Numbered from the stretch's first letter, positions 1-64,000 are shown. The stretch: 64,000 nucleotides of DNA from Gammaproteobacteria bacterium (GCA_963665145.1 OY762064.1:2790382-2854381); one strand, 5' to 3'. Program-made: numbers and translations. The notes: generated by a model from the sequence alone, not told the origin.

Positions 1-1423
1 GCTCGTTCAGGTCGTAACTCACGGCAGCAAACAGGGCCCTTGTTTGAGGGTCGAACGTACTGACCGACTGATTCGGATTCGGTTGCCTGCCCAGAAAAAC
101 CGAGAAACCCTGGAGTCTGGCTTCGATTTCGGTGTAACTCACACCGACAATCCAGCGCAAGCGCTGTTCCGCAGCCGAACTCAGCCTGAGTTCCTGACTG
201 AAGTCCTTGTTGGCCGTCAGTGTCAGGTTGTAGGTGTCCGCCGGCACCGGCCCGCCGAAGGCCATGCCCATCAGGCCCGCCGTCGGGCGCCGGTCGAAGT
301 CCTCGAAACTGGCGTATTCGTCCTTGTGCGCGGCGGTGATCGACGACAGCGACATGCCGTTGGCGAATTCGTAGTTCAGCACGAGACTGGCTTCCTGGGC
401 ATGCCGCTCCAGTCCGAAACCGTAAGGTACGTTGTCAAAAATGAAGGCGTCCTGCATCGCCGGATTGAAATAGGCCCACTGAAGTTCAGGCGTAAAGTTG
501 GTGTCCATGCCGACGTTGCCGTGGCCCAGGAACGGGACCTCGCCGCATAGCCAGGCGCCCCCTCCGGCCGCGCCGCCGGTCAGCGAGCAGTTAAAGAGCT
601 CCGGGTTGTCCGGCCTGTTGATCGCCACGCCGATCGACGGTCCGTCCTGGTCCTCCCAGTAATGGAGCCTGAGCTTGGCGCTGAAGTTATCGGTGGGTGT
701 CGCAAACAGGGACAAGGCAATGTCCTTGGTCGATTCCGCGCCGAGCCGGTCGGTCGGATCGGCGGAATTCTCATATTCGCCATCCGTATCGTACTGGCGC
801 CCGCTCAAGCGGAACGAGAGCACGTCTGCAACCAGCGGTCCTTCGACCTGCACGCCGAAATCCGAGGTGCCGAACCGCGCTGCCTCGGCCGAAACCCGGC
901 CGGCCCACTCGTTGCCGGGCGTCTTGGTGACCGCGTTGATGGCCCCGGAGAAGGTTGAACGCCCGAAGTATGCGCTCTGCGGACCCTTGATTATCTCGAT
1001 GCGCTCGTAGTTTTCGGTGCTGCCGATCTCGGATCCGAGTATCGGGGCGCCGTCGATGAACACGGTCGCGCCCTGGCGGGTCTGACGGTCGGTCCGCGGG
1101 TTCATGCCCCTGAAGATCAAACGGCGATTGAAGCGGCCGCCCTTGCCGACCGAGTGCTCCGCATAGTGGAAGCCCGGTGAGAAATCGACAAGATCGTGAA
1201 TTTCATCCAGCGCCATGTCCTCGATATCGCTGGAGCCGAATGCGGTCACCGTCAACGGTACTTCGAGCAATGACTCCTCACGCTTTCGCGAAGTAACGAT
1301 GATCTCTTCGATTACCAGTTCATTCTCTGCATCTGCATCCTGGGCGACTGCAACAGGTGCAACCACTGGCGCGGAAAGTAGCAGTGCAAGAGTGAACGGA
1401 ATTGCGGCGTGGGATCTGGTCAT
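1..1423 (-). CDS. TonB-dependent receptor (partial; 3' end runs off the window)
   Basis: Manual minus-strand translation from ATG at 1423 (GGAGG upstream): MTRSHAAIPFTLALLLSAPVVAPVAVAQD...IEEIIVTSRKREESLLEVPLTVTAF...ERIEIIKGPQSAYFGRSTFSGAIN. This gives signal peptide, TonB box and plug motifs. Absent from the ORF track because no stop lies in the window. Confidence 0.9.
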   Translation of the reverse strand, partial: MTRSHAAIPFTLALLLSAPVVAPVAVAQDADAENELVIEEIIVTSRKREESLLEVPLTVTAFGSSDIEDMALDEIHDLVDFSPGFHYAEHSVGKGGRFNRRLIFRGMNPRTDRQTRQGATVFIDGAPILGSEIGSTENYERIEIIKGPQSAYFGRSTFSGAINAVTKTPGNEWAGRVSAEAARFGTSDFGVQVEGPLVADVLSFRLSGRQYDTDGEYENSADPTDRLGAESTKDIALSLFATPTDNFSAKLRLHYWEDQDGPSIGVAINRPDNPELFNCSLTGGAAGGGAWLCGEVPFLGHGNVGMDTNFTPELQWAYFNPAMQDAFIFDNVPYGFGLERHAQEASLVLNYEFANGMSLSSITAAHKDEYASFEDFDRRPTAGLMGMAFGGPVPADTYNLTLTANKDFSQELRLSSAAEQRLRWIVGVSYTEIEARLQGFSVFLGRQPNPNQSVSTFDPQTRALFAAVSYDLNE

Positions 1424-1586
1424 CGTGAGGCCTCCAGCGACGATGAGCGCACGGTGCGAATCGCAAGGTCTCGGGCAAATCTGCCACAGTCGGTTTGGGT
1501 CGTCTTCGGTGGAGGACCCGACAAAGAAGCCACAGATCTACAACAAGACGCCTTTGAAAAGACCGCAGCTTGTTGAGTGAATTTTC

Positions 1587-1615
1587 ATGTTAGCTGGACT
1601 AACCAGTCTTTACAA
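1587..1615 (-). promoter_or_regulatory. Putative sigma70 promoter (TTGTAA-N17-TAACAT) with a CTGG-N5-CCAG palindrome in the spacer
   Basis: Minus strand reads ttgtaa agactggttagtccagc taacat, in an AT-rich patch upstream of the first TBDR. Confidence 0.5.
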
Positions 1616-1653
1616 GGCAAACGCCCTCAGCGTTGCGCTGATGGATGCTGCCC

Positions 1654-4101
1654 CTAGAACCTGATGCGTGCCGTAATGCCCACCTGGCGACGGCGTGGAT
1701 GCGACACGGCAAACCGGAAGGGGAACAGCGTATCAAACAAGCCGCCGGCGCCGCCCCCCGGCAGAGCATTCGCAAAGTAGACTTCGCGGAACGCTGCCAA
1801 CGGTGTGTCGTCGTCGAGCAGGTTGTCCGACCAGAGTTCCACGGTAAAGCGTTCGGAATCGATCCCTACACGCAGATTCACGTAGGTATGGGCGGGTATT
1901 TCGCCCTGGTTGGGCGCTCCCAGCCATTGCATGCCGGTGTAGAGCACGTCGCCCCGCACGTACCAGTCCATGTCGCCGCGCAGCGGGCGCCGATAGTTGA
2001 GCGTGCCGTTCGCCTGGACGGGCGACTGGCGCAGAAGTTCATTTCCGGAAACGTCGCCATCCGGCGCAAAGCTGGGAAAATCCGCGAATGATTCGATCTT
2101 GGCGTTGTCGAACTCGGACTCGGTAATCGAAAAGCCCAGCGTCCCGGTGAGGTTCTCGGTGAACGCGAACGTGAACGTCGCTTCCGCGCCCAGCACGGAT
2201 GCATCGCCGGCATTCTTGTCCAGCGACAGGATCTCGGCCAGAGGGATGCCGTTGGGATCGACCGTTACCAGTTGCGGAATGACGATTTTGGACCAGTCGA
2301 TGAAAAACACGGCGATGTCGCTGCTCAAGCGGCCGTCCATATAAGTGCCCTTGACGCCCAGCTCAAACGACGTGTTCTTCTCCGGGTCGATGTAGCTGAC
2401 CACCGTAACCCTGTCGCCGTTGATGTTAGTGTCGGTGTCGGAATCGAAATCGCCGCTCTTCTCCGCGCCTGCGATCGAGCCGTAGAACATGGTGTTCTCC
2501 GAAGGCTTGTAGTCGAGGGTCGCGCGCCAGGTGATGAAGTCCCAGGTGTTGCTCAGATCTCTGTTGGACTCGAAATTCTGGACTCTCCGGTCTTCGTCGG
2601 TGTAGCGCAATTCCGCGCGGCCGGTCAGACGATCGGAAATTTCCCAATCAACGGACCCGAATACAGCCCAGGAATCCGTTTCTTTGACAACCAGGACCTC
2701 ATCGCGGACATCGCCCATGGGCCCGGAGAACCAGGGACCGAAGACCAGGTCGCCGATTGAGGTGCGCGGGAAGGCCTGCAGAGCGAAGCCGACACCGGGG
2801 AAGAACTGGACGCAGGGACAGAAGTTTGCAAAATCGAACGGCCTTGGTGTCAGTGCCACGATGCCGCTCGCCTTTTCATTTCCTTCGACCGAGTAGTAGT
2901 AGGCGCCGAAGCTGTAGTCCAGCGCATTGTCTCCCGGGCTGGTGAATCGTATCTCCTGGCTGAACTCTTCGGTCTTGTCGCCTGGACCAATCTGCAGGTA
3001 CTCGGTTTCGAAGGTACGCAGCAAAAAGGCGCGCGGAAACGGCGAGATCGTGGACTGGTAGGCCAGGGTGGTCGTCGGCCTGTCGCGGGAACCACTGATA
3101 AGAAAAGTCTGTTCGACCATGGAGTAGCCCGACAGGGCGGTGAGTGTGCCGAATCCGGTGTCCAGGCCTATTGAAAGGCTGCCGTGAACCACATCGCGCT
3201 CCTCTCCGGTCGCCCGCGGAAAGACGCTTATGGCGTCCGTGCCGATCGAGGGCAGTTCGCCGCAATAGTTCTCCAGCCGCTCGCCCCTGGCGCTGGTGTT
3301 CTCGCAGTTCGCGGGCAGACCCGCCACCGCCGACGAGTCGATCTCGTCGGTGGACACATAGAAGGACATGCCCACATCGAATCGCTCATTGGGCGTGAAG
3401 TAGAGGCTTGCCTGGGCCGTTTCGTAGTTGAATCCACCGATATCGGGGCCATCGGGCACCTGGTTTTCGTAGGATCCGTCCCAGGTGTTGTTAATGAGCG
3501 CGAGGCGGCCGCGCAATACGCCCTCCACGATGGGGCCGCTGAGCGTGCCGGAAATCACCCTCCGGCCGTTATCGCCCAGCGTCAGTTCCGCCTTTCCCTG
3601 GAAGTCGTCGGTGGGCCGGGCGGTGACGAAATTGATGGCGCCGCTGAAGCTGTTGCGTCCATACATGGCTGCCTGCGGACCCTTGACCACTTCGATGCGC
3701 GCCAGGTCGAGTTGACTGAAATTCAGCCCTTCGCGGCCGGACAGATACACGCCGTCAACGAAGATCGCGGCATTGTTCTCCCGGCCCAGGACCGCCGTAG
3801 GCGCAATGCCTCGTATCACCGGCACGGGAAGAAACTCGCCGAGCAGATTGGAAAATGTCATGCCGGGTGTGAAATTCGCCACATCGTCGAGATTCTCGAT
3901 TGATGCGGACTCGATGTCCGCGGCGCTGAATGCCGTGATCGCCAAAGGCACGTCCTGCAGCCGTTCCTCGACCTTGCGCGCCGTTACAACGATTTCCTCC
4001 AGCGCTATCGCGCCTTCCTGAGCGTTTGCTGTCCCGGAAATTCCCGCCGCCGCAAGCAACGTTGCCGTGAAGATCCCGATCCTGGTGTGGATATTGGCCA
4101 T
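1654..4101 (-). CDS. TonB-dependent receptor
   Basis: Start taken at MANIHTRIG (4101). Signal peptide, LEEIVVTARK TonB box, RIEVVKGPQAAMYGRN plug motif, C-terminal Phe (ARIRF). Confidence 0.93.
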   Translation of the reverse strand: MANIHTRIGIFTATLLAAAGISGTANAQEGAIALEEIVVTARKVEERLQDVPLAITAFSAADIESASIENLDDVANFTPGMTFSNLLGEFLPVPVIRGIAPTAVLGRENNAAIFVDGVYLSGREGLNFSQLDLARIEVVKGPQAAMYGRNSFSGAINFVTARPTDDFQGKAELTLGDNGRRVISGTLSGPIVEGVLRGRLALINNTWDGSYENQVPDGPDIGGFNYETAQASLYFTPNERFDVGMSFYVSTDEIDSSAVAGLPANCENTSARGERLENYCGELPSIGTDAISVFPRATGEERDVVHGSLSIGLDTGFGTLTALSGYSMVEQTFLISGSRDRPTTTLAYQSTISPFPRAFLLRTFETEYLQIGPGDKTEEFSQEIRFTSPGDNALDYSFGAYYYSVEGNEKASGIVALTPRPFDFANFCPCVQFFPGVGFALQAFPRTSIGDLVFGPWFSGPMGDVRDEVLVVKETDSWAVFGSVDWEISDRLTGRAELRYTDEDRRVQNFESNRDLSNTWDFITWRATLDYKPSENTMFYGSIAGAEKSGDFDSDTDTNINGDRVTVVSYIDPEKNTSFELGVKGTYMDGRLSSDIAVFFIDWSKIVIPQLVTVDPNGIPLAEILSLDKNAGDASVLGAEATFTFAFTENLTGTLGFSITESEFDNAKIESFADFPSFAPDGDVSGNELLRQSPVQANGTLNYRRPLRGDMDWYVRGDVLYTGMQWLGAPNQGEIPAHTYVNLRVGIDSERFTVELWSDNLLDDDTPLAAFREVYFANALPGGGAGGLFDTLFPFRFAVSHPRRRQVGITARIRF

Positions 4102-4262
4102 GAAATGCCCCCTTGTTGATGTCCCACAGCCGCGGGAAACACGTTCGAGCCGCGGCAATTGTGGATAGGCGCATGACCGGCGTTTGTCGGTAGACGAAAC
4201 ACCTCGCGCACGCCTCCCCACGCTGATCTTACTAGATCATTCCACCCTCCCGCAGCGGCTGC

Positions 4263-5474
4263 TCAAGAATCCCAGCGAAAAATCCGTGCCGGGGCGCCTG
4301 CAGGGAATTGGGTGCGGTTGGCGGCGAGTTGGGCGAAGCCGTCGGTCCCGGCGAGCGAGGCGAAGTCGCCGGAGGTGTTGGTTTGTCGGGGATGGGCGAG
4401 GAGTTGGCCTTGTTTGCTGGTTGACAGGCCCACCGGCAGGAACCAGGTGAGCGCGGGTTTGAATGCGACGGCTTCGGTGAGTGCGGCGGTTTCAGGTGCC
4501 GATTGGCGTTTTCCCTGAGCCTTGTCAAGGGCGGGGATGACGTAGCGGCGAAGACAAACGAGACTGGAAACGGGGTTGCCGGGGAGGCCGAATACCGGCG
4601 TTTCTCCGTGCATGCCGAACCATAAGGGCAAACCGGGGCGTTGGCGGACGCGGTGGAAGACAGGCTTTGCGCCCATTTCCTCAAGAACAGCCGGGACATG
4701 GTCTTTCGCGCCCATTGAGACGCCGCCGCTGAGGATGAGTGCGTTGCTTTGCAGGAGGGCCTGGCCGATCCTTTCTGCGAGCACCCCCGGATTATCGGGC
4801 GCCTGGATCGCGTGGACATTGCCAAACCCGTGGCGGTTGAGCAGTGCCGACATGGCGGGGCCGTTGCTGGAGCGGATCTGCCAGGGTTCCGGCCGGGAAT
4901 CCAGGCCGACCAGTTCGTCGCCGGTGGACACCAGGGAAATGCTCGGGTCGGGAGCCACAAGGGGTTTCGCTACGCCGTTTGCGCTCAGCAGCGCCATCTC
5001 GACGCCGCCGATACGCTGGCCGGCCTTGAGCAGCAGTGCGCCGGCGCGGCGGTCGGACCCGCGTTTGTGGATGAACTGGCCGCGGGCCGGACGATAGGCG
5101 TCGGCGATTCGGACCGTTCCTCTGTCTTGCGTGATTTGCTCTACGGGAACGACGGTGTCGGCCCCGGACGGGATGGGAGCGCCGGTGGTGATACGCCGGA
5201 CCGCACTTGAGTTGGATAGCGTTGCCGGGGGCTCGCCGGCGCTCTGCAAGCCTTCGACGGGGAATTCGCGTTGCCCGGAAACCCAGCTCTTCCAGGTGAG
5301 CGCAATGCCGTCCATGGTCGCGCGGTCGTAGGGGGGAAGGTCCCTCTCGGCCCGGACGTCCTGGCGCAGGACGCGGCCGACAGCTGAGGGCAGGGCGGCG
5401 CGCTCTGCCGGCCACACAGGCACAGTCTGCAGGATGAGACGTTCGGCCTGGGTGACGGTGAGGTGGGATTGCAT
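4263..5474 (-). CDS. moeA: Molybdopterin molybdotransferase
   Basis: PPYDRATMDG, RITTGAPIPSGADTVV, STGDEL, SGGVSMGAKD and GLPGNPVS motifs. Confidence 0.93.
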   Translation of the reverse strand: MQSHLTVTQAERLILQTVPVWPAERAALPSAVGRVLRQDVRAERDLPPYDRATMDGIALTWKSWVSGQREFPVEGLQSAGEPPATLSNSSAVRRITTGAPIPSGADTVVPVEQITQDRGTVRIADAYRPARGQFIHKRGSDRRAGALLLKAGQRIGGVEMALLSANGVAKPLVAPDPSISLVSTGDELVGLDSRPEPWQIRSSNGPAMSALLNRHGFGNVHAIQAPDNPGVLAERIGQALLQSNALILSGGVSMGAKDHVPAVLEEMGAKPVFHRVRQRPGLPLWFGMHGETPVFGLPGNPVSSLVCLRRYVIPALDKAQGKRQSAPETAALTEAVAFKPALTWFLPVGLSTSKQGQLLAHPRQTNTSGDFASLAGTDGFAQLAANRTQFPAGAPARIFRWDS

Positions 5475-5515
5475 CAGCTACTAGGGTAACCCCTGGCAAG
5501 GCTTCCGCCGGGAAG

Positions 5516-5539
5516 GAGGGCGGGGACGCCCTCTCCCCC
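5516..5539 (-). repeat. REP-like palindrome
   Basis: Minus strand ggggagagggcgtccccgccctc matches the family GGGAACGAGGGCGTCCTGCCCTC. Confidence 0.6.
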
Positions 5540-5544
5540 AAATG

Positions 5545-6843
5545 CTAGGGCAGGTTTCTTTCGGCCATGGCGCGACGGTAGATCGGCAGCAGGCGCCACA
5601 GGAAAAACAGCCCCAGCAGACCGCTTATCGTGCCGATGATCGCCATCGAGTAGTGCAGCTTCATGTCGTTGGCGAACACGAAGTCGGTGATCAGCGCTAC
5701 CGACGTGCTGCCGAAGCCCATGCTGACGAGGGCCACTATGAACAGGTAAATCGCGCTGGTCTGGGCGCGCATGGACGGGGGCGTGAACAGTTGCAGCGTC
5801 ATCACGGCCAGCGGGAATACCCAGCTGCCGAAGAACAGCAGCGGTGCGTACATCAGCAAAGAGTAATTGGGATCCGGTATGAGCGTCGTAACTGCGGCTG
5901 CCGGCACCAGAGCGAAGGTGGCCAGAATGGCGGAGCGGATGGTGCCGCCCCGATCGCCGCGCTTGTGCAGGTAATCCGCGTGCATGCCGCCGACGATGGA
6001 CCCCACGCAGCCGAACGTTCCCACGATCAGGCCCAGCCTGAGCCCCACCGTGGCGCGCGGCATTTCGTGGATTCGAATGAAGTACTCCGCGCCCCAGACC
6101 AGGACCGCGTTGAATAGCAGGGAGAGCATGCAGAACGCCGCCACCAGGTAGCCGTAAACGGAGATATTTCTCCGCAGGAATTGAAGCAGTTCCGGGATCG
6201 GCACGCCGCCTTCAACGGCGCCATGGCGGGTGGGCTCGCGAAAGGTAAGGCACAGCAGGGCGATCACCAGTCCGGGCAGGCCGACGATGACCAGCGTGGC
6301 CCGCCAGGCGGACAGCTCTCCAAGCAGAGGCAGTTCCAGAGGCGGGCCCTGTTCCAGCGTGCCTACAAGCCAGCCGCCGAGTATCACACTGAGCCCATAG
6401 CCGACGAACAGGCCGGTCTGATAGGTGCCTATCGCGCGGCCGACCTTCTTGCGCGGGAACAGGTCGGTAATCAGCGAGAAGGCCGCCGGCGCCAGCGCCG
6501 CTTCTCCAACGCCAACGCCCACGCGCGCCGCAAAGAGTGATCCGAAGCTGCGCGCCAGGCCGCAAAGCGCCGTCATCAGGCTCCACAGCGCAATCCCCGC
6601 GCTGACGATGTTGCGGCGGTTGGAGCGGTCGGCCAGCCGCGCGATGGGTATGCCCATGGTGCAGTAGAACAACGCAAAGGCTATCCCCTGCAAGAGGCTG
6701 AATTGCGTGTCGTTCAGGCTCAGGTCGGCCTTGATCGGCCCCACCATCAGGCCGATGATCCATCGGTCGATCAGCGCGAAGGTGTAGGCGAGGGTGAGCA
6801 GGAACACTGCATACCAGGCGCCGATATTCTTGAGTCTGTCGAT
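5545..6843 (-). CDS. MFS transporter (spinster-like); probable non-canonical ATC start at 6843 (ORF track starts at GTG 6807)
   Basis: Highly hydrophobic, with motif A (RLADRSNRR) and ARVGVGVGEA. The frame extends upstream to ATC GAC AGA CTC (xDRLKNIGAWYAVF), preceded by GGGAGG. Confidence 0.85.
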   Translation of the reverse strand: MDRLKNIGAWYAVFLLTLAYTFALIDRWIIGLMVGPIKADLSLNDTQFSLLQGIAFALFYCTMGIPIARLADRSNRRNIVSAGIALWSLMTALCGLARSFGSLFAARVGVGVGEAALAPAAFSLITDLFPRKKVGRAIGTYQTGLFVGYGLSVILGGWLVGTLEQGPPLELPLLGELSAWRATLVIVGLPGLVIALLCLTFREPTRHGAVEGGVPIPELLQFLRRNISVYGYLVAAFCMLSLLFNAVLVWGAEYFIRIHEMPRATVGLRLGLIVGTFGCVGSIVGGMHADYLHKRGDRGGTIRSAILATFALVPAAAVTTLIPDPNYSLLMYAPLLFFGSWVFPLAVMTLQLFTPPSMRAQTSAIYLFIVALVSMGFGSTSVALITDFVFANDMKLHYSMAIIGTISGLLGLFFLWRLLPIYRRAMAERNLP

Positions 6844-6902
6844 GTGGGTGAGGTCCTCCCGCGCCGGTTAGCGCGCAAGCTTACGCCAATTCGCCTGAGG
6901 GG

Positions 6903-7679
6903 TTACTCGGAGAATGTCAGAAGGACGCCGGGCGCCTGGGCGGTCAGGCTGCTGTCGTCGCGTTGGAATGGCTGCCCGGCGTCGCGGAGCGCCCGGGCGG
7001 TCTGGTTCAGGCTGCGTGTGCGCAGATGCAGGGTGGTGAAGCCCCTCAAGCCTCGTTCGAGCGGATGGATCTTGAGAAATTCCGGCGCTTGCGGACTTCC
7101 GAGCAGGCGGTATCGGCGTTCCGCGTCGTCCACATCGTCGGTTTGCAAGGTCATGCCGGTCAATTCCGTTGCGCCGTTGGGATGCGCGTTCATTGCCGAC
7201 CAGAACACGAGTTCGGGCGTCATGTGCTGCACGTAGCCGCACAGCGCTTCGGGGAAGTTTTGCGGCGGCAGAGCCAGCCAGCGGAACCGCGCGGTCGCGC
7301 CTTGGGCGTATTGCAGGCGGCGGCTGGCTTCGCCGACCGGTGTCGGGTCTTGCCCGGCCTCCACCGCTTGTTCGCGTGCTGCAGCAATGTCCGCGGCCCG
7401 CAGAATAAGGATGCGAATGGCGTGGCCGTCGCCTATCCAGGGTGCCAGGTGATGGTCCGGCCCTGGTGCGGTGACCTCGCTCAGCTCTACATAAGTGGAC
7501 CCGAAGATGAAGTGCGCGCTTTGCTGGCCCAGGCTTCGCTCTTTGCCGTCGGGCCCGGTGCCCATCAGTTCTACCGGGTCAGTGACCTTAAAGCCGAGCT
7601 TGCGAAAAGCGGCGACAGTGGCGCCGATGTCCGGTCCCACCAGGCCGACGTGATCGATGTCGAGCCCGATACGCTTCAA
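6903..7679 (-). CDS. VOC/glyoxalase-like family protein
   Basis: TTG start overlaps the upstream TGA. IDHVGLV, LGF, TYVEL and HPNGA motifs. Confidence 0.8.
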   Translation of the reverse strand: MKRIGLDIDHVGLVGPDIGATVAAFRKLGFKVTDPVELMGTGPDGKERSLGQQSAHFIFGSTYVELSEVTAPGPDHHLAPWIGDGHAIRILILRAADIAAAREQAVEAGQDPTPVGEASRRLQYAQGATARFRWLALPPQNFPEALCGYVQHMTPELVFWSAMNAHPNGATELTGMTLQTDDVDDAERRYRLLGSPQAPEFLKIHPLERGLRGFTTLHLRTRSLNQTARALRDAGQPFQRDDSSLTAQAPGVLLTFSE

Positions 7680-8983
7680 GATGTCTGGCCGCCTGGCAGT
7701 TCTCGCTCCTGCCTGTCCATGGCGCGGCGATAGATCGACAGCAGCACCCATAGCAGGATGACGCTCAACACCCCGCTCAGCGTGGCGGCGATCGCCATGG
7801 AGTAGTGGAGCATTGCGTCGTTGTGAAATACGAAGTCGGTAATCAACGCGACCGCTGTTCCGCCGAAGCCTATGCCCGTCAGGTTGACGACGAACAGGTA
7901 AACCGCGGAGAACTGCGCCCGCATCGGCGGCGGCGTGAACAGTTGCAGTGCAGTCGTGGCCGGCGCAAACACCCAGCTGGAAAAGAACAGCAACGGCGCC
8001 AGCAGGACCACCGAGAGCCCGGCGCTGGGCATCAGCGTGATGGTGGCGCCCAGGGGGAGCACGATGCAGGCTGCCATGAGCGCGGAGCGAATCGCGCCGC
8101 CGTTGTCGCCGCGGCGCTTCAGGTAGTCGCAATGCAGCCCCCCGCAAATGATGCCCGAACCCCCGAAAAAGGTCACGATTACACCCAAGTAGGTTCCTGC
8201 CCTGCCCGGGGTCTCACCGTGAATGCGGATCAGGTATTCGCCGAACCAGGCGATCTCAGCGTTGAACAGCAGCGTCAGCATGGAGAAGGCGAGGAAATGC
8301 AGGACATACAGCTTCCAATGCTGCGCAAAAAAGGCCCCGACCTGACTGATCGGCAGTCCGCCGGCCTTCGCTTGCAGGCGCGCCGGCTCGCGGAAGGTAA
8401 GACAGAGCCCGGCAATGATCAATCCCGGGAGTCCCAGCACCACCAGCGTCAGCCGCCAGGGAGTGAGTTCGCCTACGATCGGCAGGGTTACCGGCTCCAG
8501 GGCGCTGATCAGCTGTCCCACCAGAAAAAAACTGAGGCCGATGCCGATGAACACGCCCGAGGAATAGATTCCCAGGGCGCGGCCGAGCTTCTCGCGCGGG
8601 AACAGGTCCGCGATCATCGAATAAGCGGCCGGCGACAGGGCAGCTTCGCCGACGCCGACGCCGATCCTTGCCAGGAAGAGCGATCCGAAGGTCCGCGCCA
8701 GGCCGCACAGCGCCGTCATCACGCTCCAAACGGCGATGCCGGCGGAGATGATGTTGCGGCGGTTGGCCCGGTCCGCCAGCCAGGCGATGGGGATGCCCAG
8801 CAAGGTGTAGAAGATCGCAAAGGCGAGGCCTTGCAGCAGGCTGAACTGGGTGTCGGTAATGCCCAGCTCGGCCCGGATCGGCCCTACCATCAGGCCGAGG
8901 ACCGAGCGGTCGATGTATGAGCAGGTGTAGGCGACCGTGAGGACGCCTACGATGTACCAGCTACGACGGGGTTGAGCGCTCAC
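7676..8983 (-). CDS. MFS transporter (spinster-like), paralog of 5545-6843
   Basis: WLADRANRR and ARIGVGVGEAALSPAA motifs, with multiple hydrophobic segments. Confidence 0.9.
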   Translation of the reverse strand: MSAQPRRSWYIVGVLTVAYTCSYIDRSVLGLMVGPIRAELGITDTQFSLLQGLAFAIFYTLLGIPIAWLADRANRRNIISAGIAVWSVMTALCGLARTFGSLFLARIGVGVGEAALSPAAYSMIADLFPREKLGRALGIYSSGVFIGIGLSFFLVGQLISALEPVTLPIVGELTPWRLTLVVLGLPGLIIAGLCLTFREPARLQAKAGGLPISQVGAFFAQHWKLYVLHFLAFSMLTLLFNAEIAWFGEYLIRIHGETPGRAGTYLGVIVTFFGGSGIICGGLHCDYLKRRGDNGGAIRSALMAACIVLPLGATITLMPSAGLSVVLLAPLLFFSSWVFAPATTALQLFTPPPMRAQFSAVYLFVVNLTGIGFGGTAVALITDFVFHNDAMLHYSMAIAATLSGVLSVILLWVLLSIYRRAMDRQERELPGGQTS

Positions 8984-8990
8984 TCAGGCC

Positions 8991-9019
8991 GGAAACGAGG
9001 GCGTCCTGCCCTCACTCCC
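8991..9019 (+). repeat. REP-like palindrome
   Basis: ggaaacgagggcgtcctgccctcactccc. Confidence 0.65.
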
Positions 9020-9024
9020 GCAAA

Positions 9025-11217
9025 TCAGAATGATGCGTGTACCTGGAATGCGATGGAACGTCCTTCTCCGGGGTAGCCAAGTGCCGCGCCGATGCCGCCG
9101 AAGTCCTTGCTGCGGTCGTTCAGTGACGTGAACCGTACCGAGTTCTGGTAATACTCCCGGTCCAGCAGATTGCGCACCACGACCGCCGCTTCCACGCCGT
9201 TCAAAAAGCGTATTCCGGCGCGAATATTGGCCAGCATGATGCTGCCCTGGCCCACTTCCACTTCGTTGAACTGGCTGTGATAGACCGTTGAACGGTAGGC
9301 AACCTGCGCCATCGCCGAGAACTCGCCGGGCCCAATGTCAGCGTTGTAGTTCAGCGTCGAAGTCAGCGAAAGTTCCGGCGCATTGACCATGTTGTTGCCG
9401 GACAGGTCGAGCACATTGGGCTGGCGGCCTGCCGGTGTGTCAATGAATCCGTAGCGGCTCAGGAACTCGTCATATTCGGCCTTCAGTGCCATCACGGAAC
9501 TGGTCCAGGTGAACTCGTCGGACAGCACCGCGGACACGTCCAGCTCCAGACCCGCCACCGTGGCCTCGGCAGCGTTGGTTACCACCACCGTGCCCTCGGA
9601 AAACGTGGATACCTGGAGGTCGGTGTAGTCATAGAGGAAGGCTGCTGCATTGACGATCGCCCGGCCGTCGCCCAGCGTGGACTTCCCGCCGACCTCGAAG
9701 CTCCAGAGGTGTTCAGGATCGAATGCCGCATCCCCGCTCAGCGAGTTGGTGCCCCCGGACTTGAAGCCGCGCGTAAGCGTTGTATAGACCATGATGTTGT
9801 CGCTGTAGTCGTACTTCAGTCCGAACTTGGGCGTGAAGGCATTCCAGTCGTCGACCGTCATCCGTGGCGGGAAGCTGAAGCTGAAGGCCCTGGGATCGCT
9901 GGCGCCGAACAGGCCGTCGAAGTTGCCGCCGGTCAATCCGCGCAGGTTCCAGTCGTCCTTCTCCTCGTTGCTGTAGCGAGCGCCCACGATGCCGTCCAGG
10001 CGGTCGCTCAGATGCCAGGTCAACTCGCCGAAGCCGGCCCAGGCGTCGGTCTTGTTGGTAGCGAAGATGTTGAACGCGCCGCCGAAGTTGATGCCCGGCA
10101 GACCGAAATCCTCTACCTTGTCCTCGGTGAAGTAATAGAGGCCGGCGATCCATTCGTAGTCGGGGCAGTCGCAGGCCAGGCGGATTTCCTCGGAGAACTG
10201 GTCGGTTTCGCGCTCGAAATGGGTCTGGGTGACGAAGATCTCGGTGCCGTCGGTGTTGAAGCGGAAGCTGTCCTCGAATTGCCGGTAGCCGGTAATCGAG
10301 GTCAGCGTCAGGCCGGTGCCCAGGTCCGCCGTCACTACGCCGGTAATTCCGCTGATGGTCCACTGCTGGAAGCTGTCCACCTCGTTGCGGGTCTGGTCGA
10401 AGTCCGGCAGGGGCATGGCGCCTTCGGCCGCCGAGCGGTGCAGGTTGCCGCGCGGGCGGATGGTGCGGTTGTCGCCGTCAAAATCGGTCCAGTCGCCGAC
10501 CAGTTTGACGGAAATCGTGTCGGACAGGGCGAACTTGACGGTGGCCCGCAGGGCGCTGGTTTCGCCGCCGTCCACTTCGTCCCCTCCCGTCGGGTCCAGG
10601 TCCTCGGTGAATCCGCCGTCTGAACCGTAACGCACGGCCAGGCGGAAGCCCGCGTTGTCGCCGATCGGGCCGCCGTAGGCTGCTTCGGCGTCGTAGCGGT
10701 TGAAGTTGCCGATCTTGAGGTTCACATAGCCTTCGGCTTCCTCGCCCGGCTCGCGGTGAATGACGTTGATCACGCCTGCTGTGGCATTACGGCCGTAGAG
10801 TGTGCCTTGCGGTCCGCGCAGGACCTCGACGCGCTCCACGTCCAGGAACTGGTTCAGGCCCATCTGCGCGCGGCCCTGGTAGACGCCGTCCTGGTGCACG
10901 GCCACGGAAGAGTCCTGGCCGATGCCGAAAAGGTTGGTGCCGACGCCGCGGATATAGAGCTGCGCCTCGCCGCCGGCGCGGCTGAACACCAGCGAAGGCA
11001 CGTCCAGGCTCAGGTCTTCGATCTCATCGAGCCCGCCGTTCTCCAGCATGTCGCCGCTAACGGCCGTGATGGCCAGGGCAGTGTCCTGGATCGACGCTTC
11101 CCGCTTCTCGGCGGTGACGATGATCTCTTCGAGTACGTTGTCCTGCGCCGCCAGACTGCCGGCGGCGATAAGTGCGATGGCGGTGGCTATAGGCCGCCGG
11201 AGAATGCCAATTTTCAT
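9025..11217 (-). CDS. TonB-dependent receptor
   Basis: Signal peptide, LEEIIVTAEKRE, ERVEVLRGPQGTLYGRN, C-terminal Phe. Confidence 0.93.
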   Translation of the reverse strand: MKIGILRRPIATAIALIAAGSLAAQDNVLEEIIVTAEKREASIQDTALAITAVSGDMLENGGLDEIEDLSLDVPSLVFSRAGGEAQLYIRGVGTNLFGIGQDSSVAVHQDGVYQGRAQMGLNQFLDVERVEVLRGPQGTLYGRNATAGVINVIHREPGEEAEGYVNLKIGNFNRYDAEAAYGGPIGDNAGFRLAVRYGSDGGFTEDLDPTGGDEVDGGETSALRATVKFALSDTISVKLVGDWTDFDGDNRTIRPRGNLHRSAAEGAMPLPDFDQTRNEVDSFQQWTISGITGVVTADLGTGLTLTSITGYRQFEDSFRFNTDGTEIFVTQTHFERETDQFSEEIRLACDCPDYEWIAGLYYFTEDKVEDFGLPGINFGGAFNIFATNKTDAWAGFGELTWHLSDRLDGIVGARYSNEEKDDWNLRGLTGGNFDGLFGASDPRAFSFSFPPRMTVDDWNAFTPKFGLKYDYSDNIMVYTTLTRGFKSGGTNSLSGDAAFDPEHLWSFEVGGKSTLGDGRAIVNAAAFLYDYTDLQVSTFSEGTVVVTNAAEATVAGLELDVSAVLSDEFTWTSSVMALKAEYDEFLSRYGFIDTPAGRQPNVLDLSGNNMVNAPELSLTSTLNYNADIGPGEFSAMAQVAYRSTVYHSQFNEVEVGQGSIMLANIRAGIRFLNGVEAAVVVRNLLDREYYQNSVRFTSLNDRSKDFGGIGAALGYPGEGRSIAFQVHASF

Positions 11218-11313
11218 GCAAGAACCTCGTGCATTGTTTAGCGGGAAAAAAGGGCGGCCCCGCGTGCCACCCCGATTCTTAAGAATGATACCGCAATCCC
11301 TCGGTTCCGGAAA

Positions 11314-12021
11314 TCAGGGGACGGTGAGATCTACCTTGCCATGCTTGCGGAAGGCGGCAGCAACACGGTCGAACACTACCCCCACGCGGATTACGGAGAA
11401 GTCGCGGAAATCGATGATGGTGCTGGAATGCCCCTGCGGGTTGGCGTATTTCGACAGTCCGTAGTCGAAAAAAACGGTAGCTGCTTCGCGTACCGGCGCC
11501 TCGATGTCCTCGTAACGGTATTTCGAGCCCTGCAGCGAGGTGTTCGCCGACGAACCGAACACTGGCATGCCGCGCTCCCAGGACTGGCGGGCGATCTCGT
11601 TGTGAAACTGCCCGGCATTGAGCAGCATGTCCATGGTCCCGGCCCTGGTCGAGGACTGCATCACGAATGGTTCGGTTCGGGCGAAGAATTCGTGTTCGAC
11701 ATGAAATGGCGCCACGATGGAGAAAGGGATGTCTTCCTCGCGCACGATGGTCTCGGCCAGATCGTGCTTCCAGTCGTCCATGATGTGGATGGCCCGGCTC
11801 ATCGTGACGTTGGCGAACAGGCCGCCGGGTTTCTCGTAACTCCGCTTCTTGGCTGCGTAAATCCGGCGGATGCCGGTCTCGGTACAGGCGTTGACTGCAT
11901 AGGCGACGTCCAGTGGTGCAATGGCAACCTCGCCGGCTGCAATCGTGTCCAGCAGCAGCATTACGTCGTCCTGCAGTTGCCCGGCAGGGACCGGATCGGC
12001 GGTGGTGCGTTCTTTGTCCAT
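11314..12021 (-). CDS. Sua5/YciO/YrdC (TsaC)-fold protein, divergent paralog
   Basis: IYAAKKR (KxR), SSAN (SxN) and SSTIID...IRVG motifs. The canonical PTETVYG is replaced by PLDVAYA. Confidence 0.75.
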   Translation of the reverse strand: MDKERTTADPVPAGQLQDDVMLLLDTIAAGEVAIAPLDVAYAVNACTETGIRRIYAAKKRSYEKPGGLFANVTMSRAIHIMDDWKHDLAETIVREEDIPFSIVAPFHVEHEFFARTEPFVMQSSTRAGTMDMLLNAGQFHNEIARQSWERGMPVFGSSANTSLQGSKYRYEDIEAPVREAATVFFDYGLSKYANPQGHSSTIIDFRDFSVIRVGVVFDRVAAAFRKHGKVDLTVP

Positions 12022-12029
12022 AATAGAAG

Positions 12030-13406
12030 TTAGCTACAGAAGGGTTCAAGAAGAGGGTTGATTCGGCGAAGTTGCCCGAGGTTATCAAGAGTAGAGGCAA
12101 CCTGGGCGGCGTTGATGTCGTTTTCGCCGGCGGTAAGACTCTCGAACTTGGAGATCAGGTCTTCGCGCCCCATCGGGTTGGCCGGCGTGCCCAGGCTGTC
12201 GAGTATGTCCGAGCGGCGGCTGCGGCCGTTTCGCGTCTTGAGTTCCAGCCAGCTGCCGAAATGCGAGGGGAAAGCCGCCTGCATGTCGGGGTCGGCTACG
12301 GCCTCCACGCGATCCGCGATTGCCAGCGTGCGGCTGTCGTTGAGCGCATCGCCCATGAACCCGGCCACCGAACTCGGGCCGTAGTAGAGCGCCGCGCCCA
12401 GCGTGAACGGCAGGCTGTATTGGGCGGCCATCTCGGAGGTGGGGCGGCGCAGCATGTGCTGGGTGACCATGATGTCGGGCCCGCCCACCACGATCGAATC
12501 GATGGCCGCGGGATCAAGGCTGAAATCTTCGGTGACCTCGGCCAGCGCGTCCAGCGTGGAGTGAAACAAGCGGCAGCAGGGGTAGGGCTTGTAACTGATG
12601 CGGTGAATCTCCGGACCGTCGGGATGGGGACGGTTCAGCCGTTCGGGATCGGAATCAGCGCCGAAATTGGCGATCAACCCGTAGCGGCCTTCGAGCGCCT
12701 GCTCCGGGCCGGCGATGCCGAGCGCGGCATGTTCGGCCGCCATTACGCCGTGCAGGGCCGCGTAGCCGCCGTGCAGGCGTTTCACTGTGGTGCCTTCGGG
12801 TTCCTGGCTGAACTGCATCGATCCGCCGGCCATCGAGAGCATCAGTCCCCAGGCGCGCGCCAGTTCCTTCGGCGACAGGCGCAACAGGACGGCAGCCGCT
12901 GCCGCCGCACCGAAACCGACGAACAGGCTGGTGGGATGAAAACCCAGCTCGATGGTCTCGGCCGCGTTGGTGGCCGCGCCCACGCGGCCGACCGCTTCGT
13001 AACCGGCGCAGATCGCTGCGGCCAGGCTTTGGCCATCGAGGCCGTGATGGGAGCCCAGCGCCAGGCTGGAGGCAATGACTGCGGCGCCCGGATGGCTGAC
13101 CGACTCGTCGTGGGTGTCGTCGAGCTCCAGCCCGTGGGCCGATGTGGCGTTGACGAAGGCCGCAAGGGCCGGGGCCAAACGGGTTTGCGACGCCAACAGC
13201 GGTGCGTTCCCCGAGCCGGCGTGGGGGGCCGCCCATTCGTGCAGCCGCCGGCCCCAGGCCAGTAGCGAGCCGGCGTAGCAGCAGCCGAGGTGATCGAGGA
13301 CCAGGTTCTGGATCTGCCCAAGGTCGCGTTCGCCCAGGGGCGTGTCGCCGATCGACAGAAGCTCCTCCGCCAGCGCCAGGCTGCGTCCGTCGCCGGGATT
13401 GCTCAC
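12030..13406 (-). CDS. MmgE/PrpD family protein
   Basis: AHGLELDDTH...HPG, GFHPT, KRLHGG and KPYPCC motifs. Confidence 0.9.
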   Translation of the reverse strand: MSNPGDGRSLALAEELLSIGDTPLGERDLGQIQNLVLDHLGCCYAGSLLAWGRRLHEWAAPHAGSGNAPLLASQTRLAPALAAFVNATSAHGLELDDTHDESVSHPGAAVIASSLALGSHHGLDGQSLAAAICAGYEAVGRVGAATNAAETIELGFHPTSLFVGFGAAAAAAVLLRLSPKELARAWGLMLSMAGGSMQFSQEPEGTTVKRLHGGYAALHGVMAAEHAALGIAGPEQALEGRYGLIANFGADSDPERLNRPHPDGPEIHRISYKPYPCCRLFHSTLDALAEVTEDFSLDPAAIDSIVVGGPDIMVTQHMLRRPTSEMAAQYSLPFTLGAALYYGPSSVAGFMGDALNDSRTLAIADRVEAVADPDMQAAFPSHFGSWLELKTRNGRSRRSDILDSLGTPANPMGREDLISKFESLTAGENDINAAQVASTLDNLGQLRRINPLLEPFCS

Positions 13407-15247
13407 TTTGCGGTCTCCCCACCCAGGCTGCGCCGCAGCGCTTCGGTGGCTTCAAGGTCGGGCCCGCCGTTGTCCGGGTCGACCACCACGCCGTAGCTGT
13501 CCCGCGCCTCGGCCGCGGTCAGCAGCCCGTCGAGAACATCGTGCGCCACCCGGGCCGGGTCGCGCTCGAGCGGGTTGCCGTAACCGCCTGCGGATACCAG
13601 CGTGATCTCCAGCCGGTCGCCGGCCGCGAATCGGGCATGCGATACCTTCGCCGGAAGTTCCTGTTCCTCGGGCGTGTTCGGATTTACTTTCACCTGCCCC
13701 GGCAGGCCATTCGCGCCGCCGAAAATACCCTGTGGCGGGTCGTCCGAGCGGTTGTCGCCGGTAGAACTGACCGCAGCATCCTTCAGGAAACGCCAGGTCT
13801 TGATTGCGCCCATGCCGCCGCGCCAGCGCCCGGCGGCCGGCGCTTCGTCGCGCAACTCGTAACGCTCGCAAAGCATCGGCACCGACAGCTCCATCTCCTC
13901 CAGCGGGTTGTTGCGCGTGTTCGCCATCAGCGTATCGACCGAATCCAGACCGTCGCGTCCGTGCCGCCCGCCATACGAGCCCTCGTTGATCTCCACGTTG
14001 ATCTGGTACTTGCCCTGGTGCGACTCGAAGGAATACACGAAGCAGGACACGTTGGCGGAGTTGCCGCCCGTCACTCGCTGCGGCAGGGCGCCGCTCAGCG
14101 CCCGCAGGACCTGGTCGGGAATGCGGTTGATCTGGGTGAAGCGCGCCTCGCAGCCGCGCGGGTAGATCGGATTGAAGATACTGCCCTTGGGCGCGTGGGC
14201 GAAAACCGGGCGAAATACGCCGTCATTCTGGGGAACGCCGGCACCCTCGCCGATCTCGTCCAGAAGCAGGGCGCGGACCGCGAAGTTCACTGCCGGAAGC
14301 ACGCTGCCTTCGAACGGGCAGTTGAAGCCCGTGGTGGTTTGCGGTGTCGAACCTGTCAGGTCAACGCAAATATCGCTGCCGCGCACGATCACCCGGGTGG
14401 CGATCTTCAGCGGGATGCCGAAGTGCTTGCCATCGTCCTCCAGCCACGCGTCAGGCGCCGCGTAATCGCCGTCGGGCAAACGCTCGATGCAAGCGCGCAT
14501 GCGGCGTTCGGCGTAGCTCATCCATTCTTCGGCGGCGCTCATCACGCGATCCAGGCCATGTTTGGCCACCAGCCCCGCGAAGCGCCTCTCGCCCAGCTTG
14601 CAGCAGGCGATCATCGCTTCGAGATCGCCGGCGTTGGCGTCCGGTGTTCGCACGTTGTCCATGATCAGCGACCAGAGATCCTCGCGGCGCTCGCCGGCGG
14701 CGTGAAGCTTCACTGCGTCGAGGATCTGGCCCTCGGCAAAGAAATCCGGGACGTCCACGGAAAAACCCGGATCGGCGGCCCCGATGTCCACCATGTGGCC
14801 GGTGCAGCCGGCAAACCCGATGTGCACGTCGCCCACGAATACCGGCAGCAGCACGCCGTAGTCCGGGCTGTGCGAGGCGCCGTGGTAGGGGTGGTTGTGC
14901 AGGTAGATGTCGCCGGGCTGATAGCTTCCCCGGTGCTTGCGGTCGATGCCGCGCACATAGGCCGGCAGGGAGCCGCAATGCATCGGCGTGGAATCGCTCT
15001 CGCACAGTTGCCGGCCGTCGAAATCCAGCAGCGCGGCGCCGATGTCGCGCGATTCGCGCATCACGCTGGAGTAAGCCATGCGAACCAGCAGTTCGGCCAT
15101 CTCGTGGGCGATGGACTGCAGCGCGCCGCCGATTACCTGCAGCGATACCGGGTCCACCTCCACCTTGTTCCAGCGCCGCTCGGAGTGGGTGCCCAGGCCC
15201 GTGCTGCGCGCCTGGTCCAGTCCGGGCCAGAAATCTTTGGCGTTCAT
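13403..15247 (-). CDS. Hydantoinase B/oxoprolinase family subunit (HyuB-like)
   Basis: ATGA overlap with hyuA. AYSSVMRESRD, HPYHGASHSPD, GHMVDIG, GRWRGGMG and GGYGNPLERDP motifs. Confidence 0.9.
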   Translation of the reverse strand: MNAKDFWPGLDQARSTGLGTHSERRWNKVEVDPVSLQVIGGALQSIAHEMAELLVRMAYSSVMRESRDIGAALLDFDGRQLCESDSTPMHCGSLPAYVRGIDRKHRGSYQPGDIYLHNHPYHGASHSPDYGVLLPVFVGDVHIGFAGCTGHMVDIGAADPGFSVDVPDFFAEGQILDAVKLHAAGERREDLWSLIMDNVRTPDANAGDLEAMIACCKLGERRFAGLVAKHGLDRVMSAAEEWMSYAERRMRACIERLPDGDYAAPDAWLEDDGKHFGIPLKIATRVIVRGSDICVDLTGSTPQTTTGFNCPFEGSVLPAVNFAVRALLLDEIGEGAGVPQNDGVFRPVFAHAPKGSIFNPIYPRGCEARFTQINRIPDQVLRALSGALPQRVTGGNSANVSCFVYSFESHQGKYQINVEINEGSYGGRHGRDGLDSVDTLMANTRNNPLEEMELSVPMLCERYELRDEAPAAGRWRGGMGAIKTWRFLKDAAVSSTGDNRSDDPPQGIFGGANGLPGQVKVNPNTPEEQELPAKVSHARFAAGDRLEITLVSAGGYGNPLERDPARVAHDVLDGLLTAAEARDSYGVVVDPDNGGPDLEATEALRRSLGGETAK

Positions 15248-17313
15248 GGTGCGGGAGTGAGAAGGAGGTTGGAAAAGCGGTCCACGCGTGCCTGCCAACC
15301 CGGTGGGATGGCAGTTGTGGCGTCGGCCTGCTCGACGATGGCCGGTCCCTGGATACGATGGCCGGGATTAAGGCTGTCACGGTGATAGAACGCCGTGGGC
15401 CGGGGCTCTTCGGCGCCCGGAAACAGACAGGGAGCCGTCAAGGTGGCTTGCGCGGCCGTGTCTGCGGTTTCCGCAAGCTGTTGCGAAACCAGCGGTTTTG
15501 CGGCTACATAGGCGGAAACGCCCAGATTGATCACCCGCACTGGCATGTCCGGGTAGGCGCGAAGGTAGGCGCGCTGGTGTTCGGCATCAAAACGCTCGCG
15601 AAGCGAATCCGCCCAGCCATAATTGATTTCGCCGGCGGGAGTTTCCACGGCAAGCTCGTTGCCTTGGCCGGCATAGCGGCACTCCGCCCAGCGACGCAGC
15701 TGCACTTCGCCGGCCTCGAATCCGTCGCCCGCGAGGCGATCTCCGGCCTCGCGGCTCATGTTATCGAAAAGGCCCGATACGGCCGCGTAATCCAACTCGT
15801 CCAGTTCCCCCCACAAGGTAGCCTTGAACTCATAGCGCACCTGCGCGCTCAACAGCCCGCCGGCTGCGCCTACGCCGGGGTGCGGCGGAACCAGTACCTC
15901 GCCGATGGAAAGCACCTCCGCCACCGGTGCAGCGAACGCCCCGCCTGCGCCACCATAGGCTACCAGCGTGAATTCGCGCGGGTCAAAACCCTTGGAGACG
16001 CTGGCCACGCGCATGGCCTCGACCATGTTGTTCACCGCGATATCGAATATTCCAAGCGCTGCCTTCTCCAGCGGCAGTTCGAGCGGCTCGGCGATGTGCC
16101 GGCGGATCGCCCGTTCCGCTTCTTGCGGCGCCAGCGTCGGAACGGCCCCGGACAGGTGCTCGGGGCGATACCAGCCGGCCACGACCAGTGCGTCGGTCAC
16201 CGTAGGCTGCTCGCCACCCTTGCCGTAGCAGGCCGGGCCGGGATCGGCGCCGGCGCTCTGCGGCCCCACCCGGAACATGCCCTCGGCGTCCAGCCAGGCG
16301 ATCGACCCGCCGCCGGCGCCCAGCGTCGATATGTCGACCATCGGTGTCATCACGTCGTACTCGCCGACGTGGGTATCGAGAAGGCTGCGCATGCGCATTT
16401 CGCCGCCGGGAGCGACGCCGATGTCCGCGGAGGTGCCGCCGACGTCCAGCGTCATTACGTTTTCCCGGCCGATCTCTCTGGCCGCCTCGATGCCGGCAAT
16501 CAATGCTCCCACCGGTCCGGAAAGCAACAGGTTGACCGGGCGGCGTTCGGCCTCAGCGGGTGCAACCATGCCGCCGCTGGAGGTCATCAGGCGCAGCTGC
16601 GCCGGCACGCCGGCCTGCTCAAGGGCCTGGGCGAAGCGGCGGATGTAGCGGCCGGTCACCGGACCCACGTAGGCATTCATCGCGGTGGTCGAAAAACGCT
16701 CGTATTCCCGCACCAGCGGGACGATCTCATGACTTGCGGTCACATAGGCTTGAGGGAATTCGCGGCGGGCGATTTCTGCGATGCGTTTCTCGTGCGCCGG
16801 ATTGAGAAACGAGAACAGGCAGCACACGGCGATCGCTTCGACGCCTTGCTCCTTGAGCTGCTTGATGGCCGCCAGAACGTCGTCCTCGCGCAGCGGCACT
16901 TCCACTTCGCCCTCGGGCGCGCGAATCCGCTCACGGACCGTCATCCGCCAGCGGCGCGGCGCCAGCGGCCGGCTCTGGCGGGCGATTTCCTGGTAATGCG
17001 AGAAGTTGTAGGGACGGTCCTTGCGACCGATGTGCAGGACGTCGCGAAAACCCCGGGTTGTAATCAGACCGGTCCTGGCGCCCTTGCGCTCCAGCAGCGC
17101 GTTGGTCGCAACCGTGGTGCCGTGGCAGCAGAACTCCACGTCGGAGAAGTCAAGTCCGGCCTTTTGCAGCAGTTCCTCGGCACCCTCCATGGCGGCGCGG
17201 GCCGGATCGTCGGGCGTGGAGGCCAGCTTGTGGGTTGCCAGCACGCGTCCGTCGCGGTCGGCGGCGATGAGGTCGGTAAACGTCCCGCCGATGTCGATGC
17301 CGATTCGCGCCAA
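15244..17313 (-). CDS. Hydantoinase A/oxoprolinase family subunit (HyuA-like, ATP-binding)
   Basis: GIDIGGTFTD, HGTTVATN, LSGPVG, DVGGTSADI, GAGGGSIA and GPQSAGADPGPACY motifs. Confidence 0.93.
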   Translation of the reverse strand: MARIGIDIGGTFTDLIAADRDGRVLATHKLASTPDDPARAAMEGAEELLQKAGLDFSDVEFCCHGTTVATNALLERKGARTGLITTRGFRDVLHIGRKDRPYNFSHYQEIARQSRPLAPRRWRMTVRERIRAPEGEVEVPLREDDVLAAIKQLKEQGVEAIAVCCLFSFLNPAHEKRIAEIARREFPQAYVTASHEIVPLVREYERFSTTAMNAYVGPVTGRYIRRFAQALEQAGVPAQLRLMTSSGGMVAPAEAERRPVNLLLSGPVGALIAGIEAAREIGRENVMTLDVGGTSADIGVAPGGEMRMRSLLDTHVGEYDVMTPMVDISTLGAGGGSIAWLDAEGMFRVGPQSAGADPGPACYGKGGEQPTVTDALVVAGWYRPEHLSGAVPTLAPQEAERAIRRHIAEPLELPLEKAALGIFDIAVNNMVEAMRVASVSKGFDPREFTLVAYGGAGGAFAAPVAEVLSIGEVLVPPHPGVGAAGGLLSAQVRYEFKATLWGELDELDYAAVSGLFDNMSREAGDRLAGDGFEAGEVQLRRWAECRYAGQGNELAVETPAGEINYGWADSLRERFDAEHQRAYLRAYPDMPVRVINLGVSAYVAAKPLVSQQLAETADTAAQATLTAPCLFPGAEEPRPTAFYHRDSLNPGHRIQGPAIVEQADATTAIPPGWQARVDRFSNLLLTPAP

Positions 17314-17396
17314 GTTGCCCGCGCCTCTTCGCGCGCCAGGAGAAAGACGGCGGATTTTCTCATACCATCCAGGAAACGTGTATCGTTCGTCCGGCT

Positions 17397-18779
17397 ATGG
17401 GCGCACTCACCGAATCGCTCCTCGATTTCCTGTGTGGAGACCTGCCCGGCCAGGCGCCGGAACAGGCACGCGGTCTGGCTGTTACCGGCTTCATCGATTG
17501 CCTGGGCGTGGCGCTGGCCGGCGCCGATCAGCCTGTGACGCGCAACCTGTTGCAGGCCGAGCCCGGGGGCAGGGCAGAGTCCCGCGTTCTGCTCAGCGCC
17601 TTGCGTTTGCCGGCTCAATCCTCCGCCCTGATCGGTTCGGCGGCGGCACACGCAATGGATCTGGACGACTATGCCTTTGCCAATCACACCAGCGCCGTGC
17701 TGGTTCCGCCGGTCCTGGCGGAGGCCGAAGTAATCGGCGCGTCGGGCGCGCGCATGGTCGGCGCTTACCTCGCGGGATTCGAAGTCTGGAGCGTCCTGGC
17801 GCGGCGCGAGCGGGACTATATGCAGGGGGCGGGATGGCACCCCACCGGGGTCTACGGTCCGGTCGGTGCCGCTGCGGCGCTTTGCTGGCTACGGGGAATG
17901 TCCCGCGAAGAAACCCGCAATGCCCTGGGACTGGCCGCCGCTGCCGGAGGCGGCGTGATGGACAACTTCGGGACCCAGGCCAAGCCGTACCAGGCGGCAC
18001 GGGCCGCCGAAGCCGGTCTTGTCGCGGTGCGGCGGGCTCTGGCTGGTCTGGATGCAGGTCCGGACGCTCTGGACGGGGCCGGTGGCTTTCTTCGGGTGAT
18101 TTCGCCATCCGGCAGAGTGGATCGCGATTCTCCGGCGCAAGACCTTGGCAAGGACTGGTACATGGCCCGGCATGGCCTGAACATCAAGCGCTATCCGGTG
18201 GTGGGAGCCGCACAACGTTGCGTGGATGCGGCGCTACAGTTACGGGCGGATCATGAGTTCGATTGCGCAAGAATCGAACGGGTCACGGCGCGAATCAGCG
18301 AAGCGCACTCGTCGGTCATGCAGTTCCGCTTGCCATCCGACGCCATGCAGGCGAAGTTCAGCCTGGAATTCGCGGTTGCCGCCGCGTTGCTGTTCGGGCG
18401 GCTGGGCCTTTCTGAAATGCGCGATGACTGCGTGCGAAGTGATGACGTGCAGGCGCTCATGAAGCGCGTGCGACGCGTGGAGGGAGCGGATGACGACCCC
18501 GTTTACCCGGTGGGCGCTCGTTATGACACGGTTGGCGTTCAATTGACTGGCGGCAACGAGGTCGTCAGCGAGTGGGTTTATCGCTACCGCGGGCACGGGC
18601 AGAATCCGCTTTCGCGCGACGAGTTGCGCGAGAAGTTCATGGAATGCGCCACTCCCGCGTCGGAAGGTAGGATGTCCTCCCTTTCAGTGGCAGAGGAGTT
18701 GTTTGAGCGGCTGGAGCGCCTGGAAGAACTGACAGGCGTGCAGGAACTGCCGGAACTACCCCTTTTCGGGACGCATTAG
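17397..18779 (+). CDS. MmgE/PrpD family protein (second, divergently transcribed)
   Basis: AHAMDLDD, GWHPT, NFGTQAKP, IKRYP and AKFSLEF motifs. Confidence 0.88.
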   Translation: MGALTESLLDFLCGDLPGQAPEQARGLAVTGFIDCLGVALAGADQPVTRNLLQAEPGGRAESRVLLSALRLPAQSSALIGSAAAHAMDLDDYAFANHTSAVLVPPVLAEAEVIGASGARMVGAYLAGFEVWSVLARRERDYMQGAGWHPTGVYGPVGAAAALCWLRGMSREETRNALGLAAAAGGGVMDNFGTQAKPYQAARAAEAGLVAVRRALAGLDAGPDALDGAGGFLRVISPSGRVDRDSPAQDLGKDWYMARHGLNIKRYPVVGAAQRCVDAALQLRADHEFDCARIERVTARISEAHSSVMQFRLPSDAMQAKFSLEFAVAAALLFGRLGLSEMRDDCVRSDDVQALMKRVRRVEGADDDPVYPVGARYDTVGVQLTGGNEVVSEWVYRYRGHGQNPLSRDELREKFMECATPASEGRMSSLSVAEELFERLERLEELTGVQELPELPLFGTH

Positions 18780-20063
18780 TTTTTCCAGGATGGCGGCCGC
18801 GGCCAGCACGCGCATGTCGGAGAAGCGCGCGCCCACCAGTTGCACGCCGACCGGCAGGTCCTGCGGCCCCTTCAAGCCCGGCACCGTCACGCAAGGCAGA
18901 TGCAGCGCCGTGAACAGGCGGTTGAACGTCGCCTCGCCGTTGCCGTCCTTGCGCAGCGGCGCTTCTCCGGGCACCGAAGGCGTCAGCCAGGCGTCGAACC
19001 CGTCGAGCTGCCCGTCAAAGACCGGCCGCATCTGTTCGATACCGTTGTAGGCCTCGGTCATCAGCGCCGGGGTGATGCCGCGGTTGACCTCCACCTCGTC
19101 GATGATGTCCTCATGCAGTCCCTGCTTGCCGGCGCCGTATTCCGATAGCAGCGAAATGCGGGCTTCGCCGTGCATGATCACGTCCTGCCATTCGTTCATG
19201 TTCTCGGCGCCCGGTATTTCTGCGACCGTTTCCACGCGGTGGCCGGCCTCGGTCAGTTTGTCGGCAGCGGTTTCGACGGCCGATTGACTGGCTGTCTCCG
19301 CTTCGTCCCAGTAGGGCGTGGTGTAAAGGCCGATACGCAGGCGCCGGTCGGCTTCCGGCGGCTCCCAGGTCTCCAGCAGCAGGACCTCGGCGGTACACGC
19401 CAAAAGCGCCACGTCTTCGGCCATCCATCCGACCGTATCCAGGCTGGGCGCATGCATCCACAGGCCCTGGACCGGCACCCGGCCGTAGGTGGGCTTGAAG
19501 CCGGCTACCCCGCAGAACGACGATGGCCGGATCACCGAGCCGCCGGTCTGCGTGCCCAGCGCCAGCGGCGCCATGCCTTCGGCGACGCAGGCGCCGGAAC
19601 CCGCCGATGATCCGCCGGGCGTGTGCTTCGGGTTGTGCGGGTTGGTGGTGGACGGGTCGCGGCCGATGCCGGCGAACTCCACGGTGGCCGCCTTGCCCAG
19701 CAGCACGCAACCCGCCTGGCGCAGCAGTCGAACGCAGGCCGCATCCTGCTCGGCCCGCCGCCCCTCGTATCGTGGCGAATTGCGTTGCGTCATCAGGTCC
19801 GCCGTATCGATCACGTCCTTGACGGCGAACGGCAGGCCGTGAAGCGCGCTGCGCGCTCCCCTCAACTGCCGCTCGCTGTCCCGCGCCCGCGCCGTGGCCA
19901 GGGCCTGGTCGCCATCGAATTCAACGAACGCCCGCACCACCTGGTCGCGCCGTTCGATGCGCTCCAGACACCATTGGACGGCCTGCTCGCTGCTGACTTC
20001 CCCGCTTGCCAGGCGCGCCGCCACAGGGGAGGGGGCTGTGCGATCCGGTAAACCGTTACCCAA
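18756..20063 (-). CDS. Amidase signature family enzyme
   Basis: PFAVKD, PGGSSAGS and GTQTGGSVIRPSSFCG, i.e. the Lys-cisSer-Ser triad. Confidence 0.92.
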   Translation of the reverse strand: MGNGLPDRTAPSPVAARLASGEVSSEQAVQWCLERIERRDQVVRAFVEFDGDQALATARARDSERQLRGARSALHGLPFAVKDVIDTADLMTQRNSPRYEGRRAEQDAACVRLLRQAGCVLLGKAATVEFAGIGRDPSTTNPHNPKHTPGGSSAGSGACVAEGMAPLALGTQTGGSVIRPSSFCGVAGFKPTYGRVPVQGLWMHAPSLDTVGWMAEDVALLACTAEVLLLETWEPPEADRRLRIGLYTTPYWDEAETASQSAVETAADKLTEAGHRVETVAEIPGAENMNEWQDVIMHGEARISLLSEYGAGKQGLHEDIIDEVEVNRGITPALMTEAYNGIEQMRPVFDGQLDGFDAWLTPSVPGEAPLRKDGNGEATFNRLFTALHLPCVTVPGLKGPQDLPVGVQLVGARFSDMRVLAAAAILEKLMRPEKG

Positions 20064-20097
20064 TGCGGATTCCTCTATGCTCGTTGGAAGAGACCGA

Positions 20098-21261
20098 CTA
20101 GTGTAGTTTCAAGGGTACTCCGGCGACCCAGGTTCTGTGCAGGGCCATTTCCGCATCCAGTTCCACCAGGTCGGCTTTGTAACCGGGCAGCACAAACCCA
20201 CGGTGGCTGTCCACGCCAATTGCCCGCGCCGGATAGCTGGAAGCCATCCGGACCGCCTCGGTCCAGTCAAGATCGGCCATGCGCATGATGTTGCGCACGG
20301 CGTCGATCATGCCCAGGTTGGAGCCCGCCAGGGACCCGTGTTCGTCGCGCAGCACGCCCTGATCCAGGGACACGCGCCGACCATACAAGTCGAACGTGGG
20401 ATTCGCGGACCCCACCGTTGCCATGGCGTCCGTGACCAGCAATGCGGCGCCTTTCTTGCGGGTGCCCAGCGCCGCTCGCAACAGGGCCGGGTGGACGTGA
20501 TGGCCGTCGGCGATGAGGCTGAACATGCAATCCGGCAAATCCAGCGCGGCGCCGACCATTCCGGGGTCGCGTCCGGATACCGGCCCCATTCCGTTGTAGA
20601 GGTGCGTAAACCCCTTCATGCCGGCAATCGTTGCAGCATGGCATTGCTCATAGCTGGCCGCGGAGTGTCCGCCAAAAACCACCACCCCGGCAGCGCAAAG
20701 TCGCCCAATGATCTCCGGCGTGGCTTTTTCCGGCGCGAGCGTGGTCATCGTGACCAGGCCCGGCTGAAGGGAGGTGAGGATCTGCATCCCTTCCTTGTCT
20801 ATCTCGCGGAGCATCCTCTCGGCATGCGCGCCTCTGCGCTGCGGGTTCAGGAAAGGCCCCTCCAGGTGGATACCCAGGATGCCGGGCAGGCGCTCCGCCG
20901 CGGCCTGCCGAACCGCATCGGTCGCCGAGCGCATGACCTCATAGCGATCGCTTATGAGCGTGGGAAGAAGCGCGGTGGTTCCGAACTGCGCATGCGCCGC
21001 GCTCATGGTTCGCAGCGTGTCGAACGTGGGCGAGTTGTTGAACAGCACGCCGCCTCCGCCGTTGACCTGGATATCGATGAATCCAGGCGCCAGGCGGCGC
21101 CCCTGCATGTCGAACACGGTATCGGCGCCGCTTATGGGGCCGTCGTTCGGAACCAGGTCGGCAATCAACCCGTTCCGGACAAGGACCGAGCAGTTCTCAT
21201 GCACCCGCTCACCGGTGAACACGGTGGCGTTGACCAGGGCCGTGGTCCGTTCTTCCATCAT
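20098..21261 (-). CDS. nagA: N-acetylhexosamine-6-phosphate deacetylase (NagA/AgaA)
   Basis: PGFIDIQVNG, HLEGPF, THLYNGM, DGHH, TDAM and LAGS motifs. Confidence 0.92.
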   Translation of the reverse strand: MMEERTTALVNATVFTGERVHENCSVLVRNGLIADLVPNDGPISGADTVFDMQGRRLAPGFIDIQVNGGGGVLFNNSPTFDTLRTMSAAHAQFGTTALLPTLISDRYEVMRSATDAVRQAAAERLPGILGIHLEGPFLNPQRRGAHAERMLREIDKEGMQILTSLQPGLVTMTTLAPEKATPEIIGRLCAAGVVVFGGHSAASYEQCHAATIAGMKGFTHLYNGMGPVSGRDPGMVGAALDLPDCMFSLIADGHHVHPALLRAALGTRKKGAALLVTDAMATVGSANPTFDLYGRRVSLDQGVLRDEHGSLAGSNLGMIDAVRNIMRMADLDWTEAVRMASSYPARAIGVDSHRGFVLPGYKADLVELDAEMALHRTWVAGVPLKLH

Positions 21262-21305
21262 TTTTTTCCGGAAATCCCGGGGCCGGGTCGCGGAACGGGT
21301 GTCCT

Positions 21306-23516
21306 CTACGGTTGCTGAAGCGCTAATGTAACTGGAAGTTCATGGGAAGCGCCCGCGGCTCCGGTCCATCCACACTCCTGGGCGCCGACGATTGCCGCCC
21401 CCCGCCCCCCGCTGGCGCCGCCGTGTTTGGCCGGCGCGATGACCGGGGGTTCGATCCGGTCCAGCAGATGGCCGGACAATGCCCCCGGCAATCGCTCATA
21501 GATTTCCTGGATTTCCGACAGCCCGCCGCCTATCACGATGATGCTCGGATTGATATGCAGGACCATGGATGCGAGGCAACTGGCCACGCAGTCTGTCCAG
21601 ATATCGAAGGTCCCGATGCAGGAAGCTTCGCCTTTTCGCATGCCGTCCACGACTTCCGCCGCCGGTACCGCTTTGCCGGTCAGGTGCTCATGGATTCGCG
21701 ACATCCCCGGCCCGGAAACATAGCATTCGGCGCAAGCGGTTGCGCCGCAACGGCAGGTCAGCAGTGGCAGGCCATGGCGCATGCGCACACTGGACGCGAG
21801 CGGGATATGCCCCCATTCTCCGGCAATTCCGTCACTTCCGGCTTGCAGGTGGCCACCGATGCAATAGCCGCCTACCACTCCCGTCCCCAGGGTTATGCCG
21901 ATCATGCATTCGTGCCCGTCGGCCGCCCCGGCGTGCGCTTCGGACAGGGCAAAGGCCCGGCCATCATTGATGATCGCAATCGGCCGCTCCAGCAACCGTA
22001 CCAGGTCTTTTCTTGCGTCCCGTCCCGTAAGGCAGGGCACGTTGACCGCCAGTGACTTGCCCTGGCGATCGATGATGCCGGGCAGGCCGAAACCGATCGT
22101 GCCGGTGGCCTCGAACCGCTGGTCGGCGCGGGTAACAAAGTCGCCGATGGTTTCAAGGAACCGGTCGTAGTCGTCGACAGGAGTAGGAGTTCGTTCGGCG
22201 TGCAGACGGTTTAGTTCGGCGTCGTATACGCCGAACTCCATCTTCGTTCCGCCGATGTCCAGGCCATAGAGCACTTGCGGCGCTCGCGGGCGGGAAGCGG
22301 CATCTGCCGTGAACGGATAGATGGTGACGCCACTCACAACGCGGTTGACCTCGCCACTCGTACACGGGACGTCGGCCTCCACGCCCATCGCCATCGCCTT
22401 GTGGAACGCCAGCATCTGACAGACAACGAGGTAGACAAGCGACAGCCATGCATCGTCCAATTGCGAGGTTCCCTCCCCGGCCGGGAAGGCCTCCCCGACA
22501 ACCATGTCGGGGTGCAATTCGATCACCGCAGCCGAGGCATCATCCCGGCGCAGTTCATCCAGCAGGTCCTGGTCATAGAGCTGTGTGTGCGGATCGCTGG
22601 ATCGCATATGAACGACCAGGGTCGATTCATCGATGATCATCTTGGGGCCGTGCCGGAAGCCCAGCGGTGAATCGTGAATCGCCACCACCTTGCCTGCTGT
22701 CAATTCCAGGCACTTGAGCGCAGCCTCCCTCGCGACGCCCAGCAGGCAACCTGCTCCGAGCACGGCAATTCGACGGAACCCGCACTGCGCGATATTGGTG
22801 ACATAGGGGTTGCCGTTCCGCAGCAAGCGCTCGGCCCAACGGGCCGCCTTGTCGAGTTGCTCCGCGTCAGGAGTGAACAGGGCGAGGCAGGACACCAGCA
22901 TGGTCGTGAAACTGCTGGTCATCGCGAAACTCCGGTCGTTGGTTTCTGCCGGCATCAACAGGCAGAACGCATCTCCCCGGCCGCCGGCTTCTTTCGCCAG
23001 CCGGCCCGCGCGGTTGCAGGTCAGGATCAGATGATTGCAGTCCGACAGAAACTTGTCCGCCAATTGAAGACAGGCGAGGCTTTCCGGGCTGTCGCCGGAT
23101 CGCGCCAGCGAGACCAAGAGCGTTGGGACGTCGTCTCCCAGGTATTGCGCCGGATCACTTGCGAGATCCGTGGTGTGTACCGATTGAATGGTGCCGATGG
23201 CGTGTCCGGAATGTTGTTTTCTTAGCCAGGCCGCGACGGTTTCTCCAATAAAGGCGGACGATCCGGCTCCGCAAAAATAAATGCGCAATTTGGGCTTGGC
23301 GAGCACCGGCGCCAGCCAATCGTCGATGGATTCGCGCCCTTCCTCGATGCGGCAATACGCCTTGCGCCAGACGCGGGGCTGCTGGCAGATTTCACGGGCG
23401 GTCCAAAGACTGTTCCTGCGCTTGAGAACCTCGGCGTCCATGTTGAGTGGAAGGTCCTGGAACTTCATTTGTTTCCGCACGCCGGTGGCCTTCTTGTCGC
23501 GGGGGTTGCCATTCAC
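21306..23516 (-). CDS. Fusion: AgaS-type SIS galactosamine-6-P deaminase/isomerase plus ROK-family N-acetylhexosamine kinase
   Basis: N-part: TAREICQQP, GAGSSAFIG, ARSGDSPES, SFAMTSSF, GFRHGPK, GEVNRVVSGVTIY. C-part: GLDIGGTK, ND, GEWGH, CRCG...CAE. Confidence 0.88.
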   Translation of the reverse strand: MNGNPRDKKATGVRKQMKFQDLPLNMDAEVLKRRNSLWTAREICQQPRVWRKAYCRIEEGRESIDDWLAPVLAKPKLRIYFCGAGSSAFIGETVAAWLRKQHSGHAIGTIQSVHTTDLASDPAQYLGDDVPTLLVSLARSGDSPESLACLQLADKFLSDCNHLILTCNRAGRLAKEAGGRGDAFCLLMPAETNDRSFAMTSSFTTMLVSCLALFTPDAEQLDKAARWAERLLRNGNPYVTNIAQCGFRRIAVLGAGCLLGVAREAALKCLELTAGKVVAIHDSPLGFRHGPKMIIDESTLVVHMRSSDPHTQLYDQDLLDELRRDDASAAVIELHPDMVVGEAFPAGEGTSQLDDAWLSLVYLVVCQMLAFHKAMAMGVEADVPCTSGEVNRVVSGVTIYPFTADAASRPRAPQVLYGLDIGGTKMEFGVYDAELNRLHAERTPTPVDDYDRFLETIGDFVTRADQRFEATGTIGFGLPGIIDRQGKSLAVNVPCLTGRDARKDLVRLLERPIAIINDGRAFALSEAHAGAADGHECMIGITLGTGVVGGYCIGGHLQAGSDGIAGEWGHIPLASSVRMRHGLPLLTCRCGATACAECYVSGPGMSRIHEHLTGKAVPAAEVVDGMRKGEASCIGTFDIWTDCVASCLASMVLHINPSIIVIGGGLSEIQEIYERLPGALSGHLLDRIEPPVIAPAKHGGASGGRGAAIVGAQECGWTGAAGASHELPVTLALQQP

Positions 23517-24817
23517 GATGCAATGCGCCCGCAGGCTCGTGAGTAAGCGGAGGTCACTTCCTGGATGTTGTGGATGACCAGCTTGCGCGGCGTCATGGCG
23601 AGATCTCCTTTGCGCACGGCCCGGTATTGTGCCGGCAAGTGCCGGCGCAGTAGCGTTAGCGGGATTTCAATCTCCGACAGGTTTTCGAACATCCGCTCCA
23701 CCGTTTCGGATACCGTCGGATGGCTCCAGTAGTAGCGAATCCGGTCGCTGTAGCTGTGTTGGCGGTACCAGGCGGCTTCGGGTTCCTGTCTGGGGTAGTG
23801 CCTGATCCAGTGGGCCGGGTCTTCCCGCATCACCTCTTCGCACACGGACGGCAGTCTTGACGATGAATCGGTGCCGAGCAATTCGTCTTCGATCGCACTC
23901 AGCGCGAACAAGGCCTCGCGTAGCGCATAGGTGAGCTGCGGCCCTACCTTGAGGATCGCAAAGTGATCGCGGACCAGCGCGCGATAACACTCCTCGGGCT
24001 GATAGTCTGTGGAATGGGCCTCGAATACCATGCCCGGCAGTCCTTCCAGGGACTCGCTGAGGGTCCGGGCCAGGCGCGGCTCGTAGGGGTGGACCGAGGC
24101 GTGGTCGAATTCCACTCCCGGTTGCACGACCAGCCCGATGACGCGAGGCCACGCGGCGGAAAAGCCACGCGCGCAAAAGGCCATGCGATGAATCGCGGCG
24201 GTCCGGGTGGCATTCCCCGGCGACGTCACCTTCAGCTGATTGACCGATCCGCTCGCGCCTCCGGGCGCGGGAACTTCGGTGCCTACAACGTAGACCGGCC
24301 GGGCGCCGGCCTTGTGTTCCATGGCAGTCTCCTCGGCCACCTCGCAGAGTTCCGCCGCGCGCATGGCGACAACCTCTTCGCCGAGCGGCGTCGAATCGTC
24401 CGCGCAGGGCATGCTGGTGTCGAGGTGCAGCTTGCGGAAACCGGCCTCGACATAGGCCCCGACCAGCTCGCGGGCTTTGGCCATGGCGACGTCCGCTTCT
24501 TCACCGGCCCAGCAAACCGGGCCCAAATGATCGCCGCCCAGCACGATCCGGTCGGCCGGCAGGCCTGCGCGCTCGGCAATCGCGGCAACGTAGCCGGGGA
24601 AATCCGCGGGGCGCATTCCGGTGTAGCCGCCGAACTGGTTGACCTGGTTGGCAGTTGCCTCGATCAGCAGCGGAGCGTTGTCCCTGCGGGCCTGGATCAT
24701 TGCGGCTTCCAGTGCCAGCGGATGAGCCGTGCAAACGGAATAAACGCCCACGGACTTGCCGTTGCGGTTCTGGCGCAGGATTCCCAGAACTTCGCCGAGC
24801 GCGTTATCGCCTGTCAT
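23513..24817 (-). CDS. agaZ: AgaZ/KbaZ/GatZ family protein (probable tagatose-6-phosphate 4-epimerase)
   Basis: IEATANQVNQFGGYTGM, GGDHLGP, GTEVPAPGG, EAHSTDYQ and SYSDRIRYYW motifs. Confidence 0.92.
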   Translation of the reverse strand: MTGDNALGEVLGILRQNRNGKSVGVYSVCTAHPLALEAAMIQARRDNAPLLIEATANQVNQFGGYTGMRPADFPGYVAAIAERAGLPADRIVLGGDHLGPVCWAGEEADVAMAKARELVGAYVEAGFRKLHLDTSMPCADDSTPLGEEVVAMRAAELCEVAEETAMEHKAGARPVYVVGTEVPAPGGASGSVNQLKVTSPGNATRTAAIHRMAFCARGFSAAWPRVIGLVVQPGVEFDHASVHPYEPRLARTLSESLEGLPGMVFEAHSTDYQPEECYRALVRDHFAILKVGPQLTYALREALFALSAIEDELLGTDSSSRLPSVCEEVMREDPAHWIRHYPRQEPEAAWYRQHSYSDRIRYYWSHPTVSETVERMFENLSEIEIPLTLLRRHLPAQYRAVRKGDLAMTPRKLVIHNIQEVTSAYSRACGRIAS

Positions 24818-26153
24818 CAAGTCATGTCCCCAAGAGGTCGGGCGCGTCCCCAGCCGTGAAGTCTATGCCCACGCAACGCGTAGAGAAAGATGACGAGGTA
24901 GCAGGGAAGCATGACCCAGTAGCCGATGCGGGGATCCGGCGATCCGGCGATGAATCGGCCAGCGCTCCGAAAACCACTGGAATGATCGCGCCGCCGGCGA
25001 TCGCCATGATCAGCAGGGCCGACCCGGTTTCGGTTTCGCTTTTGTTGAGCCCGCGCAGGGCCATGGGCCAGACGGCTGGCCAAACCAGCGCGTTCGCCAG
25101 ACCGAACAGGGCCACGAACAGCACCGCGTCCGGTATTGCCGGCATGCCGGTCCATTCAAGCATTGCCGCCCAGACACGGTCGGAGCCCAGGTCGCCGGTC
25201 AGCACCAGGACCGACATCAGGATTCCGAACAGGGCCGAAAGCGCGAGCGCTTTTTCCTGGCTGATCCAGCGGGGTATCAGGATCACGCCCAACAGGTAGC
25301 CGAGCATCATGAAGGCCATCGTGTAGGCGGTCAGCTGGCCGAAATTGCTTACGCCGAGCTCGCGGCCGAAGAGGCTGATGGTGTCGCCGGCCACGACTTC
25401 CGCACCCATGTAGAAGAAGATTGCAATCACGCCCAGCACCAGGTTCGGGTGCCGCAATACGCTACGGCCCGACCCGGGTTCCTCACCGGCCGGAAACTCG
25501 GGATCGGGCAGGGGCGATAGCCGGATGTAGACCGCAAGCAGCGCCAACAGGCCTGCAAGGATCAGATACGGCCCGATCAGTCGCGACGACAATTCGTTCA
25601 GCTGCAACAGTTTTTCCGCGGGCGGCAGGGCGTTGAGCCGGATCTCGGTGAACTCGGAAACGTCCGCAAGAAACAGCGCGGTAAAGGCCAGCGGAGCGAT
25701 GATGCCCGCGCCCTTGTTGAGCAGTCCCATGATGCTGATGCGAACGGCGGCCGTCTCTTCCGGGCCGATCCGCACGATGTACGGATTGGCGGCGGTCTGC
25801 AGGATCGCCAGACCGGTCCCCATGACGAACAGCCCGCCGAGAAATATGCCGTAGGTTCGCAGCATCGCCGCCGGGATGAAAATCAAGGCACCCGCGGCCA
25901 TCAGCAGCAGGCCCAGCCCCAGGCCGTTCTTGTAGCCGGTGCGGCGCAAGACCAGGGACATAGGCAATGCCATGACGGTATAGGCAATGTAGAAGGCCAG
26001 CGTGACCAGGTAGGCCTGAAGGTGCGTAAGTTCGCAGGCGATCGTGAGGAACGGAATCAGGGCGCCGTTCAACCAGGTTACAAAGCCGAAAACAAAGAAC
26101 AGGCCGCCAATGATCAGCACGCCCGTCATGTTGCTTTGGCTACGCTGTTTCAA
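24817..26153 (-). pseudogene. GluP/FucP-family sugar permease (AgaP-like), frameshifted near the 3' end by an 8-bp tandem duplication
   Basis: FGFVTWLNGALIP, LQTAANPY and IMAIAGGA motifs. gatccggc is duplicated at 24933-24948. The authentic last helix (GYWVMLPCYLVIFLYALRG) is in another frame whose TGA overlaps the agaZ ATG. Confidence 0.8.
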
Positions 26154-26320
26154 GTAATCGCCCCGCCCATTGAGACAGCGTCCTGCCTCATTTCCTGCCC
26201 CCCCGCGCTGCGCCCAGCCACGGCCGTGAAAAGGATTCGCCGTGGCGGGATACCCTGATCACCCTGCACGGGGGTTGAGCTGACGCACCAGAGCTTCCAG
26301 GAATTCCCGCCGACGGCGAG

Positions 26321-26367
26321 TCGAAAGGTTAGATTAGATGGAAGTGTTTTGCAAGCTTTCGAAAAGG
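26321..26367 (-). promoter_or_regulatory. Putative aga operon promoter (TTGCAA-N17-TAACCT) flanked by CTTTCG-type candidate AgaR boxes
   Basis: Minus strand reads cttttcgaaagc ttgcaa aacacttccatctaatc taacct ttcga. AgaR sites are known to be built on CTTTC repeats. Confidence 0.5.
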
Positions 26368-26417
26368 CAAATCTCGGACTATTGAAAACTAATTGCCAGT
26401 GCCCCTTCTTGTAACCG

Positions 26418-27197
26418 CTACGGCGTGTCGTCGACGACGCGAACGTCTATCCCTGCCTCGGCCAGCGCCTGAAGGGTGTCGCCGGGCATTCCAGCATCAG
26501 TAACGATGATGTCCAGATCGGCAATCTCGCAGATGATGTGCGGGCAGCGCTTGTCGAACTTGGAGGAATCGGCCACCAGGATGACCTCGCTGGCTTGCTT
26601 GAGCATGACCCGATTCAGGCTCGCTTCCTGGCTGAAGTGGGTGGTGACGCCGATTTTCCTGTCTATGCCGTCTGCGCCGAGCACCAGGGTGTCAAAGTGC
26701 ATGTGACTCAAGCTTTCCTCAGCGTGCTTGCCGAAGAAGGACATCGACTTCTTGCGCAGCGCGCCGCCGGTCGCCAGTACCTCGATGCCTTCCGCGCGGG
26801 CCAGGGCCGATGCCACGTTCAGCCCGTTGGTCAGGACCGTAAGGCCGGAATGATCGATCAGGCTCAAAGCCACTTCTTCCGCGGTCGTCCCGGAGTCGAT
26901 GGCTACCGTGCGCACGCCGGAACCGATCAGCCCCGCAACGGCGCGTCCCAGGCGGCGCTTGATTACCAGGTTGTCCTTGTACTTCTCCTGCATGGACAAC
27001 TCTCGGGTCAATCGAGTGCTGGCCAGGGCGCCGCCGCGCGAGCGCACGATCAGGCCCTTGCTGCTCAAGGCATTCAGGTCATTGCGAATCGTGACCTGAG
27101 ATACGCTGAGTTGCGTCGCCAACTCTTCGACGCCGACCTTTCCCCTGGACTCGGTCTGGCGCACGATTTCCGAGCGTCTCTCGATGAGACTTAGCAT
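26418..27197 (-). CDS. agaR: DeoR-family transcriptional regulator (AgaR-like)
   Basis: ERRSEI...VSQVTIRNDL HTH, DSGTT, TNGLN and ADSSKF motifs. Lies next to the aga genes. Confidence 0.85.
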   Translation of the reverse strand: MLSLIERRSEIVRQTESRGKVGVEELATQLSVSQVTIRNDLNALSSKGLIVRSRGGALASTRLTRELSMQEKYKDNLVIKRRLGRAVAGLIGSGVRTVAIDSGTTAEEVALSLIDHSGLTVLTNGLNVASALARAEGIEVLATGGALRKKSMSFFGKHAEESLSHMHFDTLVLGADGIDRKIGVTTHFSQEASLNRVMLKQASEVILVADSSKFDKRCPHIICEIADLDIIVTDAGMPGDTLQALAEAGIDVRVVDDTP

Positions 27198-27403
27198 GGT
27201 GTGTCCCCCAATGTGAGCAGGCATCCTAATTCACATTCCCTGCTTTCCTCAACCGGCCATGCAGGGAATCGGACCCGAAAGCCACATGTGGAACAGGAAC
27301 AATGGGTCCCCGGGACAGACTTCCGCAGGTTACGATAGCGCCCTTGCCGGCGCCTGAGGTCGTGCCGTTTTTTGTAGTTCAGCCTTGCGAATCATTCGAG
27401 CCA

Positions 27404-27997
27404 ATGGAGATTAGGGGAGAGCAAAACCTGACCCACCCTCGCGAGACGGTATGGGAGGCGCTTATAGACCCGGAGGTGCTGGGCGCGTGCGTACCCGGCT
27501 GCAGGTCCTTCGACCGGGTCAGCGAGAATCACTACCGTGCTGCCATGCAGGCGGAAGTCGGTCCCGTCAGTGCGAAATTTTCGGTGGAGATACGCATTAC
27601 CGATCCGGATCCGCCGCGGGCTTATCGATTGGAGGGCAGCGCCAAGGCGCCTGTGGGCTTCGGCCGGGGTCACGCGGATGTTCTCCTGGAGGAGGACGGG
27701 CAGGGCGGCACCCGCCTCAGCTATAAGGCCAAGCTGCAGTTGGGCGGCAAGCTGGCGCAGGTCGGTTCACGCCTCCTTTCGGGTATTACACGCAAGATTG
27801 CCGCGCATTTTTTCCAGCGCCTGGCGGAAATCCTGGACGGGAAGCGACGTTTCGGAGCCGCCGCGCGGGACGGATCCGGCAATGCGGGGTTGGGGCAAGT
27901 GGCCGGCCGACTGTTCGCCAGCCGGGCCGTGCGTTGGGCCGCCTTCGTTGTGCTGCTGCTGGCTGCAATCGCAGCGTACTGGCTTTTTGGCGTGTGA
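27404..27997 (+). CDS. coxG: CoxG-like SRPBCC protein with C-terminal membrane anchor
   Basis: VWEALIDPEVLGACVPG and GGKLAQVGSRL motifs, hydrophobic C-terminus. Confidence 0.85.
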   Translation: MEIRGEQNLTHPRETVWEALIDPEVLGACVPGCRSFDRVSENHYRAAMQAEVGPVSAKFSVEIRITDPDPPRAYRLEGSAKAPVGFGRGHADVLLEEDGQGGTRLSYKAKLQLGGKLAQVGSRLLSGITRKIAAHFFQRLAEILDGKRRFGAAARDGSGNAGLGQVAGRLFASRAVRWAAFVVLLLAAIAAYWLFGV

Positions 27998-28078
27998 GGC
28001 AGCGTTGAAGGCGGTATTATCCGAACAAGGGGCCGGCGCGAGCCGGTAGCAACAAGATCTTAAATATGGAGGGCGGGA

Positions 28079-28558
28079 ATGGACGCAACAGTTTCGTTCA
28101 CGCTGAACGGCAAGAGCGTTAGCGCCGAGGCCAGCAGCGCCACGCTGCTGGTGGAACTGCTTCGCAATCACTTTGGCCTTACCGGCACTCACGTCGGTTG
28201 CGACACCAGCCAGTGCGGCGCCTGCGTTGTTCATGTCGACGGCGTTTCGGTCAAGAGTTGCACGATGCTGGCGGCGCAAGCCGACGGACGCGCGGTGGAG
28301 ACCATCGAGGGTCTGGCCCGGAACGGCGAGATGCACCCGGTCCAGCAGGCTTTTCATGAGCATCATGCGCTGCAGTGCGGCTTTTGCACGCCCGGCATGA
28401 TCATGAGCGCGGTCGATCTGCTGCGCCGCAACCCCCGGCCAAGTGAAGTCGAGGTGCGGGATTGGCTGGAGGGCAATTTCTGCCGCTGCACCGGCTATCA
28501 CAACATCATCAAGGCCGTGCGCGCCGCCTCCGGCGTGATGGGCGAGGGGGGATCATGA
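28079..28558 (+). CDS. coxS: 2Fe-2S small subunit, xanthine dehydrogenase/CODH family
   Basis: [18 protein letters not shown] and CRCTGY motifs. Confidence 0.92.
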
Positions 28559-30951
28559 GCAGCAACCTGGGTATCGGCGTATCGGCGCCTCGTAGTGAAG
28601 ATCGCCGCTTCCTCACCGGACGGGGACGGTATGTGGATGACATCAACCTGCGCTCGCAGCAGCACGCCTGGTTCGTGCGTTCCCCGCATCCCCACGCCGA
28701 GGTCCGGGGCGTTGATGCGGAAGAGGCGCTGAAGATGCCGGGTGTTACCGCCGTTCTCACCGGCGCCGACATGCAGACGGACGGGGTGGGCTCGCTGCCG
28801 GTGGCCTGGGGCATCACCAGCAAGGACGGATCGCCCGCCCATGAGCCGGAATTCCCGGCGCTGGCTACGGATCGCGTGCGCTACGTAGGCAACCCGGTCG
28901 CAGTTGTGGTTGCCGAGACCCGCGCGCAGGCGCAGAACGCCGCGGAGGCGGTCAACGTTCACTACGAGGAGCTGGAATCGGTAGCCAACGCCGCCGCGGC
29001 GCTGGAAGAGGGCGCTCCGCTGATTCACGAAGGCGCTGCGGGCAATCTCTGCTTCAATTGGGAGTGGCTGCCGGCCGCCATGGCGCCGGAAGCAAAAGCC
29101 AGTACTGACAAGGCGTTCAAGGAGGCTGCCCACGTCGTATCGTTGGAGCTGGTCAACAATCGCCTGGTTCCCAACGCCATGGAGCCGCGGGCCAGCCTCG
29201 CCGACTTCAATCCGGGGACCGGCCAGCTGACGCTGTACACCACCAGCCAGAACCCGCATGTGAATCGACTGTTGCTGTGCACCGCGACGCTGAAGATGCC
29301 GGAGCACAAGGTCCGGGTGGTGGCGCCGGATGTCGGTGGTGGCTTCGGTTCCAAGATCTATCACTATGCCGAAGAACTGGTGTGCTGCTGGGCGTCGCGG
29401 CGGCTGGGGGTCCCGGTGAAGTGGACCGCCGAGCGCAGCGAGTCGTTCCTGGGCGATGCCCAGGCGCGGGACCACCTGACCCGGGTGGAACTGGCGCTGG
29501 ATGCCGATGCCCGGTTCACCGGACTGAGGGTGGACACCGTCGCCAACCTGGGGGGATGGATTTCGGCTTTCGGCACGGCGATTCCGACGGTTTTCTACGC
29601 GCCGCTGCTGGCCGGGGTCTATACGACCCCCAACATATACGTGACCGTAAAAGGGGTGTTCACGAACACCACGCCGACAGACGCCTACCGGGGCGCCGGG
29701 CGGCCCGAGGCCTGCTACGCGGTGGAGCGCATCGTGGACGAGGCGGCGGCACAGCTCAACATAGACCCCGCGGAATTGCGGCGCATCAACTTCATACCGG
29801 CCGACGAGTTTCCCTACCAGTCACCGGTGGGTCAGATTTACGACTCCGGCGATTTCGAGGGTTGCCTGGATCTCGCCATGAAGCTCAACGCCTACGACGA
29901 GTTTGCCCAAAGGCGCAAGCAGAGCGAGGCCCGGGGCCGGCTGCGCGGGCGCGGCATGTGCTTCTATATCGAGGCCTGTGGAGCGGCGCCTTCGCAGGCG
30001 GCCGGGCAACTGGGCGCGCGCGCCGGCTTGTATGAAGTCGCCACCGTGCGCGTCAACCCTACCGGCAGCGTGCAGGTGTTGACCGGCTCGCACAGTCACG
30101 GCCAGAGCCATGAGACGACCTTTGCGCAGATCGTCGCCGAGCGGCTGGGCGTGGACTTCAGCAACGTGGAAGTGGTGCACGGCGATACCGGCGAGATCCC
30201 ATTCGGCATGGGGACTTTCGGTTCGCGCTCGCTGGCAGTGGGCGGAACGGCCCTCTACAAGGCCCTGGACAAGGTGGAGGACAAGGGACTCAAAATTGCC
30301 GCGCATCTGCTGGAAGCGGCGGCCGAGGACATCGAGTTTGTCGATGGCCAGTTCCGGGTGGCCGGTACGGATCGCGCGGTGTCCTTCGGCGACGTGGCGC
30401 TGGCGGCCTACATTCCCCACAACTACCCGCTGCAGGAGCTGGAACCGGGCCTGGAGGAGACGGCCTTTTTCGATCCGGAGAACTTCACGTTCCCGTCCGG
30501 CTGCTATATCTGCGAGGTGGAAGTGGATCCGCACACCGGCGTTGTGGACTTGCGCGACTTCGTGGCCGCCGACGACTTCGGCAACATCATCAACCCGATG
30601 GTGGTCGAAGGACAGGTGCACGGCGGACTGGCGCAAGGCATCGGCCAGGCACTGCTGGAGCACTGCCGGTATACGCCGGAAGGCCAGCTGCTCACCGGTT
30701 CCTACATGGACTATTGCATGCCGCGGGCCGACGACCTGCCGTCTTTCGTAGTGGCGACACGCTGCACGCCGACGCCGTTCAACCCGCTCGGGGTGAAGGG
30801 CTGCGGCGAGGCAGGCGCGATCGGTGCGCCGCCGGCAGTGATCAATGCGGTACTGGATGCGCTGCGTCCCCTGGGTGTCCGGCACATTGACATGCCGGCC
30901 ACGCCCCAGGACGTGTGGCAGGCGATCCGGGCCGCGCAGTCCGGCGAGTAG
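28555..30951 (+). CDS. coxL: Molybdopterin large subunit, form II CoxL-like (not a proven CO dehydrogenase)
   Basis: GGGFGSK, active-site AYRGAGRPE (form II), GQSHET and KGCGEAG motifs. Confidence 0.88.
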
Positions 30952-30965
30952 AGGAGGACAGGCTA

Positions 30966-31763
30966 ATGCGCGAATTTGACTATTACCGCGCCGGTTCGGT
31001 GCGCGACGCGGCCAAGCGTCTTGTTGGAGGCGGCAACGCCATGCTGCTGGCCGGTGGAATGACACTGTTGCCGGCGCTCAAGATGCGTCTGAACGAACCC
31101 TCGGAGTTGATCGACCTGGCCGACATCGACGAGCTGAGAGGAATCAAGCTCAGCCGCAAGGGAGCGCATGTCGGCGCGACGACCACCCATGCCGAGGTTG
31201 CGGGCAACGTGGAACTGCGGGCGGCCGTCCCGGTTCTGCCGCATGCTGCCGAGTCGATCGGCGATCCGCAGGTGCGCAACCGGGGGACCCTGGGCGGTTC
31301 GCTGGCCAATAACGACCCCGCGGCCGACTACCCGGCGGTGGCGTTGGCTCTGGGTGCGACCGTGTTCACCAACAAGCGCAAGATCTCGGCCGATGATTTC
31401 TTCACCGGGATGTTCGAAACGGCCCTGGGCCGCGGCGAGATGGTGACTCAGGTGTTGTTCCCGATCCCACAGCGCGCGGGGTATGCGAAGTTTCCGAATC
31501 CGGCAACACGCTACGCGCTGGTGGGCGTTTGCGTGGCGCAATTCAAGACCGGCGTGCGCGTTGCGGTAACCGGCGCGGGGCCGTCCGTCTACCGGCTTCC
31601 CGACTTCGAGGAGGCGCTTTCGGACGACTTTTCACCCGCTGTCCTGGACGGTTTGTCGGCTTCCGCCGCCAATCTCAACGACGACATGCATGCGGGCGCG
31701 GAGTATCGTGCCCACCTGGTGGGTGTAATGGCCCGCCGCGCCGTCGGAATCGCGCTCGACTGA
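30966..31763 (+). CDS. coxM: FAD-binding medium subunit
   Basis: LAGGMTL and IGDPQVRNRGTLGGSLANNDPAAD motifs. Confidence 0.9.
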   Translation: MREFDYYRAGSVRDAAKRLVGGGNAMLLAGGMTLLPALKMRLNEPSELIDLADIDELRGIKLSRKGAHVGATTTHAEVAGNVELRAAVPVLPHAAESIGDPQVRNRGTLGGSLANNDPAADYPAVALALGATVFTNKRKISADDFFTGMFETALGRGEMVTQVLFPIPQRAGYAKFPNPATRYALVGVCVAQFKTGVRVAVTGAGPSVYRLPDFEEALSDDFSPAVLDGLSASAANLNDDMHAGAEYRAHLVGVMARRAVGIALD

Positions 31764-31770
31764 GGTTCCT

Positions 31771-31823
31771 GGGAACGAGGGCGTCCTGCCCTCGCCAGAG
31801 GCGGACACGCCCTCGTCCCCAAG
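31771..31823. repeat. Inverted pair of REP-like palindromes
   Basis: gggaacgagggcgtcctgccctcg followed by the inverted copy gaggcggacacgccctcgtccccaag. Confidence 0.65.
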
Positions 31824-31824
31824 A

Positions 31825-32736
31825 GTGAGAAGGCTTCTCCACGTGAGTTCATTGCCCGGATCGGTTGATCAAGTCCGTGACCTGCTCGCCGGGCAGAGCT
31901 ACATCGTCGGGGACCGCCTGAGCACCGCCGTCTTCCTCGCGCTCAGCCTCAAGCGCCCATTGTTTCTGGAGGGCGAGGCCGGCGTAGGCAAGACCGAATT
32001 GGCGGTTGCGCTTGCCGCATCTTTGAAGCGCAAGTTGATTCGCCTGCAGTGCCATGAAGGGCTGGACCTGGCCGGGGCCGCCTACGAATGGAACCACGCC
32101 CGGCAGATCCTCGCCATCCGGCTTGCCGAAGCAGAAGGCAAGGAGCGTGTGGAGGGCTTGTCGGCGGACCTGTACGCGCGCGAGTTCCTGGTTGAACGGC
32201 CGTTGCTGAAGGCCCTGTCGCCGCATGCCGACGGCCCTCCGGTGCTATTGGTGGACGAGCTGGACCGCGCCGATGAGCCCTTCGAGGCCTACCTGCTGGA
32301 ATTCCTCGCCGATTTCCGCATGAGTATTCCGGAACTGGGCGAACTCGAGGCTGGTGAGCCGCCGCTGGTGATCCTGACATCGAACCGCACGCGCGAGGTG
32401 CACGACGCGCTCAAGCGCCGCTGCCTGTATTGCTGGGTGGATTACCCGACGCAGGCTGCGGAGGAGAAAATCCTGGCGGCGCGAGTCCCGGACCTTCCTG
32501 AAGCGTTGCGTGCAAAGGTCGCCGGATTCGTGCAGGGGCTGCGCAAGGAAGGTCTGTTCAAGGCGCCGGGCGTTTCGGAAACGCTGGATTGGGCGGAGGC
32601 GCTGATGGCCATGGGCGCCGGAGAAGTGGACGCGCAGGCGGTTTCGGATACGCTGGGTGCGCTGCTCAAGTACCAGGAGGACCTTGAAGCGGTGGACGAA
32701 AGCATGGTAGAGCGGCTACTCACTGCCGCCGCCTGA
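31825..32736 (+). CDS. coxD: MoxR-family AAA+ ATPase (CoxD-like)
   Basis: GEAGVGKT, LLVDELDR and TSNRTREVHDALKRRC motifs. Confidence 0.9.
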   Translation: MRRLLHVSSLPGSVDQVRDLLAGQSYIVGDRLSTAVFLALSLKRPLFLEGEAGVGKTELAVALAASLKRKLIRLQCHEGLDLAGAAYEWNHARQILAIRLAEAEGKERVEGLSADLYAREFLVERPLLKALSPHADGPPVLLVDELDRADEPFEAYLLEFLADFRMSIPELGELEAGEPPLVILTSNRTREVHDALKRRCLYCWVDYPTQAAEEKILAARVPDLPEALRAKVAGFVQGLRKEGLFKAPGVSETLDWAEALMAMGAGEVDAQAVSDTLGALLKYQEDLEAVDESMVERLLTAAA

Positions 32737-32740
32737 CCCC

Positions 32741-32766
32741 TTGGGAAGGAGGGTTTCCAGCCCTCG
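32741..32766 (+). repeat. Degenerate REP-like palindrome
   Basis: ttgggaaggagggtttccagccctcg. Confidence 0.5.
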
Positions 32767-32768
32767 AC

Positions 32769-33920
32769 ATGACCACCCCCACAAACCCTACCGGCCTCAC
32801 AGAACGCGTCGTAAGCCTGGTGCGCACACTCCGCGCCGCCGGCCTCCCTTTAGGCGTCGGCCGGACCGCGCTGGCCCTTCAGGCCGTGGAACACATCGAC
32901 ATCGGCAATCGTGCCGAGTTCTCTGCAGCGCTGCGCTCCGTGCTCACCGCCAGTCCCGCGGATGGCGTGCTGTTCGACGTCGCCTTCCAGATGTTTTTCG
33001 GCAATCCGGCGGCCTTCAGCCGTTTGAGCGAACTTCAGGCGCTGGGTTTGCGGTCCCTTGGCGAGGTCAAGCCCCCGCCCGGCGCGCTGCGGCTGCTGCG
33101 CGCCATGGACAGCGCGCCCAACCTGGTCGCTGCGCCTGCCGCCACGCACGCCGTAACCGGCACGGGATATTCGCCCCAGGAATCACTCTCGACCAGGGAT
33201 TTTGCCCAGATGACGCCGGACGAGCAGGCCCAGGCGCGCGAATTGCTGCGACGCGGCGTACTCTGCCCGAAGCGACTGGGCAGGCGCTACAAGGCTGCGA
33301 CCCACGGCCCCAGAATTGATCTCCGGTCCACCCTGCGCTCGGGACTCTCGGCAGGCGGCGAACTCATGGAGCTGAAACGCATGGCGCGCCGGCCCGAACC
33401 CATGTCGCTGGTCCTGTTGTTTGACGTGTCCGGTTCGATGACCGCATATGCGCGCATGGCAGTCCATTTCGCCCATGCGCTGTGCGGCGCCCGGCGGACG
33501 GTCGAGGCGTTCGTGTTCGCCACCCGGCTGACACGGATTACCCGGGAGTTACGCGGCCGCGACGGCGACGTTGCAACCGCCGCGGCGCTGGCGGCGGCCC
33601 CGGACTGGGAGGGCGGCACCCGAATTGCCGACGCCCTGGGCGAGTTCAATCGACTCTGGTCGCGCCGGGTTCTGACCCGCCCCGGCATGGTCCTGCTCTT
33701 CAGCGACGGCCTGGAACGCGCGTACGTGGACAAGTTGCGCTGCGAGGCCGCAAGACTACGCCGTTCCTGCAAGCGCCTGGTATGGCTCAACCCGCTGCTG
33801 CGCTACGAAGGCTTCGAGGCCCGCGCCCGGGGAGTGAAGGCGCTGCTGCCCGCGGTCCATGAGCACCGCTCCGCCCACAACGTCGAAAGCCTGCTTGGCC
33901 TCGCCGCCGCCCTCGAGTAA
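32769..33920 (+). CDS. coxE: VWA-domain protein (CoxE-like)
   Basis: DVSGSM MIDAS motif, GGTRI, SDGL and WLNPLL. Confidence 0.88.
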   Translation: MTTPTNPTGLTERVVSLVRTLRAAGLPLGVGRTALALQAVEHIDIGNRAEFSAALRSVLTASPADGVLFDVAFQMFFGNPAAFSRLSELQALGLRSLGEVKPPPGALRLLRAMDSAPNLVAAPAATHAVTGTGYSPQESLSTRDFAQMTPDEQAQARELLRRGVLCPKRLGRRYKAATHGPRIDLRSTLRSGLSAGGELMELKRMARRPEPMSLVLLFDVSGSMTAYARMAVHFAHALCGARRTVEAFVFATRLTRITRELRGRDGDVATAAALAAAPDWEGGTRIADALGEFNRLWSRRVLTRPGMVLLFSDGLERAYVDKLRCEAARLRRSCKRLVWLNPLLRYEGFEARARGVKALLPAVHEHRSAHNVESLLGLAAALE

Positions 33921-33953
33921 GCGGGCTGACGACAGCGCGCGGGGTTTCCGCAC

Positions 33954-34008
33954 TTGGGACGAAGGCCTCAAGCCCTCGCGGGAGGGCAGGATTTCCTCCT
34001 TCCTGGAA
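33954..34008. repeat. Degenerate inverted REP-like pair
   Basis: ttgggacgaaggcctcaagccctcgc followed by gggagggcaggatttcctccttcc. Confidence 0.4.
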
Positions 34009-34091
34009 GTAAGATGGGGCGGAGCAGAATGCCCGCACTTGGGGCTGATTTCGGGTTAACCTTAGCGGGTAGCGCGTAGGTATTCCGTTTA

Positions 34092-35447
34092 TTGCAGTCA
34101 AGTAAAGTGAAGAAACTCTCCCTGGAAGCGTTCATGGCCGGCCTTGTGCGCCGGAATCCAGGCGAGATCGAGTTCCACCAGGCGGTAAAGGAAGTCGCGG
34201 CCGACATCTTTCCTTTCCAGGCGAAGAACCCCCTCTACAACGAAGCGCGGATATTTGAGCGGCTGGCGGAGCCGGACCGGGTCGTTTCTTTTCGTGTGTG
34301 CTGGGAAACCGACCAGCGCCGAATCGAGATCAACCGGGGCTACCGCGTTCAGTGGAACAATGCGATCGGACCCTACAAAGGCGGATTGAGGTTTCATCCG
34401 TCGGTCAACCAGAGCATCCTCAAATTCCTCGGTTTCGAGCAGACGTTCAAGAACAGCCTGACCGGCTTGCCGATGGGCGGCGCCAAGGGCGGGTCTGATT
34501 TTGATCCCAAGGACAAGTCCGATGCGGAGATCATGCGCTTCTGCCAGGCATTCATGACCGAGCTGCATCGACACATCGGCCCGAACATGGACGTCCCGGC
34601 GGGCGACATCGGTGTCGGCGGGCGGGAAATCGGCTACTTGTTCGGTCAGTACAAGCGTCTCGAGAACGTGTTTGAGGGCGTGCTTACAGGGAAGGCCATT
34701 GAATTTGGCGGTTCTCACATGCGACCGGAAGCAACGGGCTACGGCGTGGTCTACATGATGGAAGAGATGCTGGCGCTTCGCAATGAGGACCTGGCCGGAA
34801 AGACCTGCGTCGTATCGGGTTCCGGCAACGTGGCCCTGCACTGCTGTCAGCGGCTCATCCACATGGGCGCCAGAGTCGTGACCTTGTCGGATTCATCCGG
34901 ATTTGTCCATGACCCAGCGGGGATTGATGTCGAGAAGCTCGCCTGGGCCAAGGAACTCAAGCTTTCGCAGCGCGGTCGAATCGAGGAGTATGCAAAGAAA
35001 TTCGGTTGCGACCACCATCCCGGCGCCCGCCCCTGGTCAGTGCCTTGCGATCTGGCGTTTCCCTGCGCCACGCAGAACGAACTGGATGAGGCGAACGCCC
35101 GCCGCCTGGTGGAAGGCGGGTGCCAGGCGGTAGCCGAAGGCGCGAACATGCCTTCCACTCCGGCGGCGATGGAACTGCTGGCGAAGGCGCAGATTCCCCA
35201 CATGCCGGGCAAGGCCGCAAACGCAGGAGGCGTCGCCGTTTCCGGTCTCGAGATCAGCCAGAACAGCCTGCACTCGACCTGGTCCCGGGGCGAGGTGAAC
35301 ATGAAACTGCGCGACATCATCCGTGAGATTCACGAACAGTGTGTCCACTACGGCGAGCAGTCCGGGTTCGTCAACTATTGCCGTGGGGCAAATGTCGGCG
35401 GCTATGCAAAGATAGCCGAAGCGATGCTGGCTTACGGCGTGGTCTGA
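34092..35447 (+). CDS. gdhA: NADP-specific glutamate dehydrogenase
   Basis: GPYKGGLRFHPSVN, GGAKGGSDFDP, DVPAGDIGVG, RPEATGYG and SGSGNVA motifs. Confidence 0.95.
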   Translation: MQSSKVKKLSLEAFMAGLVRRNPGEIEFHQAVKEVAADIFPFQAKNPLYNEARIFERLAEPDRVVSFRVCWETDQRRIEINRGYRVQWNNAIGPYKGGLRFHPSVNQSILKFLGFEQTFKNSLTGLPMGGAKGGSDFDPKDKSDAEIMRFCQAFMTELHRHIGPNMDVPAGDIGVGGREIGYLFGQYKRLENVFEGVLTGKAIEFGGSHMRPEATGYGVVYMMEEMLALRNEDLAGKTCVVSGSGNVALHCCQRLIHMGARVVTLSDSSGFVHDPAGIDVEKLAWAKELKLSQRGRIEEYAKKFGCDHHPGARPWSVPCDLAFPCATQNELDEANARRLVEGGCQAVAEGANMPSTPAAMELLAKAQIPHMPGKAANAGGVAVSGLEISQNSLHSTWSRGEVNMKLRDIIREIHEQCVHYGEQSGFVNYCRGANVGGYAKIAEAMLAYGVV

Positions 35448-36733
35448 GCAGCTGTTTCCGTGCCCATGCAGGCTGCGTTCAGGTCTGCGCGGGTCGGGCG
35501 TATACCCTCCGGCTGGACGCTGATCGAATCCACGGCCCGCGTGAACATATTGGGCAGCATCGCGTCATCCCACTCGGGACCATCATGGCCGGTGCGCAGG
35601 ATTACGAGCTGCCGCGAAGGGATCATGTAGAGCCGCTGGTCGCCGGCGCCGTCAAGGAAGAAAATGTCATCGGCCACGAACGGTTCCGAATGCACGTTTC
35701 CCATGAATTCGATATTCGGATCGTACTTGCGCAGGCGTTCATGCGAGGTCCCCAGCCAGAGCTGCATGCCGTAGTTCTCGTTGGCCGCTGACGGAGTGGT
35801 CATTTCATCCACCCAGCCTTCCGGAATAATCTGTTGGCCTGCGTAGCATCCGTCCTGCAGCATGGCCTGCCCGATGCGCACCCAGTCCTCGATCGCGGTC
35901 CACATGCAGCAGTCGGTGTGCACCATGCCATCCGGCCGGTCCAGGAAGAGCAAGCCGTCGCGCAGCCCCAGCGGCGCCCAGAGCTTTTCCGACAGGTAAT
36001 CGGCAAAGCGCTTGGTCGTGGCGCGCTCCACCACGATGCCGGCCACTTGGCTGTTGGGGTTTGCGTGCGAGAAGGCCGTCCCGGGCGGCGCGTAGATTCC
36101 GACTTCGAGGTTGGCGGTAACGATGTCGGTTCCCATCGTGCGCGCCAGGCGCGCCGAGCCCGGATAGAAGGCAAACGTCTCCTCAAGCCCCCCGGCCATG
36201 TTCAGCAGATCGCGAACGGTTATGCCGCGGCGTTCGTCCGTGTCCCATTCCGGGAGGAAATCCGCCGCCGGCTGATCGACTGACTCCATGTAGCCGTCGG
36301 CGATGGCGTGACCCACCAGTATGGAAGTCAGCACCTTGGTGAGCGAATGGGTGCTGAATTCGGTTTCCGGGGTGCGATCGTTGAAATAACTGGCGTGGGC
36401 CAGCTGCCCCTTGTAGAGCACCACAAGCGAATCGCTGTCCTGTTGCTCAGCCCACGAGGCGGCTTCCCTGGAAACCGCCGGGTCGATCGGGTTTTCGTCC
36501 TCAGCCCACACTCCAAGCGGGACCGGCTCGCCGCCGGCCACAAGCTCCTGCGGGTCATACCAGGCGCGCGCGGGACTCATGGGATTGCCGGTCAACGAGA
36601 TGGCGTAGCGTTTGGCATAGATGCCATACCATTCGAGGCGCGAAGGCAGATAGATCAGCACGCCGATTACGGCGATGACGATCAGCAACCACTTGCCGGT
36701 AGCGGCAAGTCCTCTGAGAAAGCTCTTGAGCAT
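35432..36733 (-). CDS. Serine hydrolase, beta-lactamase/NylB-like fold, N-terminal membrane anchor
   Basis: SLTK (SxxK), ITVRDLL, LWAPLG and DGAGDQ motifs. Confidence 0.85.
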   Translation of the reverse strand: MLKSFLRGLAATGKWLLIVIAVIGVLIYLPSRLEWYGIYAKRYAISLTGNPMSPARAWYDPQELVAGGEPVPLGVWAEDENPIDPAVSREAASWAEQQDSDSLVVLYKGQLAHASYFNDRTPETEFSTHSLTKVLTSILVGHAIADGYMESVDQPAADFLPEWDTDERRGITVRDLLNMAGGLEETFAFYPGSARLARTMGTDIVTANLEVGIYAPPGTAFSHANPNSQVAGIVVERATTKRFADYLSEKLWAPLGLRDGLLFLDRPDGMVHTDCCMWTAIEDWVRIGQAMLQDGCYAGQQIIPEGWVDEMTTPSAANENYGMQLWLGTSHERLRKYDPNIEFMGNVHSEPFVADDIFFLDGAGDQRLYMIPSRQLVILRTGHDGPEWDDAMLPNMFTRAVDSISVQPEGIRPTRADLNAACMGTETAAQTTP

Positions 36734-36764
36734 GGTGTCTCCTTGGGTTTACTGGGCCGCGCGG

Positions 36765-37607
36765 CTATTCCGACGCGGATTCCGCTTCATCGTCCGTAGG
36801 CCGGCCGGGAAGAATTCCTCCGTAGAGTATCCCTCCGCCATACACCGGCGATTGCCATAACTCCTCGGAGAAGCGCGGTATGGCCATGGCCGCGACCGGG
36901 AAGCACTGGACGAAGTAGTCCGGATCCACGGGCAGACCCTGCAGGGCGTAACAGAAGAAATCGCGGTCATCAATGTGCCAGAACCCGTCGACGCCTTCCA
37001 TGCTGGAACTGACGGAGCCGTCCTTGTTGAAGTAGGCATCGAACACGAATTCCTGCTCGTCGTCCACCCAGCGGTAGTGGGTGGTGTTGTGCATCAGGTG
37101 GTTCCAGAAGCTAGGAAAGCGCTCCGCGGGCGACGCGCCCCTGGGGGTTTCGAGCGCGGCGATATCAATTTCCGGGCGCGGCTAGTCCGCGCCGCCGGTT
37201 TCCATCATCATGAACGAGATCATGGCCAGGCGGTCGCGGTCGGGCACCGGTTCGGGAATGAGCATGGTGTTGCCGGGCAGGTAACCGTCGGGATTGGCGA
37301 GCCAGTCGTCCACCCGGTCCGGCGTCCAGGCGAATTCGGCGTTTCTCAGCGTCTCGGAATAGCTGAACTCCTCCCTGGAACCGGCAGTCTGGCCGATGAC
37401 CTGCCATAAATTGGGCCCGGCCAGGTGCAGGGCGCCTTCGGCAAGTGTGTGGCAGGCGCTGCAGCGTTGCTGAAAGGCCAGGCGGCCTCTCACATAGTCG
37501 GCTCCGGCGAGCGTCTCGTGTGTGAGACGCTCCTGGGCGCCCGCAGGCGAGGCCGGCAGGGACCAGGCAAGGACGACAAGGGCGACTGTTGCGACGGCGC
37601 GTCTCAT
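36765..37607 (-). pseudogene. Cytochrome c2-like domain fused to an unknown beta-rich domain, interrupted by an in-frame TAG at 37182-37184
   Basis: Signal peptide, CSACH, GPNL and PGNTM. The frame continues past TAG (GGAD*PRPEIDIAALETPRGASPAERFPSFWNHLMHNTTHY) into ORF 36765-37094. Confidence 0.7.
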
Positions 37608-37608
37608 T

Positions 37609-38037
37609 TCACTGCGTTCCGTATTTTTCGACCATGTGATTCACGGATGACGCGATCAGTTCTTCCAGTATCGAGAGGTCCACGTCGTCGAGTTTGTTGA
37701 TGTACAGGCAGGAACGGCCGGTCTTGAACTTTCCCAGCTTCCCCATCAGCGCGTCGTAGTGCGTGAACCCCGGCATGATGTAGATGGTAAGCGCTTTCTT
37801 GCGCGGCGAAAAACCGGTGATGAGGAAGTCGCCTTCGCGACCGCTGTCGTATCGGTAGTGGTATTCCCCGAAGCCGACAATGCTCGGCCCCCACATCTTC
37901 GGCTCCCAGCCGGTGATCCGTTCCATCATGGCCTTCACCGTGCGCGCATCGCTTCTCCGCCGTTCATTTTCGACGGCATCCAGAAAAGAGTCGACGCTTG
38001 CGTCGTTGGGAATCGTCTTGTTCTGGTTCCCCGCCAT
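37609..38037 (-). CDS. DUF1801 (YdhG-like) protein
   Basis: PKMWGPSIVGFGEYHYRY, GFSPRK and LGKFKTGRSCLYI motifs. Confidence 0.85.
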   Translation of the reverse strand: MAGNQNKTIPNDASVDSFLDAVENERRRSDARTVKAMMERITGWEPKMWGPSIVGFGEYHYRYDSGREGDFLITGFSPRKKALTIYIMPGFTHYDALMGKLGKFKTGRSCLYINKLDDVDLSILEELIASSVNHMVEKYGTQ

Positions 38038-38055
38038 GTCAAGCCGGCATGCGGT

Positions 38056-39333
38056 TCAGAGAATCCCGCGAATGATCGTGTTGGGGATGAAGGCATCATC
38101 GAAGCCCTTGTCGCGCGGCGGCGGATAGCCCATCCGAAGCACGATCAGGTCAAGCTTGGGGCTGATCCACACCCGCACCTTGCCGCCGCCGTCCAGGTAG
38201 AAGAGATCGTCGGCGACGAAGGGCTCGGAGTGATAATTGGCAAAGTTTGGAGGCATGCTCGGGTAGTAAGGGCGCCGCTCCATGAAGACAGCGTCGGTCC
38301 AGATCTGAAAGCCGTAGTTCGGGTTGGTTTCCGAACCGGTGAGCATCTCATCTACCCAGCCATCCGGCAATAGCCGGGTGCCGTCGGGCAGCTGCCCATC
38401 GCTCATCAGCAGATGGGCCACCCGCATCCAGTCCGCCGGAGCCGAGAGAAAGCAGCAATATGTGACGACATTGCCTTCAACACCGTCCAGGCGCATGGCG
38501 CCGCGCTGGGCGCCCATGGGCCGCCAGAGCTTCTCCCCGAGGTAGTGCGCGAAGTTCCTGCCGGTGGCCCGTTGAATGATCATTCCGGCAAGTTGGGTGT
38601 TGGGGTTGTTATGGGCAAACGTGGCGCCGGGTTCGTTGGCCAGTTCGAACGAAAGCACTGTTCCGTTGATGTCCGACCCTTCCACCAGCTGCATGCTCTT
38701 CGCGTAGGGCTGCGGCCCCTGGCCGCGTCGACCGAAGGGAAGTTCCAGCCCGGTCGTGTTGTGGAGCACCTGGCGAACCGTGATCTTGCCGCGGGGATCG
38801 CCTTTCCACTCATGGATGTACTTTTCCGCCGGATCATCGAGACTCTCGATGTCGCCGTCGGCCAGGGCGAAACCCGCGACGATCCCGTGCAATGTCTTCA
38901 CCCAGGAATGGGAGCTGATGGCGGAGGTCGCGTGAAAGCCCTCCATGAAAGCCGTGTGACGGATCTTGCCGCGGTGATAGATCATGAAGGCCTGCGTTTC
39001 GCGCTCCATGGCGTAGCTTTCAGCGGCGGCGACCGCCTCGGGATCGATGGTTGCCGGCTCGCTCGGGTCCGCAGCTGGGAAGAACGGCTGCGAATTGCCC
39101 CCATCGACCAGGATCATGGGGTTGTACCAGGTCTGTGGCTGGCGGAAAGCGGTCTGGTCCGGCTGGTCGCGCCAGCGCCGCCAGAATTGAAAGTCCTGCG
39201 CCTCCACCTCGTTGACCCAGTCCATCTTTGCCTGAATCTCCTCGGGCGTCATGGTGGTATTCGGCTGGGCCTGGGCAGCCGAGCAGCAAACGGCAAGAAA
39301 GGTTGCTGTAGCAATACGGGTTGCAGTCTTCAT
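38056..39333 (-). CDS. Secreted serine hydrolase, beta-lactamase/NylB-like fold
   Basis: Signal peptide from MKTATRIAT. SWVK (SxxK), ITVRQVL and LWRPMG motifs. Confidence 0.85.
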   Translation of the reverse strand: MKTATRIATATFLAVCCSAAQAQPNTTMTPEEIQAKMDWVNEVEAQDFQFWRRWRDQPDQTAFRQPQTWYNPMILVDGGNSQPFFPAADPSEPATIDPEAVAAAESYAMERETQAFMIYHRGKIRHTAFMEGFHATSAISSHSWVKTLHGIVAGFALADGDIESLDDPAEKYIHEWKGDPRGKITVRQVLHNTTGLELPFGRRGQGPQPYAKSMQLVEGSDINGTVLSFELANEPGATFAHNNPNTQLAGMIIQRATGRNFAHYLGEKLWRPMGAQRGAMRLDGVEGNVVTYCCFLSAPADWMRVAHLLMSDGQLPDGTRLLPDGWVDEMLTGSETNPNYGFQIWTDAVFMERRPYYPSMPPNFANYHSEPFVADDLFYLDGGGKVRVWISPKLDLIVLRMGYPPPRDKGFDDAFIPNTIIRGIL

Positions 39334-39355
39334 GATCCGGGCCTCCTTTTCGGCC

Positions 39356-40540
39356 TCAGCGGAGTCCGGCCAGCAGCAGGTTCGGGAGACGCGCATCGTC
39401 CCAGTCCTGCGCCAGTGAGCCGGTGCGCACGATCACCATGTCGGCGCTGGGAATGATATATACGCGCTGTCCGCCGAATCCGTCGAAGTAAGCCACATCG
39501 TCTGCGGCGAAGGGCTCGGAGTGGTAGCCGCGCAGCGAGGCCTTTGAGTTGTAGACGCGCTGCTCCACATACTCGTTGCCCAGCCAGGTGAGAAAGCCGT
39601 AATTCGGATTGGTGGGCGCGGGCCGGCGGACTTCGGCGATCCACTCTTCGGGCAGGACCTGCCGGCCATCTGCATGACCTTCATGCAGATGCAGCAGCCC
39701 CAGGCGCAACCAGCCGCGGGCCGTAACGTCAAGGCAGCAGTAGCTGCGCGCCATGCCGCCCTCGGAGTCCATCTGCACCCAGGCGTCGCCTGCGCCCATT
39801 GGCTTCCACAGCGCTTCGGAGAAATAGTCGGCATAGCTGCGGCCGGTTGCGTTTTCGATCACCAGGCCGAGCACCAGCGGATTGATGCTGTTGTACTCGA
39901 AATGAAGGGCAGGAGGCTCCACGGCCATCTGCTCAAACGTAATCGGGCGCATGTCCTGGCCCACCAGCAGGCCCATCATCGGCCCGAGGCTGCCGAAGGC
40001 AAAGGTTGGAAAGTCGATGCCGCTGCTCTGCCAGAGCAGCTGACGAAGCGTAATCGTGGAACGCTCGTCGCCGGCCCACTCCGGCAAGTAGCGGCTTGCC
40101 GGATCGTCTACCGATTCGATATGCCCTTGTGCGATGGCGGCGCCCACCACAAGAGCCAGGACGGACTTGTGCATGGATTGCGTTGAAGTCAGTGTGTTCT
40201 CGTCGGCTTCCTCGTAATAGTGTTCCAGTTCGATACCGCTGCCGCGCCAGACGATCAGTGCGTCGGAGCCGGTCTCCGCGCCATAGGCCAGCGCGGCTTC
40301 CAGGCTCGCTATCGTCAGGCCGCGGTCTCCGAGAGACACCTTGGGCAGCGGTATCTCCGGGCTGCCGGCCACCAACTGCATGTGACCGGGGCGTTTTCCT
40401 GCGAACTGGCCAAAGAACCGGGCGGTCTCGGTGGGTTTGGCGGCGAAGAACCCCAGCGCGATGAGCAGGACCAGCCCCACGATTCCACCCACCGCCCAGG
40501 CGATGACCAGCCCGAATATGCGCAACAATTTCTTCACCAA
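39356..40540 (-). CDS. Serine hydrolase, beta-lactamase/NylB-like fold, membrane anchored
   Basis: SMHK (SxxK), FEYNS and DGFGGQ motifs. Confidence 0.85.
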   Translation of the reverse strand: MVKKLLRIFGLVIAWAVGGIVGLVLLIALGFFAAKPTETARFFGQFAGKRPGHMQLVAGSPEIPLPKVSLGDRGLTIASLEAALAYGAETGSDALIVWRGSGIELEHYYEEADENTLTSTQSMHKSVLALVVGAAIAQGHIESVDDPASRYLPEWAGDERSTITLRQLLWQSSGIDFPTFAFGSLGPMMGLLVGQDMRPITFEQMAVEPPALHFEYNSINPLVLGLVIENATGRSYADYFSEALWKPMGAGDAWVQMDSEGGMARSYCCLDVTARGWLRLGLLHLHEGHADGRQVLPEEWIAEVRRPAPTNPNYGFLTWLGNEYVEQRVYNSKASLRGYHSEPFAADDVAYFDGFGGQRVYIIPSADMVIVRTGSLAQDWDDARLPNLLLAGLR

Positions 40541-40680
40541 AGAAGTTCCCGACCCCGGTCGAAGGCGTAATCATATCCGCGCCGGCCGGTTTCTCCGGTT
40601 GCTGGGCGCCCAACGGGCTGTGGGCACCCTGGGCCTTGCGAGCGGGCTAGAATTCGCGGATAAGCCGAAAGCGCAAGAAG

Positions 40681-42015
40681 ATGATGGCCCGCAGTTCATA
40701 CGCAAACAACCCCGAAGCGCTGCGCGCGCTGGTGCGCCCGGATGCGGTCCACCGGGACCTCTATGTCTCGGAGGAGCTTTACGAACTCGAACTGCGTCGC
40801 CTGTGGCGCAACACCTGGATCTACATGGGCCACGACAGCCAGGTCCCCAGGCCCGGCGATTTCCATACGGCGGAAATCGCCGGGTCGCCGCTGGTCATGC
40901 TGCGCGGCCGCGATGCGCAAGTGCGGGTTTTTCTGAACCGTTGCGCGCACAAGGGCACTCGGGTGGTCAGCGCAGTGGAAGGCAACTGCGGAAGCACGCT
41001 GCGTTGCCCCTATCACGGCTGGACCTATCGCCTCGACGGCAGTTTGCGGACCGTGCCGCTGAAGGGCGGCTACGAGGGAACGGAAATATCCGATACGGCG
41101 CATTGGAAAGGGCTCGCGCAGGTGCCATGCGTGGAGATTTATCGCGGCTTTGTGTTCGTACGGCTCAGCAACGAGGGTCCTGGTTTTCGCGAGTATTTCG
41201 GCGACTCCCTGAGTTCCATCGACAACATGGCCGACCGTTCGCCGGAGGGCCGGCTGGAGGTGGCCGGCGGCGTGCTGCGCTACTACCACGACTGCAACTG
41301 GAAGATGTTCGTGGAGAACCTTAACGATGCCATGCACCCGATGGTGGCGCACCAGTCCTCAGCCGGCATTGCCAAGCGGCTCTGGGACGAGGAAGGCGAC
41401 GACGGTATCCCGCCGATGGTCGTGCAACAGTTCGCGCCGTTCGTCAACGACTACGACTTCTTCGACAAGATGGGCGTGAAGATCTACGAGAACGGCCATT
41501 CGTACACGGGCGTGAAGTTCTCGATCCACTCAAAATACTCCGCGGTGCCGGAATATGAGCAGCAGATGTTCGAGGCCTACGGCGAAGAGCGTGCCAAGGC
41601 CATCCTGGGCGAGAACCGGCACAACACCGTCTACTTCCCCAGCCTGACCATCAAGGGGGCGATCCAGGCGATTCGCGTGGCGCGGCCGCTGGCGGCCAAC
41701 AAGACGGTGCTGGAGAGCTGGACCTTCCGACTGGCGGGCGCCCCGGAGGAGCTGCTCAAGCGAACCATGACCTATTCGCGGTTGATCAATGCGCCCACTT
41801 CGGTCGTGGGGCACGACGACCTGCACTGCTACAGCGAGATCCAGCAGGGTCTGCATGCGCAAGGCAACGAGTGGGTGAGCCTGCACCGCAACCACGATGC
41901 CGCCGAGCAGGAGGGCATCGCCGGCGTCTACAACGGCACCAGTGAAGTCTCGATGCGCGGGCAGATGCGTGCCTGGCTGAAGTACATGATTCCTCGCGAC
42001 GAGGTGTCGCGGTGA
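40681..42015 (+). CDS. Rieske ring-hydroxylating oxygenase alpha subunit (IadD-like)
   Basis: NRCAHKG...CPYHGW Rieske ligands. NWKMFVEN..DAMHPMVAH and HDD mononuclear iron ligands. Confidence 0.92.
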   Translation: MMARSSYANNPEALRALVRPDAVHRDLYVSEELYELELRRLWRNTWIYMGHDSQVPRPGDFHTAEIAGSPLVMLRGRDAQVRVFLNRCAHKGTRVVSAVEGNCGSTLRCPYHGWTYRLDGSLRTVPLKGGYEGTEISDTAHWKGLAQVPCVEIYRGFVFVRLSNEGPGFREYFGDSLSSIDNMADRSPEGRLEVAGGVLRYYHDCNWKMFVENLNDAMHPMVAHQSSAGIAKRLWDEEGDDGIPPMVVQQFAPFVNDYDFFDKMGVKIYENGHSYTGVKFSIHSKYSAVPEYEQQMFEAYGEERAKAILGENRHNTVYFPSLTIKGAIQAIRVARPLAANKTVLESWTFRLAGAPEELLKRTMTYSRLINAPTSVVGHDDLHCYSEIQQGLHAQGNEWVSLHRNHDAAEQEGIAGVYNGTSEVSMRGQMRAWLKYMIPRDEVSR

Positions 42016-44285
42016 TCGACGTGGTTGCTACGGCGCGCGTCCCGAGAGTCTGGATGCGAGGCGCAATTGGGCTGCTCGGCATAACGCTGGGATTGCTGAC
42101 AACCTCCTCCTCCTGGATGTCGCGGATGGGCGTGCACTCTGAGAGCGAAGCCGCCACACTGATGCTGCGGCACGTCGAGAAGTATCACTATTCGAATGTA
42201 AGCGTGGATAACCGTGTTTCTCTGGAAACACTGGAAAATTATCTCAAGCGTCTGGATAGTCAAAAGCTCTACTTCACGGCCGAAGACATCGATGGTTTCC
42301 GGGCGCGTTACGGACACTTGCTGGACGACGCCATCCGCCAGGGACAACTGGGTCCGGCCCGGGAGATCTTCGACCTGTACCAGCGCCGCCTGGCGGATCG
42401 CCTTAATTTCCTGCTCGGATACGTCAAGGCTCGCCCGGACCTGAATACTGCGCGGTATTGGATTCCGATCCGCTACGAGGAACCATGGCCGGCGAACCTC
42501 GCCGATCTGGAGCAGCTTTGGAAGGATCAACTGCGGCACGATTTCATCAATCTGATGCTGGAGGAGCGCAGTTACGAAGCGGCCCGCGCATTGCTGCACC
42601 ATGGTTACAACAGGCAACGGGAATTCGATCCGTTGTTTGCCGGGTCTTACTTCCAGCCGTTCATGGAATCTTTTGCCCAGGCACTCGATTCGCACTCGCA
42701 TTACAGCTCGCGCCCGTCGCCAGGCAGTGCCTTGAAAGCAAAAGGCCTGCGGGACCTGGACGGTCGTATCGGTATTACCCTGGAGGACGGGAAAAACGAG
42801 TTTGTAATAAAGGACGTGGTTCCGGGCGGCCCCGCTGCTGAGCAGGGACTGAAGCCCGGCGATCGGATAGTGGCGCTGGACGTCTATGGCGACGGCCGGC
42901 TTGAGGATGTTGAAGGGTGGAGTCCGCGTGATGTGCGCAGGCTGATCCGGGGTGCGCCCGGCACTACCCTCGTTGTGCGCGTGCTCCCTGCAGCGGGTGA
43001 GAGCGAAGCTTACGAAGCGGCGCTGCTGCGCGTAAAGGCCTCGCAACTCTACGAGCAGGCGAAGAGCCTTTCCCCGAATCTTCCGGGCTCCGGGAACCAG
43101 GCAGGCCTCCGCACCTCGGCACGATCGACGAAAAAGATCATGCACATCGACCAGGATGGCCAAACGCTGAAGATCGGGGTTATTTTCCTTCGCGGGTTCG
43201 ACCGCGGCAGCGCCCGTGATATCAAGGGTTTGCTCGGCGAGCTGCAGTCCGAGGGTGTGGACGGAATACTGCTGGACCTGCGGAACAATCCCGGCGGCAG
43301 GATGAGTGAGACGATCCGGATCATCGGATTCTTCCTTGGCAAGGGCCCGGTTGCTCAAGTGCGCGACCGTAAAGGGCGATTGAGAGTAAAGCGCAGTGCC
43401 GCAATACCGGCCATCTGGTACGGTCCGCTGGCGGTTCTGGTGAACGGTCTAAGTGGCTCAGGCTCCGAGGTATTCACTGCTGCGATACAGGACCATGGGC
43501 GCGGCCTGGTGGTGGGGCAACGCACCTTCGGAAAAAGCTCCGGGACAATTTCGTTTCCGATCAAAGTCGGAGACGGCGGCTCATTGTCGGACGCGACAAT
43601 GCATATCACCACAACCATGGTTTACCGAGCCACGGGGTACAACATTCATTTGCGCGGTATATACCCGGACATTGAACTGCCTGCCGCAGGTTTCAACTGG
43701 CTATCGTTGCTATCCCCGACCCGCAAATCCGGTTCCCTGAATCACGATCTGCCCGCCCAAGAGTCGCTTTTGTCGACCGCCGCTGATTTCAGGCCCGCCA
43801 ATGCGCCGCCGTTGCAGGTAGCGGCACTGGCTGCCAGGCATCGGCAGCGCACATCCCAGGAATTGCAATGGCGCTTGATGGAAGAGCACCCGGAGCTGAC
43901 TCCGCTGCCCGATTTTCGTTCCCCGGTGCTTCTGAATCTTGAACTGCGCCGCGAAGAACTGGCCGCGCGATGTGCCAGGGAGCTTGAACGGGCCACGGCA
44001 TGGCTCAAGAAAGAAGGCCTGGGAGCGGCAGCGATTGAACCGGCGCAGGCCGAGTACCTGCGGCAAAGAAAAGACATACTGCCTCGATGTCTCGCGTCCG
44101 GCCTGGACGAGCCCGCTTTCCTGCGCGCACTCGTCACGGCAAGAGGTTTTACGCTTCTCCCGGTCGGGCAAGGGTACGAGCTCGAGCCCTACGACCTGTC
44201 TTTGGAACAAACCGCAAGGATCGTGGCGGATATGGTCCGTTTCCGGGCAAGCGGTACTTCTGCCGCATCAGCGACCCTTCAGTAA
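42012..44285 (+). CDS. Carboxy-terminal processing protease (S41, Prc/Tsp-like)
   Basis: N-terminal hydrophobic segment. LDSQKLYF, LDSHSHY, PDZ domain (GRIGITL...PGGPA...GDRIV), DLRNNPGG, SGSGSEVF and TFGKS (Ser-Lys dyad). Confidence 0.85.
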   Translation: MIDVVATARVPRVWMRGAIGLLGITLGLLTTSSSWMSRMGVHSESEAATLMLRHVEKYHYSNVSVDNRVSLETLENYLKRLDSQKLYFTAEDIDGFRARYGHLLDDAIRQGQLGPAREIFDLYQRRLADRLNFLLGYVKARPDLNTARYWIPIRYEEPWPANLADLEQLWKDQLRHDFINLMLEERSYEAARALLHHGYNRQREFDPLFAGSYFQPFMESFAQALDSHSHYSSRPSPGSALKAKGLRDLDGRIGITLEDGKNEFVIKDVVPGGPAAEQGLKPGDRIVALDVYGDGRLEDVEGWSPRDVRRLIRGAPGTTLVVRVLPAAGESEAYEAALLRVKASQLYEQAKSLSPNLPGSGNQAGLRTSARSTKKIMHIDQDGQTLKIGVIFLRGFDRGSARDIKGLLGELQSEGVDGILLDLRNNPGGRMSETIRIIGFFLGKGPVAQVRDRKGRLRVKRSAAIPAIWYGPLAVLVNGLSGSGSEVFTAAIQDHGRGLVVGQRTFGKSSGTISFPIKVGDGGSLSDATMHITTTMVYRATGYNIHLRGIYPDIELPAAGFNWLSLLSPTRKSGSLNHDLPAQESLLSTAADFRPANAPPLQVAALAARHRQRTSQELQWRLMEEHPELTPLPDFRSPVLLNLELRREELAARCARELERATAWLKKEGLGAAAIEPAQAEYLRQRKDILPRCLASGLDEPAFLRALVTARGFTLLPVGQGYELEPYDLSLEQTARIVADMVRFRASGTSAASATLQ

Positions 44286-44372
44286 TCCGATGATTCGACA
44301 CTCCGGCATGGCCCGAGCAGGGCATTGGGTTGCAGCAGAAAGGCGGGCAGTCCACGCAGGTTTACGTGTCGG

Positions 44373-44861
44373 ATGAGCGTTATGGAGCCCGGTAAAGGAG
44401 AGTTGGAGCGGTTCGTGTACCGGGAGGCGCGGCTGATCGACGAGAAGCGGCTGGATGAGTGGTACGAGCTGTTTGCCGAGGATGCGCTGTACTGGATGCC
44501 GCTGGAGCGCGGTCAAACGGACCCGCACAGCCACACTTCGCTTTACTGCGAGGACAAGTTTCTGCTGAAGGTGCGCATCGAGCGCCTGAAGAATCCGCTC
44601 TCGCATTCTCAGCAGCAGCCGAGTTTCTGCCAGCATGTGCTGCAGCGTCCGCAAGTCGTGAACCGGGATGCCGACTCGAACGAGTGTTCGCTCAGAACGC
44701 CGTTCGTCTATCTCGAGACGCGGCGTGACGAGCAGTTCGTACTGGGTGGTGTTGCGTATCACGATCTTCGCCGGGAGGAGGGCGATCTCAGAATTGCCGT
44801 CAAACGGATCGAACTCCTGAATCGCGACGCGGCGTTGCCGTCGATACAGCTCTTCCTGTGA
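44373..44861 (+). CDS. Ring-hydroxylating oxygenase beta subunit (IadE-like)
   Basis: FVYREARLID...WYELF...YWMP, RIERL, SQQQP and KRIELLN motifs. Confidence 0.9.
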   Translation: MSVMEPGKGELERFVYREARLIDEKRLDEWYELFAEDALYWMPLERGQTDPHSHTSLYCEDKFLLKVRIERLKNPLSHSQQQPSFCQHVLQRPQVVNRDADSNECSLRTPFVYLETRRDEQFVLGGVAYHDLRREEGDLRIAVKRIELLNRDAALPSIQLFL

Positions 44862-46510
44862 GGATCCCCGCACCGGGCACTGTGGCGCAGGTCCTTGAAG
44901 AGACGGCGCGCCGAAACGGTCAGAAGCCATTTCTTCGGATCACTCGGGACACCGCCGAGCGGAGTGGAATTGAAGCAGGCGATCTGAGTTATGGCGAAGC
45001 CTGGGACCGCACAAAGGTGCTCATCGGCAAGCTGCGCCCGGTAGCTGACTCCGGCGCGTTGCGCGTGGCGCTATTGCTTGAAAACCGTCCGGAAATGTTT
45101 CTGCACTGGCTGGCGCTGAACGCATTGGGGGTGTCGGCCGCCCCGCTCAATCCGGCCTGGCGGTCCGCGGAACTGGCCTATGCGCTGGCGCACAGTGAAG
45201 CGCGCCTGGTCATCGCCTTGCCGGAAAGGGTTGCCGAACTACGCGCAGTGGTTCGCGACCAAGGGCTGGATGCGCCCGTATGCGCGCTCGGCGAAGAGCT
45301 TCCGGCGCTGTCGGCCGCGGACAGGAACACGCAGCAACCGATGGACGCCGCAGATCGGGAGTGTGCGCTTTTGTATACCTCGGGGACCACCGGGAAGCCC
45401 AAGGGCTGCATGCTCAGCAACCGCTACTTTACGATGATCGGCGACTGGTACAGCTCGCTTGGCGGACTATGCGCGCTGGACGAGGCCGGAGATTGCCTGA
45501 TAACGCCTCTACCCATGCATCACATGAACGCGATGGCCTGCTCGACCATGGTCATGCTGCAAAACGGCGGTTGCATCGTTCCGCTGGACCGGTTTCATCC
45601 GCGCAGCTGGTGGCGGGAGGTCAGGGAATCCCGCGCCACGATCGTTCATTACCTCGGCGTGATGCCGGCGATCCTCCTGAAACTGGAAGAGGAAACTCTC
45701 GAGCGAGAGCACCGGGTCCGCTTCGGGTTCGGCGCCGGCGTCGGCAGCCGCCAGCACGCACCCTTCGAGGAGCGTTTCGGGTTTCCGCTGGTGGAGGCCT
45801 GGGCGATGACCGAGACTGGCGCAAGCGCCGCAATCATCGCGAATCACGAGCCGCGCAAGCGTGGAACCGCCTGCTTCGGGAGGCCGTTGCCCGCCGTGCA
45901 GGTGCGGATCGTGGATGACGAAGGTGAAGAGGCCAAAGCGGTCCAGGCAGGCGAGTTGTGGGTGCGGCACTCGGGGGACGATCCCCGGCTCGGTTTCTTT
46001 TCCGGCTATTTCAAGGACGAGGCTGCGACGTCTGCCGCCTGGGAGGGGGGATGGTTCCACACGGGCGATATCGTTGCGCGTGACGCTGATGGCGACATGC
46101 ACTTTATCGACCGAAAAAGCAATCTCATCCGCCGCAGCGGGGAGAACATTGCCGCGGTCGAAGTCGAGGGCGTGTTGGCGGAGCATGAATCCGTCGCAGA
46201 GGCGGGTGTCGTGGCCGTGCCTGACGAAATACGCGGTGACGAAGTGTTCGCCTGTATCCGTCCTGCCGAAGGCGCTGCAAATTCCGGTGACGAAGACGCG
46301 CTGGCGGAAGTACTGGTGCAGTACTGCCTTGAGCGTTTGGCGTACTTCAAGGCGCCGGGCTACCTTTCCGTGGTCGATGCCTTGCCGCACACCACGACGG
46401 AAAAACTGGACCGGGCAGCGTTGAAGGTGTTGGCAGCGGACCTGCGGGACCGCGGAGCGTGTATTGACACACGTATTTTGAAACGCCCCGCACCCTCAAG
46501 AGCCGCATGA
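44858..46510 (+). CDS. Acyl-CoA ligase (AMP-binding, CaiC-like)
   Basis: YTSGTTGKPKG, WAMTE, WFHTGD and RRSGENI motifs. Confidence 0.9.
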   Translation: MRIPAPGTVAQVLEETARRNGQKPFLRITRDTAERSGIEAGDLSYGEAWDRTKVLIGKLRPVADSGALRVALLLENRPEMFLHWLALNALGVSAAPLNPAWRSAELAYALAHSEARLVIALPERVAELRAVVRDQGLDAPVCALGEELPALSAADRNTQQPMDAADRECALLYTSGTTGKPKGCMLSNRYFTMIGDWYSSLGGLCALDEAGDCLITPLPMHHMNAMACSTMVMLQNGGCIVPLDRFHPRSWWREVRESRATIVHYLGVMPAILLKLEEETLEREHRVRFGFGAGVGSRQHAPFEERFGFPLVEAWAMTETGASAAIIANHEPRKRGTACFGRPLPAVQVRIVDDEGEEAKAVQAGELWVRHSGDDPRLGFFSGYFKDEAATSAAWEGGWFHTGDIVARDADGDMHFIDRKSNLIRRSGENIAAVEVEGVLAEHESVAEAGVVAVPDEIRGDEVFACIRPAEGAANSGDEDALAEVLVQYCLERLAYFKAPGYLSVVDALPHTTTEKLDRAALKVLAADLRDRGACIDTRILKRPAPSRAA

Positions 46511-46520
46511 CCGGATCCCC

Positions 46521-46544
46521 GGGAAAGAGGGCATCCCGCCCTCG
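46521..46544 (+). repeat. REP-like palindrome
   Basis: gggaaagagggcatcccgccctcg. Confidence 0.6.
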
Positions 46545-46568
46545 TCGGATGTTGCACAGCGTGCGGTT

Positions 46569-47741
46569 GTGAGTGGGATGCGCCGCCATGGTTACGACGG
46601 CGTCGCACTGGCCGCTCCGGTCACCGTGCCCTACCGCCGCTACTCGACACGCGACGCGCACTGGTGGATCGCTCGCGCCCTGGCGCTGCTTTTGAAAGAC
46701 AGCAGATTGAAGAAGGACGACATCGACGGGCTGGGCATCTCCAGCTTCACTCTGGGACCCGACACTGCCGTGGGCCTTACCCAGCACCTGGGGATGTCGC
46801 TGCGTTGGCTGGACCACGTGCCCATGGGCGGCGCCTCGGGCGTGGTCTGCCTCAGAAGAGCCGCCCGCGCGGTGCAGGCTGGCGATGCGGAGATTGTTGC
46901 CTGCATTGCCGGCGATACCAATCATGTGGATACCTTCCGGCGCACGCTCTCAACCTTCAGCCGCTTCGCCCAGGACGCCGTGTACCCGTACGGCTCGGGC
47001 GGACCCAATGCCAGCTTCGCTTTCATTACCGACTGGTGGATGCGCCAGTACGGCGTGACGCGGGAGGACTTTGGCAAGCTGTGCGTGGCCCAGCGCCGCA
47101 ACGCCATGGACAACCCCCTTGCGCTGTTGCGCAAGCCACTGGATCTGGATGCGTATCTCAACGCGCGCCTCATCGCTGAGCCCTTGCATTTGTTCGACTG
47201 CGTGATGCCATGCGCGGGCGCGGACGCCTTTCTCGTGATGACCGCCGAGCGGGCGAAGGCGCTGGGCCTGGACTCCGTGCGCCTGCTGGGCGCGATCGAG
47301 CGGCACAACGCGTTTCCCGATGACCCGGTGCAAATGCATGGCGGATGGGCGCTGGACCGCGACGAACTTTGGTCGCAGGCAGGCGCGGGCCCGGGCGACA
47401 TGGATTTCCTGCAGGCCTACGACGACTACCCGGTGATCACGCTGATGCAGATTGAGGACCTCGGGTTCTGTCCGTCCGGCGAGGGCGCGGCCTTTGTTCG
47501 CGAGCACGAGTTCACTTTCGACGGCGATTGCCCGCTGAACACCTGCGGAGGCCAGCTTTCGATGGGCCAGGCCGGGGCCGCAGGCGGTTTCCTCGGTCTG
47601 GTCGAAGCGCTGCGCCAGCTCTTGGGTCGCCCGCTGGGGCAGCAGGTGGAGGATGCCGCGCGGGGCGCGGTATCGGGCTTCGGCATGATCAATTACGACC
47701 GCGGTCTGTGCAGCGCCGCCGCCATCCTGGAGCGCGCCTGA
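46569..47741 (+). CDS. Thiolase-like protein (SCP-x/Ltp2 type)
   Basis: GGASG (no nucleophilic Cys), DCVMPCAGA, YDDYP and NTCGGQLS motifs. Confidence 0.85.
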   Translation: MSGMRRHGYDGVALAAPVTVPYRRYSTRDAHWWIARALALLLKDSRLKKDDIDGLGISSFTLGPDTAVGLTQHLGMSLRWLDHVPMGGASGVVCLRRAARAVQAGDAEIVACIAGDTNHVDTFRRTLSTFSRFAQDAVYPYGSGGPNASFAFITDWWMRQYGVTREDFGKLCVAQRRNAMDNPLALLRKPLDLDAYLNARLIAEPLHLFDCVMPCAGADAFLVMTAERAKALGLDSVRLLGAIERHNAFPDDPVQMHGGWALDRDELWSQAGAGPGDMDFLQAYDDYPVITLMQIEDLGFCPSGEGAAFVREHEFTFDGDCPLNTCGGQLSMGQAGAAGGFLGLVEALRQLLGRPLGQQVEDAARGAVSGFGMINYDRGLCSAAAILERA

Positions 47742-47744
47742 GTC

Positions 47745-48995
47745 ATGCGGGGCAAGCCCAGACTGAAGAACCCCATCCTGCGGACCCGGCAGCCATTGAC
47801 GCCACCGATGCCCCGCAGCCGCGCGGCCCTGGGGCTGACGGCGCGCGCGGCACTGGGACATTTCTCCTTGCAGCGTTGCGAGCAATGCGGGCAGGTGCAA
47901 TACCCGCCGGTGGATTGCTGTCGGGACTGTCTGTCCGAGGAATTGGCGTGGACCGGAATGTCCGGTCGCGGCGAGTTGCTGGCACACACCACGCTGCATC
48001 ACAGCAACGATTCCTTTTACCGCGAGCGCCTGCCCTGGCGCCTGGGGCTGACCCGGTTGGAAGAGGGACCGGTGGTGGTGGCCCACCTGCACCGTGATTG
48101 CCCGCCGCCGCCCGCTCCCGTGCGGGTTACGGCTAAACTGGACAAGGCGGGAAGAGGCGTGCTGGTGGCGCTCCCCGCCGACGAATTGGGAGACATGAGT
48201 ACAGATCCGCGACACGGCGAGTTTTCTTGCGATCCTGAACACCGCAAGGTGCTTGTGACCGACGGCAAGAGCCGTGTCGGCCAGGCATTGGTTCACGCGC
48301 TGGCCGAGGCCGGCGCGGCCGTCATCTGGGTGGGGCAGGCCGAGCCCTGGAAGCAATACGAAGGCCAGGAAGCCGTCGGGAAACTGCCGCAGGTCACCGT
48401 GGTGCCGCTGGACCTGACCGACGAGCGAGGCGTCTATCGCATCGGAGCGGAGATCGGTGGGCGGGTGGACATTCTCATCAACAATGCCGAAGTGCATCGC
48501 ACCGAGGGCATCGCCACCCGTGGCGGCGCCGAACTGGCCCGGCGGGAAATGGAGGTCAACTACCTGGGACTGCTGCGCCTGGCCCAGGCCTTCGGCCCGG
48601 CGATGCGGTCGCGCGGGGCCGATGGCGGCGCGTCGGCCACGGCCTGGGTGAACGTATTGAGCGTCTATGCACTGAGCAACTACCCGCCGCACGGTACGTA
48701 TTCAGCGTCCAAGGCCGCGGCGCTGTCCCTCTCCCAATGTCTGCGCGCGGAGATGCAGGACGCAGGCATCCGGGTCATGAACGTCTTCCCCGGCCCGATC
48801 GACGAACAATGGAACCAGTCCTTGCCGCCGCCCAAGCTGGCGCCGGAGCGGCTGGCCCGCGAAATTGTCCAGGGACTGCGCGATGGACTCGAAGACGTGT
48901 TCCCGGGCGACGTGGCGCGCGAATGGCTGGAGCGCTGGCGCGACAATCCCAAGGTGCTGGAGCGCGAACTGGCGCTGGAGACACAGGGGCAATGA
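47745..48995 (+). CDS. DUF35 Zn-ribbon/OB-fold domain fused to an SDR oxidoreductase
   Basis: QRCEQCG...YPP...CRDC Zn ribbon. C-terminal SDR with INNA and YSASK. Confidence 0.85.
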   Translation: MRGKPRLKNPILRTRQPLTPPMPRSRAALGLTARAALGHFSLQRCEQCGQVQYPPVDCCRDCLSEELAWTGMSGRGELLAHTTLHHSNDSFYRERLPWRLGLTRLEEGPVVVAHLHRDCPPPPAPVRVTAKLDKAGRGVLVALPADELGDMSTDPRHGEFSCDPEHRKVLVTDGKSRVGQALVHALAEAGAAVIWVGQAEPWKQYEGQEAVGKLPQVTVVPLDLTDERGVYRIGAEIGGRVDILINNAEVHRTEGIATRGGAELARREMEVNYLGLLRLAQAFGPAMRSRGADGGASATAWVNVLSVYALSNYPPHGTYSASKAAALSLSQCLRAEMQDAGIRVMNVFPGPIDEQWNQSLPPPKLAPERLAREIVQGLRDGLEDVFPGDVAREWLERWRDNPKVLERELALETQGQ

Positions 48996-49720
48996 GCACC
49001 GATCGGGTCTGGCTGACGGGCGGGAGTTCGGGTATCGGCGCCTGTCTGGCCGAAATGCTGGCAGAGCAGGGGAGCGAAGTCATCTGCTTTTCCCGCCGCC
49101 CGGCTCCAGTCCGTTCCGCCCGAGTGAAATCGATCGCCGTTGACCTGGCCGATCCGGAGGCGACCCGCGAGGCATTCGCGGATGCCGCGGGCAACGTGCC
49201 GGCCAATCGGCTGGTGCACAACGCCGGCGTGATCCGCGAGCGGCCACTGGAGGAGGTCACTCAGGAAGATATGGATGCACTCGCCCGCCTGCACATGGGC
49301 GCCGCGGTGGCGATGGTCCAGGCCAATCTTGAAACCATGCGCGAGGCCGGCGGGGGCCGGATCGTTCTGGTATCCAGCAGGGCGGTCGTCGGGCTCGCGA
49401 AACGAACGGCCTATGCCTCCACGAAGGCGGGAATGCTGGGACTGGCCCGCACCTGGGCCCTGGAACTGGCGCCGCTGAAGGTCACCTCCAACGTGATCCT
49501 GCCGGGCCCGATCGCCGAAACGGAAATGTTCGACGGCGTGGTGCAGCCCGGAAGCGAACGGGCCGCGAAGCTCGCGTCCTCGATTCCTCTCGGGCGCCTG
49601 GGCCGTCCCGAAGACGTTGCCCGCGCCGCTTTGTTCTTCCTGGATGAGGCCAGTGGCTACGTGACCGGCCAGGCCTTGTACGTTTGTGGCGGCACCTCGG
49701 TAGGCTCGCTGACGCTGTGA
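48992..49720 (+). CDS. Short-chain dehydrogenase/reductase
   Basis: TGGSSGIG, HNAG, YASTK and PLGRLGRPED motifs. Confidence 0.92.
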   Translation: MSTDRVWLTGGSSGIGACLAEMLAEQGSEVICFSRRPAPVRSARVKSIAVDLADPEATREAFADAAGNVPANRLVHNAGVIRERPLEEVTQEDMDALARLHMGAAVAMVQANLETMREAGGGRIVLVSSRAVVGLAKRTAYASTKAGMLGLARTWALELAPLKVTSNVILPGPIAETEMFDGVVQPGSERAAKLASSIPLGRLGRPEDVARAALFFLDEASGYVTGQALYVCGGTSVGSLTL

Positions 49721-50508
49721 ACGCGGTTCTCCAGGAATTGCTTGCCGGCATTGCCGACGAGAAAGTCCGTGTCGTGGATCTCACCCACACGCTGAATGCG
49801 GCGTTTCCGCAGCTCAGCCTGCCTCCGGAGATGGGCCAGGCGCTGCCGTTTCGGAGCGAGGAAATCTCGCGCTACGACGGCCGCGGCCCGGCCTGGTACT
49901 GGAACAACTTCACGCTATGCGAGCACACCGGAACCCACTTCGACGCGCCGATCCATTGGATTTCGGGGCGTGAGCTGGCGAACAATTCGGTGGATACGAT
50001 TCCGCCGGAGCACATGATTGCCCCGGCCTGCGTTGTGGAATGCACCGAGGACGCAGAACGCGACGCGGACTTTCTCCTGACGCGCGAGCGCCTGGAGGCC
50101 TGGGAGCAGGAGCACGGGCGTATCCAGGCCGGTTCCTGGGTCCTGATGCGCACCGGATGGTGCCGTCGCGTGAACGACCCCGTTGCCTTCCAGAACTTCG
50201 ATGAAACGGGCCAGCACACGCCGGGACCGGATGTCGACTGCGTGCGCTTTCTGGTCGACGAGCGCGACGTCTTGGGCTTCGGCACCGAAACGATCGGCAC
50301 CGACAGCGGCCAGGCGCAACGCCTGAACCCCCCGTTTCCCTGCCATTTCTACATGCATGGCGCGGGCAAGTACGGCCTTCAGTGCCTCAACAACCTCGAT
50401 CAACTCCCCGCCACCGGGTCGGTCCTCTTCACCGCTCCGCTCAAACTCGAAGAAGGCTCCGGCAGCCCCCTCCGCGTCCTCGCCCTCACTTCAGGCCCGG
50501 CCGATTGA
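49717..50508 (+). CDS. Cyclase-family metal hydrolase (isatin hydrolase/kynurenine formamidase-like)
   Basis: EHTGTHFDAPIHW, IGTDSGQ, PPFPCH and GSGSPLRVLA motifs. Confidence 0.88.
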   Translation: MNAVLQELLAGIADEKVRVVDLTHTLNAAFPQLSLPPEMGQALPFRSEEISRYDGRGPAWYWNNFTLCEHTGTHFDAPIHWISGRELANNSVDTIPPEHMIAPACVVECTEDAERDADFLLTRERLEAWEQEHGRIQAGSWVLMRTGWCRRVNDPVAFQNFDETGQHTPGPDVDCVRFLVDERDVLGFGTETIGTDSGQAQRLNPPFPCHFYMHGAGKYGLQCLNNLDQLPATGSVLFTAPLKLEEGSGSPLRVLALTSGPAD

Positions 50509-50604
50509 TCGGTTGCCTGCGAGACGCAACCGTACGGCGGGTTGCGGCATCCAGAAAATGACGGAGGCTTTTGTGGCCTCGAATTACCGAGAGGAGAGAC
50601 CGAA

Positions 50605-51075
50605 ATGAAGAGAGGACTGATTACCGGTGCTGCGGTGCTGCTGACTTTTGGCGCCACCGCCGCCCAGGCGCATGATCCGGTTGCCCAGCGCGTCAACTGG
50701 CTGAGCGAAAGGCTGGAATTGACCGAGGAACAGCAGGCGGAAGTGCAGGGCATTTACGCCGAGGAACAGGAACAGCGCAAGGCCTTGATGGCTGAGCAAA
50801 AGGAAATGCGCAAGGCCATGGTCGAGCAACGCAAAGCGATGCGGGATAAGTCGAAGGCGATCCGAGAGGCTTCCCGCGAGCAACTTTCCGGTGTGCTGAC
50901 CGAGGAACAGGGCGCCAGGCTGGCCGAGATGCGCGAAGGCATGCAAAAGCGCGCCATCATGCGTCGCGGCATGGACCGCAGCCGAGGCTGGGACGGCAGA
51001 CGCGAAGCAGCCAAGCGCATGTTCCGCCAACGCCAGATGAAGAAAAACGCCGAAGCTCCCTCCGCTGAGGAATAG
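50605..51075 (+). CDS. Periplasmic Spy/CpxP-like helical protein
   Basis: Signal peptide (AQA cleavage site), two LTEEQ motifs, Met/Arg-rich coiled coil. Confidence 0.7.
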   Translation: MKRGLITGAAVLLTFGATAAQAHDPVAQRVNWLSERLELTEEQQAEVQGIYAEEQEQRKALMAEQKEMRKAMVEQRKAMRDKSKAIREASREQLSGVLTEEQGARLAEMREGMQKRAIMRRGMDRSRGWDGRREAAKRMFRQRQMKKNAEAPSAEE

Positions 51076-51080
51076 TCCCC

Positions 51081-51168
51081 TTCCGCCATCCGGCGGAAAC
51101 TCCCTGGCCCTTTGACGCAGGGGCCAAAGAGAGCGCCGGCGCAGCCATCGGAAGTGCTGCGCCGGCGC
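51081..51168. other. Three consecutive GC-rich stem-loops (terminator or RNA-stability candidates)
   Basis: ttccgcc/ggcggaa; tggccc/gggcca; and a 13-bp perfect pair gcgccggcgcagc/gctgcgccggcgc. Confidence 0.5.
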
Positions 51169-51187
51169 AATATGCGTACCAACTGTT

Positions 51188-51297
51188 CGGGCTCTCTTGC
51201 ACCCTTCCTTCCAGGAGACGTATGAACCCATCCATGGGGCTCGGTGCCGACATCCCTGTCGGCAACGCTCCTGGAAGGAAGGGTGCAAGAGAGCCCG
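51188..51297. repeat. REPIN/MITE-like element with 30-bp perfect terminal inverted repeats
   Basis: cgggctctcttgcacccttccttccaggag (51188-51217) pairs with 51268-51297. The core holds the hairpins cccatccatggg and tgccgacatccctgtcggca. Confidence 0.7.
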
Positions 51298-51373
51298 GCT
51301 ACAGCCTGCATATGCACATAAACACAGGCTTTTCGCCTGCATCAATTGACAGTCACCGGCGTACAATCGCCGG

Positions 51374-53269
51374 ATGCCCGAAATAACGCTTCCCGACGGC
51401 AGCCGCCGCAGCTATGACGCACCTCCCAGCGTGGCGGAGGTGGCGGCCGATATCGGCCCGGGGCTGGCGCGCGCGGCGCTGGCCGGTCGCGTCGGGGGAC
51501 AGCTTGTGGACACCGATTTCCGCATCGAAAACGACGCCGATCTGGCGATCGTGACCGCCCGCGATGCGGACGGCCTTGAGATTCTGCGTCATTCCACCGC
51601 CCATCTCCTGGCACAGGCTGTGCAGGAACTCTTTCCCGGCGCCCAGGTCACGATCGGGCCGGTCATCGAAGACGGTTTCTATTACGATTTCGCCTACGAG
51701 CGCGGATTCACGCCCGAAGACCTTCAGCGCATCGAACAGCGGATGAAGGAGTTGGCGAAGGCCGACCTGCCGGTGTCTCGTGAGACCGTCGGCCGCGATG
51801 ACGCGGTAGAGTACTTCAAGTCCATCGGTGAGCACTACAAGGCCGAAATCATCTCCGGTATTCCCCGGGATGAATCCATCACCTTGTATGGCCAGGGCGA
51901 TTGGAAGGACCTTTGCCGAGGTCCCCACGTACCGTCGACAGGTCATCTGAAGGCGTTCAAGCTCACTCGGACGGCCGGCGCCTACTGGCGCGGGGATTCG
52001 GCCAACGAGCAATTGAAGCGCATTTACGGTACGGCCTGGGCCGACTCGAAGTCACTCAAGGCCTATCTCAAGCGTCTGGAGGAGGCTGCCAGGCGGGACC
52101 ATCGCCGCATCGGCACCGACCTCGACCTGTTCAGCATCCAGGAGGACGCAGGCGGCGGGCTGGTGTTCTGGCATCCCAGGGGCGCCCGCATCCGCCGGGT
52201 CATCGAGGACTTCTGGCGCGACAGGCACGAGAAGGCGGGCTACGAACTGCTGTTCACGCCGCACATCGCCCTGGAAGACCTCTGGGACCGGTCCGGGCAT
52301 ACCGACTTCTACCGGGAGTCCATGTATTCGCCGGTAGAGGAGGAGGGCCGCGGTTACCAGTTGCGCCCCATGAACTGCCCGTTCCACATACTGATCTATC
52401 GCAACCGCTTGCGTTCGCACCGTGAATTGCCGCTGCGCTGGGCGGAGCTGGGAACCGTGTACCGTCGCGAAATGTCGGGCGCCCTTCACGGGCTGCTGCG
52501 CGTTCGCGGGTTCACGCAGGACGACGCGCACGTGTTCTGTACCGAGGAGCAGATCGAGGGTGAAATCGTGCGCATCCTGGACCTGGCGCTGGAGCTCTTC
52601 ACGGCCTTCGGTTTCGAGGAATTCAATACGGTCCTTGCCACTCGTCCCGAAAAGGCCGTGGGAACGCCCGAGATCTGGGAACGCGCCACCGACGCACTTC
52701 AGTCCGCGCTGCGAAAGAGGGAGATGAAGTTCGAGATGGATGCCGGCGGCGGGGCCTTTTACGGTCCCAAGATCGACATCAAGATTCGCGACGCCATCGG
52801 CCGTGAGTGGCAGTGCTCCACGGTGCAGCTCGATTTCAATCTGCCGGAGCGCTTCGACCTGGAGTATGTAGCAGCCGACGGAACGCGGCGGCAGCCGATC
52901 ATGATTCACCGGGCATTGCTGGGTTCGCTGGAACGCTTCTTCGGCATTCTCGTGGAGCATTACGCCGGCAAGTTCCCTTTCTGGCTGGCGCCGGTGCAGA
53001 CCGCCGTGCTGGCGATAACCCAGCGGCAGGAAGACTATGCCCGCGAGGTGCTGAGAGTGTTGCGGAAAGCGGGTTTGAGGGCCGACTGCGACTTGAGAAG
53101 CGAGACGATAGGCTATAAAATCCGCGACCATACTCTGCAAGGAGTTCCCTACCTCCTGGTACTCGGAGATCGCGAGGAAAAGGAGGGCACTGTAGCCGTA
53201 CGGTCGCTGAAGACCGGTGATCTCGGCGCCATGTCTCTGGATGATTTCATGGCCAAGGTTGCCGTTTGA
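51374..53269 (+). CDS. thrS: Threonine--tRNA ligase
   Basis: [36 protein letters not shown] and HRA..GSLERF motifs. Confidence 0.97.
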
Positions 53270-53332
53270 GGGGCCGTTTGAGGGTAACCTTGCACGGAGT
53301 TTTCGAGAACTAGCTGCCCGGAGGACATCAAT

Positions 53333-53854
53333 ATCGCTCAAAAGAAGCGGATTCTTCGCAACGAGGAAATCGAAGCCTATGAGCTTCGCGTAATCGGCGA
53401 AGATTCCAAACAGATCGGCGTCATGAACCGCGAGGACGCGCTCCGCACCGCACAGGAACGGGGCCTGGACCTGGTGGAAGTGGATCCAAACGCCTCGCCT
53501 CCCGTTTGCAAGATACTCGACTACGGCCGTTACGTATTTGAGCAGAACAAGCGGGCGCATGCGGCAAGGAAGCGGCAGAAGCAGATTCAGGTCAAGGAGA
53601 TCAAGCTCCGGCCCGGTACCGACAAGGGTGACTACGAGGTCAAGTTGCGCAATGTGTTGCGGTTTCTCGAACACGGCGACAAGACGAAGATCACCTTGCG
53701 CTTCCGGGGCCGGGAAATGGTGCACCAGGAACTCGGCGCGAAGTTGCTGGACCGGGTGCGGGAGGACTTGAGCGAAGTTGCATTGGTGGAGCAGGAGCCG
53801 AAACTGGAAGGGCGGCAGCTCACCATGGTGATGGCGCCGCGCAAGCGAACTTGA
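53333..53854 (+). CDS. infC: Translation initiation factor IF-3 (non-canonical ATC start)
   Basis: GGAGG precedes ATC GCT CAA AAG at 53333, in frame with the [18 protein letters not shown] and FRGRE motifs. Confidence 0.95.
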
Positions 53855-53879
53855 GCCGATACGGAGCCTGGAGAATGAT

Positions 53880-54077
53880 ATGCCAAAGCAGAAGACCAAT
53901 CGCGGCGCGGCCAAGCGCCTGAAACGCACCGGTGGCGGCTCGTTCAAGCGGGCGCAATCGCACCTTAATCACATTCTCACCAAGAAGAGCAGCAAGCGTA
54001 AGCGTAAGCTGGGTTCTCCCGCCGTGGTTGCAAAGGCGGACGTGCAAGGCGCCCGGCGCCTTCTGCCGTACGCGTAG
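53880..54077 (+). CDS. rpmI: 50S ribosomal protein L35
   Basis: [13 protein letters not shown]...HILTKK. Confidence 0.97.
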
Positions 54078-54144
54078 GTATTTCTGCTCGGTGCGGGGCG
54101 CGTCGGGCGGGCAACAGGGTTTACTTTTAGAGGCGAAGTGCAAT

Positions 54145-54495
54145 ATGGCCAGGGTTAAACGTGGCGTAACGACGCATGCAAGGCACAAGAAGGTCTTAAA
54201 GAAGGCCAAGGGCTACCAGGGGGCACGCAGCCGTTCGTACCGCGTTGCGCGCCAGGCGGTTACCAAGGCCGGTCAATATGCTTATCGGGACCGCAGGCAA
54301 CGCAAACGAAATTTCCGGGCGCTTTGGATTGTGCGCATCAACGCGGCGGCCCGGCTGAACGGCCTGACCTACAGCCGCTTCATGAGCGGCCTGCGCAAGG
54401 CGGAAATCGAACTGGACCGCAAGGTACTGGCTTATCTGGCGGTGCACCATCAGGAGGCGTTTGCCGATTTGGCGAAGCGCGCCGCGGCGGCTTGA
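54145..54495 (+). CDS. rplT: 50S ribosomal protein L20
   Basis: MARVKRGV...[24 protein letters not shown]. Confidence 0.97.
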
Positions 54496-55493
54496 CCCCG
54501 CTCCCCGTGGGGGATCTTAAACAGCAGGTGCGCGAGGCGCTGGCGGAGATCGAGTCCGCCGATACTCTGGATGCGCTCGAAGCACTGCGGGTCCGGCTGC
54601 TGGGCCGCAAGGGAGCGCTGACGGCACGGCTTAAGGCTCTCGGCGCTTTGCCGCCGGAGGAGCGGCCGGCCGCGGGCAAAGCGGTCAATGAAGCCAAGCA
54701 GGCCTTAAGCGCCGCCATCGCGGCGCGCAAGAAAGACTTGAGCGAGCGCCGGCTCGACCAAGAACTGAGCGCAGGTGGAATCGACGTGACGCTGCCGGGG
54801 CGTGGAATCCCGCCCGGATCCCGGCATCCCCTCACGCGAACGATAAGGCGGATTCGGGACATCCTTACCGGCGCCGGTTTCGGTGCGCGCTCGGGGCCGG
54901 AAGTGGAAGACGATTTCCACAATTTCACCGCCCTGAACATGCCGGAGAACCACCCGGCGCGCGACATGCACGACACCTTCTACCTGCCCTCGGGCATGCT
55001 GCTTCGCACTCATACCTCGCCGGTCCAGGTGCGAACCATGCTCGCGGAGGGCGCGCCGCTCAAGGTGATTTCACTGGGCAGGGTGTTCCGGCGGGACTCG
55101 GACCAGACGCACACGCCGGTGTTTCACCAGGTCGAAGGCCTGGCGGTGGATGAAGGTGTGAGTTTTGCGAACCTCAAGTCGCTGCTGCACGAGTTTGCCG
55201 AGCAATTCTTCGAGCGGTCCGTCGAGGTGCGCTTTCGCGCCTCCTACTTCCCGTTCACCGAACCTTCCGCCGAAATGGATGTCCGCTGGGGCGACGGTGG
55301 CTGGCTGGAGATCCTGGGCTGTGGAATGGTCCATCCCGAAGTCTTGCGCTTCGGCGGCGTGGACCCCGAGCGGTACACCGGCTACGCCTTCGGCATGGGC
55401 GTGGAGCGGATGGCCATGCTGCGCTATGGCGTGCGCGACATCCGCCGGTTCTTCGACAACGACATCCGGTTCCTGGAGCAGTTTGCGCCGTGA
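54492..55493 (+). CDS. pheS: Phenylalanine--tRNA ligase alpha subunit
   Basis: [30 protein letters not shown] and FGMGVER motifs. Start is TTG 54492 or GTG 54507. Confidence 0.96.
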
Positions 55494-57523
55494 AAATCGA
55501 CCTTGCATGGCTGCGCGAATGGTGCAATCCGGATGTGAGCGATGAGGACCTTGCGCATCGCCTCACGATGGCGGGCCTTGAGGTCGACCGCTTTGTACGC
55601 GGGCAGGACGGCCCCGGCGTTCTCGAGTTTGCGCTGACCCCCAATCGGGCGGACTGCTTTTCCGTGCGCGGTGTCGCGCGCGAAGTCGCTGCCCTGTTTG
55701 CGGAAGAACTATCCGGTCTGGAGGTTGCCGTTAGTCCCGCCGTGAGCGGGACGGCCCCGGAATTGAGCCTGGCCGCGCCGGATGGCTGCCCGCGTTTTGC
55801 AGGGCGGGTGATCGAGGACTTTGATCCACAGGCCGAGACCCCGGATTTCATCAAACAGCGCCTGACCGCTGCGGGCGTGAGGCCGTTGCACCTGCTGGTG
55901 GACGTGACCAACTACGTCATGCTGGAACTGGGCCAGCCGATGCACGCCTATGACCTCACGCGCTTGAACGGCGACCTTTGCGCGCGCTGGGCCCGGCAGG
56001 GGGAGCCACTGACGCTTCTCGACGGCACAGAACTGAAGCTGGAATCCGACGTGCTGGTGATCGCGGATAAAAAACACGCGGTCGCAGCCGCCGGGATCAT
56101 GGGAGGTCTCGGCAGCGCGGTCAACGAGAGCACGTCGTCCGTCCTGCTGGAATCAGCCTTCTTCGCGCCCGCCGCCGTGGCCGGCAGGGCCCGGCGCCTG
56201 GGCATGCAAACGGAGGCGTCCTTGAGATTTGAGCGCGGCGTGGACCCGGCGGGGCAGGTTGAGGCCATCGAACGCGCCACCGGGTTGATTCTCGGTGCCG
56301 GTGGTGGGCAGGCAGGCCCGGTTGTCGACTCCCGCGATGCCACGCATATTCCGCAACGTGATCTGATTGAGCTGCGGCGTGACCGGCTTGCGGGCGTCCT
56401 GGGCGTGGCGCTGCCCGATTCCGAAGTTGCGGCCATGCTGTCGCGCCTGGGCATGGAGGTGAAGGACCTCGGGTCCGGATGGAAGGTCAGCGCGCCGTCT
56501 TTCCGGTTCGACCTGGTTTCCGAGGCCGACCTGGTGGAGGAGATCGCCCGTATCCACGGCTACGAGAACATTCCCGAGGTTCCGGCAAGCTGGAGCGCCC
56601 ACCCCGTAGCGGCAACCGAGCAGCGGGTGGATCCGGACCGCTTACGCGCACTGTTGGTGGACCGGGGCTACTACGAGTGCCTGAACTACAGCTTCCTCGA
56701 CGAGGAATCGCACAAACCGTTTCACTCCGGTGAGCCGGAACTGGAACTGGCCAACCCGCTTTCCGGCGAACTTTCGGTGTTGCGCCGCTCGCTCTGGCCC
56801 GGACTGTTGCGCAACTATCGGGCCAACCGGGACCGTGGAACCCCAAGTGCCCGATTGTTTGAGATCGGCGTGTGTTTTTCGGGGCAGCCGGATGAGATAC
56901 ACGAGGAGACCTGGATTGCCGGCCTGCTGGCCGGCGAGGCCGTTCCGGAGCAGTGGGGCGTGAAGCAGCGGGAAGCGGATTTCTTTGACGCTCGCGGTGA
57001 TGTCGAGGCGATCCTTGGATTGTCCCCGGGGTCGGGCGAATTCGATTTCGAGGCAGACCGGCAGCCGGCCCTGCGGCCGGGACGCTGCGTACAAGTGCGG
57101 CGTAGCGGGGAACCGGTCGGCTGGCTGGGGGAATTGCATCCACGCCTGGTGGACGGCGCCTGCGCTCCGCAGCTCTATTGCTTGCGACTCGATGCAGTTC
57201 TTCAGTCCCGCCCCGCCGCCGTTTCCGATGTCTCCCGCTATCCGGCCGTTCGACGCGACCTTTCACTGATTGCTCCGTCGTCGGTCCCGGTCGGTGAAAT
57301 GCTGGCCGCTACCCGCGCCCACGGTGGCGAATTGCTCTCGGAGGTCAAGGTGTTCGACCTGTATGAAGGTGGGAAAAGCTTGCGGGCTAATACAAGAAGC
57401 GTGGGTTTAGGCTTGATTTTTCAGTCAATTTCGCGCACACTGACGGACGCAGAGGTGGACCAGGCCGTAGCGGGAGTGGTTTCGCATCTGGTGGAGAAGT
57501 TTGGGGTTGGCGTTCGGGAATGA
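55490..57523 (+). CDS. pheT: Phenylalanine--tRNA ligase beta subunit (short, lacks B2 OB-fold)
   Basis: [43 protein letters not shown] and YPAVRRDL motifs; 677 aa. Confidence 0.95.
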
Positions 57524-57825
57524 AACGAAATATGCTCACCCGGGCCGGGATCGTAAGCTCGCTGCACGCCAATATCGGCATGAGCAAGCAGGAGAGCGCG
57601 ATGGTCGTAAATGCGGTGTTCGAGAGCATCAGTGATGCGCTGGTGGACGGCAGCCGCGTGAAGATATCCGGTTTCGGCAATTTCGACCTGCGTGACAAGG
57701 GTGAGCGGCCCGGCCGCAACCCGCGGACCGGGGAGAGCATTCCGATCAGCGTCAGGCGGGTTGTGACCTTTTCCGCGGGGCAAAAACTGAGGCAACTGGT
57801 GGAAGCGGGTGCTGGACCAGATTGA
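57520..57825 (+). CDS. ihfA: Integration host factor alpha
   Basis: [22 protein letters not shown], located after pheT. Confidence 0.93.
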
Positions 57826-58165
57826 ACAGGACCTCAAGCTTCCGCCGATTCCGGCGAAGCGGCTGTTTACGATCGGCGAGGCCAGCACGCTGTGCCAGGT
57901 TGAGCAGCATGTGCTGCGATACTGGGAAAAGGAATTTCCGCAACTGAATCCCACCAAGCGCCGCGGAGGGCGTCGCTACTATCAGCCGCAGGACATCATG
58001 CTGATTCGGCAGATACGGCATTTGCTGCAGATTGAGGGTTATACGCTGGCCGGGGCGCGCCAGCGCCTGGAGGGCGAAGATTCGCGCCAGGACCAGAGCC
58101 ATCTCAAGCAATTCGTGCGCCAGATGCGGGTTGAGCTGGAGGAATTGCACCGTTTGCTGCGCTAG
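57809..58165 (+). CDS. MerR-family regulator (conserved ihfA-linked type)
   Basis: [21 protein letters not shown] and RRYY motifs. Confidence 0.9.
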
Positions 58166-58210
58166 GCCGCGCCCGGCGGCCGCGCCACGCGATAGAATCT
58201 GCACCCGGTC

Positions 58211-58287
<77 letters not shown>

Positions 58288-58308
58288 TTTTCCTCGCACT
58301 TTCTCGAA

Positions 58309-59376
58309 ATGGATATGGGTCAGACCCTTCAGCGTAATTCCTTGTTGGTCCTGGTCGGCGCGGTCAGCGTGGCCTTCGTGCTGCTGCTGGTCGATCTACT
58401 CCTGGCAGTGTTCTGGGCCGCCGTTCTGGCGATCCTGTTCCATGGCCTGTACCGGCGCCTGGAGCCACGCCTTTGGGGCAAGCCCTGGGTGGCGGCCGCC
58501 GCGGTAGTCTTGATAGTGCTGGCCGGGGTAGTGGCGCCCGTGTTGCTGCTGGGCTGGGCTGTGGTGCGCGAAGCAACCATGTTCTATGCCGCGGTCGAGC
58601 AGGGAACCCTGGATCCCGCTGCACCGCTGGAAACGGTCAGTGCCTGGGTGCCCTGGGCCCGGGAAATGCTGGAGAGCCTGGGCTTGAGTTTCGACCAGAT
58701 CCGGTCCGGCCTCACCTCGTTGCTCGCCAATGCCAGTCGCTTCGCGGCTACCGGCCTGGTGGCAGCCGGGCAGGGCGCGCTCAAGCTGATTCTGCAACTG
58801 GCGATCATGCTGTACCTGCTGTTTTTCTTTCTTCGCGACGGGGAGAAACTGGTTGCAATGCTGGTGCGCATCCTGCCCCTGGGCGATGAGCGCGAGTACC
58901 AGTTACTGGGTCAGTTCGCAACCGTCTCCCGGGTGAGTGTTACTTCGACGGCAGTCATCGGCGTGGTGCAGGGTGGCCTGGGCGGCGTTACGCTGGCCCT
59001 GCTGGGCATCGGCAGCCCGGTCCTGCTGGGGGTCCTGATGGGCGTGCTGTCGATCGTTCCGGCGGTCGGTCCGGCACTGGTGTGGGCGCCGGTCGCGATC
59101 TGGCTGTTTGCATCCGGCGCCTGGGTGAAGGGCCTGATTCTGGTCGTTGTGGGCGTGCTCGTGGTGGGTATGGCCGACAATCTACTGCGGCCGATGCTGG
59201 TCGGCCGAACCGCGAAGTTGCCGGATTACTTGGTCCTGCTCGCCACCCTGGGCGGCCTGTCGGTGTTCGGGTTCTCCGGGCTCGTCATCGGTCCGGTGCT
59301 GGCGGCCCTGTTTATCGTTTCCTGGCGGCTGTTCGAAGAAGAATTCTCTCCGGCGGAAACCCGGGATGAGCCGTGA
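58309..59376 (+). CDS. AI-2E family transporter
   Basis: FFFLRDG, QGGLGG, PAVG, DNLLRP and GGL..FG..GLVIGP motifs. Confidence 0.9.
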
Positions 59377-60779
59377 ATACGCTGACCCTTTCTCAAGAGC
59401 TCGCTTTCATCGTGGGCGAGCGGCACTGCGTTGCCGACCCGGAAGTCCTCCAGCCGTTTCTTGAGGAACCGCGCGGGCGATATCGCGGAGAATCGCAACT
59501 GCTGGTTGCTCCGTCCAGCGCGCAGGAAACGGGCGAAGTCCTGGCCTGCTGCAACCGGCGTGGCGTGGGCGTGGTTCCGGTAGGGGGAATTACGGGGCTG
59601 TGCGGCGGCACGCATACCCGATCGGGCGAGGTACTGCTCAGTATGCATCGGCAGCGGGAGGTCCGCCGTATTGGCACCGGCAGCCTTACCGCCGAGGCCG
59701 GCTGCGTGCTTGCCAGCCTCCAGCAGAGCGCCAGGGAAGCGGGTTGCCTGTTCCCGCTGAGCCTGGGTTCCGAGGGCAGTTGCCAGCTCGGAGGCGTGTT
59801 GTCCACCAACGCCGGCGGAATTCATGTGCTGCGCTACGGCATGGCCCGGGACCTGGTGCTCGGGTTGGAGGTGGCGCTGGCCGACGGCCGGCTCCTTTCC
59901 GATCTCAAGCCGCTGGCCAAGGACAACACGGGATACGACGTGAAGCAGTTTTTCATCGGCGCCGAGGGCACGCTGGGGGTAATCACGGCGGCTACCGTGC
60001 GTCTATATCCCGAGCCACGGAGCCGGGTAACGGCGCTGCTGGGTGTGGAATCGCCCGCCCGCGCCGTGGCCGTATGCCGCAGTGCCCAGTCGGCTCTGGG
60101 CAGCGAACTCAATGCCATTGAAATACTCTCACGCGCCGCCGCCCGCTTGTGCGAGGAGCAACTTGAGGGAATTCGCGTCCCGCCCGAGCTGGACGCGCCG
60201 TGGTTGCTGTGCATGGAAACGGCGGGCGCCGGTGACGAGTCAGAGCTGATGAACCGGACGGTTGAGTTCCTGGACAAGGCGCAGGAACAGGATTTGCTGC
60301 TGGGCGCCGTTTGCGCCGTCAGCGAGGCGCAGCGCGAGGCCATCTGGAGGCTTCGTCATGGGGTGCCCGAAGCGGTCCGCCGGCGGGGTCCAGCCCTGCG
60401 CCACGATCTGGCGGTCCCGCCGGAGAAGATTAATGAATTCCTTGAGTTTGCTGCTGCGATCTGTCGCAAGTACCTGCCGCAAGCCGAACCGGTACCCTTC
60501 GGCCACGTGGGCGACGGCAATCTGCACTATTCCGTGCCATGCCCCGCCGGTATGAGCGCGGAACAATTCGCTGCGCAAGGCCGGCGGCTCAGCGCTGCGC
60601 TGCGTGAACTGGCCTGGTCGATGCAGGGCAGCTTTAGTGCCGAGCACGGCATTGGAAGGCTTCTGAAGGACGAACTGGAGCGGCTGGGCGATCCCGTGAA
60701 GCTGGACGTGATGCGCGCGGTCAAACGGGCGCTGGATCCGCGCGGCATCATGAATCCGGGCAAGGTGGTGACGGCATGA
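59373..60779 (+). CDS. FAD-binding oxidoreductase (D-2-hydroxyacid dehydrogenase-like)
   Basis: GGITGLCGG, STNAGG, KDNTGYD, GAEGTLG, GHVGDGNLH, SAEHGIG and MNPGK motifs. Confidence 0.88.
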   Translation: MNTLTLSQELAFIVGERHCVADPEVLQPFLEEPRGRYRGESQLLVAPSSAQETGEVLACCNRRGVGVVPVGGITGLCGGTHTRSGEVLLSMHRQREVRRIGTGSLTAEAGCVLASLQQSAREAGCLFPLSLGSEGSCQLGGVLSTNAGGIHVLRYGMARDLVLGLEVALADGRLLSDLKPLAKDNTGYDVKQFFIGAEGTLGVITAATVRLYPEPRSRVTALLGVESPARAVAVCRSAQSALGSELNAIEILSRAAARLCEEQLEGIRVPPELDAPWLLCMETAGAGDESELMNRTVEFLDKAQEQDLLLGAVCAVSEAQREAIWRLRHGVPEAVRRRGPALRHDLAVPPEKINEFLEFAAAICRKYLPQAEPVPFGHVGDGNLHYSVPCPAGMSAEQFAAQGRRLSAALRELAWSMQGSFSAEHGIGRLLKDELERLGDPVKLDVMRAVKRALDPRGIMNPGKVVTA

Positions 60780-63361
60780 GCGGCTGGGTGGTTCTCAAGT
60801 TTGGCGGCGCCAGCGTGGCAACGGCCGACGGCTGGGACACGATTGCCCGCCTGGTGCAAAGCTGCCTGCAGCAGGGTCAGAGGCCAATCGTCGTGCATTC
60901 GGCCATGGTCGGCGTGACTGATGAGCTGGAAGCCTTGATTAAACTGGCGCGCACCAACCAACATGGTGAAGGCGAATTGACGCTGGCCGAAAGGCACCGT
61001 CAACTGGCCAGGGACCTGGAGATTTCCGACCCGGAAGGCTGCCTGGATTCCGAATTGGAGAACCTTGGGCAATTGTTGCGGGGCATCGCCCTGACCGGCG
61101 AAGCGGGTTACCGCGCACGGGTCAAGGTGCTGGCGCTGGGAGAGCGGCTGGCCGGGCGACTGGGGGCTGCAGCGCTCACGGGTAAAGGGATCGAGGTTTC
61201 CGCGGTGAATCCCGCGAAATTGCTGCGGGCCGAGGAACGGGAGTGGGCTGGCGAACGCGATGCGACGCTGAACGCGGCTTGCGCTCATCAACCGAATGCC
61301 GAGGCGGCGGAACTGCTTGAGAGCCTGCGGGGAGTGCCGCTGACGCAGGGTTATATCGCGCGCAACGCCGAGGGTGAGGAGGTGTTGCTGGGGAGGGGCG
61401 GCTCCGATGTGTCCGCCGCCGCACTGGCAGCTTCGATAGGGGCCGATCGACTGGAAGTCTGGACCGATGTGCCCGGCGTGTTCAGCGCCGACCCCAGGGC
61501 GATCAGCGGCGCGCGGCTTCTCACGAGGCTCAGCTACGCCGAGGCGCAGGAAATCGCCACTTCGGGAGGCGGCGTGCTTCATCCCATGTCCATCCCGCCG
61601 CTGCGCGACAGCGGCATCAGCCTGACCGTCCGGTCGACGCTGCACCCGGAATTGCCGGGCACTCAAATTGGCCCGGCGGAAGAGTCCGACAGCGCCCGGG
61701 TCAAGGCGGTCATGCTGAGGAGCGGCATTCCCCTTGTATCGCTCGAAACGCTGGGCATGTGGCGGCGTGTCGGATCGTTGCAGGAGATTTTCACCTGCCT
61801 GGCGGGGCTGGGCCTGTCGGTGGACCTGGTGTCGACATCCGAGAGCAATGTGACCGTTACGCTGGACAGCGACGCCGATGTACTCACTCCTGCATTGATG
61901 ACCCGGCTTCGTTCGGAGCTGGGGCGCATCGGGCAGGTCCGGATCACTACCAATACCAGCGTGGTTACTCTGGTGGGCAGGCGCATTCGTGCCGTATTGC
62001 ATGAAGTGGGCCCGGCGCTGGAAGCGTTTCGCGAACAGCCCATACACCTGGTGAGCCAGGCCGCCAGCGATCTCAATATCAGCTTCGTGGTGGATCCGGA
62101 CCAGGCCCGCCGGCTCGCGCAGCAACTGCATGGGCGCCTGATTGCGCCGGAGGAGGGCGACGAGGTGTTCGGTCCGGCCTGGGAGGAACTCACCCGCCAG
62201 GCGCCGCTTGCCCGAGCTGGACTCGAAGCGCCCTGGTGGGTCGAACGCCGGGGCGAACTGCTGAAACTAGCCGAAGAGCAGGGCGCGGTTTACGTATACA
62301 GCCTGGGCCGCGTGGCCGCTGCTGCCGGCCGCCTGAAGGCCCTGGACTCGATTGACCGGATCTATTACGCGCTCAAGGCCAATTCGCATCCTGGCGTGAT
62401 CAAGCAGGTGCATCAGAGCGGACTGGAGTTCGAGTGCGTTTCTCCGGGAGAAGTACGGTTGCTTGGCGAACTGCTCCCGCAACATGATCCAGGGCGCATT
62501 CTGTTCACGCCCAATTTTGCGCCGCGTTCCGAGTATCGGGAGATGCTGGCAGCCGGAGTGCAGCTTACGGTCGACAACGTCAATGTCCTGCTCGATTGGC
62601 CGGACCTGTTCAAGGAGCGGCAGATCTTTCTTCGTGTGGATCCGGGCGTGGGGCGTGGGCTACACCGGCATGTTCGCACAGCCGGCGTGCATTCAAAGTT
62701 CGGTATTCCGCTCTTCGAGGTTCAGCGCGCGGCGGAGGCCGCCGCCGATGCCGGCGCCCGCGTGACGGGCCTGCACGCGCACATGGGTAGCGGCGTCATG
62801 GATCCGGACGCCTGGGCCCCGATCGCGCAGACGCTGCTGGAGTGTGTCGATCTTTTTCCGGATGCGCGAGTGCTGAATCTCGGCGGAGGCCTGGGAGTGC
62901 CCCAGCAGGGCGGAGAGCATGGTCTGGACATGGCGGCGCTGGATGCAAGCCTGGGAGAATTCCGGGGGAGAGTTCCGCGCAAGCTTGAGTTCTGGCTCGA
63001 ACCGGGCCGCTACGTGGTGGCCGAGGCCGGTGTGTTGCTGGCACGGGTAACTCAGGTAAAAGGCAAGAGAGGCGCCCGCTACGTGGGCGTGGAGACCGGG
63101 ATGAACTCACTGATTCGCCCCGCGCTTTATGGTTCCTATCATGAGGTCCACAATCTCACGCGGCTTGATGAGCCGGCCACCCGCCTGGTTAGCGTGGTGG
63201 GACCGATCTGCGAAAGTGGAGACGTTCTGGCGCGCGACCGCATGCTTCCCGATTGCCGCGAGGGCGATGTCCTGCTGTTTGCCAACGCGGGCGCCTACGG
63301 CCGGGTGATGGCTTCGGGTTACAACCTGAGGGAACCGGCGACAGAGGAGGTGATTGAGTGA
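60776..63361 (+). CDS. Bifunctional aspartate kinase/diaminopimelate decarboxylase
   Basis: KFGGAS, LGRGGSD and ACT region, followed by YALKAN, SKFG, HAHMGS, EPGR, GPICESGD and GAYG. Confidence 0.93.
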   Translation: MSGWVVLKFGGASVATADGWDTIARLVQSCLQQGQRPIVVHSAMVGVTDELEALIKLARTNQHGEGELTLAERHRQLARDLEISDPEGCLDSELENLGQLLRGIALTGEAGYRARVKVLALGERLAGRLGAAALTGKGIEVSAVNPAKLLRAEEREWAGERDATLNAACAHQPNAEAAELLESLRGVPLTQGYIARNAEGEEVLLGRGGSDVSAAALAASIGADRLEVWTDVPGVFSADPRAISGARLLTRLSYAEAQEIATSGGGVLHPMSIPPLRDSGISLTVRSTLHPELPGTQIGPAEESDSARVKAVMLRSGIPLVSLETLGMWRRVGSLQEIFTCLAGLGLSVDLVSTSESNVTVTLDSDADVLTPALMTRLRSELGRIGQVRITTNTSVVTLVGRRIRAVLHEVGPALEAFREQPIHLVSQAASDLNISFVVDPDQARRLAQQLHGRLIAPEEGDEVFGPAWEELTRQAPLARAGLEAPWWVERRGELLKLAEEQGAVYVYSLGRVAAAAGRLKALDSIDRIYYALKANSHPGVIKQVHQSGLEFECVSPGEVRLLGELLPQHDPGRILFTPNFAPRSEYREMLAAGVQLTVDNVNVLLDWPDLFKERQIFLRVDPGVGRGLHRHVRTAGVHSKFGIPLFEVQRAAEAAADAGARVTGLHAHMGSGVMDPDAWAPIAQTLLECVDLFPDARVLNLGGGLGVPQQGGEHGLDMAALDASLGEFRGRVPRKLEFWLEPGRYVVAEAGVLLARVTQVKGKRGARYVGVETGMNSLIRPALYGSYHEVHNLTRLDEPATRLVSVVGPICESGDVLARDRMLPDCREGDVLLFANAGAYGRVMASGYNLREPATEEVIE

Positions 63362-63666
63362 GTGAGAATGACAGGGGCAGGGAAGGCTCAGCGGACTTTC
63401 TGCTTGAGTTGGAAGCAGTCATTCGGGCGCGGACCCAGGCCGCTCCCGAGGACAGCTATACGGCACGCCTTTTGGGCGAGGGGATTCAGCGCGTTGCGCA
63501 GAAATTCGGAGAGGAAGCCGTAGAGCTTGCGCTGGCGGCCGCCTCCGGCGAGCGCAATGCCATCCGCGCCGAGGCCGCCGACGTGATCTACCACTTCCTG
63601 GTTCTGCTCGAAGGAACGGGCGTAACGCTGGCCGACGTGCTCGACGAATTACGTTCCCGACGCTGA
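63358..63666 (+). CDS. hisE: Phosphoribosyl-ATP diphosphatase
   Basis: SYTARL...QKFGEEAVE...EAADVIYH motif. Confidence 0.92.
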   Translation: MSENDRGREGSADFLLELEAVIRARTQAAPEDSYTARLLGEGIQRVAQKFGEEAVELALAAASGERNAIRAEAADVIYHFLVLLEGTGVTLADVLDELRSRR

Positions 63667-63709
63667 TTGCCCTCGTCCCCGGGGTCAGGTTTGCGCTATC
63701 GTTTTGATC

Positions 63710-64000
63710 ATGGACGCCCGCATAGAACGATTACTGTCCAGCGTTATGGACCCGGAAATCCCGGTGCTTTCAGTGCTGGACCTTGGCGTGGTGCGCCGGG
63801 TGGAAGCCAGGGGCCTTGAAATCGAGGTGGATGTCTCGCCTACCTACACCGCCTGCCCGGCCAACGCCGTAATCGAACGCCGGATTCGAGCGGCTCTCGA
63901 GGATGCCGGGTACTCGGTTCGGATTCGCCAGGTATTGGCGCCACCCTGGACTACGGACTGGATATCGGAAAAGGGCCGGGAACGGCTCCGGAAAGCCGGT
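63710..64000 (+). CDS. paaD: PaaD-like phenylacetyl-CoA epoxidase maturation subunit (partial)
   Basis: Manual translation: MDARIERLLSSVMDPEIPVLSVLDLGVVR...SPTYTACPA...PPWTTDWISEKGRERL. Runs off the window. Confidence 0.8.
   Translation, partial: MDARIERLLSSVMDPEIPVLSVLDLGVVRRVEARGLEIEVDVSPTYTACPANAVIERRIRAALEDAGYSVRIRQVLAPPWTTDWISEKGRERLRKAG

Follow-up and report, generated by a model that had tools for sequence, protein, structure and literature searches.

A gammaproteobacterial gene cluster pairing HyuAB with MmgE/PrpD proteins, a YrdC-like paralog and import genes as a candidate catabolic route for a cyclic nitrogen compound

Cyclic imides are degraded by a route that combines an imidase or dihydropyrimidinase with a half-amidase. 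In creatinine breakdown, N-carbamoylsarcosine amidase belongs to the isochorismatase family. We know of no imide or ureide route that uses a YrdC paralog or HyuAB, and adenylation of the carbamate or carboxylate type is, to our knowledge, the sole chemistry of the YrdC fold. In caprolactamase, the metal ligands of CapB are reported as D41, H99, D102 and H124 (PMC8453981). The substrates of characterised MmgE/PrpD enzymes are described as built on a common 1,4-dicarboxylate backbone, their reactions having protonation/deprotonation at C2 in common; the same paper describes an itaconate/methylsuccinate cluster of Ict, Ich, Ccl and Mcd that also contains Msi, an MmgE/PrpD isomerase, and in some cases a VOC protein (PMC12290011). 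Our literature search found no described pathway combining HyuAB, MmgE/PrpD, a YrdC paralog and TBDR/MFS import, in agreement with a sequence-only reading of the DNA analysed here, which had known of none.

We analysed a 64,000-nucleotide stretch of DNA from a sponge-associated Gammaproteobacteria bacterium (the window). All ten genes of the proposed system were confirmed at their coordinates and strands, including the divergent second MmgE/PrpD gene and the convergent amidase gene, and the family assignments made from sequence proved right in profile searches (Pfam/NCBIfam). The minus strand carries hyuA-hyuB-prpD1-yrdC-like, then TBDR-MFS-VOC-MFS:

5545-6807, minus strand: MFS_a, an MFS paralog of MFS_b (59% identity)
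6903-7679, minus strand: VOC protein (Glyoxalase_3 PF13468, 83 bits)
7676-8983, minus strand: MFS_b (MFS_1, 127 bits)
9025-11217, minus strand: TBDR, a TonB-dependent outer-membrane receptor (plug and beta-barrel)
11251-11273, minus strand: terminator-like hairpin with T-run (8 pairs, 6 of them G-C; a consensus match only)
11314-12021, minus strand: yrdC-like gene (PF01300, 29.8 bits vs cut-off 25.1; 235 aa)
12030-13406, minus strand: prpD1 (Pfam MmgE_PrpD_N 159 bits, MmgE_PrpD_C 98 bits)
13403-15247, minus strand: hyuB (Pfam Hydantoinase_B, 467 bits; start taken as ATG 15247)
15244-17313, minus strand: hyuA (Pfam Hydantoinase_A 259 bits, with Hydant_A_N and Hydant_A_C)
17314-17396, no strand: divergent hyuA/prpD2 intergenic region (83 bp; presumed promoter and operator)
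17397-18779, plus strand: prpD2 (Pfam MmgE/PrpD; divergent from hyuA)
18756-20063, minus strand: amidase (PF01425, 247 bits; convergent with prpD2)

Among the 4-bp overlaps noted earlier, that of hyuB/prpD1 is real, and those of hyuA/hyuB and MFS_b/VOC hold given the chosen starts, as they require hyuB to begin at ATG 15247 and VOC at TTG 7679. The gap between prpD1 and the yrdC-like gene is 8 bp, and the convergent prpD2 and amidase genes overlap by 24 bp. A single operon had been proposed for the minus-strand genes; their order was upheld, but the genes from hyuA to MFS_a may form two transcription units, split into enzymes and transport, because the 96-bp gap between yrdC-like and TBDR contains the region's strongest terminator-like hairpin (11273-11251). 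Over the whole region, terminator-like sites were not above expectation (15 observed vs 12.6 expected by shuffle). The amidase gene could be read together with the amino-sugar operon, because nagA lies 34 bp upstream on the same strand. The hyuA/prpD2 intergenic region contains only a weak 12-nt palindrome.

The window HyuA and HyuB scored 595 bits against NCBIfam CapA and 249 bits against CapB, both under the cut-off of 1000. Against solved structures, HyuA reached 668 bits to PDB 7hk5 and 442 bits to caprolactamase CapA (6yra_A), and HyuB reached 571 bits to 7hk5 and 215 bits to CapB; the 7hk5 name, 'N-methylhydantoinase', is the depositor's label. In the 614-aa HyuB, D69 (SRD), H126 and D129 (HSPD) and H151 (GH) align with the four CapB ligands as reported in PMC8453981, which bears out the earlier claim that the D/H/D/H residues are retained. 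Three further HyuAB systems are encoded in the same genome.

PrpD1, whose gene is directly upstream of yrdC-like, belongs to the MmgE/PrpD family but is itself no PrpD equivalog. Its best solved relative is the IDS-epimerase (117 bits); the catalytic His equivalent is kept (H105), and a Thr occupies the position of IDS-epimerase Tyr145. PrpD2 shares 27% identity with PrpD1 and is closest to B. subtilis IRG1 (145 bits) and the IDS-epimerase (135 bits). The best solved relative of the amidase is malonamidase E2, a half-amide hydrolase (203 bits), and all its scores against NCBIfam equivalogs were under their cut-offs.

Judged by its sequence, the YrdC-like protein is a divergent Sua5/YciO/YrdC paralog that coexists in the genome with a canonical TsaC (116.8 bits). 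Its Pfam score is marginal (PF01300, 29.8 vs 25.1 bits), and it scores 36.7 bits against TIGR00057 (cut-off 123.2). The paralog and TsaC share 18% identity, with K58/R60 and S158/N160 of the paralog aligning with the KxR/SxN tetrad of TsaC. An AF2 model (pLDDT 90.8) matched 3l7v at a TM of 0.75 and TsaC2/Sua5 at 0.66-0.70 in Foldseek, the nearest solved structure, SMU.1377c (3l7v), being itself uncharacterised. By their entry titles, every solved YrdC-fold enzyme listed by Foldseek forms an adenylate of the carbamoyl type: TC-AMP and N-carboxy-threonine appear with TsaC2/Sua5, and carbamoyl adenylate with HypF, TobZ and GdmN. The subfamily comprises more than 1000 proteins among the matches listed. 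This paralog of a universal tRNA-modification enzyme recurs in comparable catabolic clusters of many bacteria and is a candidate for a new enzyme function.

The TBDR scored 166.9 bits against TIGR01783, under the cut-off of 223.5. Among NCBIfam models, both MFS carriers matched TIGR00893 (D-galactonate transporter subfamily) best, MFS_b only over part of the model and with 95 bits, below cut-off. The VOC protein had no NCBIfam match and no PDB sequence match, and its Atlas matches were 'VOC family' clusters only. The dedicated TBDR/MFS import chain proposed earlier stands in the gamma clade (TBDR in 16 and MFS in 17 of 18 loci) but not elsewhere, where it appears in 0 of 62 loci.

Co-occurrence in other genomes, suggested as a check by the sequence-only reading, came out positive: the gene set recurs across 18 gammaproteobacterial loci, with PrpD in all 18, HyuA, HyuB, the amidase, MFS and VOC in 17 each and the TBDR in 16. 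PrpD2 orthologs occur in 17 of these loci at 54-83% identity, and at 45% in L078. The arrangement exceeds chance: two lineages outside the genus, Exilibacterium (L027) and the MAG J054 (L028), keep the gene order, their HyuA and HyuB being 52-68% identical to those analysed here. L027 retains the TBDR (46% identity), MFS (59%) and VOC (36%); L028 keeps MFS and VOC and has a GntR-FCD regulator inserted between the hyuA and prpD2 positions. Another locus, L102, is arranged as PrpD2-amidase-PrpD1-YrdC-TBDR (TBDR identity 51%). The convergent amidase/prpD2 pair is found in L102 and also in L078, next to a YrdC-like gene in the latter. Among 41 related genomes, 21 carry the YrdC-like gene and 18 a window-type HyuB ortholog; all 18 of the latter have the YrdC-like gene, and none of the 41 has this HyuB without it. 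The prpD1 gene adjoins yrdC-like in 18/18 gamma loci and 9/62 others. G020 and L014 have lost hyuAB and the transport genes and retained prpD1-yrdC, amidase-PrpD1-YrdC being still contiguous in the eroded cluster of G020. In G024, the YrdC-like gene has none of the usual partners and adjoins a NiFe hydrogenase.

Co-occurrence of YrdC-like, PrpD1-like and HyuAB genes extends to Alphaproteobacteria and marine metagenome contigs. Within 10 kb, 58 of the 62 non-gamma loci carry one or more families of amide or ring hydrolases, and in 4 the YrdC-like gene has no such partner. The commonest partner outside the gamma clade is an isochorismatase-like hydrolase, directly downstream in 43/62 loci; this gene was found in none of the 18 gamma loci, nor in the window. 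Across eight tree clades of the YrdC-like subfamily, neighbours include HyuAB, isochorismatase-like proteins, amidase and dihydropyrimidinase as amide or ring hydrolases, and PrpD-, PrpB- and HMG-CoA-lyase-like proteins and CoA-transferase as substituted-succinate enzymes. HyuAB occurs in 5 of the 8 clades, fully in C, F and G; as clade-mate loci are kin, raw counts overstate independence, and a quick tree gives about eight independent clades. Partners of the wider family also include a dihydropyrimidinase equivalog (597 bits vs cut-off 393), BiuH/RutB-like cysteine hydrolases, AtzE-like amidases and uracil phosphoribosyltransferase. Among 58 metagenome loci with PrpD1-like genes, YrdC-like lies directly downstream in 26, of which 15 have HyuA or HyuB; the other 32 lack it at that position. 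On four marine contigs (L106, L109, L110 and L116), a single cluster unites HyuAB, PrpB-like, PrpD1, YrdC, HMGL, CoA-transferase and isochorismatase-like genes, with an amidase in three, none being detected in L110.

About 70 kb from the cluster, the same genome has a second locus with alpha-type HyuAB and HMG-CoA-lyase-like, CoA-transferase and isochorismatase-like genes. The system is wider than the earlier boundary of 5545..20063, because in other organisms the second-locus genes join PrpD1-YrdC in a single cluster. The link is not obligatory, since the second-locus HyuB is far commoner than the YrdC-like gene (34/41 vs 21/41 genomes).

We consider it about an even chance that the locus serves uptake and breakdown of a scarce anionic lactam, cyclic imide or cyclic ureide with a 2-substituted succinate (1,4-dicarboxylate) skeleton. 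The TBDR would carry the compound over the outer membrane and the two MFS carriers, nearest TIGR00893, over the inner membrane. HyuAB would open the stable ring at ATP cost, HyuA phosphorylating the substrate and HyuB hydrolysing it at the Asp-His-Asp-His metal site, and the malonamidase E2-like amidase would take the amide nitrogen off the resulting carboxy-amide (a half-amide or ureido acid). The two MmgE/PrpD proteins might form an enolate at the succinate C2, as epimerase, isomerase, hydratase or decarboxylase, and the YrdC-like paralog might perform ATP-driven adenylation of a carbamate or carboxylate group on an intermediate. Onward degradation to acetyl-CoA, pyruvate or succinate would probably run via the second locus. 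Family memberships, the retention of catalytic motifs, the conservation of synteny and co-occurrence across taxa are observed; we infer which class of substrate is used, in what order the steps run and what the YrdC-like and VOC proteins do. The pathway is incomplete in the window, because the cluster has neither an enzyme cleaving an iminodiacid C-N bond nor an evident path for an amino acid once released. For the genes of the wider set, a cyclic imide/half-amide or ureido-dicarboxylate is as good a fit as, or a better one than, the opine lactam, aminopolycarboxylate or carbamoylated metabolite suggested before.

The hairpin between yrdC-like and TBDR, the amidase start 34 bp past nagA on the same strand, the lack of TBDR, MFS and VOC in 62/62 non-gamma loci and the survival of prpD1-yrdC in G020 and L014 without hyuAB and transport genes would also fit two or three independent units lying side by side through descent within one genus: hyuAB-prpD1-yrdC, then TBDR-MFS-VOC-MFS, and the amidase as the end of the amino-sugar operon, with prpD2 on its own. 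We regard this as unlikely, as the neighbours recur outside the genus in L027, L028 and L102, and the amidase/prpD2 pair of L078 adjoins a YrdC-like gene. In a creatinine route, the usual interpretation of hyuA/hyuB in sponge microbiomes, HyuAB would be the N-methylhydantoinase on the path from creatinine via N-methylhydantoin and N-carbamoylsarcosine to sarcosine, and the other genes would be bystanders. The scores of HyuA (668 bits) and HyuB (571 bits) to the entry so named point that way, as do a sarcosine oxidase SoxG elsewhere in the genome, the frequent position of the alphaproteobacterial YrdC-like gene between HyuAB and an isochorismatase-family hydrolase, sponge-metagenome-labelled runs that, by word shares of 0.29-0.31, contain part of the window, and sponge-microbiome work that ascribes hyuAB to creatinine breakdown (PMC6742649). 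This route is nevertheless quite improbable: the isochorismatase-like gene is found in 0/18 gamma loci, the cluster holds no cytosine/creatinine deaminase, and a creatininase was searched for and not found. A TBDR and organic-acid-type MFS carriers are unexpected for neutral creatinine or N-methylhydantoin, and two MmgE/PrpD proteins would require a 1,4-dicarboxylate, going by the enzymes described in PMC12290011. The 7hk5 name rests on a depositor's label, and the three other HyuAB systems could serve creatinine.

The sequence-only reading had named an opine lactam and an aminopolycarboxylate chelator among its examples. On this view the substrate would be an N-substituted 5-oxoproline-type iminodiacid lactam (like succinamopine/succinopine lactam) or an IDS-type chelator, with HyuAB opening the lactam, the amidase deamidating and PrpD-like enzymes epimerising the iminodiacid. 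An IDS-epimerase is indeed near both PrpD1 and PrpD2, window HyuAB is much nearer a fused 1288-aa solved enzyme than caprolactamase, and a TBDR would fit a metal-chelate; the hyuA/B-like genes of the succinamopine Ti plasmid adjoin an asparaginase, with the opening of succinamopine/succinopine lactams as their proposed role (PMC6733357). We find this substrate rather unlikely, since the cluster has neither a C-N lyase nor an opine oxidase, the Tyr in the two-base pair of IDS-epimerase has no counterpart in PrpD1, the YrdC-like enzyme would be left without a role, and the wider-family partners (dihydropyrimidinase, BiuH/RutB-like, AtzE-like, uracil phosphoribosyltransferase) indicate ureide/imide chemistry over opines.

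Set against known systems, window HyuAB resembles caprolactamase CapAB, N-methylhydantoinase and 5-oxoprolinase in its two subunits, Pfam domains and Asp-His-Asp-His metal site, and, as in HyuA/HyuB-family lactamases, ring opening would be the first step in a catabolic cluster. It differs from CapAB in falling under the NCBIfam CapA and CapB cut-offs, and its partners (two MmgE/PrpD, YrdC paralog, TBDR) differ from those of the caprolactam and creatinine routes. Ti-plasmid opine-lactam regions likewise combine HyuAB with an amide hydrolase, proposed to act on polycarboxylate-opine lactams, but use ABC import, and no PrpD/YrdC genes are reported in the regions as described (PMC6733357).

Iminodisuccinate degradation is linked to the window through its IDS-epimerase, the best solved relative of PrpD1, whose catalytic His is conserved, but the match is only 117 bits, Tyr145 is replaced and the C-N lyase is lacking. 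The itaconate/methylsuccinate cluster similarly groups MmgE/PrpD and VOC proteins, and is described without nitrogen-removing enzymes, HyuAB or a YrdC paralog (PMC12290011). The likeness extends to a family-III CoA-transferase and an HMG-CoA-lyase-like lyase, found in the second locus of this genome and in related clusters, and in Alphaproteobacteria to an acyl-CoA dehydrogenase; PrpD1 differs in having no second catalytic Tyr. Cyclic-imide/ureide catabolism is approached through the AtzE-, BiuH- and RutB-type hydrolases adjoining the wider YrdC-like family, and half-amidase routes through the amidase, nearest to malonamidase E2. Unlike TsaC/Sua5, the YrdC-like protein lies in catabolic clusters rather than with t6A genes and includes an additional segment of about 14 residues. 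In fold (TM 0.55-0.70) and in its KxR/SxN tetrad it resembles TsaC/Sua5 and the YrdC-like domains found in HypF, TobZ and GdmN, and TsaC/Sua5-type chemistry, ATP-dependent carbamate adenylation, would be expected of it.

We mapped the genes at 5545-20063 of the window by ORF listing together with Pfam and NCBIfam scans. The gene list that the sequence-only reading had given for this region was borne out.

Genes of the cluster, with window coordinates, strand and source of assignment
15244-17313, minus strand: hyuA (Pfam, NCBIfam)
13403-15247, minus strand: hyuB (Pfam, NCBIfam; start by start-codon analysis)
12030-13406, minus strand: prpD1, an MmgE/PrpD gene (Pfam)
11314-12021, minus strand: yrdC-like gene of the Sua5/YciO/YrdC family, 235 amino acids (Pfam)
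9025-11217, minus strand: TonB-dependent receptor (TBDR) gene (Pfam)
7676-8983, minus strand: MFS_b (Pfam, NCBIfam)
6903-7679, minus strand: VOC gene, Glyoxalase_3 (Pfam)
5545-6807, minus strand: MFS_a (Pfam, NCBIfam)
17397-18779, plus strand: prpD2, a second MmgE/PrpD gene, divergent from hyuA with 83 bp between them
18756-20063, minus strand: amidase-signature gene, convergent with prpD2 and overlapping it by 24 bp

Start-codon analysis placed 4-bp overlaps at three junctions (hyuA/hyuB, hyuB/prpD1 and MFS_b/VOC) and a gap of 8 bp between prpD1 and the yrdC-like gene. Only two wide gaps interrupt the minus-strand run, one of 96 bp between the yrdC-like and TBDR genes and one of 95 bp between VOC and MFS_a. 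The former contains the best terminator-like hairpin of the region, where terminator-like sites overall were not enriched (15 versus 12.6 expected). An operator search of the hyuA-prpD2 spacer returned a weak palindrome only. Upstream, an amino-sugar operon (20098-27224, minus strand) ends 34 bp before the amidase gene and comprises nagA (TIGR00221, 314 bits, above the cut-off), a 736-amino acid SIS-ROK fusion, GatZ/KbaZ, an MFS transporter and a DeoR regulator. Downstream, moeA (4263-5474) was rejected as a cluster member because its synteny is confined to the genus and is absent from L027 and L028, two more distant gammaproteobacterial loci.

The moeA gene, which adjoins the cluster, shares the window with molybdenum hydroxylase genes at 28462-33920 (plus strand), encoding a CoxL-like large subunit, an FAD subunit, an AAA protein (CoxD-like) and a VWA protein (CoxE-like); no small Fe-S subunit was found beside them among ORFs of at least 150 amino acids. 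The window also holds clustered paralogous genes for beta-lactamase-family (PF00144) serine hydrolases (35432-36733, 38056-39396 and 39356-40540, minus strand; a further one lies at L092:17735-19033, elsewhere in the host genome), followed by a Rieske oxygenase gene (40681-42015). An 861-amino acid ORF (60776-63361, plus strand) joins amino-acid kinase and ACT domains to an Orn/DAP/Arg decarboxylase domain and, by this domain content, looks like an aspartokinase-diaminopimelate-decarboxylase fusion.

We analyzed the conservation of the cluster in 41 related genomes, including the host genome G000. The YrdC-like gene was present in 21 of them: G000, 19 of the 21 others of the genus, and 1 of 19 from other families of the order. 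Window-type HyuB orthologs occurred in 18 of the 41 genomes, all of which also carry the YrdC-like gene. Eroded clusters in the related genome G020 and at the gammaproteobacterial locus L014 have kept prpD1-yrdC, and G020 has also kept the amidase. In another family of the order, a 61%-identical YrdC-like gene (L098, G024:C181) adjoins a NiFe hydrogenase operon and an NMT1-like binding protein, with no catabolic partners on its 11-kb contig.

A protein search listed 1040 relatives of the YrdC-like protein, mostly from Alpha- and Gammaproteobacteria, and the best 120 of these 1040 shared 59-97% identity. From the 176 relatives given by a scan of one genome per species, we retained the best 80, comprising 18 gammaproteobacterial loci (L011-L028, hereafter gamma loci) and 62 others. 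Within these best 80 of 176, the 18 gamma loci encoded PrpD in all 18 cases, HyuA, HyuB, amidase, MFS and VOC proteins in 17 each, and a TBDR in 16. L027 (Exilibacterium) and L028 keep the gene order of the window, with HyuA and HyuB at 52-68% identity. From the PrpD1 side, 58 metagenome loci with at least 45% identity and enough downstream DNA were scanned; in 26 the next gene downstream was YrdC-like, and HyuA or HyuB was also present in 15 of these 26. The co-occurrence of YrdC paralog, HyuAB and PrpD that had been proposed as a check was therefore positive, in 17-18 of the 18 gamma loci (best 80 of 176) and in 15 of the 26 PrpD1-YrdC metagenome loci, bearing in mind that loci sharing a clade are not independent, which applies to all locus counts here.

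Outside the gamma loci, the YrdC-like gene keeps a different company.

Families encoded near the YrdC-like gene in the 62 non-gamma loci (within the best 80 of 176 relatives)
Isochorismatase-like hydrolase: 46 of 62, directly downstream in 43
Amidase: 33 of 62
HyuA and HyuB: 25 and 22 of 62
Dihydropyrimidinase equivalog (597 bits versus a cut-off of 393): 19 of 62
Uracil phosphoribosyltransferase: 17 of 62
PrpD-like: 14 of 62, directly upstream in 9, with 52-58% identity to PrpD1
PrpB-like lyase: 13 of 62
HMG-CoA-lyase-like: 12 of 62
Family-III CoA-transferase: 12 of 62
At least one amide or ring hydrolase family: 58 of 62
None of the listed families: 4 of 62

A quick IQ-TREE phylogeny of 77 YrdC-like proteins (L052 and L083 assigned by gene order, L053 unplaced) resolved eight supported clades, each with a distinct gene context. 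HyuAB was usual in five of the eight clades, PrpD was directly adjacent in three, and an isochorismatase-like gene was found in seven, the exception being the gamma clade. Across at least eight lineages, YrdC-like paralogs adjoin amide hydrolases and succinate-type enzymes.

Several loci show further arrangements. At L048, L071 and L081, tandem copies of the YrdC-like gene precede an isochorismatase-like gene and a TRAP transporter. At L050, L051 and L057 (Polynucleobacter and a betaproteobacterial MAG), it precedes two paralogous genes of about 320-330 amino acids, with none of the hydrolase families present; a moeA homolog lies about 3.5 kb away, and its proximity in the Polynucleobacter loci is probably a coincidence. 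The plasmid collection contained a single distant pair, at L091 on a Variovorax paradoxus replicon (CP063167.1, 866926-891579). These two YrdC-like genes (33% identity) stand in tandem, flanked by genes for TTT binding proteins, an ICL/PEP-mutase protein, a CoA ligase, LeuCD-like dehydratase subunits and a CapA-family protein, in what looks like another catabolic context of the YrdC fold. No Pfam or NCBIfam match was obtained for the conserved ORF families c9 (about 365 amino acids; 24 of 62 non-gamma loci) and c20 (157 amino acids; 20 of 62; both within the best 80 of 176) or for a 287-amino acid ORF of a second locus in G000. Such unmatched ORFs lie at L086:10827-11924, L039:15457-15930 and L092:6263-7126, the last being the 287-amino acid ORF, which adjoins the second-locus isochorismatase-like gene; some of them may be wrong-frame ORFs of GC-rich DNA.

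The YrdC-like protein matched PF01300 marginally (29.8 bits against a gathering cut-off of 25.1; 28.1 bits in the whole-genome scan). Its AlphaFold2 model is of high confidence (pLDDT 90.8) and shows the YrdC alpha/beta fold, and Foldseek returned the uncharacterized SMU.1377c (3l7v) as the top match (TM 0.75), followed by TsaC2/Sua5 (TM 0.66-0.70; probability 1.00 for both) and HypF. K58/R60 and S158/N160 are invariant in 15 members of the YrdC-like subfamily and coincide in the alignment with the KxR/SxN tetrad of the canonical TsaC encoded in the same genome, so the protein very probably still binds ATP, as judged from the alignment and the model. The TsaC equivalog TIGR00057 scored 36.7 bits, below its cut-off of 123.2, with the match limited to the C-terminal third, and canonical TsaC is encoded by a separate gene (116.8 bits). 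Taken together, the fold, the kept tetrad, the separate TsaC and the TIGR00057 score identify the YrdC-like protein, at the sequence level, as a paralog and not the t6A enzyme. The sources label many relatives 'TsaC/SUA5/YrdC' or 'threonylcarbamoyl-AMP synthase'. No fused forms of greater length were found, which is weak evidence by the search method's own rating. Recent work on PF01300 discusses TsaC/Sua5 and YciO, and the available part of that paper describes for YciO a conserved, positively charged RNA-binding surface patch and an rnm neighborhood (PMC12506659), whereas the neighborhood of the YrdC-like gene is catabolic.

HyuA and HyuB, encoded by adjacent genes, carry Hydantoinase_A and Hydantoinase_B domains (Pfam). 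They scored 668 and 571 bits against a solved fused 1288-amino acid enzyme deposited as 'N-methylhydantoinase', and far less, 442 and 215 bits, against caprolactamase; the scores for the caprolactamase CapAB equivalogs (CapA 595 and CapB 248.7 bits) fell below the NCBIfam cut-off of 1000 each. The ATP-site aspartates of the A subunit are D11 and D295 in CapA. The Asp-His-Asp-His site claimed earlier for HyuB is present, as D69, H126, D129 and H151 align with D41, H99, D102 and H124 of CapB, in which this metal site is essential according to the accessible portion of PMC8453981. A literature search for the PDB codes 9H03 and 7HK5 found nothing relevant. To our knowledge, few natural substrates of HyuAB-type enzymes have been described, and we know of no other way in which chemically stable 5- to 7-membered lactams are opened under mild conditions.

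PrpD1 and PrpD2 both carry the N- and C-terminal MmgE/PrpD domains and share 27% identity. Both scored far below the 2-methylcitrate dehydratase PrpD equivalogs TIGR02330 and NF042438 (24.7 versus 458 bits for PrpD2; 34.7 versus 950 bits for PrpD1), and their nearest relatives are IDS-epimerase and IRG1-type enzymes, not PrpD proper. In the available text of PMC12290011, all characterized MmgE/PrpD enzymes act at C2 of a 1,4-dicarboxylate, and those of the IDS-epimerase/methylsuccinate-isomerase type use a two-base mechanism with catalytic His99 and Tyr145 (IDS-epimerase numbering). PrpD1 keeps the histidine (H105) and has Thr151 at the Tyr145 position, and so does not share the two-base feature; PrpD2 keeps the histidine, with a tyrosine displaced by about two residues in an indirect alignment.

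The amidase (PF01425, 247.3 bits, above the cut-off) has malonamidase E2, which hydrolyzes a dicarboxylate half-amide, as its nearest solved relative, and it scored below the NCBIfam cut-offs for AtzE (230 versus 532 bits), allophanate hydrolase (189 versus 461) and indoleacetamide hydrolase (138 versus 487). The TBDR has Plug and barrel domains and scored below the siderophore-receptor subfamily TIGR01783 (166.9 versus 223.5 bits). MFS_a and MFS_b matched the D-galactonate-transporter subfamily TIGR00893 best, below its cut-off. The carriers of the cluster family, MFS here and TRAP or TTT elsewhere, are presumably organic-acid transporters. For the VOC protein, no informative relative was found in NCBIfam, PDB sequences or Atlas clusters.

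The genome carries a second locus, about 70 kb beyond the cluster, with isochorismatase-like, CoA-transferase, HMG-CoA-lyase-like and alpha-type HyuAB genes, whose products share 65% (CoA-transferase), 56% (HMG-CoA-lyase-like) and 69% and 73% (HyuAB) identity with alphaproteobacterial proteins. On four marine contigs (L106, L109, L110 and L116), the second-locus genes form one cluster with PrpD1 and YrdC-like genes, and L078 has second-locus-type genes beside homologs of the window amidase (36%) and PrpD2 (45%). Given these gene sets, the window and the second locus look like the separated parts of a widespread pan-cluster. Dependence of the second-locus HyuAB on the YrdC-like gene was considered and rejected, since this HyuB occurs in 34 of the 41 genomes, among them G015 and G018, where the YrdC-like gene is absent.

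In all, the 2.95-Mb genome encodes four HyuAB systems, each with its own transporter beside it. The window's is the first; in the second, the alpha-type system, HMG-CoA-lyase-like, CoA-transferase and isochorismatase-like genes accompany HyuAB; the third combines HyuB-HyuA with genes for an aldehyde dehydrogenase, a TPP enzyme and an acyl-CoA dehydrogenase as well as TctC/TctA and an isochorismatase-like gene; and the fourth is a fused 1280-amino acid HyuAB next to two SSF symporters and a CitMHS transporter. The HyuAB loci of G000 outside the cluster are L092 (C1:2870001-2890000), L093 (C1:2770001-2790000) and L094 (C1:1750001-1768000). Four such systems suggest that ring-amide scavenging matters to this sponge-associated lineage.

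Two kinds of enzyme recur beside the YrdC-like gene. The first opens or hydrolyzes amide, imide or ureide bonds, and the second takes substituted succinates, maleates and citrate-like acids as far as CoA-ester cleavage. These two groups and the carboxylate-type transporters jointly argue for an anionic cyclic amide as the substrate, whose skeleton would end as a branched di- or tricarboxylate. Three substrate classes are compatible with this and are left unranked, each agreeing with some of the findings. A cyclic imide or half-amide would suit the malonamidase-like amidase, the dihydropyrimidinase neighbors and the methylsuccinate-type downstream genes; no microbiology paper on cyclic imides, half-amidases or imidases came up in the literature search. 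A ureido-dicarboxylate ring would fit the carbamate chemistry of the YrdC fold and the AtzE/BiuH/RutB-like partners, and an opine-type lactam would fit the likeness of the PrpD proteins to IDS-epimerase, in agreement with the available part of PMC6733357.

Sponge-microbiome work usually reads hyuAB as the creatinine pathway, going by the accessible text of PMC6742649, and such a role is conceivable for HyuAB taken alone. It fits the cluster poorly, however. An isochorismatase-type amidase, the family of that pathway's N-carbamoylsarcosine amidase, is missing from the window cluster and from the gamma loci (0 of 18, within the best 80 of 176), isochorismatase-like genes being located elsewhere in the genome; the cluster also has no creatinine/cytosine deaminase, its transporters are of the organic-acid type, and it encodes two dicarboxylate enzymes.

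By homology and gene context, the cluster is a genuine catabolic system that is conserved and only partly understood, a variant of HyuAB-type ring-amide catabolism containing a candidate new enzyme function. In keeping with the earlier claim that no described pathway has this combination, our literature search found no description of a YrdC paralog in clusters with HyuAB or PrpD; the supplementary neighborhood tables of PMC12506659 may already list the subfamily. A universal tRNA-modification enzyme has a well-populated paralog family that keeps the adenylation site and resides in catabolic clusters in at least eight lineages. Identifying the reaction of this family would give the TsaC/YciO family a new enzyme function and correct the 'threonylcarbamoyl-AMP synthase' label, and it could uncover a route by which nitrogen and carbon are drawn from an abundant, unrecognized class of environmental compounds. 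Cultured carriers of the gene exist, among them Hoeflea sp. CAU 1731, Flavimaribacter sediminis WL0058, Aquibium sp. A9E412 and Polynucleobacter campilacus, so the question is directly testable.

Solely from the chemistry of the fold, we infer that the YrdC-like step would be carbamoyl- or acyl-adenylate formation. A more far-reaching proposal, which we regard as unlikely, is that the protein founds a third functional branch of TsaC/Sua5, beside t6A synthesis and YciO, that is catabolic and dependent on ATP and bicarbonate within an undescribed ring-amide pathway. Such a branch would N-carboxylate or adenylate an inert amide or ureido nitrogen, or trap the carbamate released by ring opening, after which amidase-signature or isochorismatase-like hydrolases would remove the nitrogen. 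Dicarboxylates of the cyclic imide or ureide type might serve as its substrates, such as tetrapyrrole-derived maleimides (hematinic acid) or hydantoin and dihydropyrimidine forms of carbamoyl-aspartate. HyuAB, the YrdC-like protein and the PrpD-, PrpB- and HMG-CoA-lyase-like enzymes would then constitute a widespread pathway of marine, soil and freshwater Proteobacteria, in which the YrdC-like protein would be a functional analogue of the urea carboxylase and allophanate hydrolase pair.
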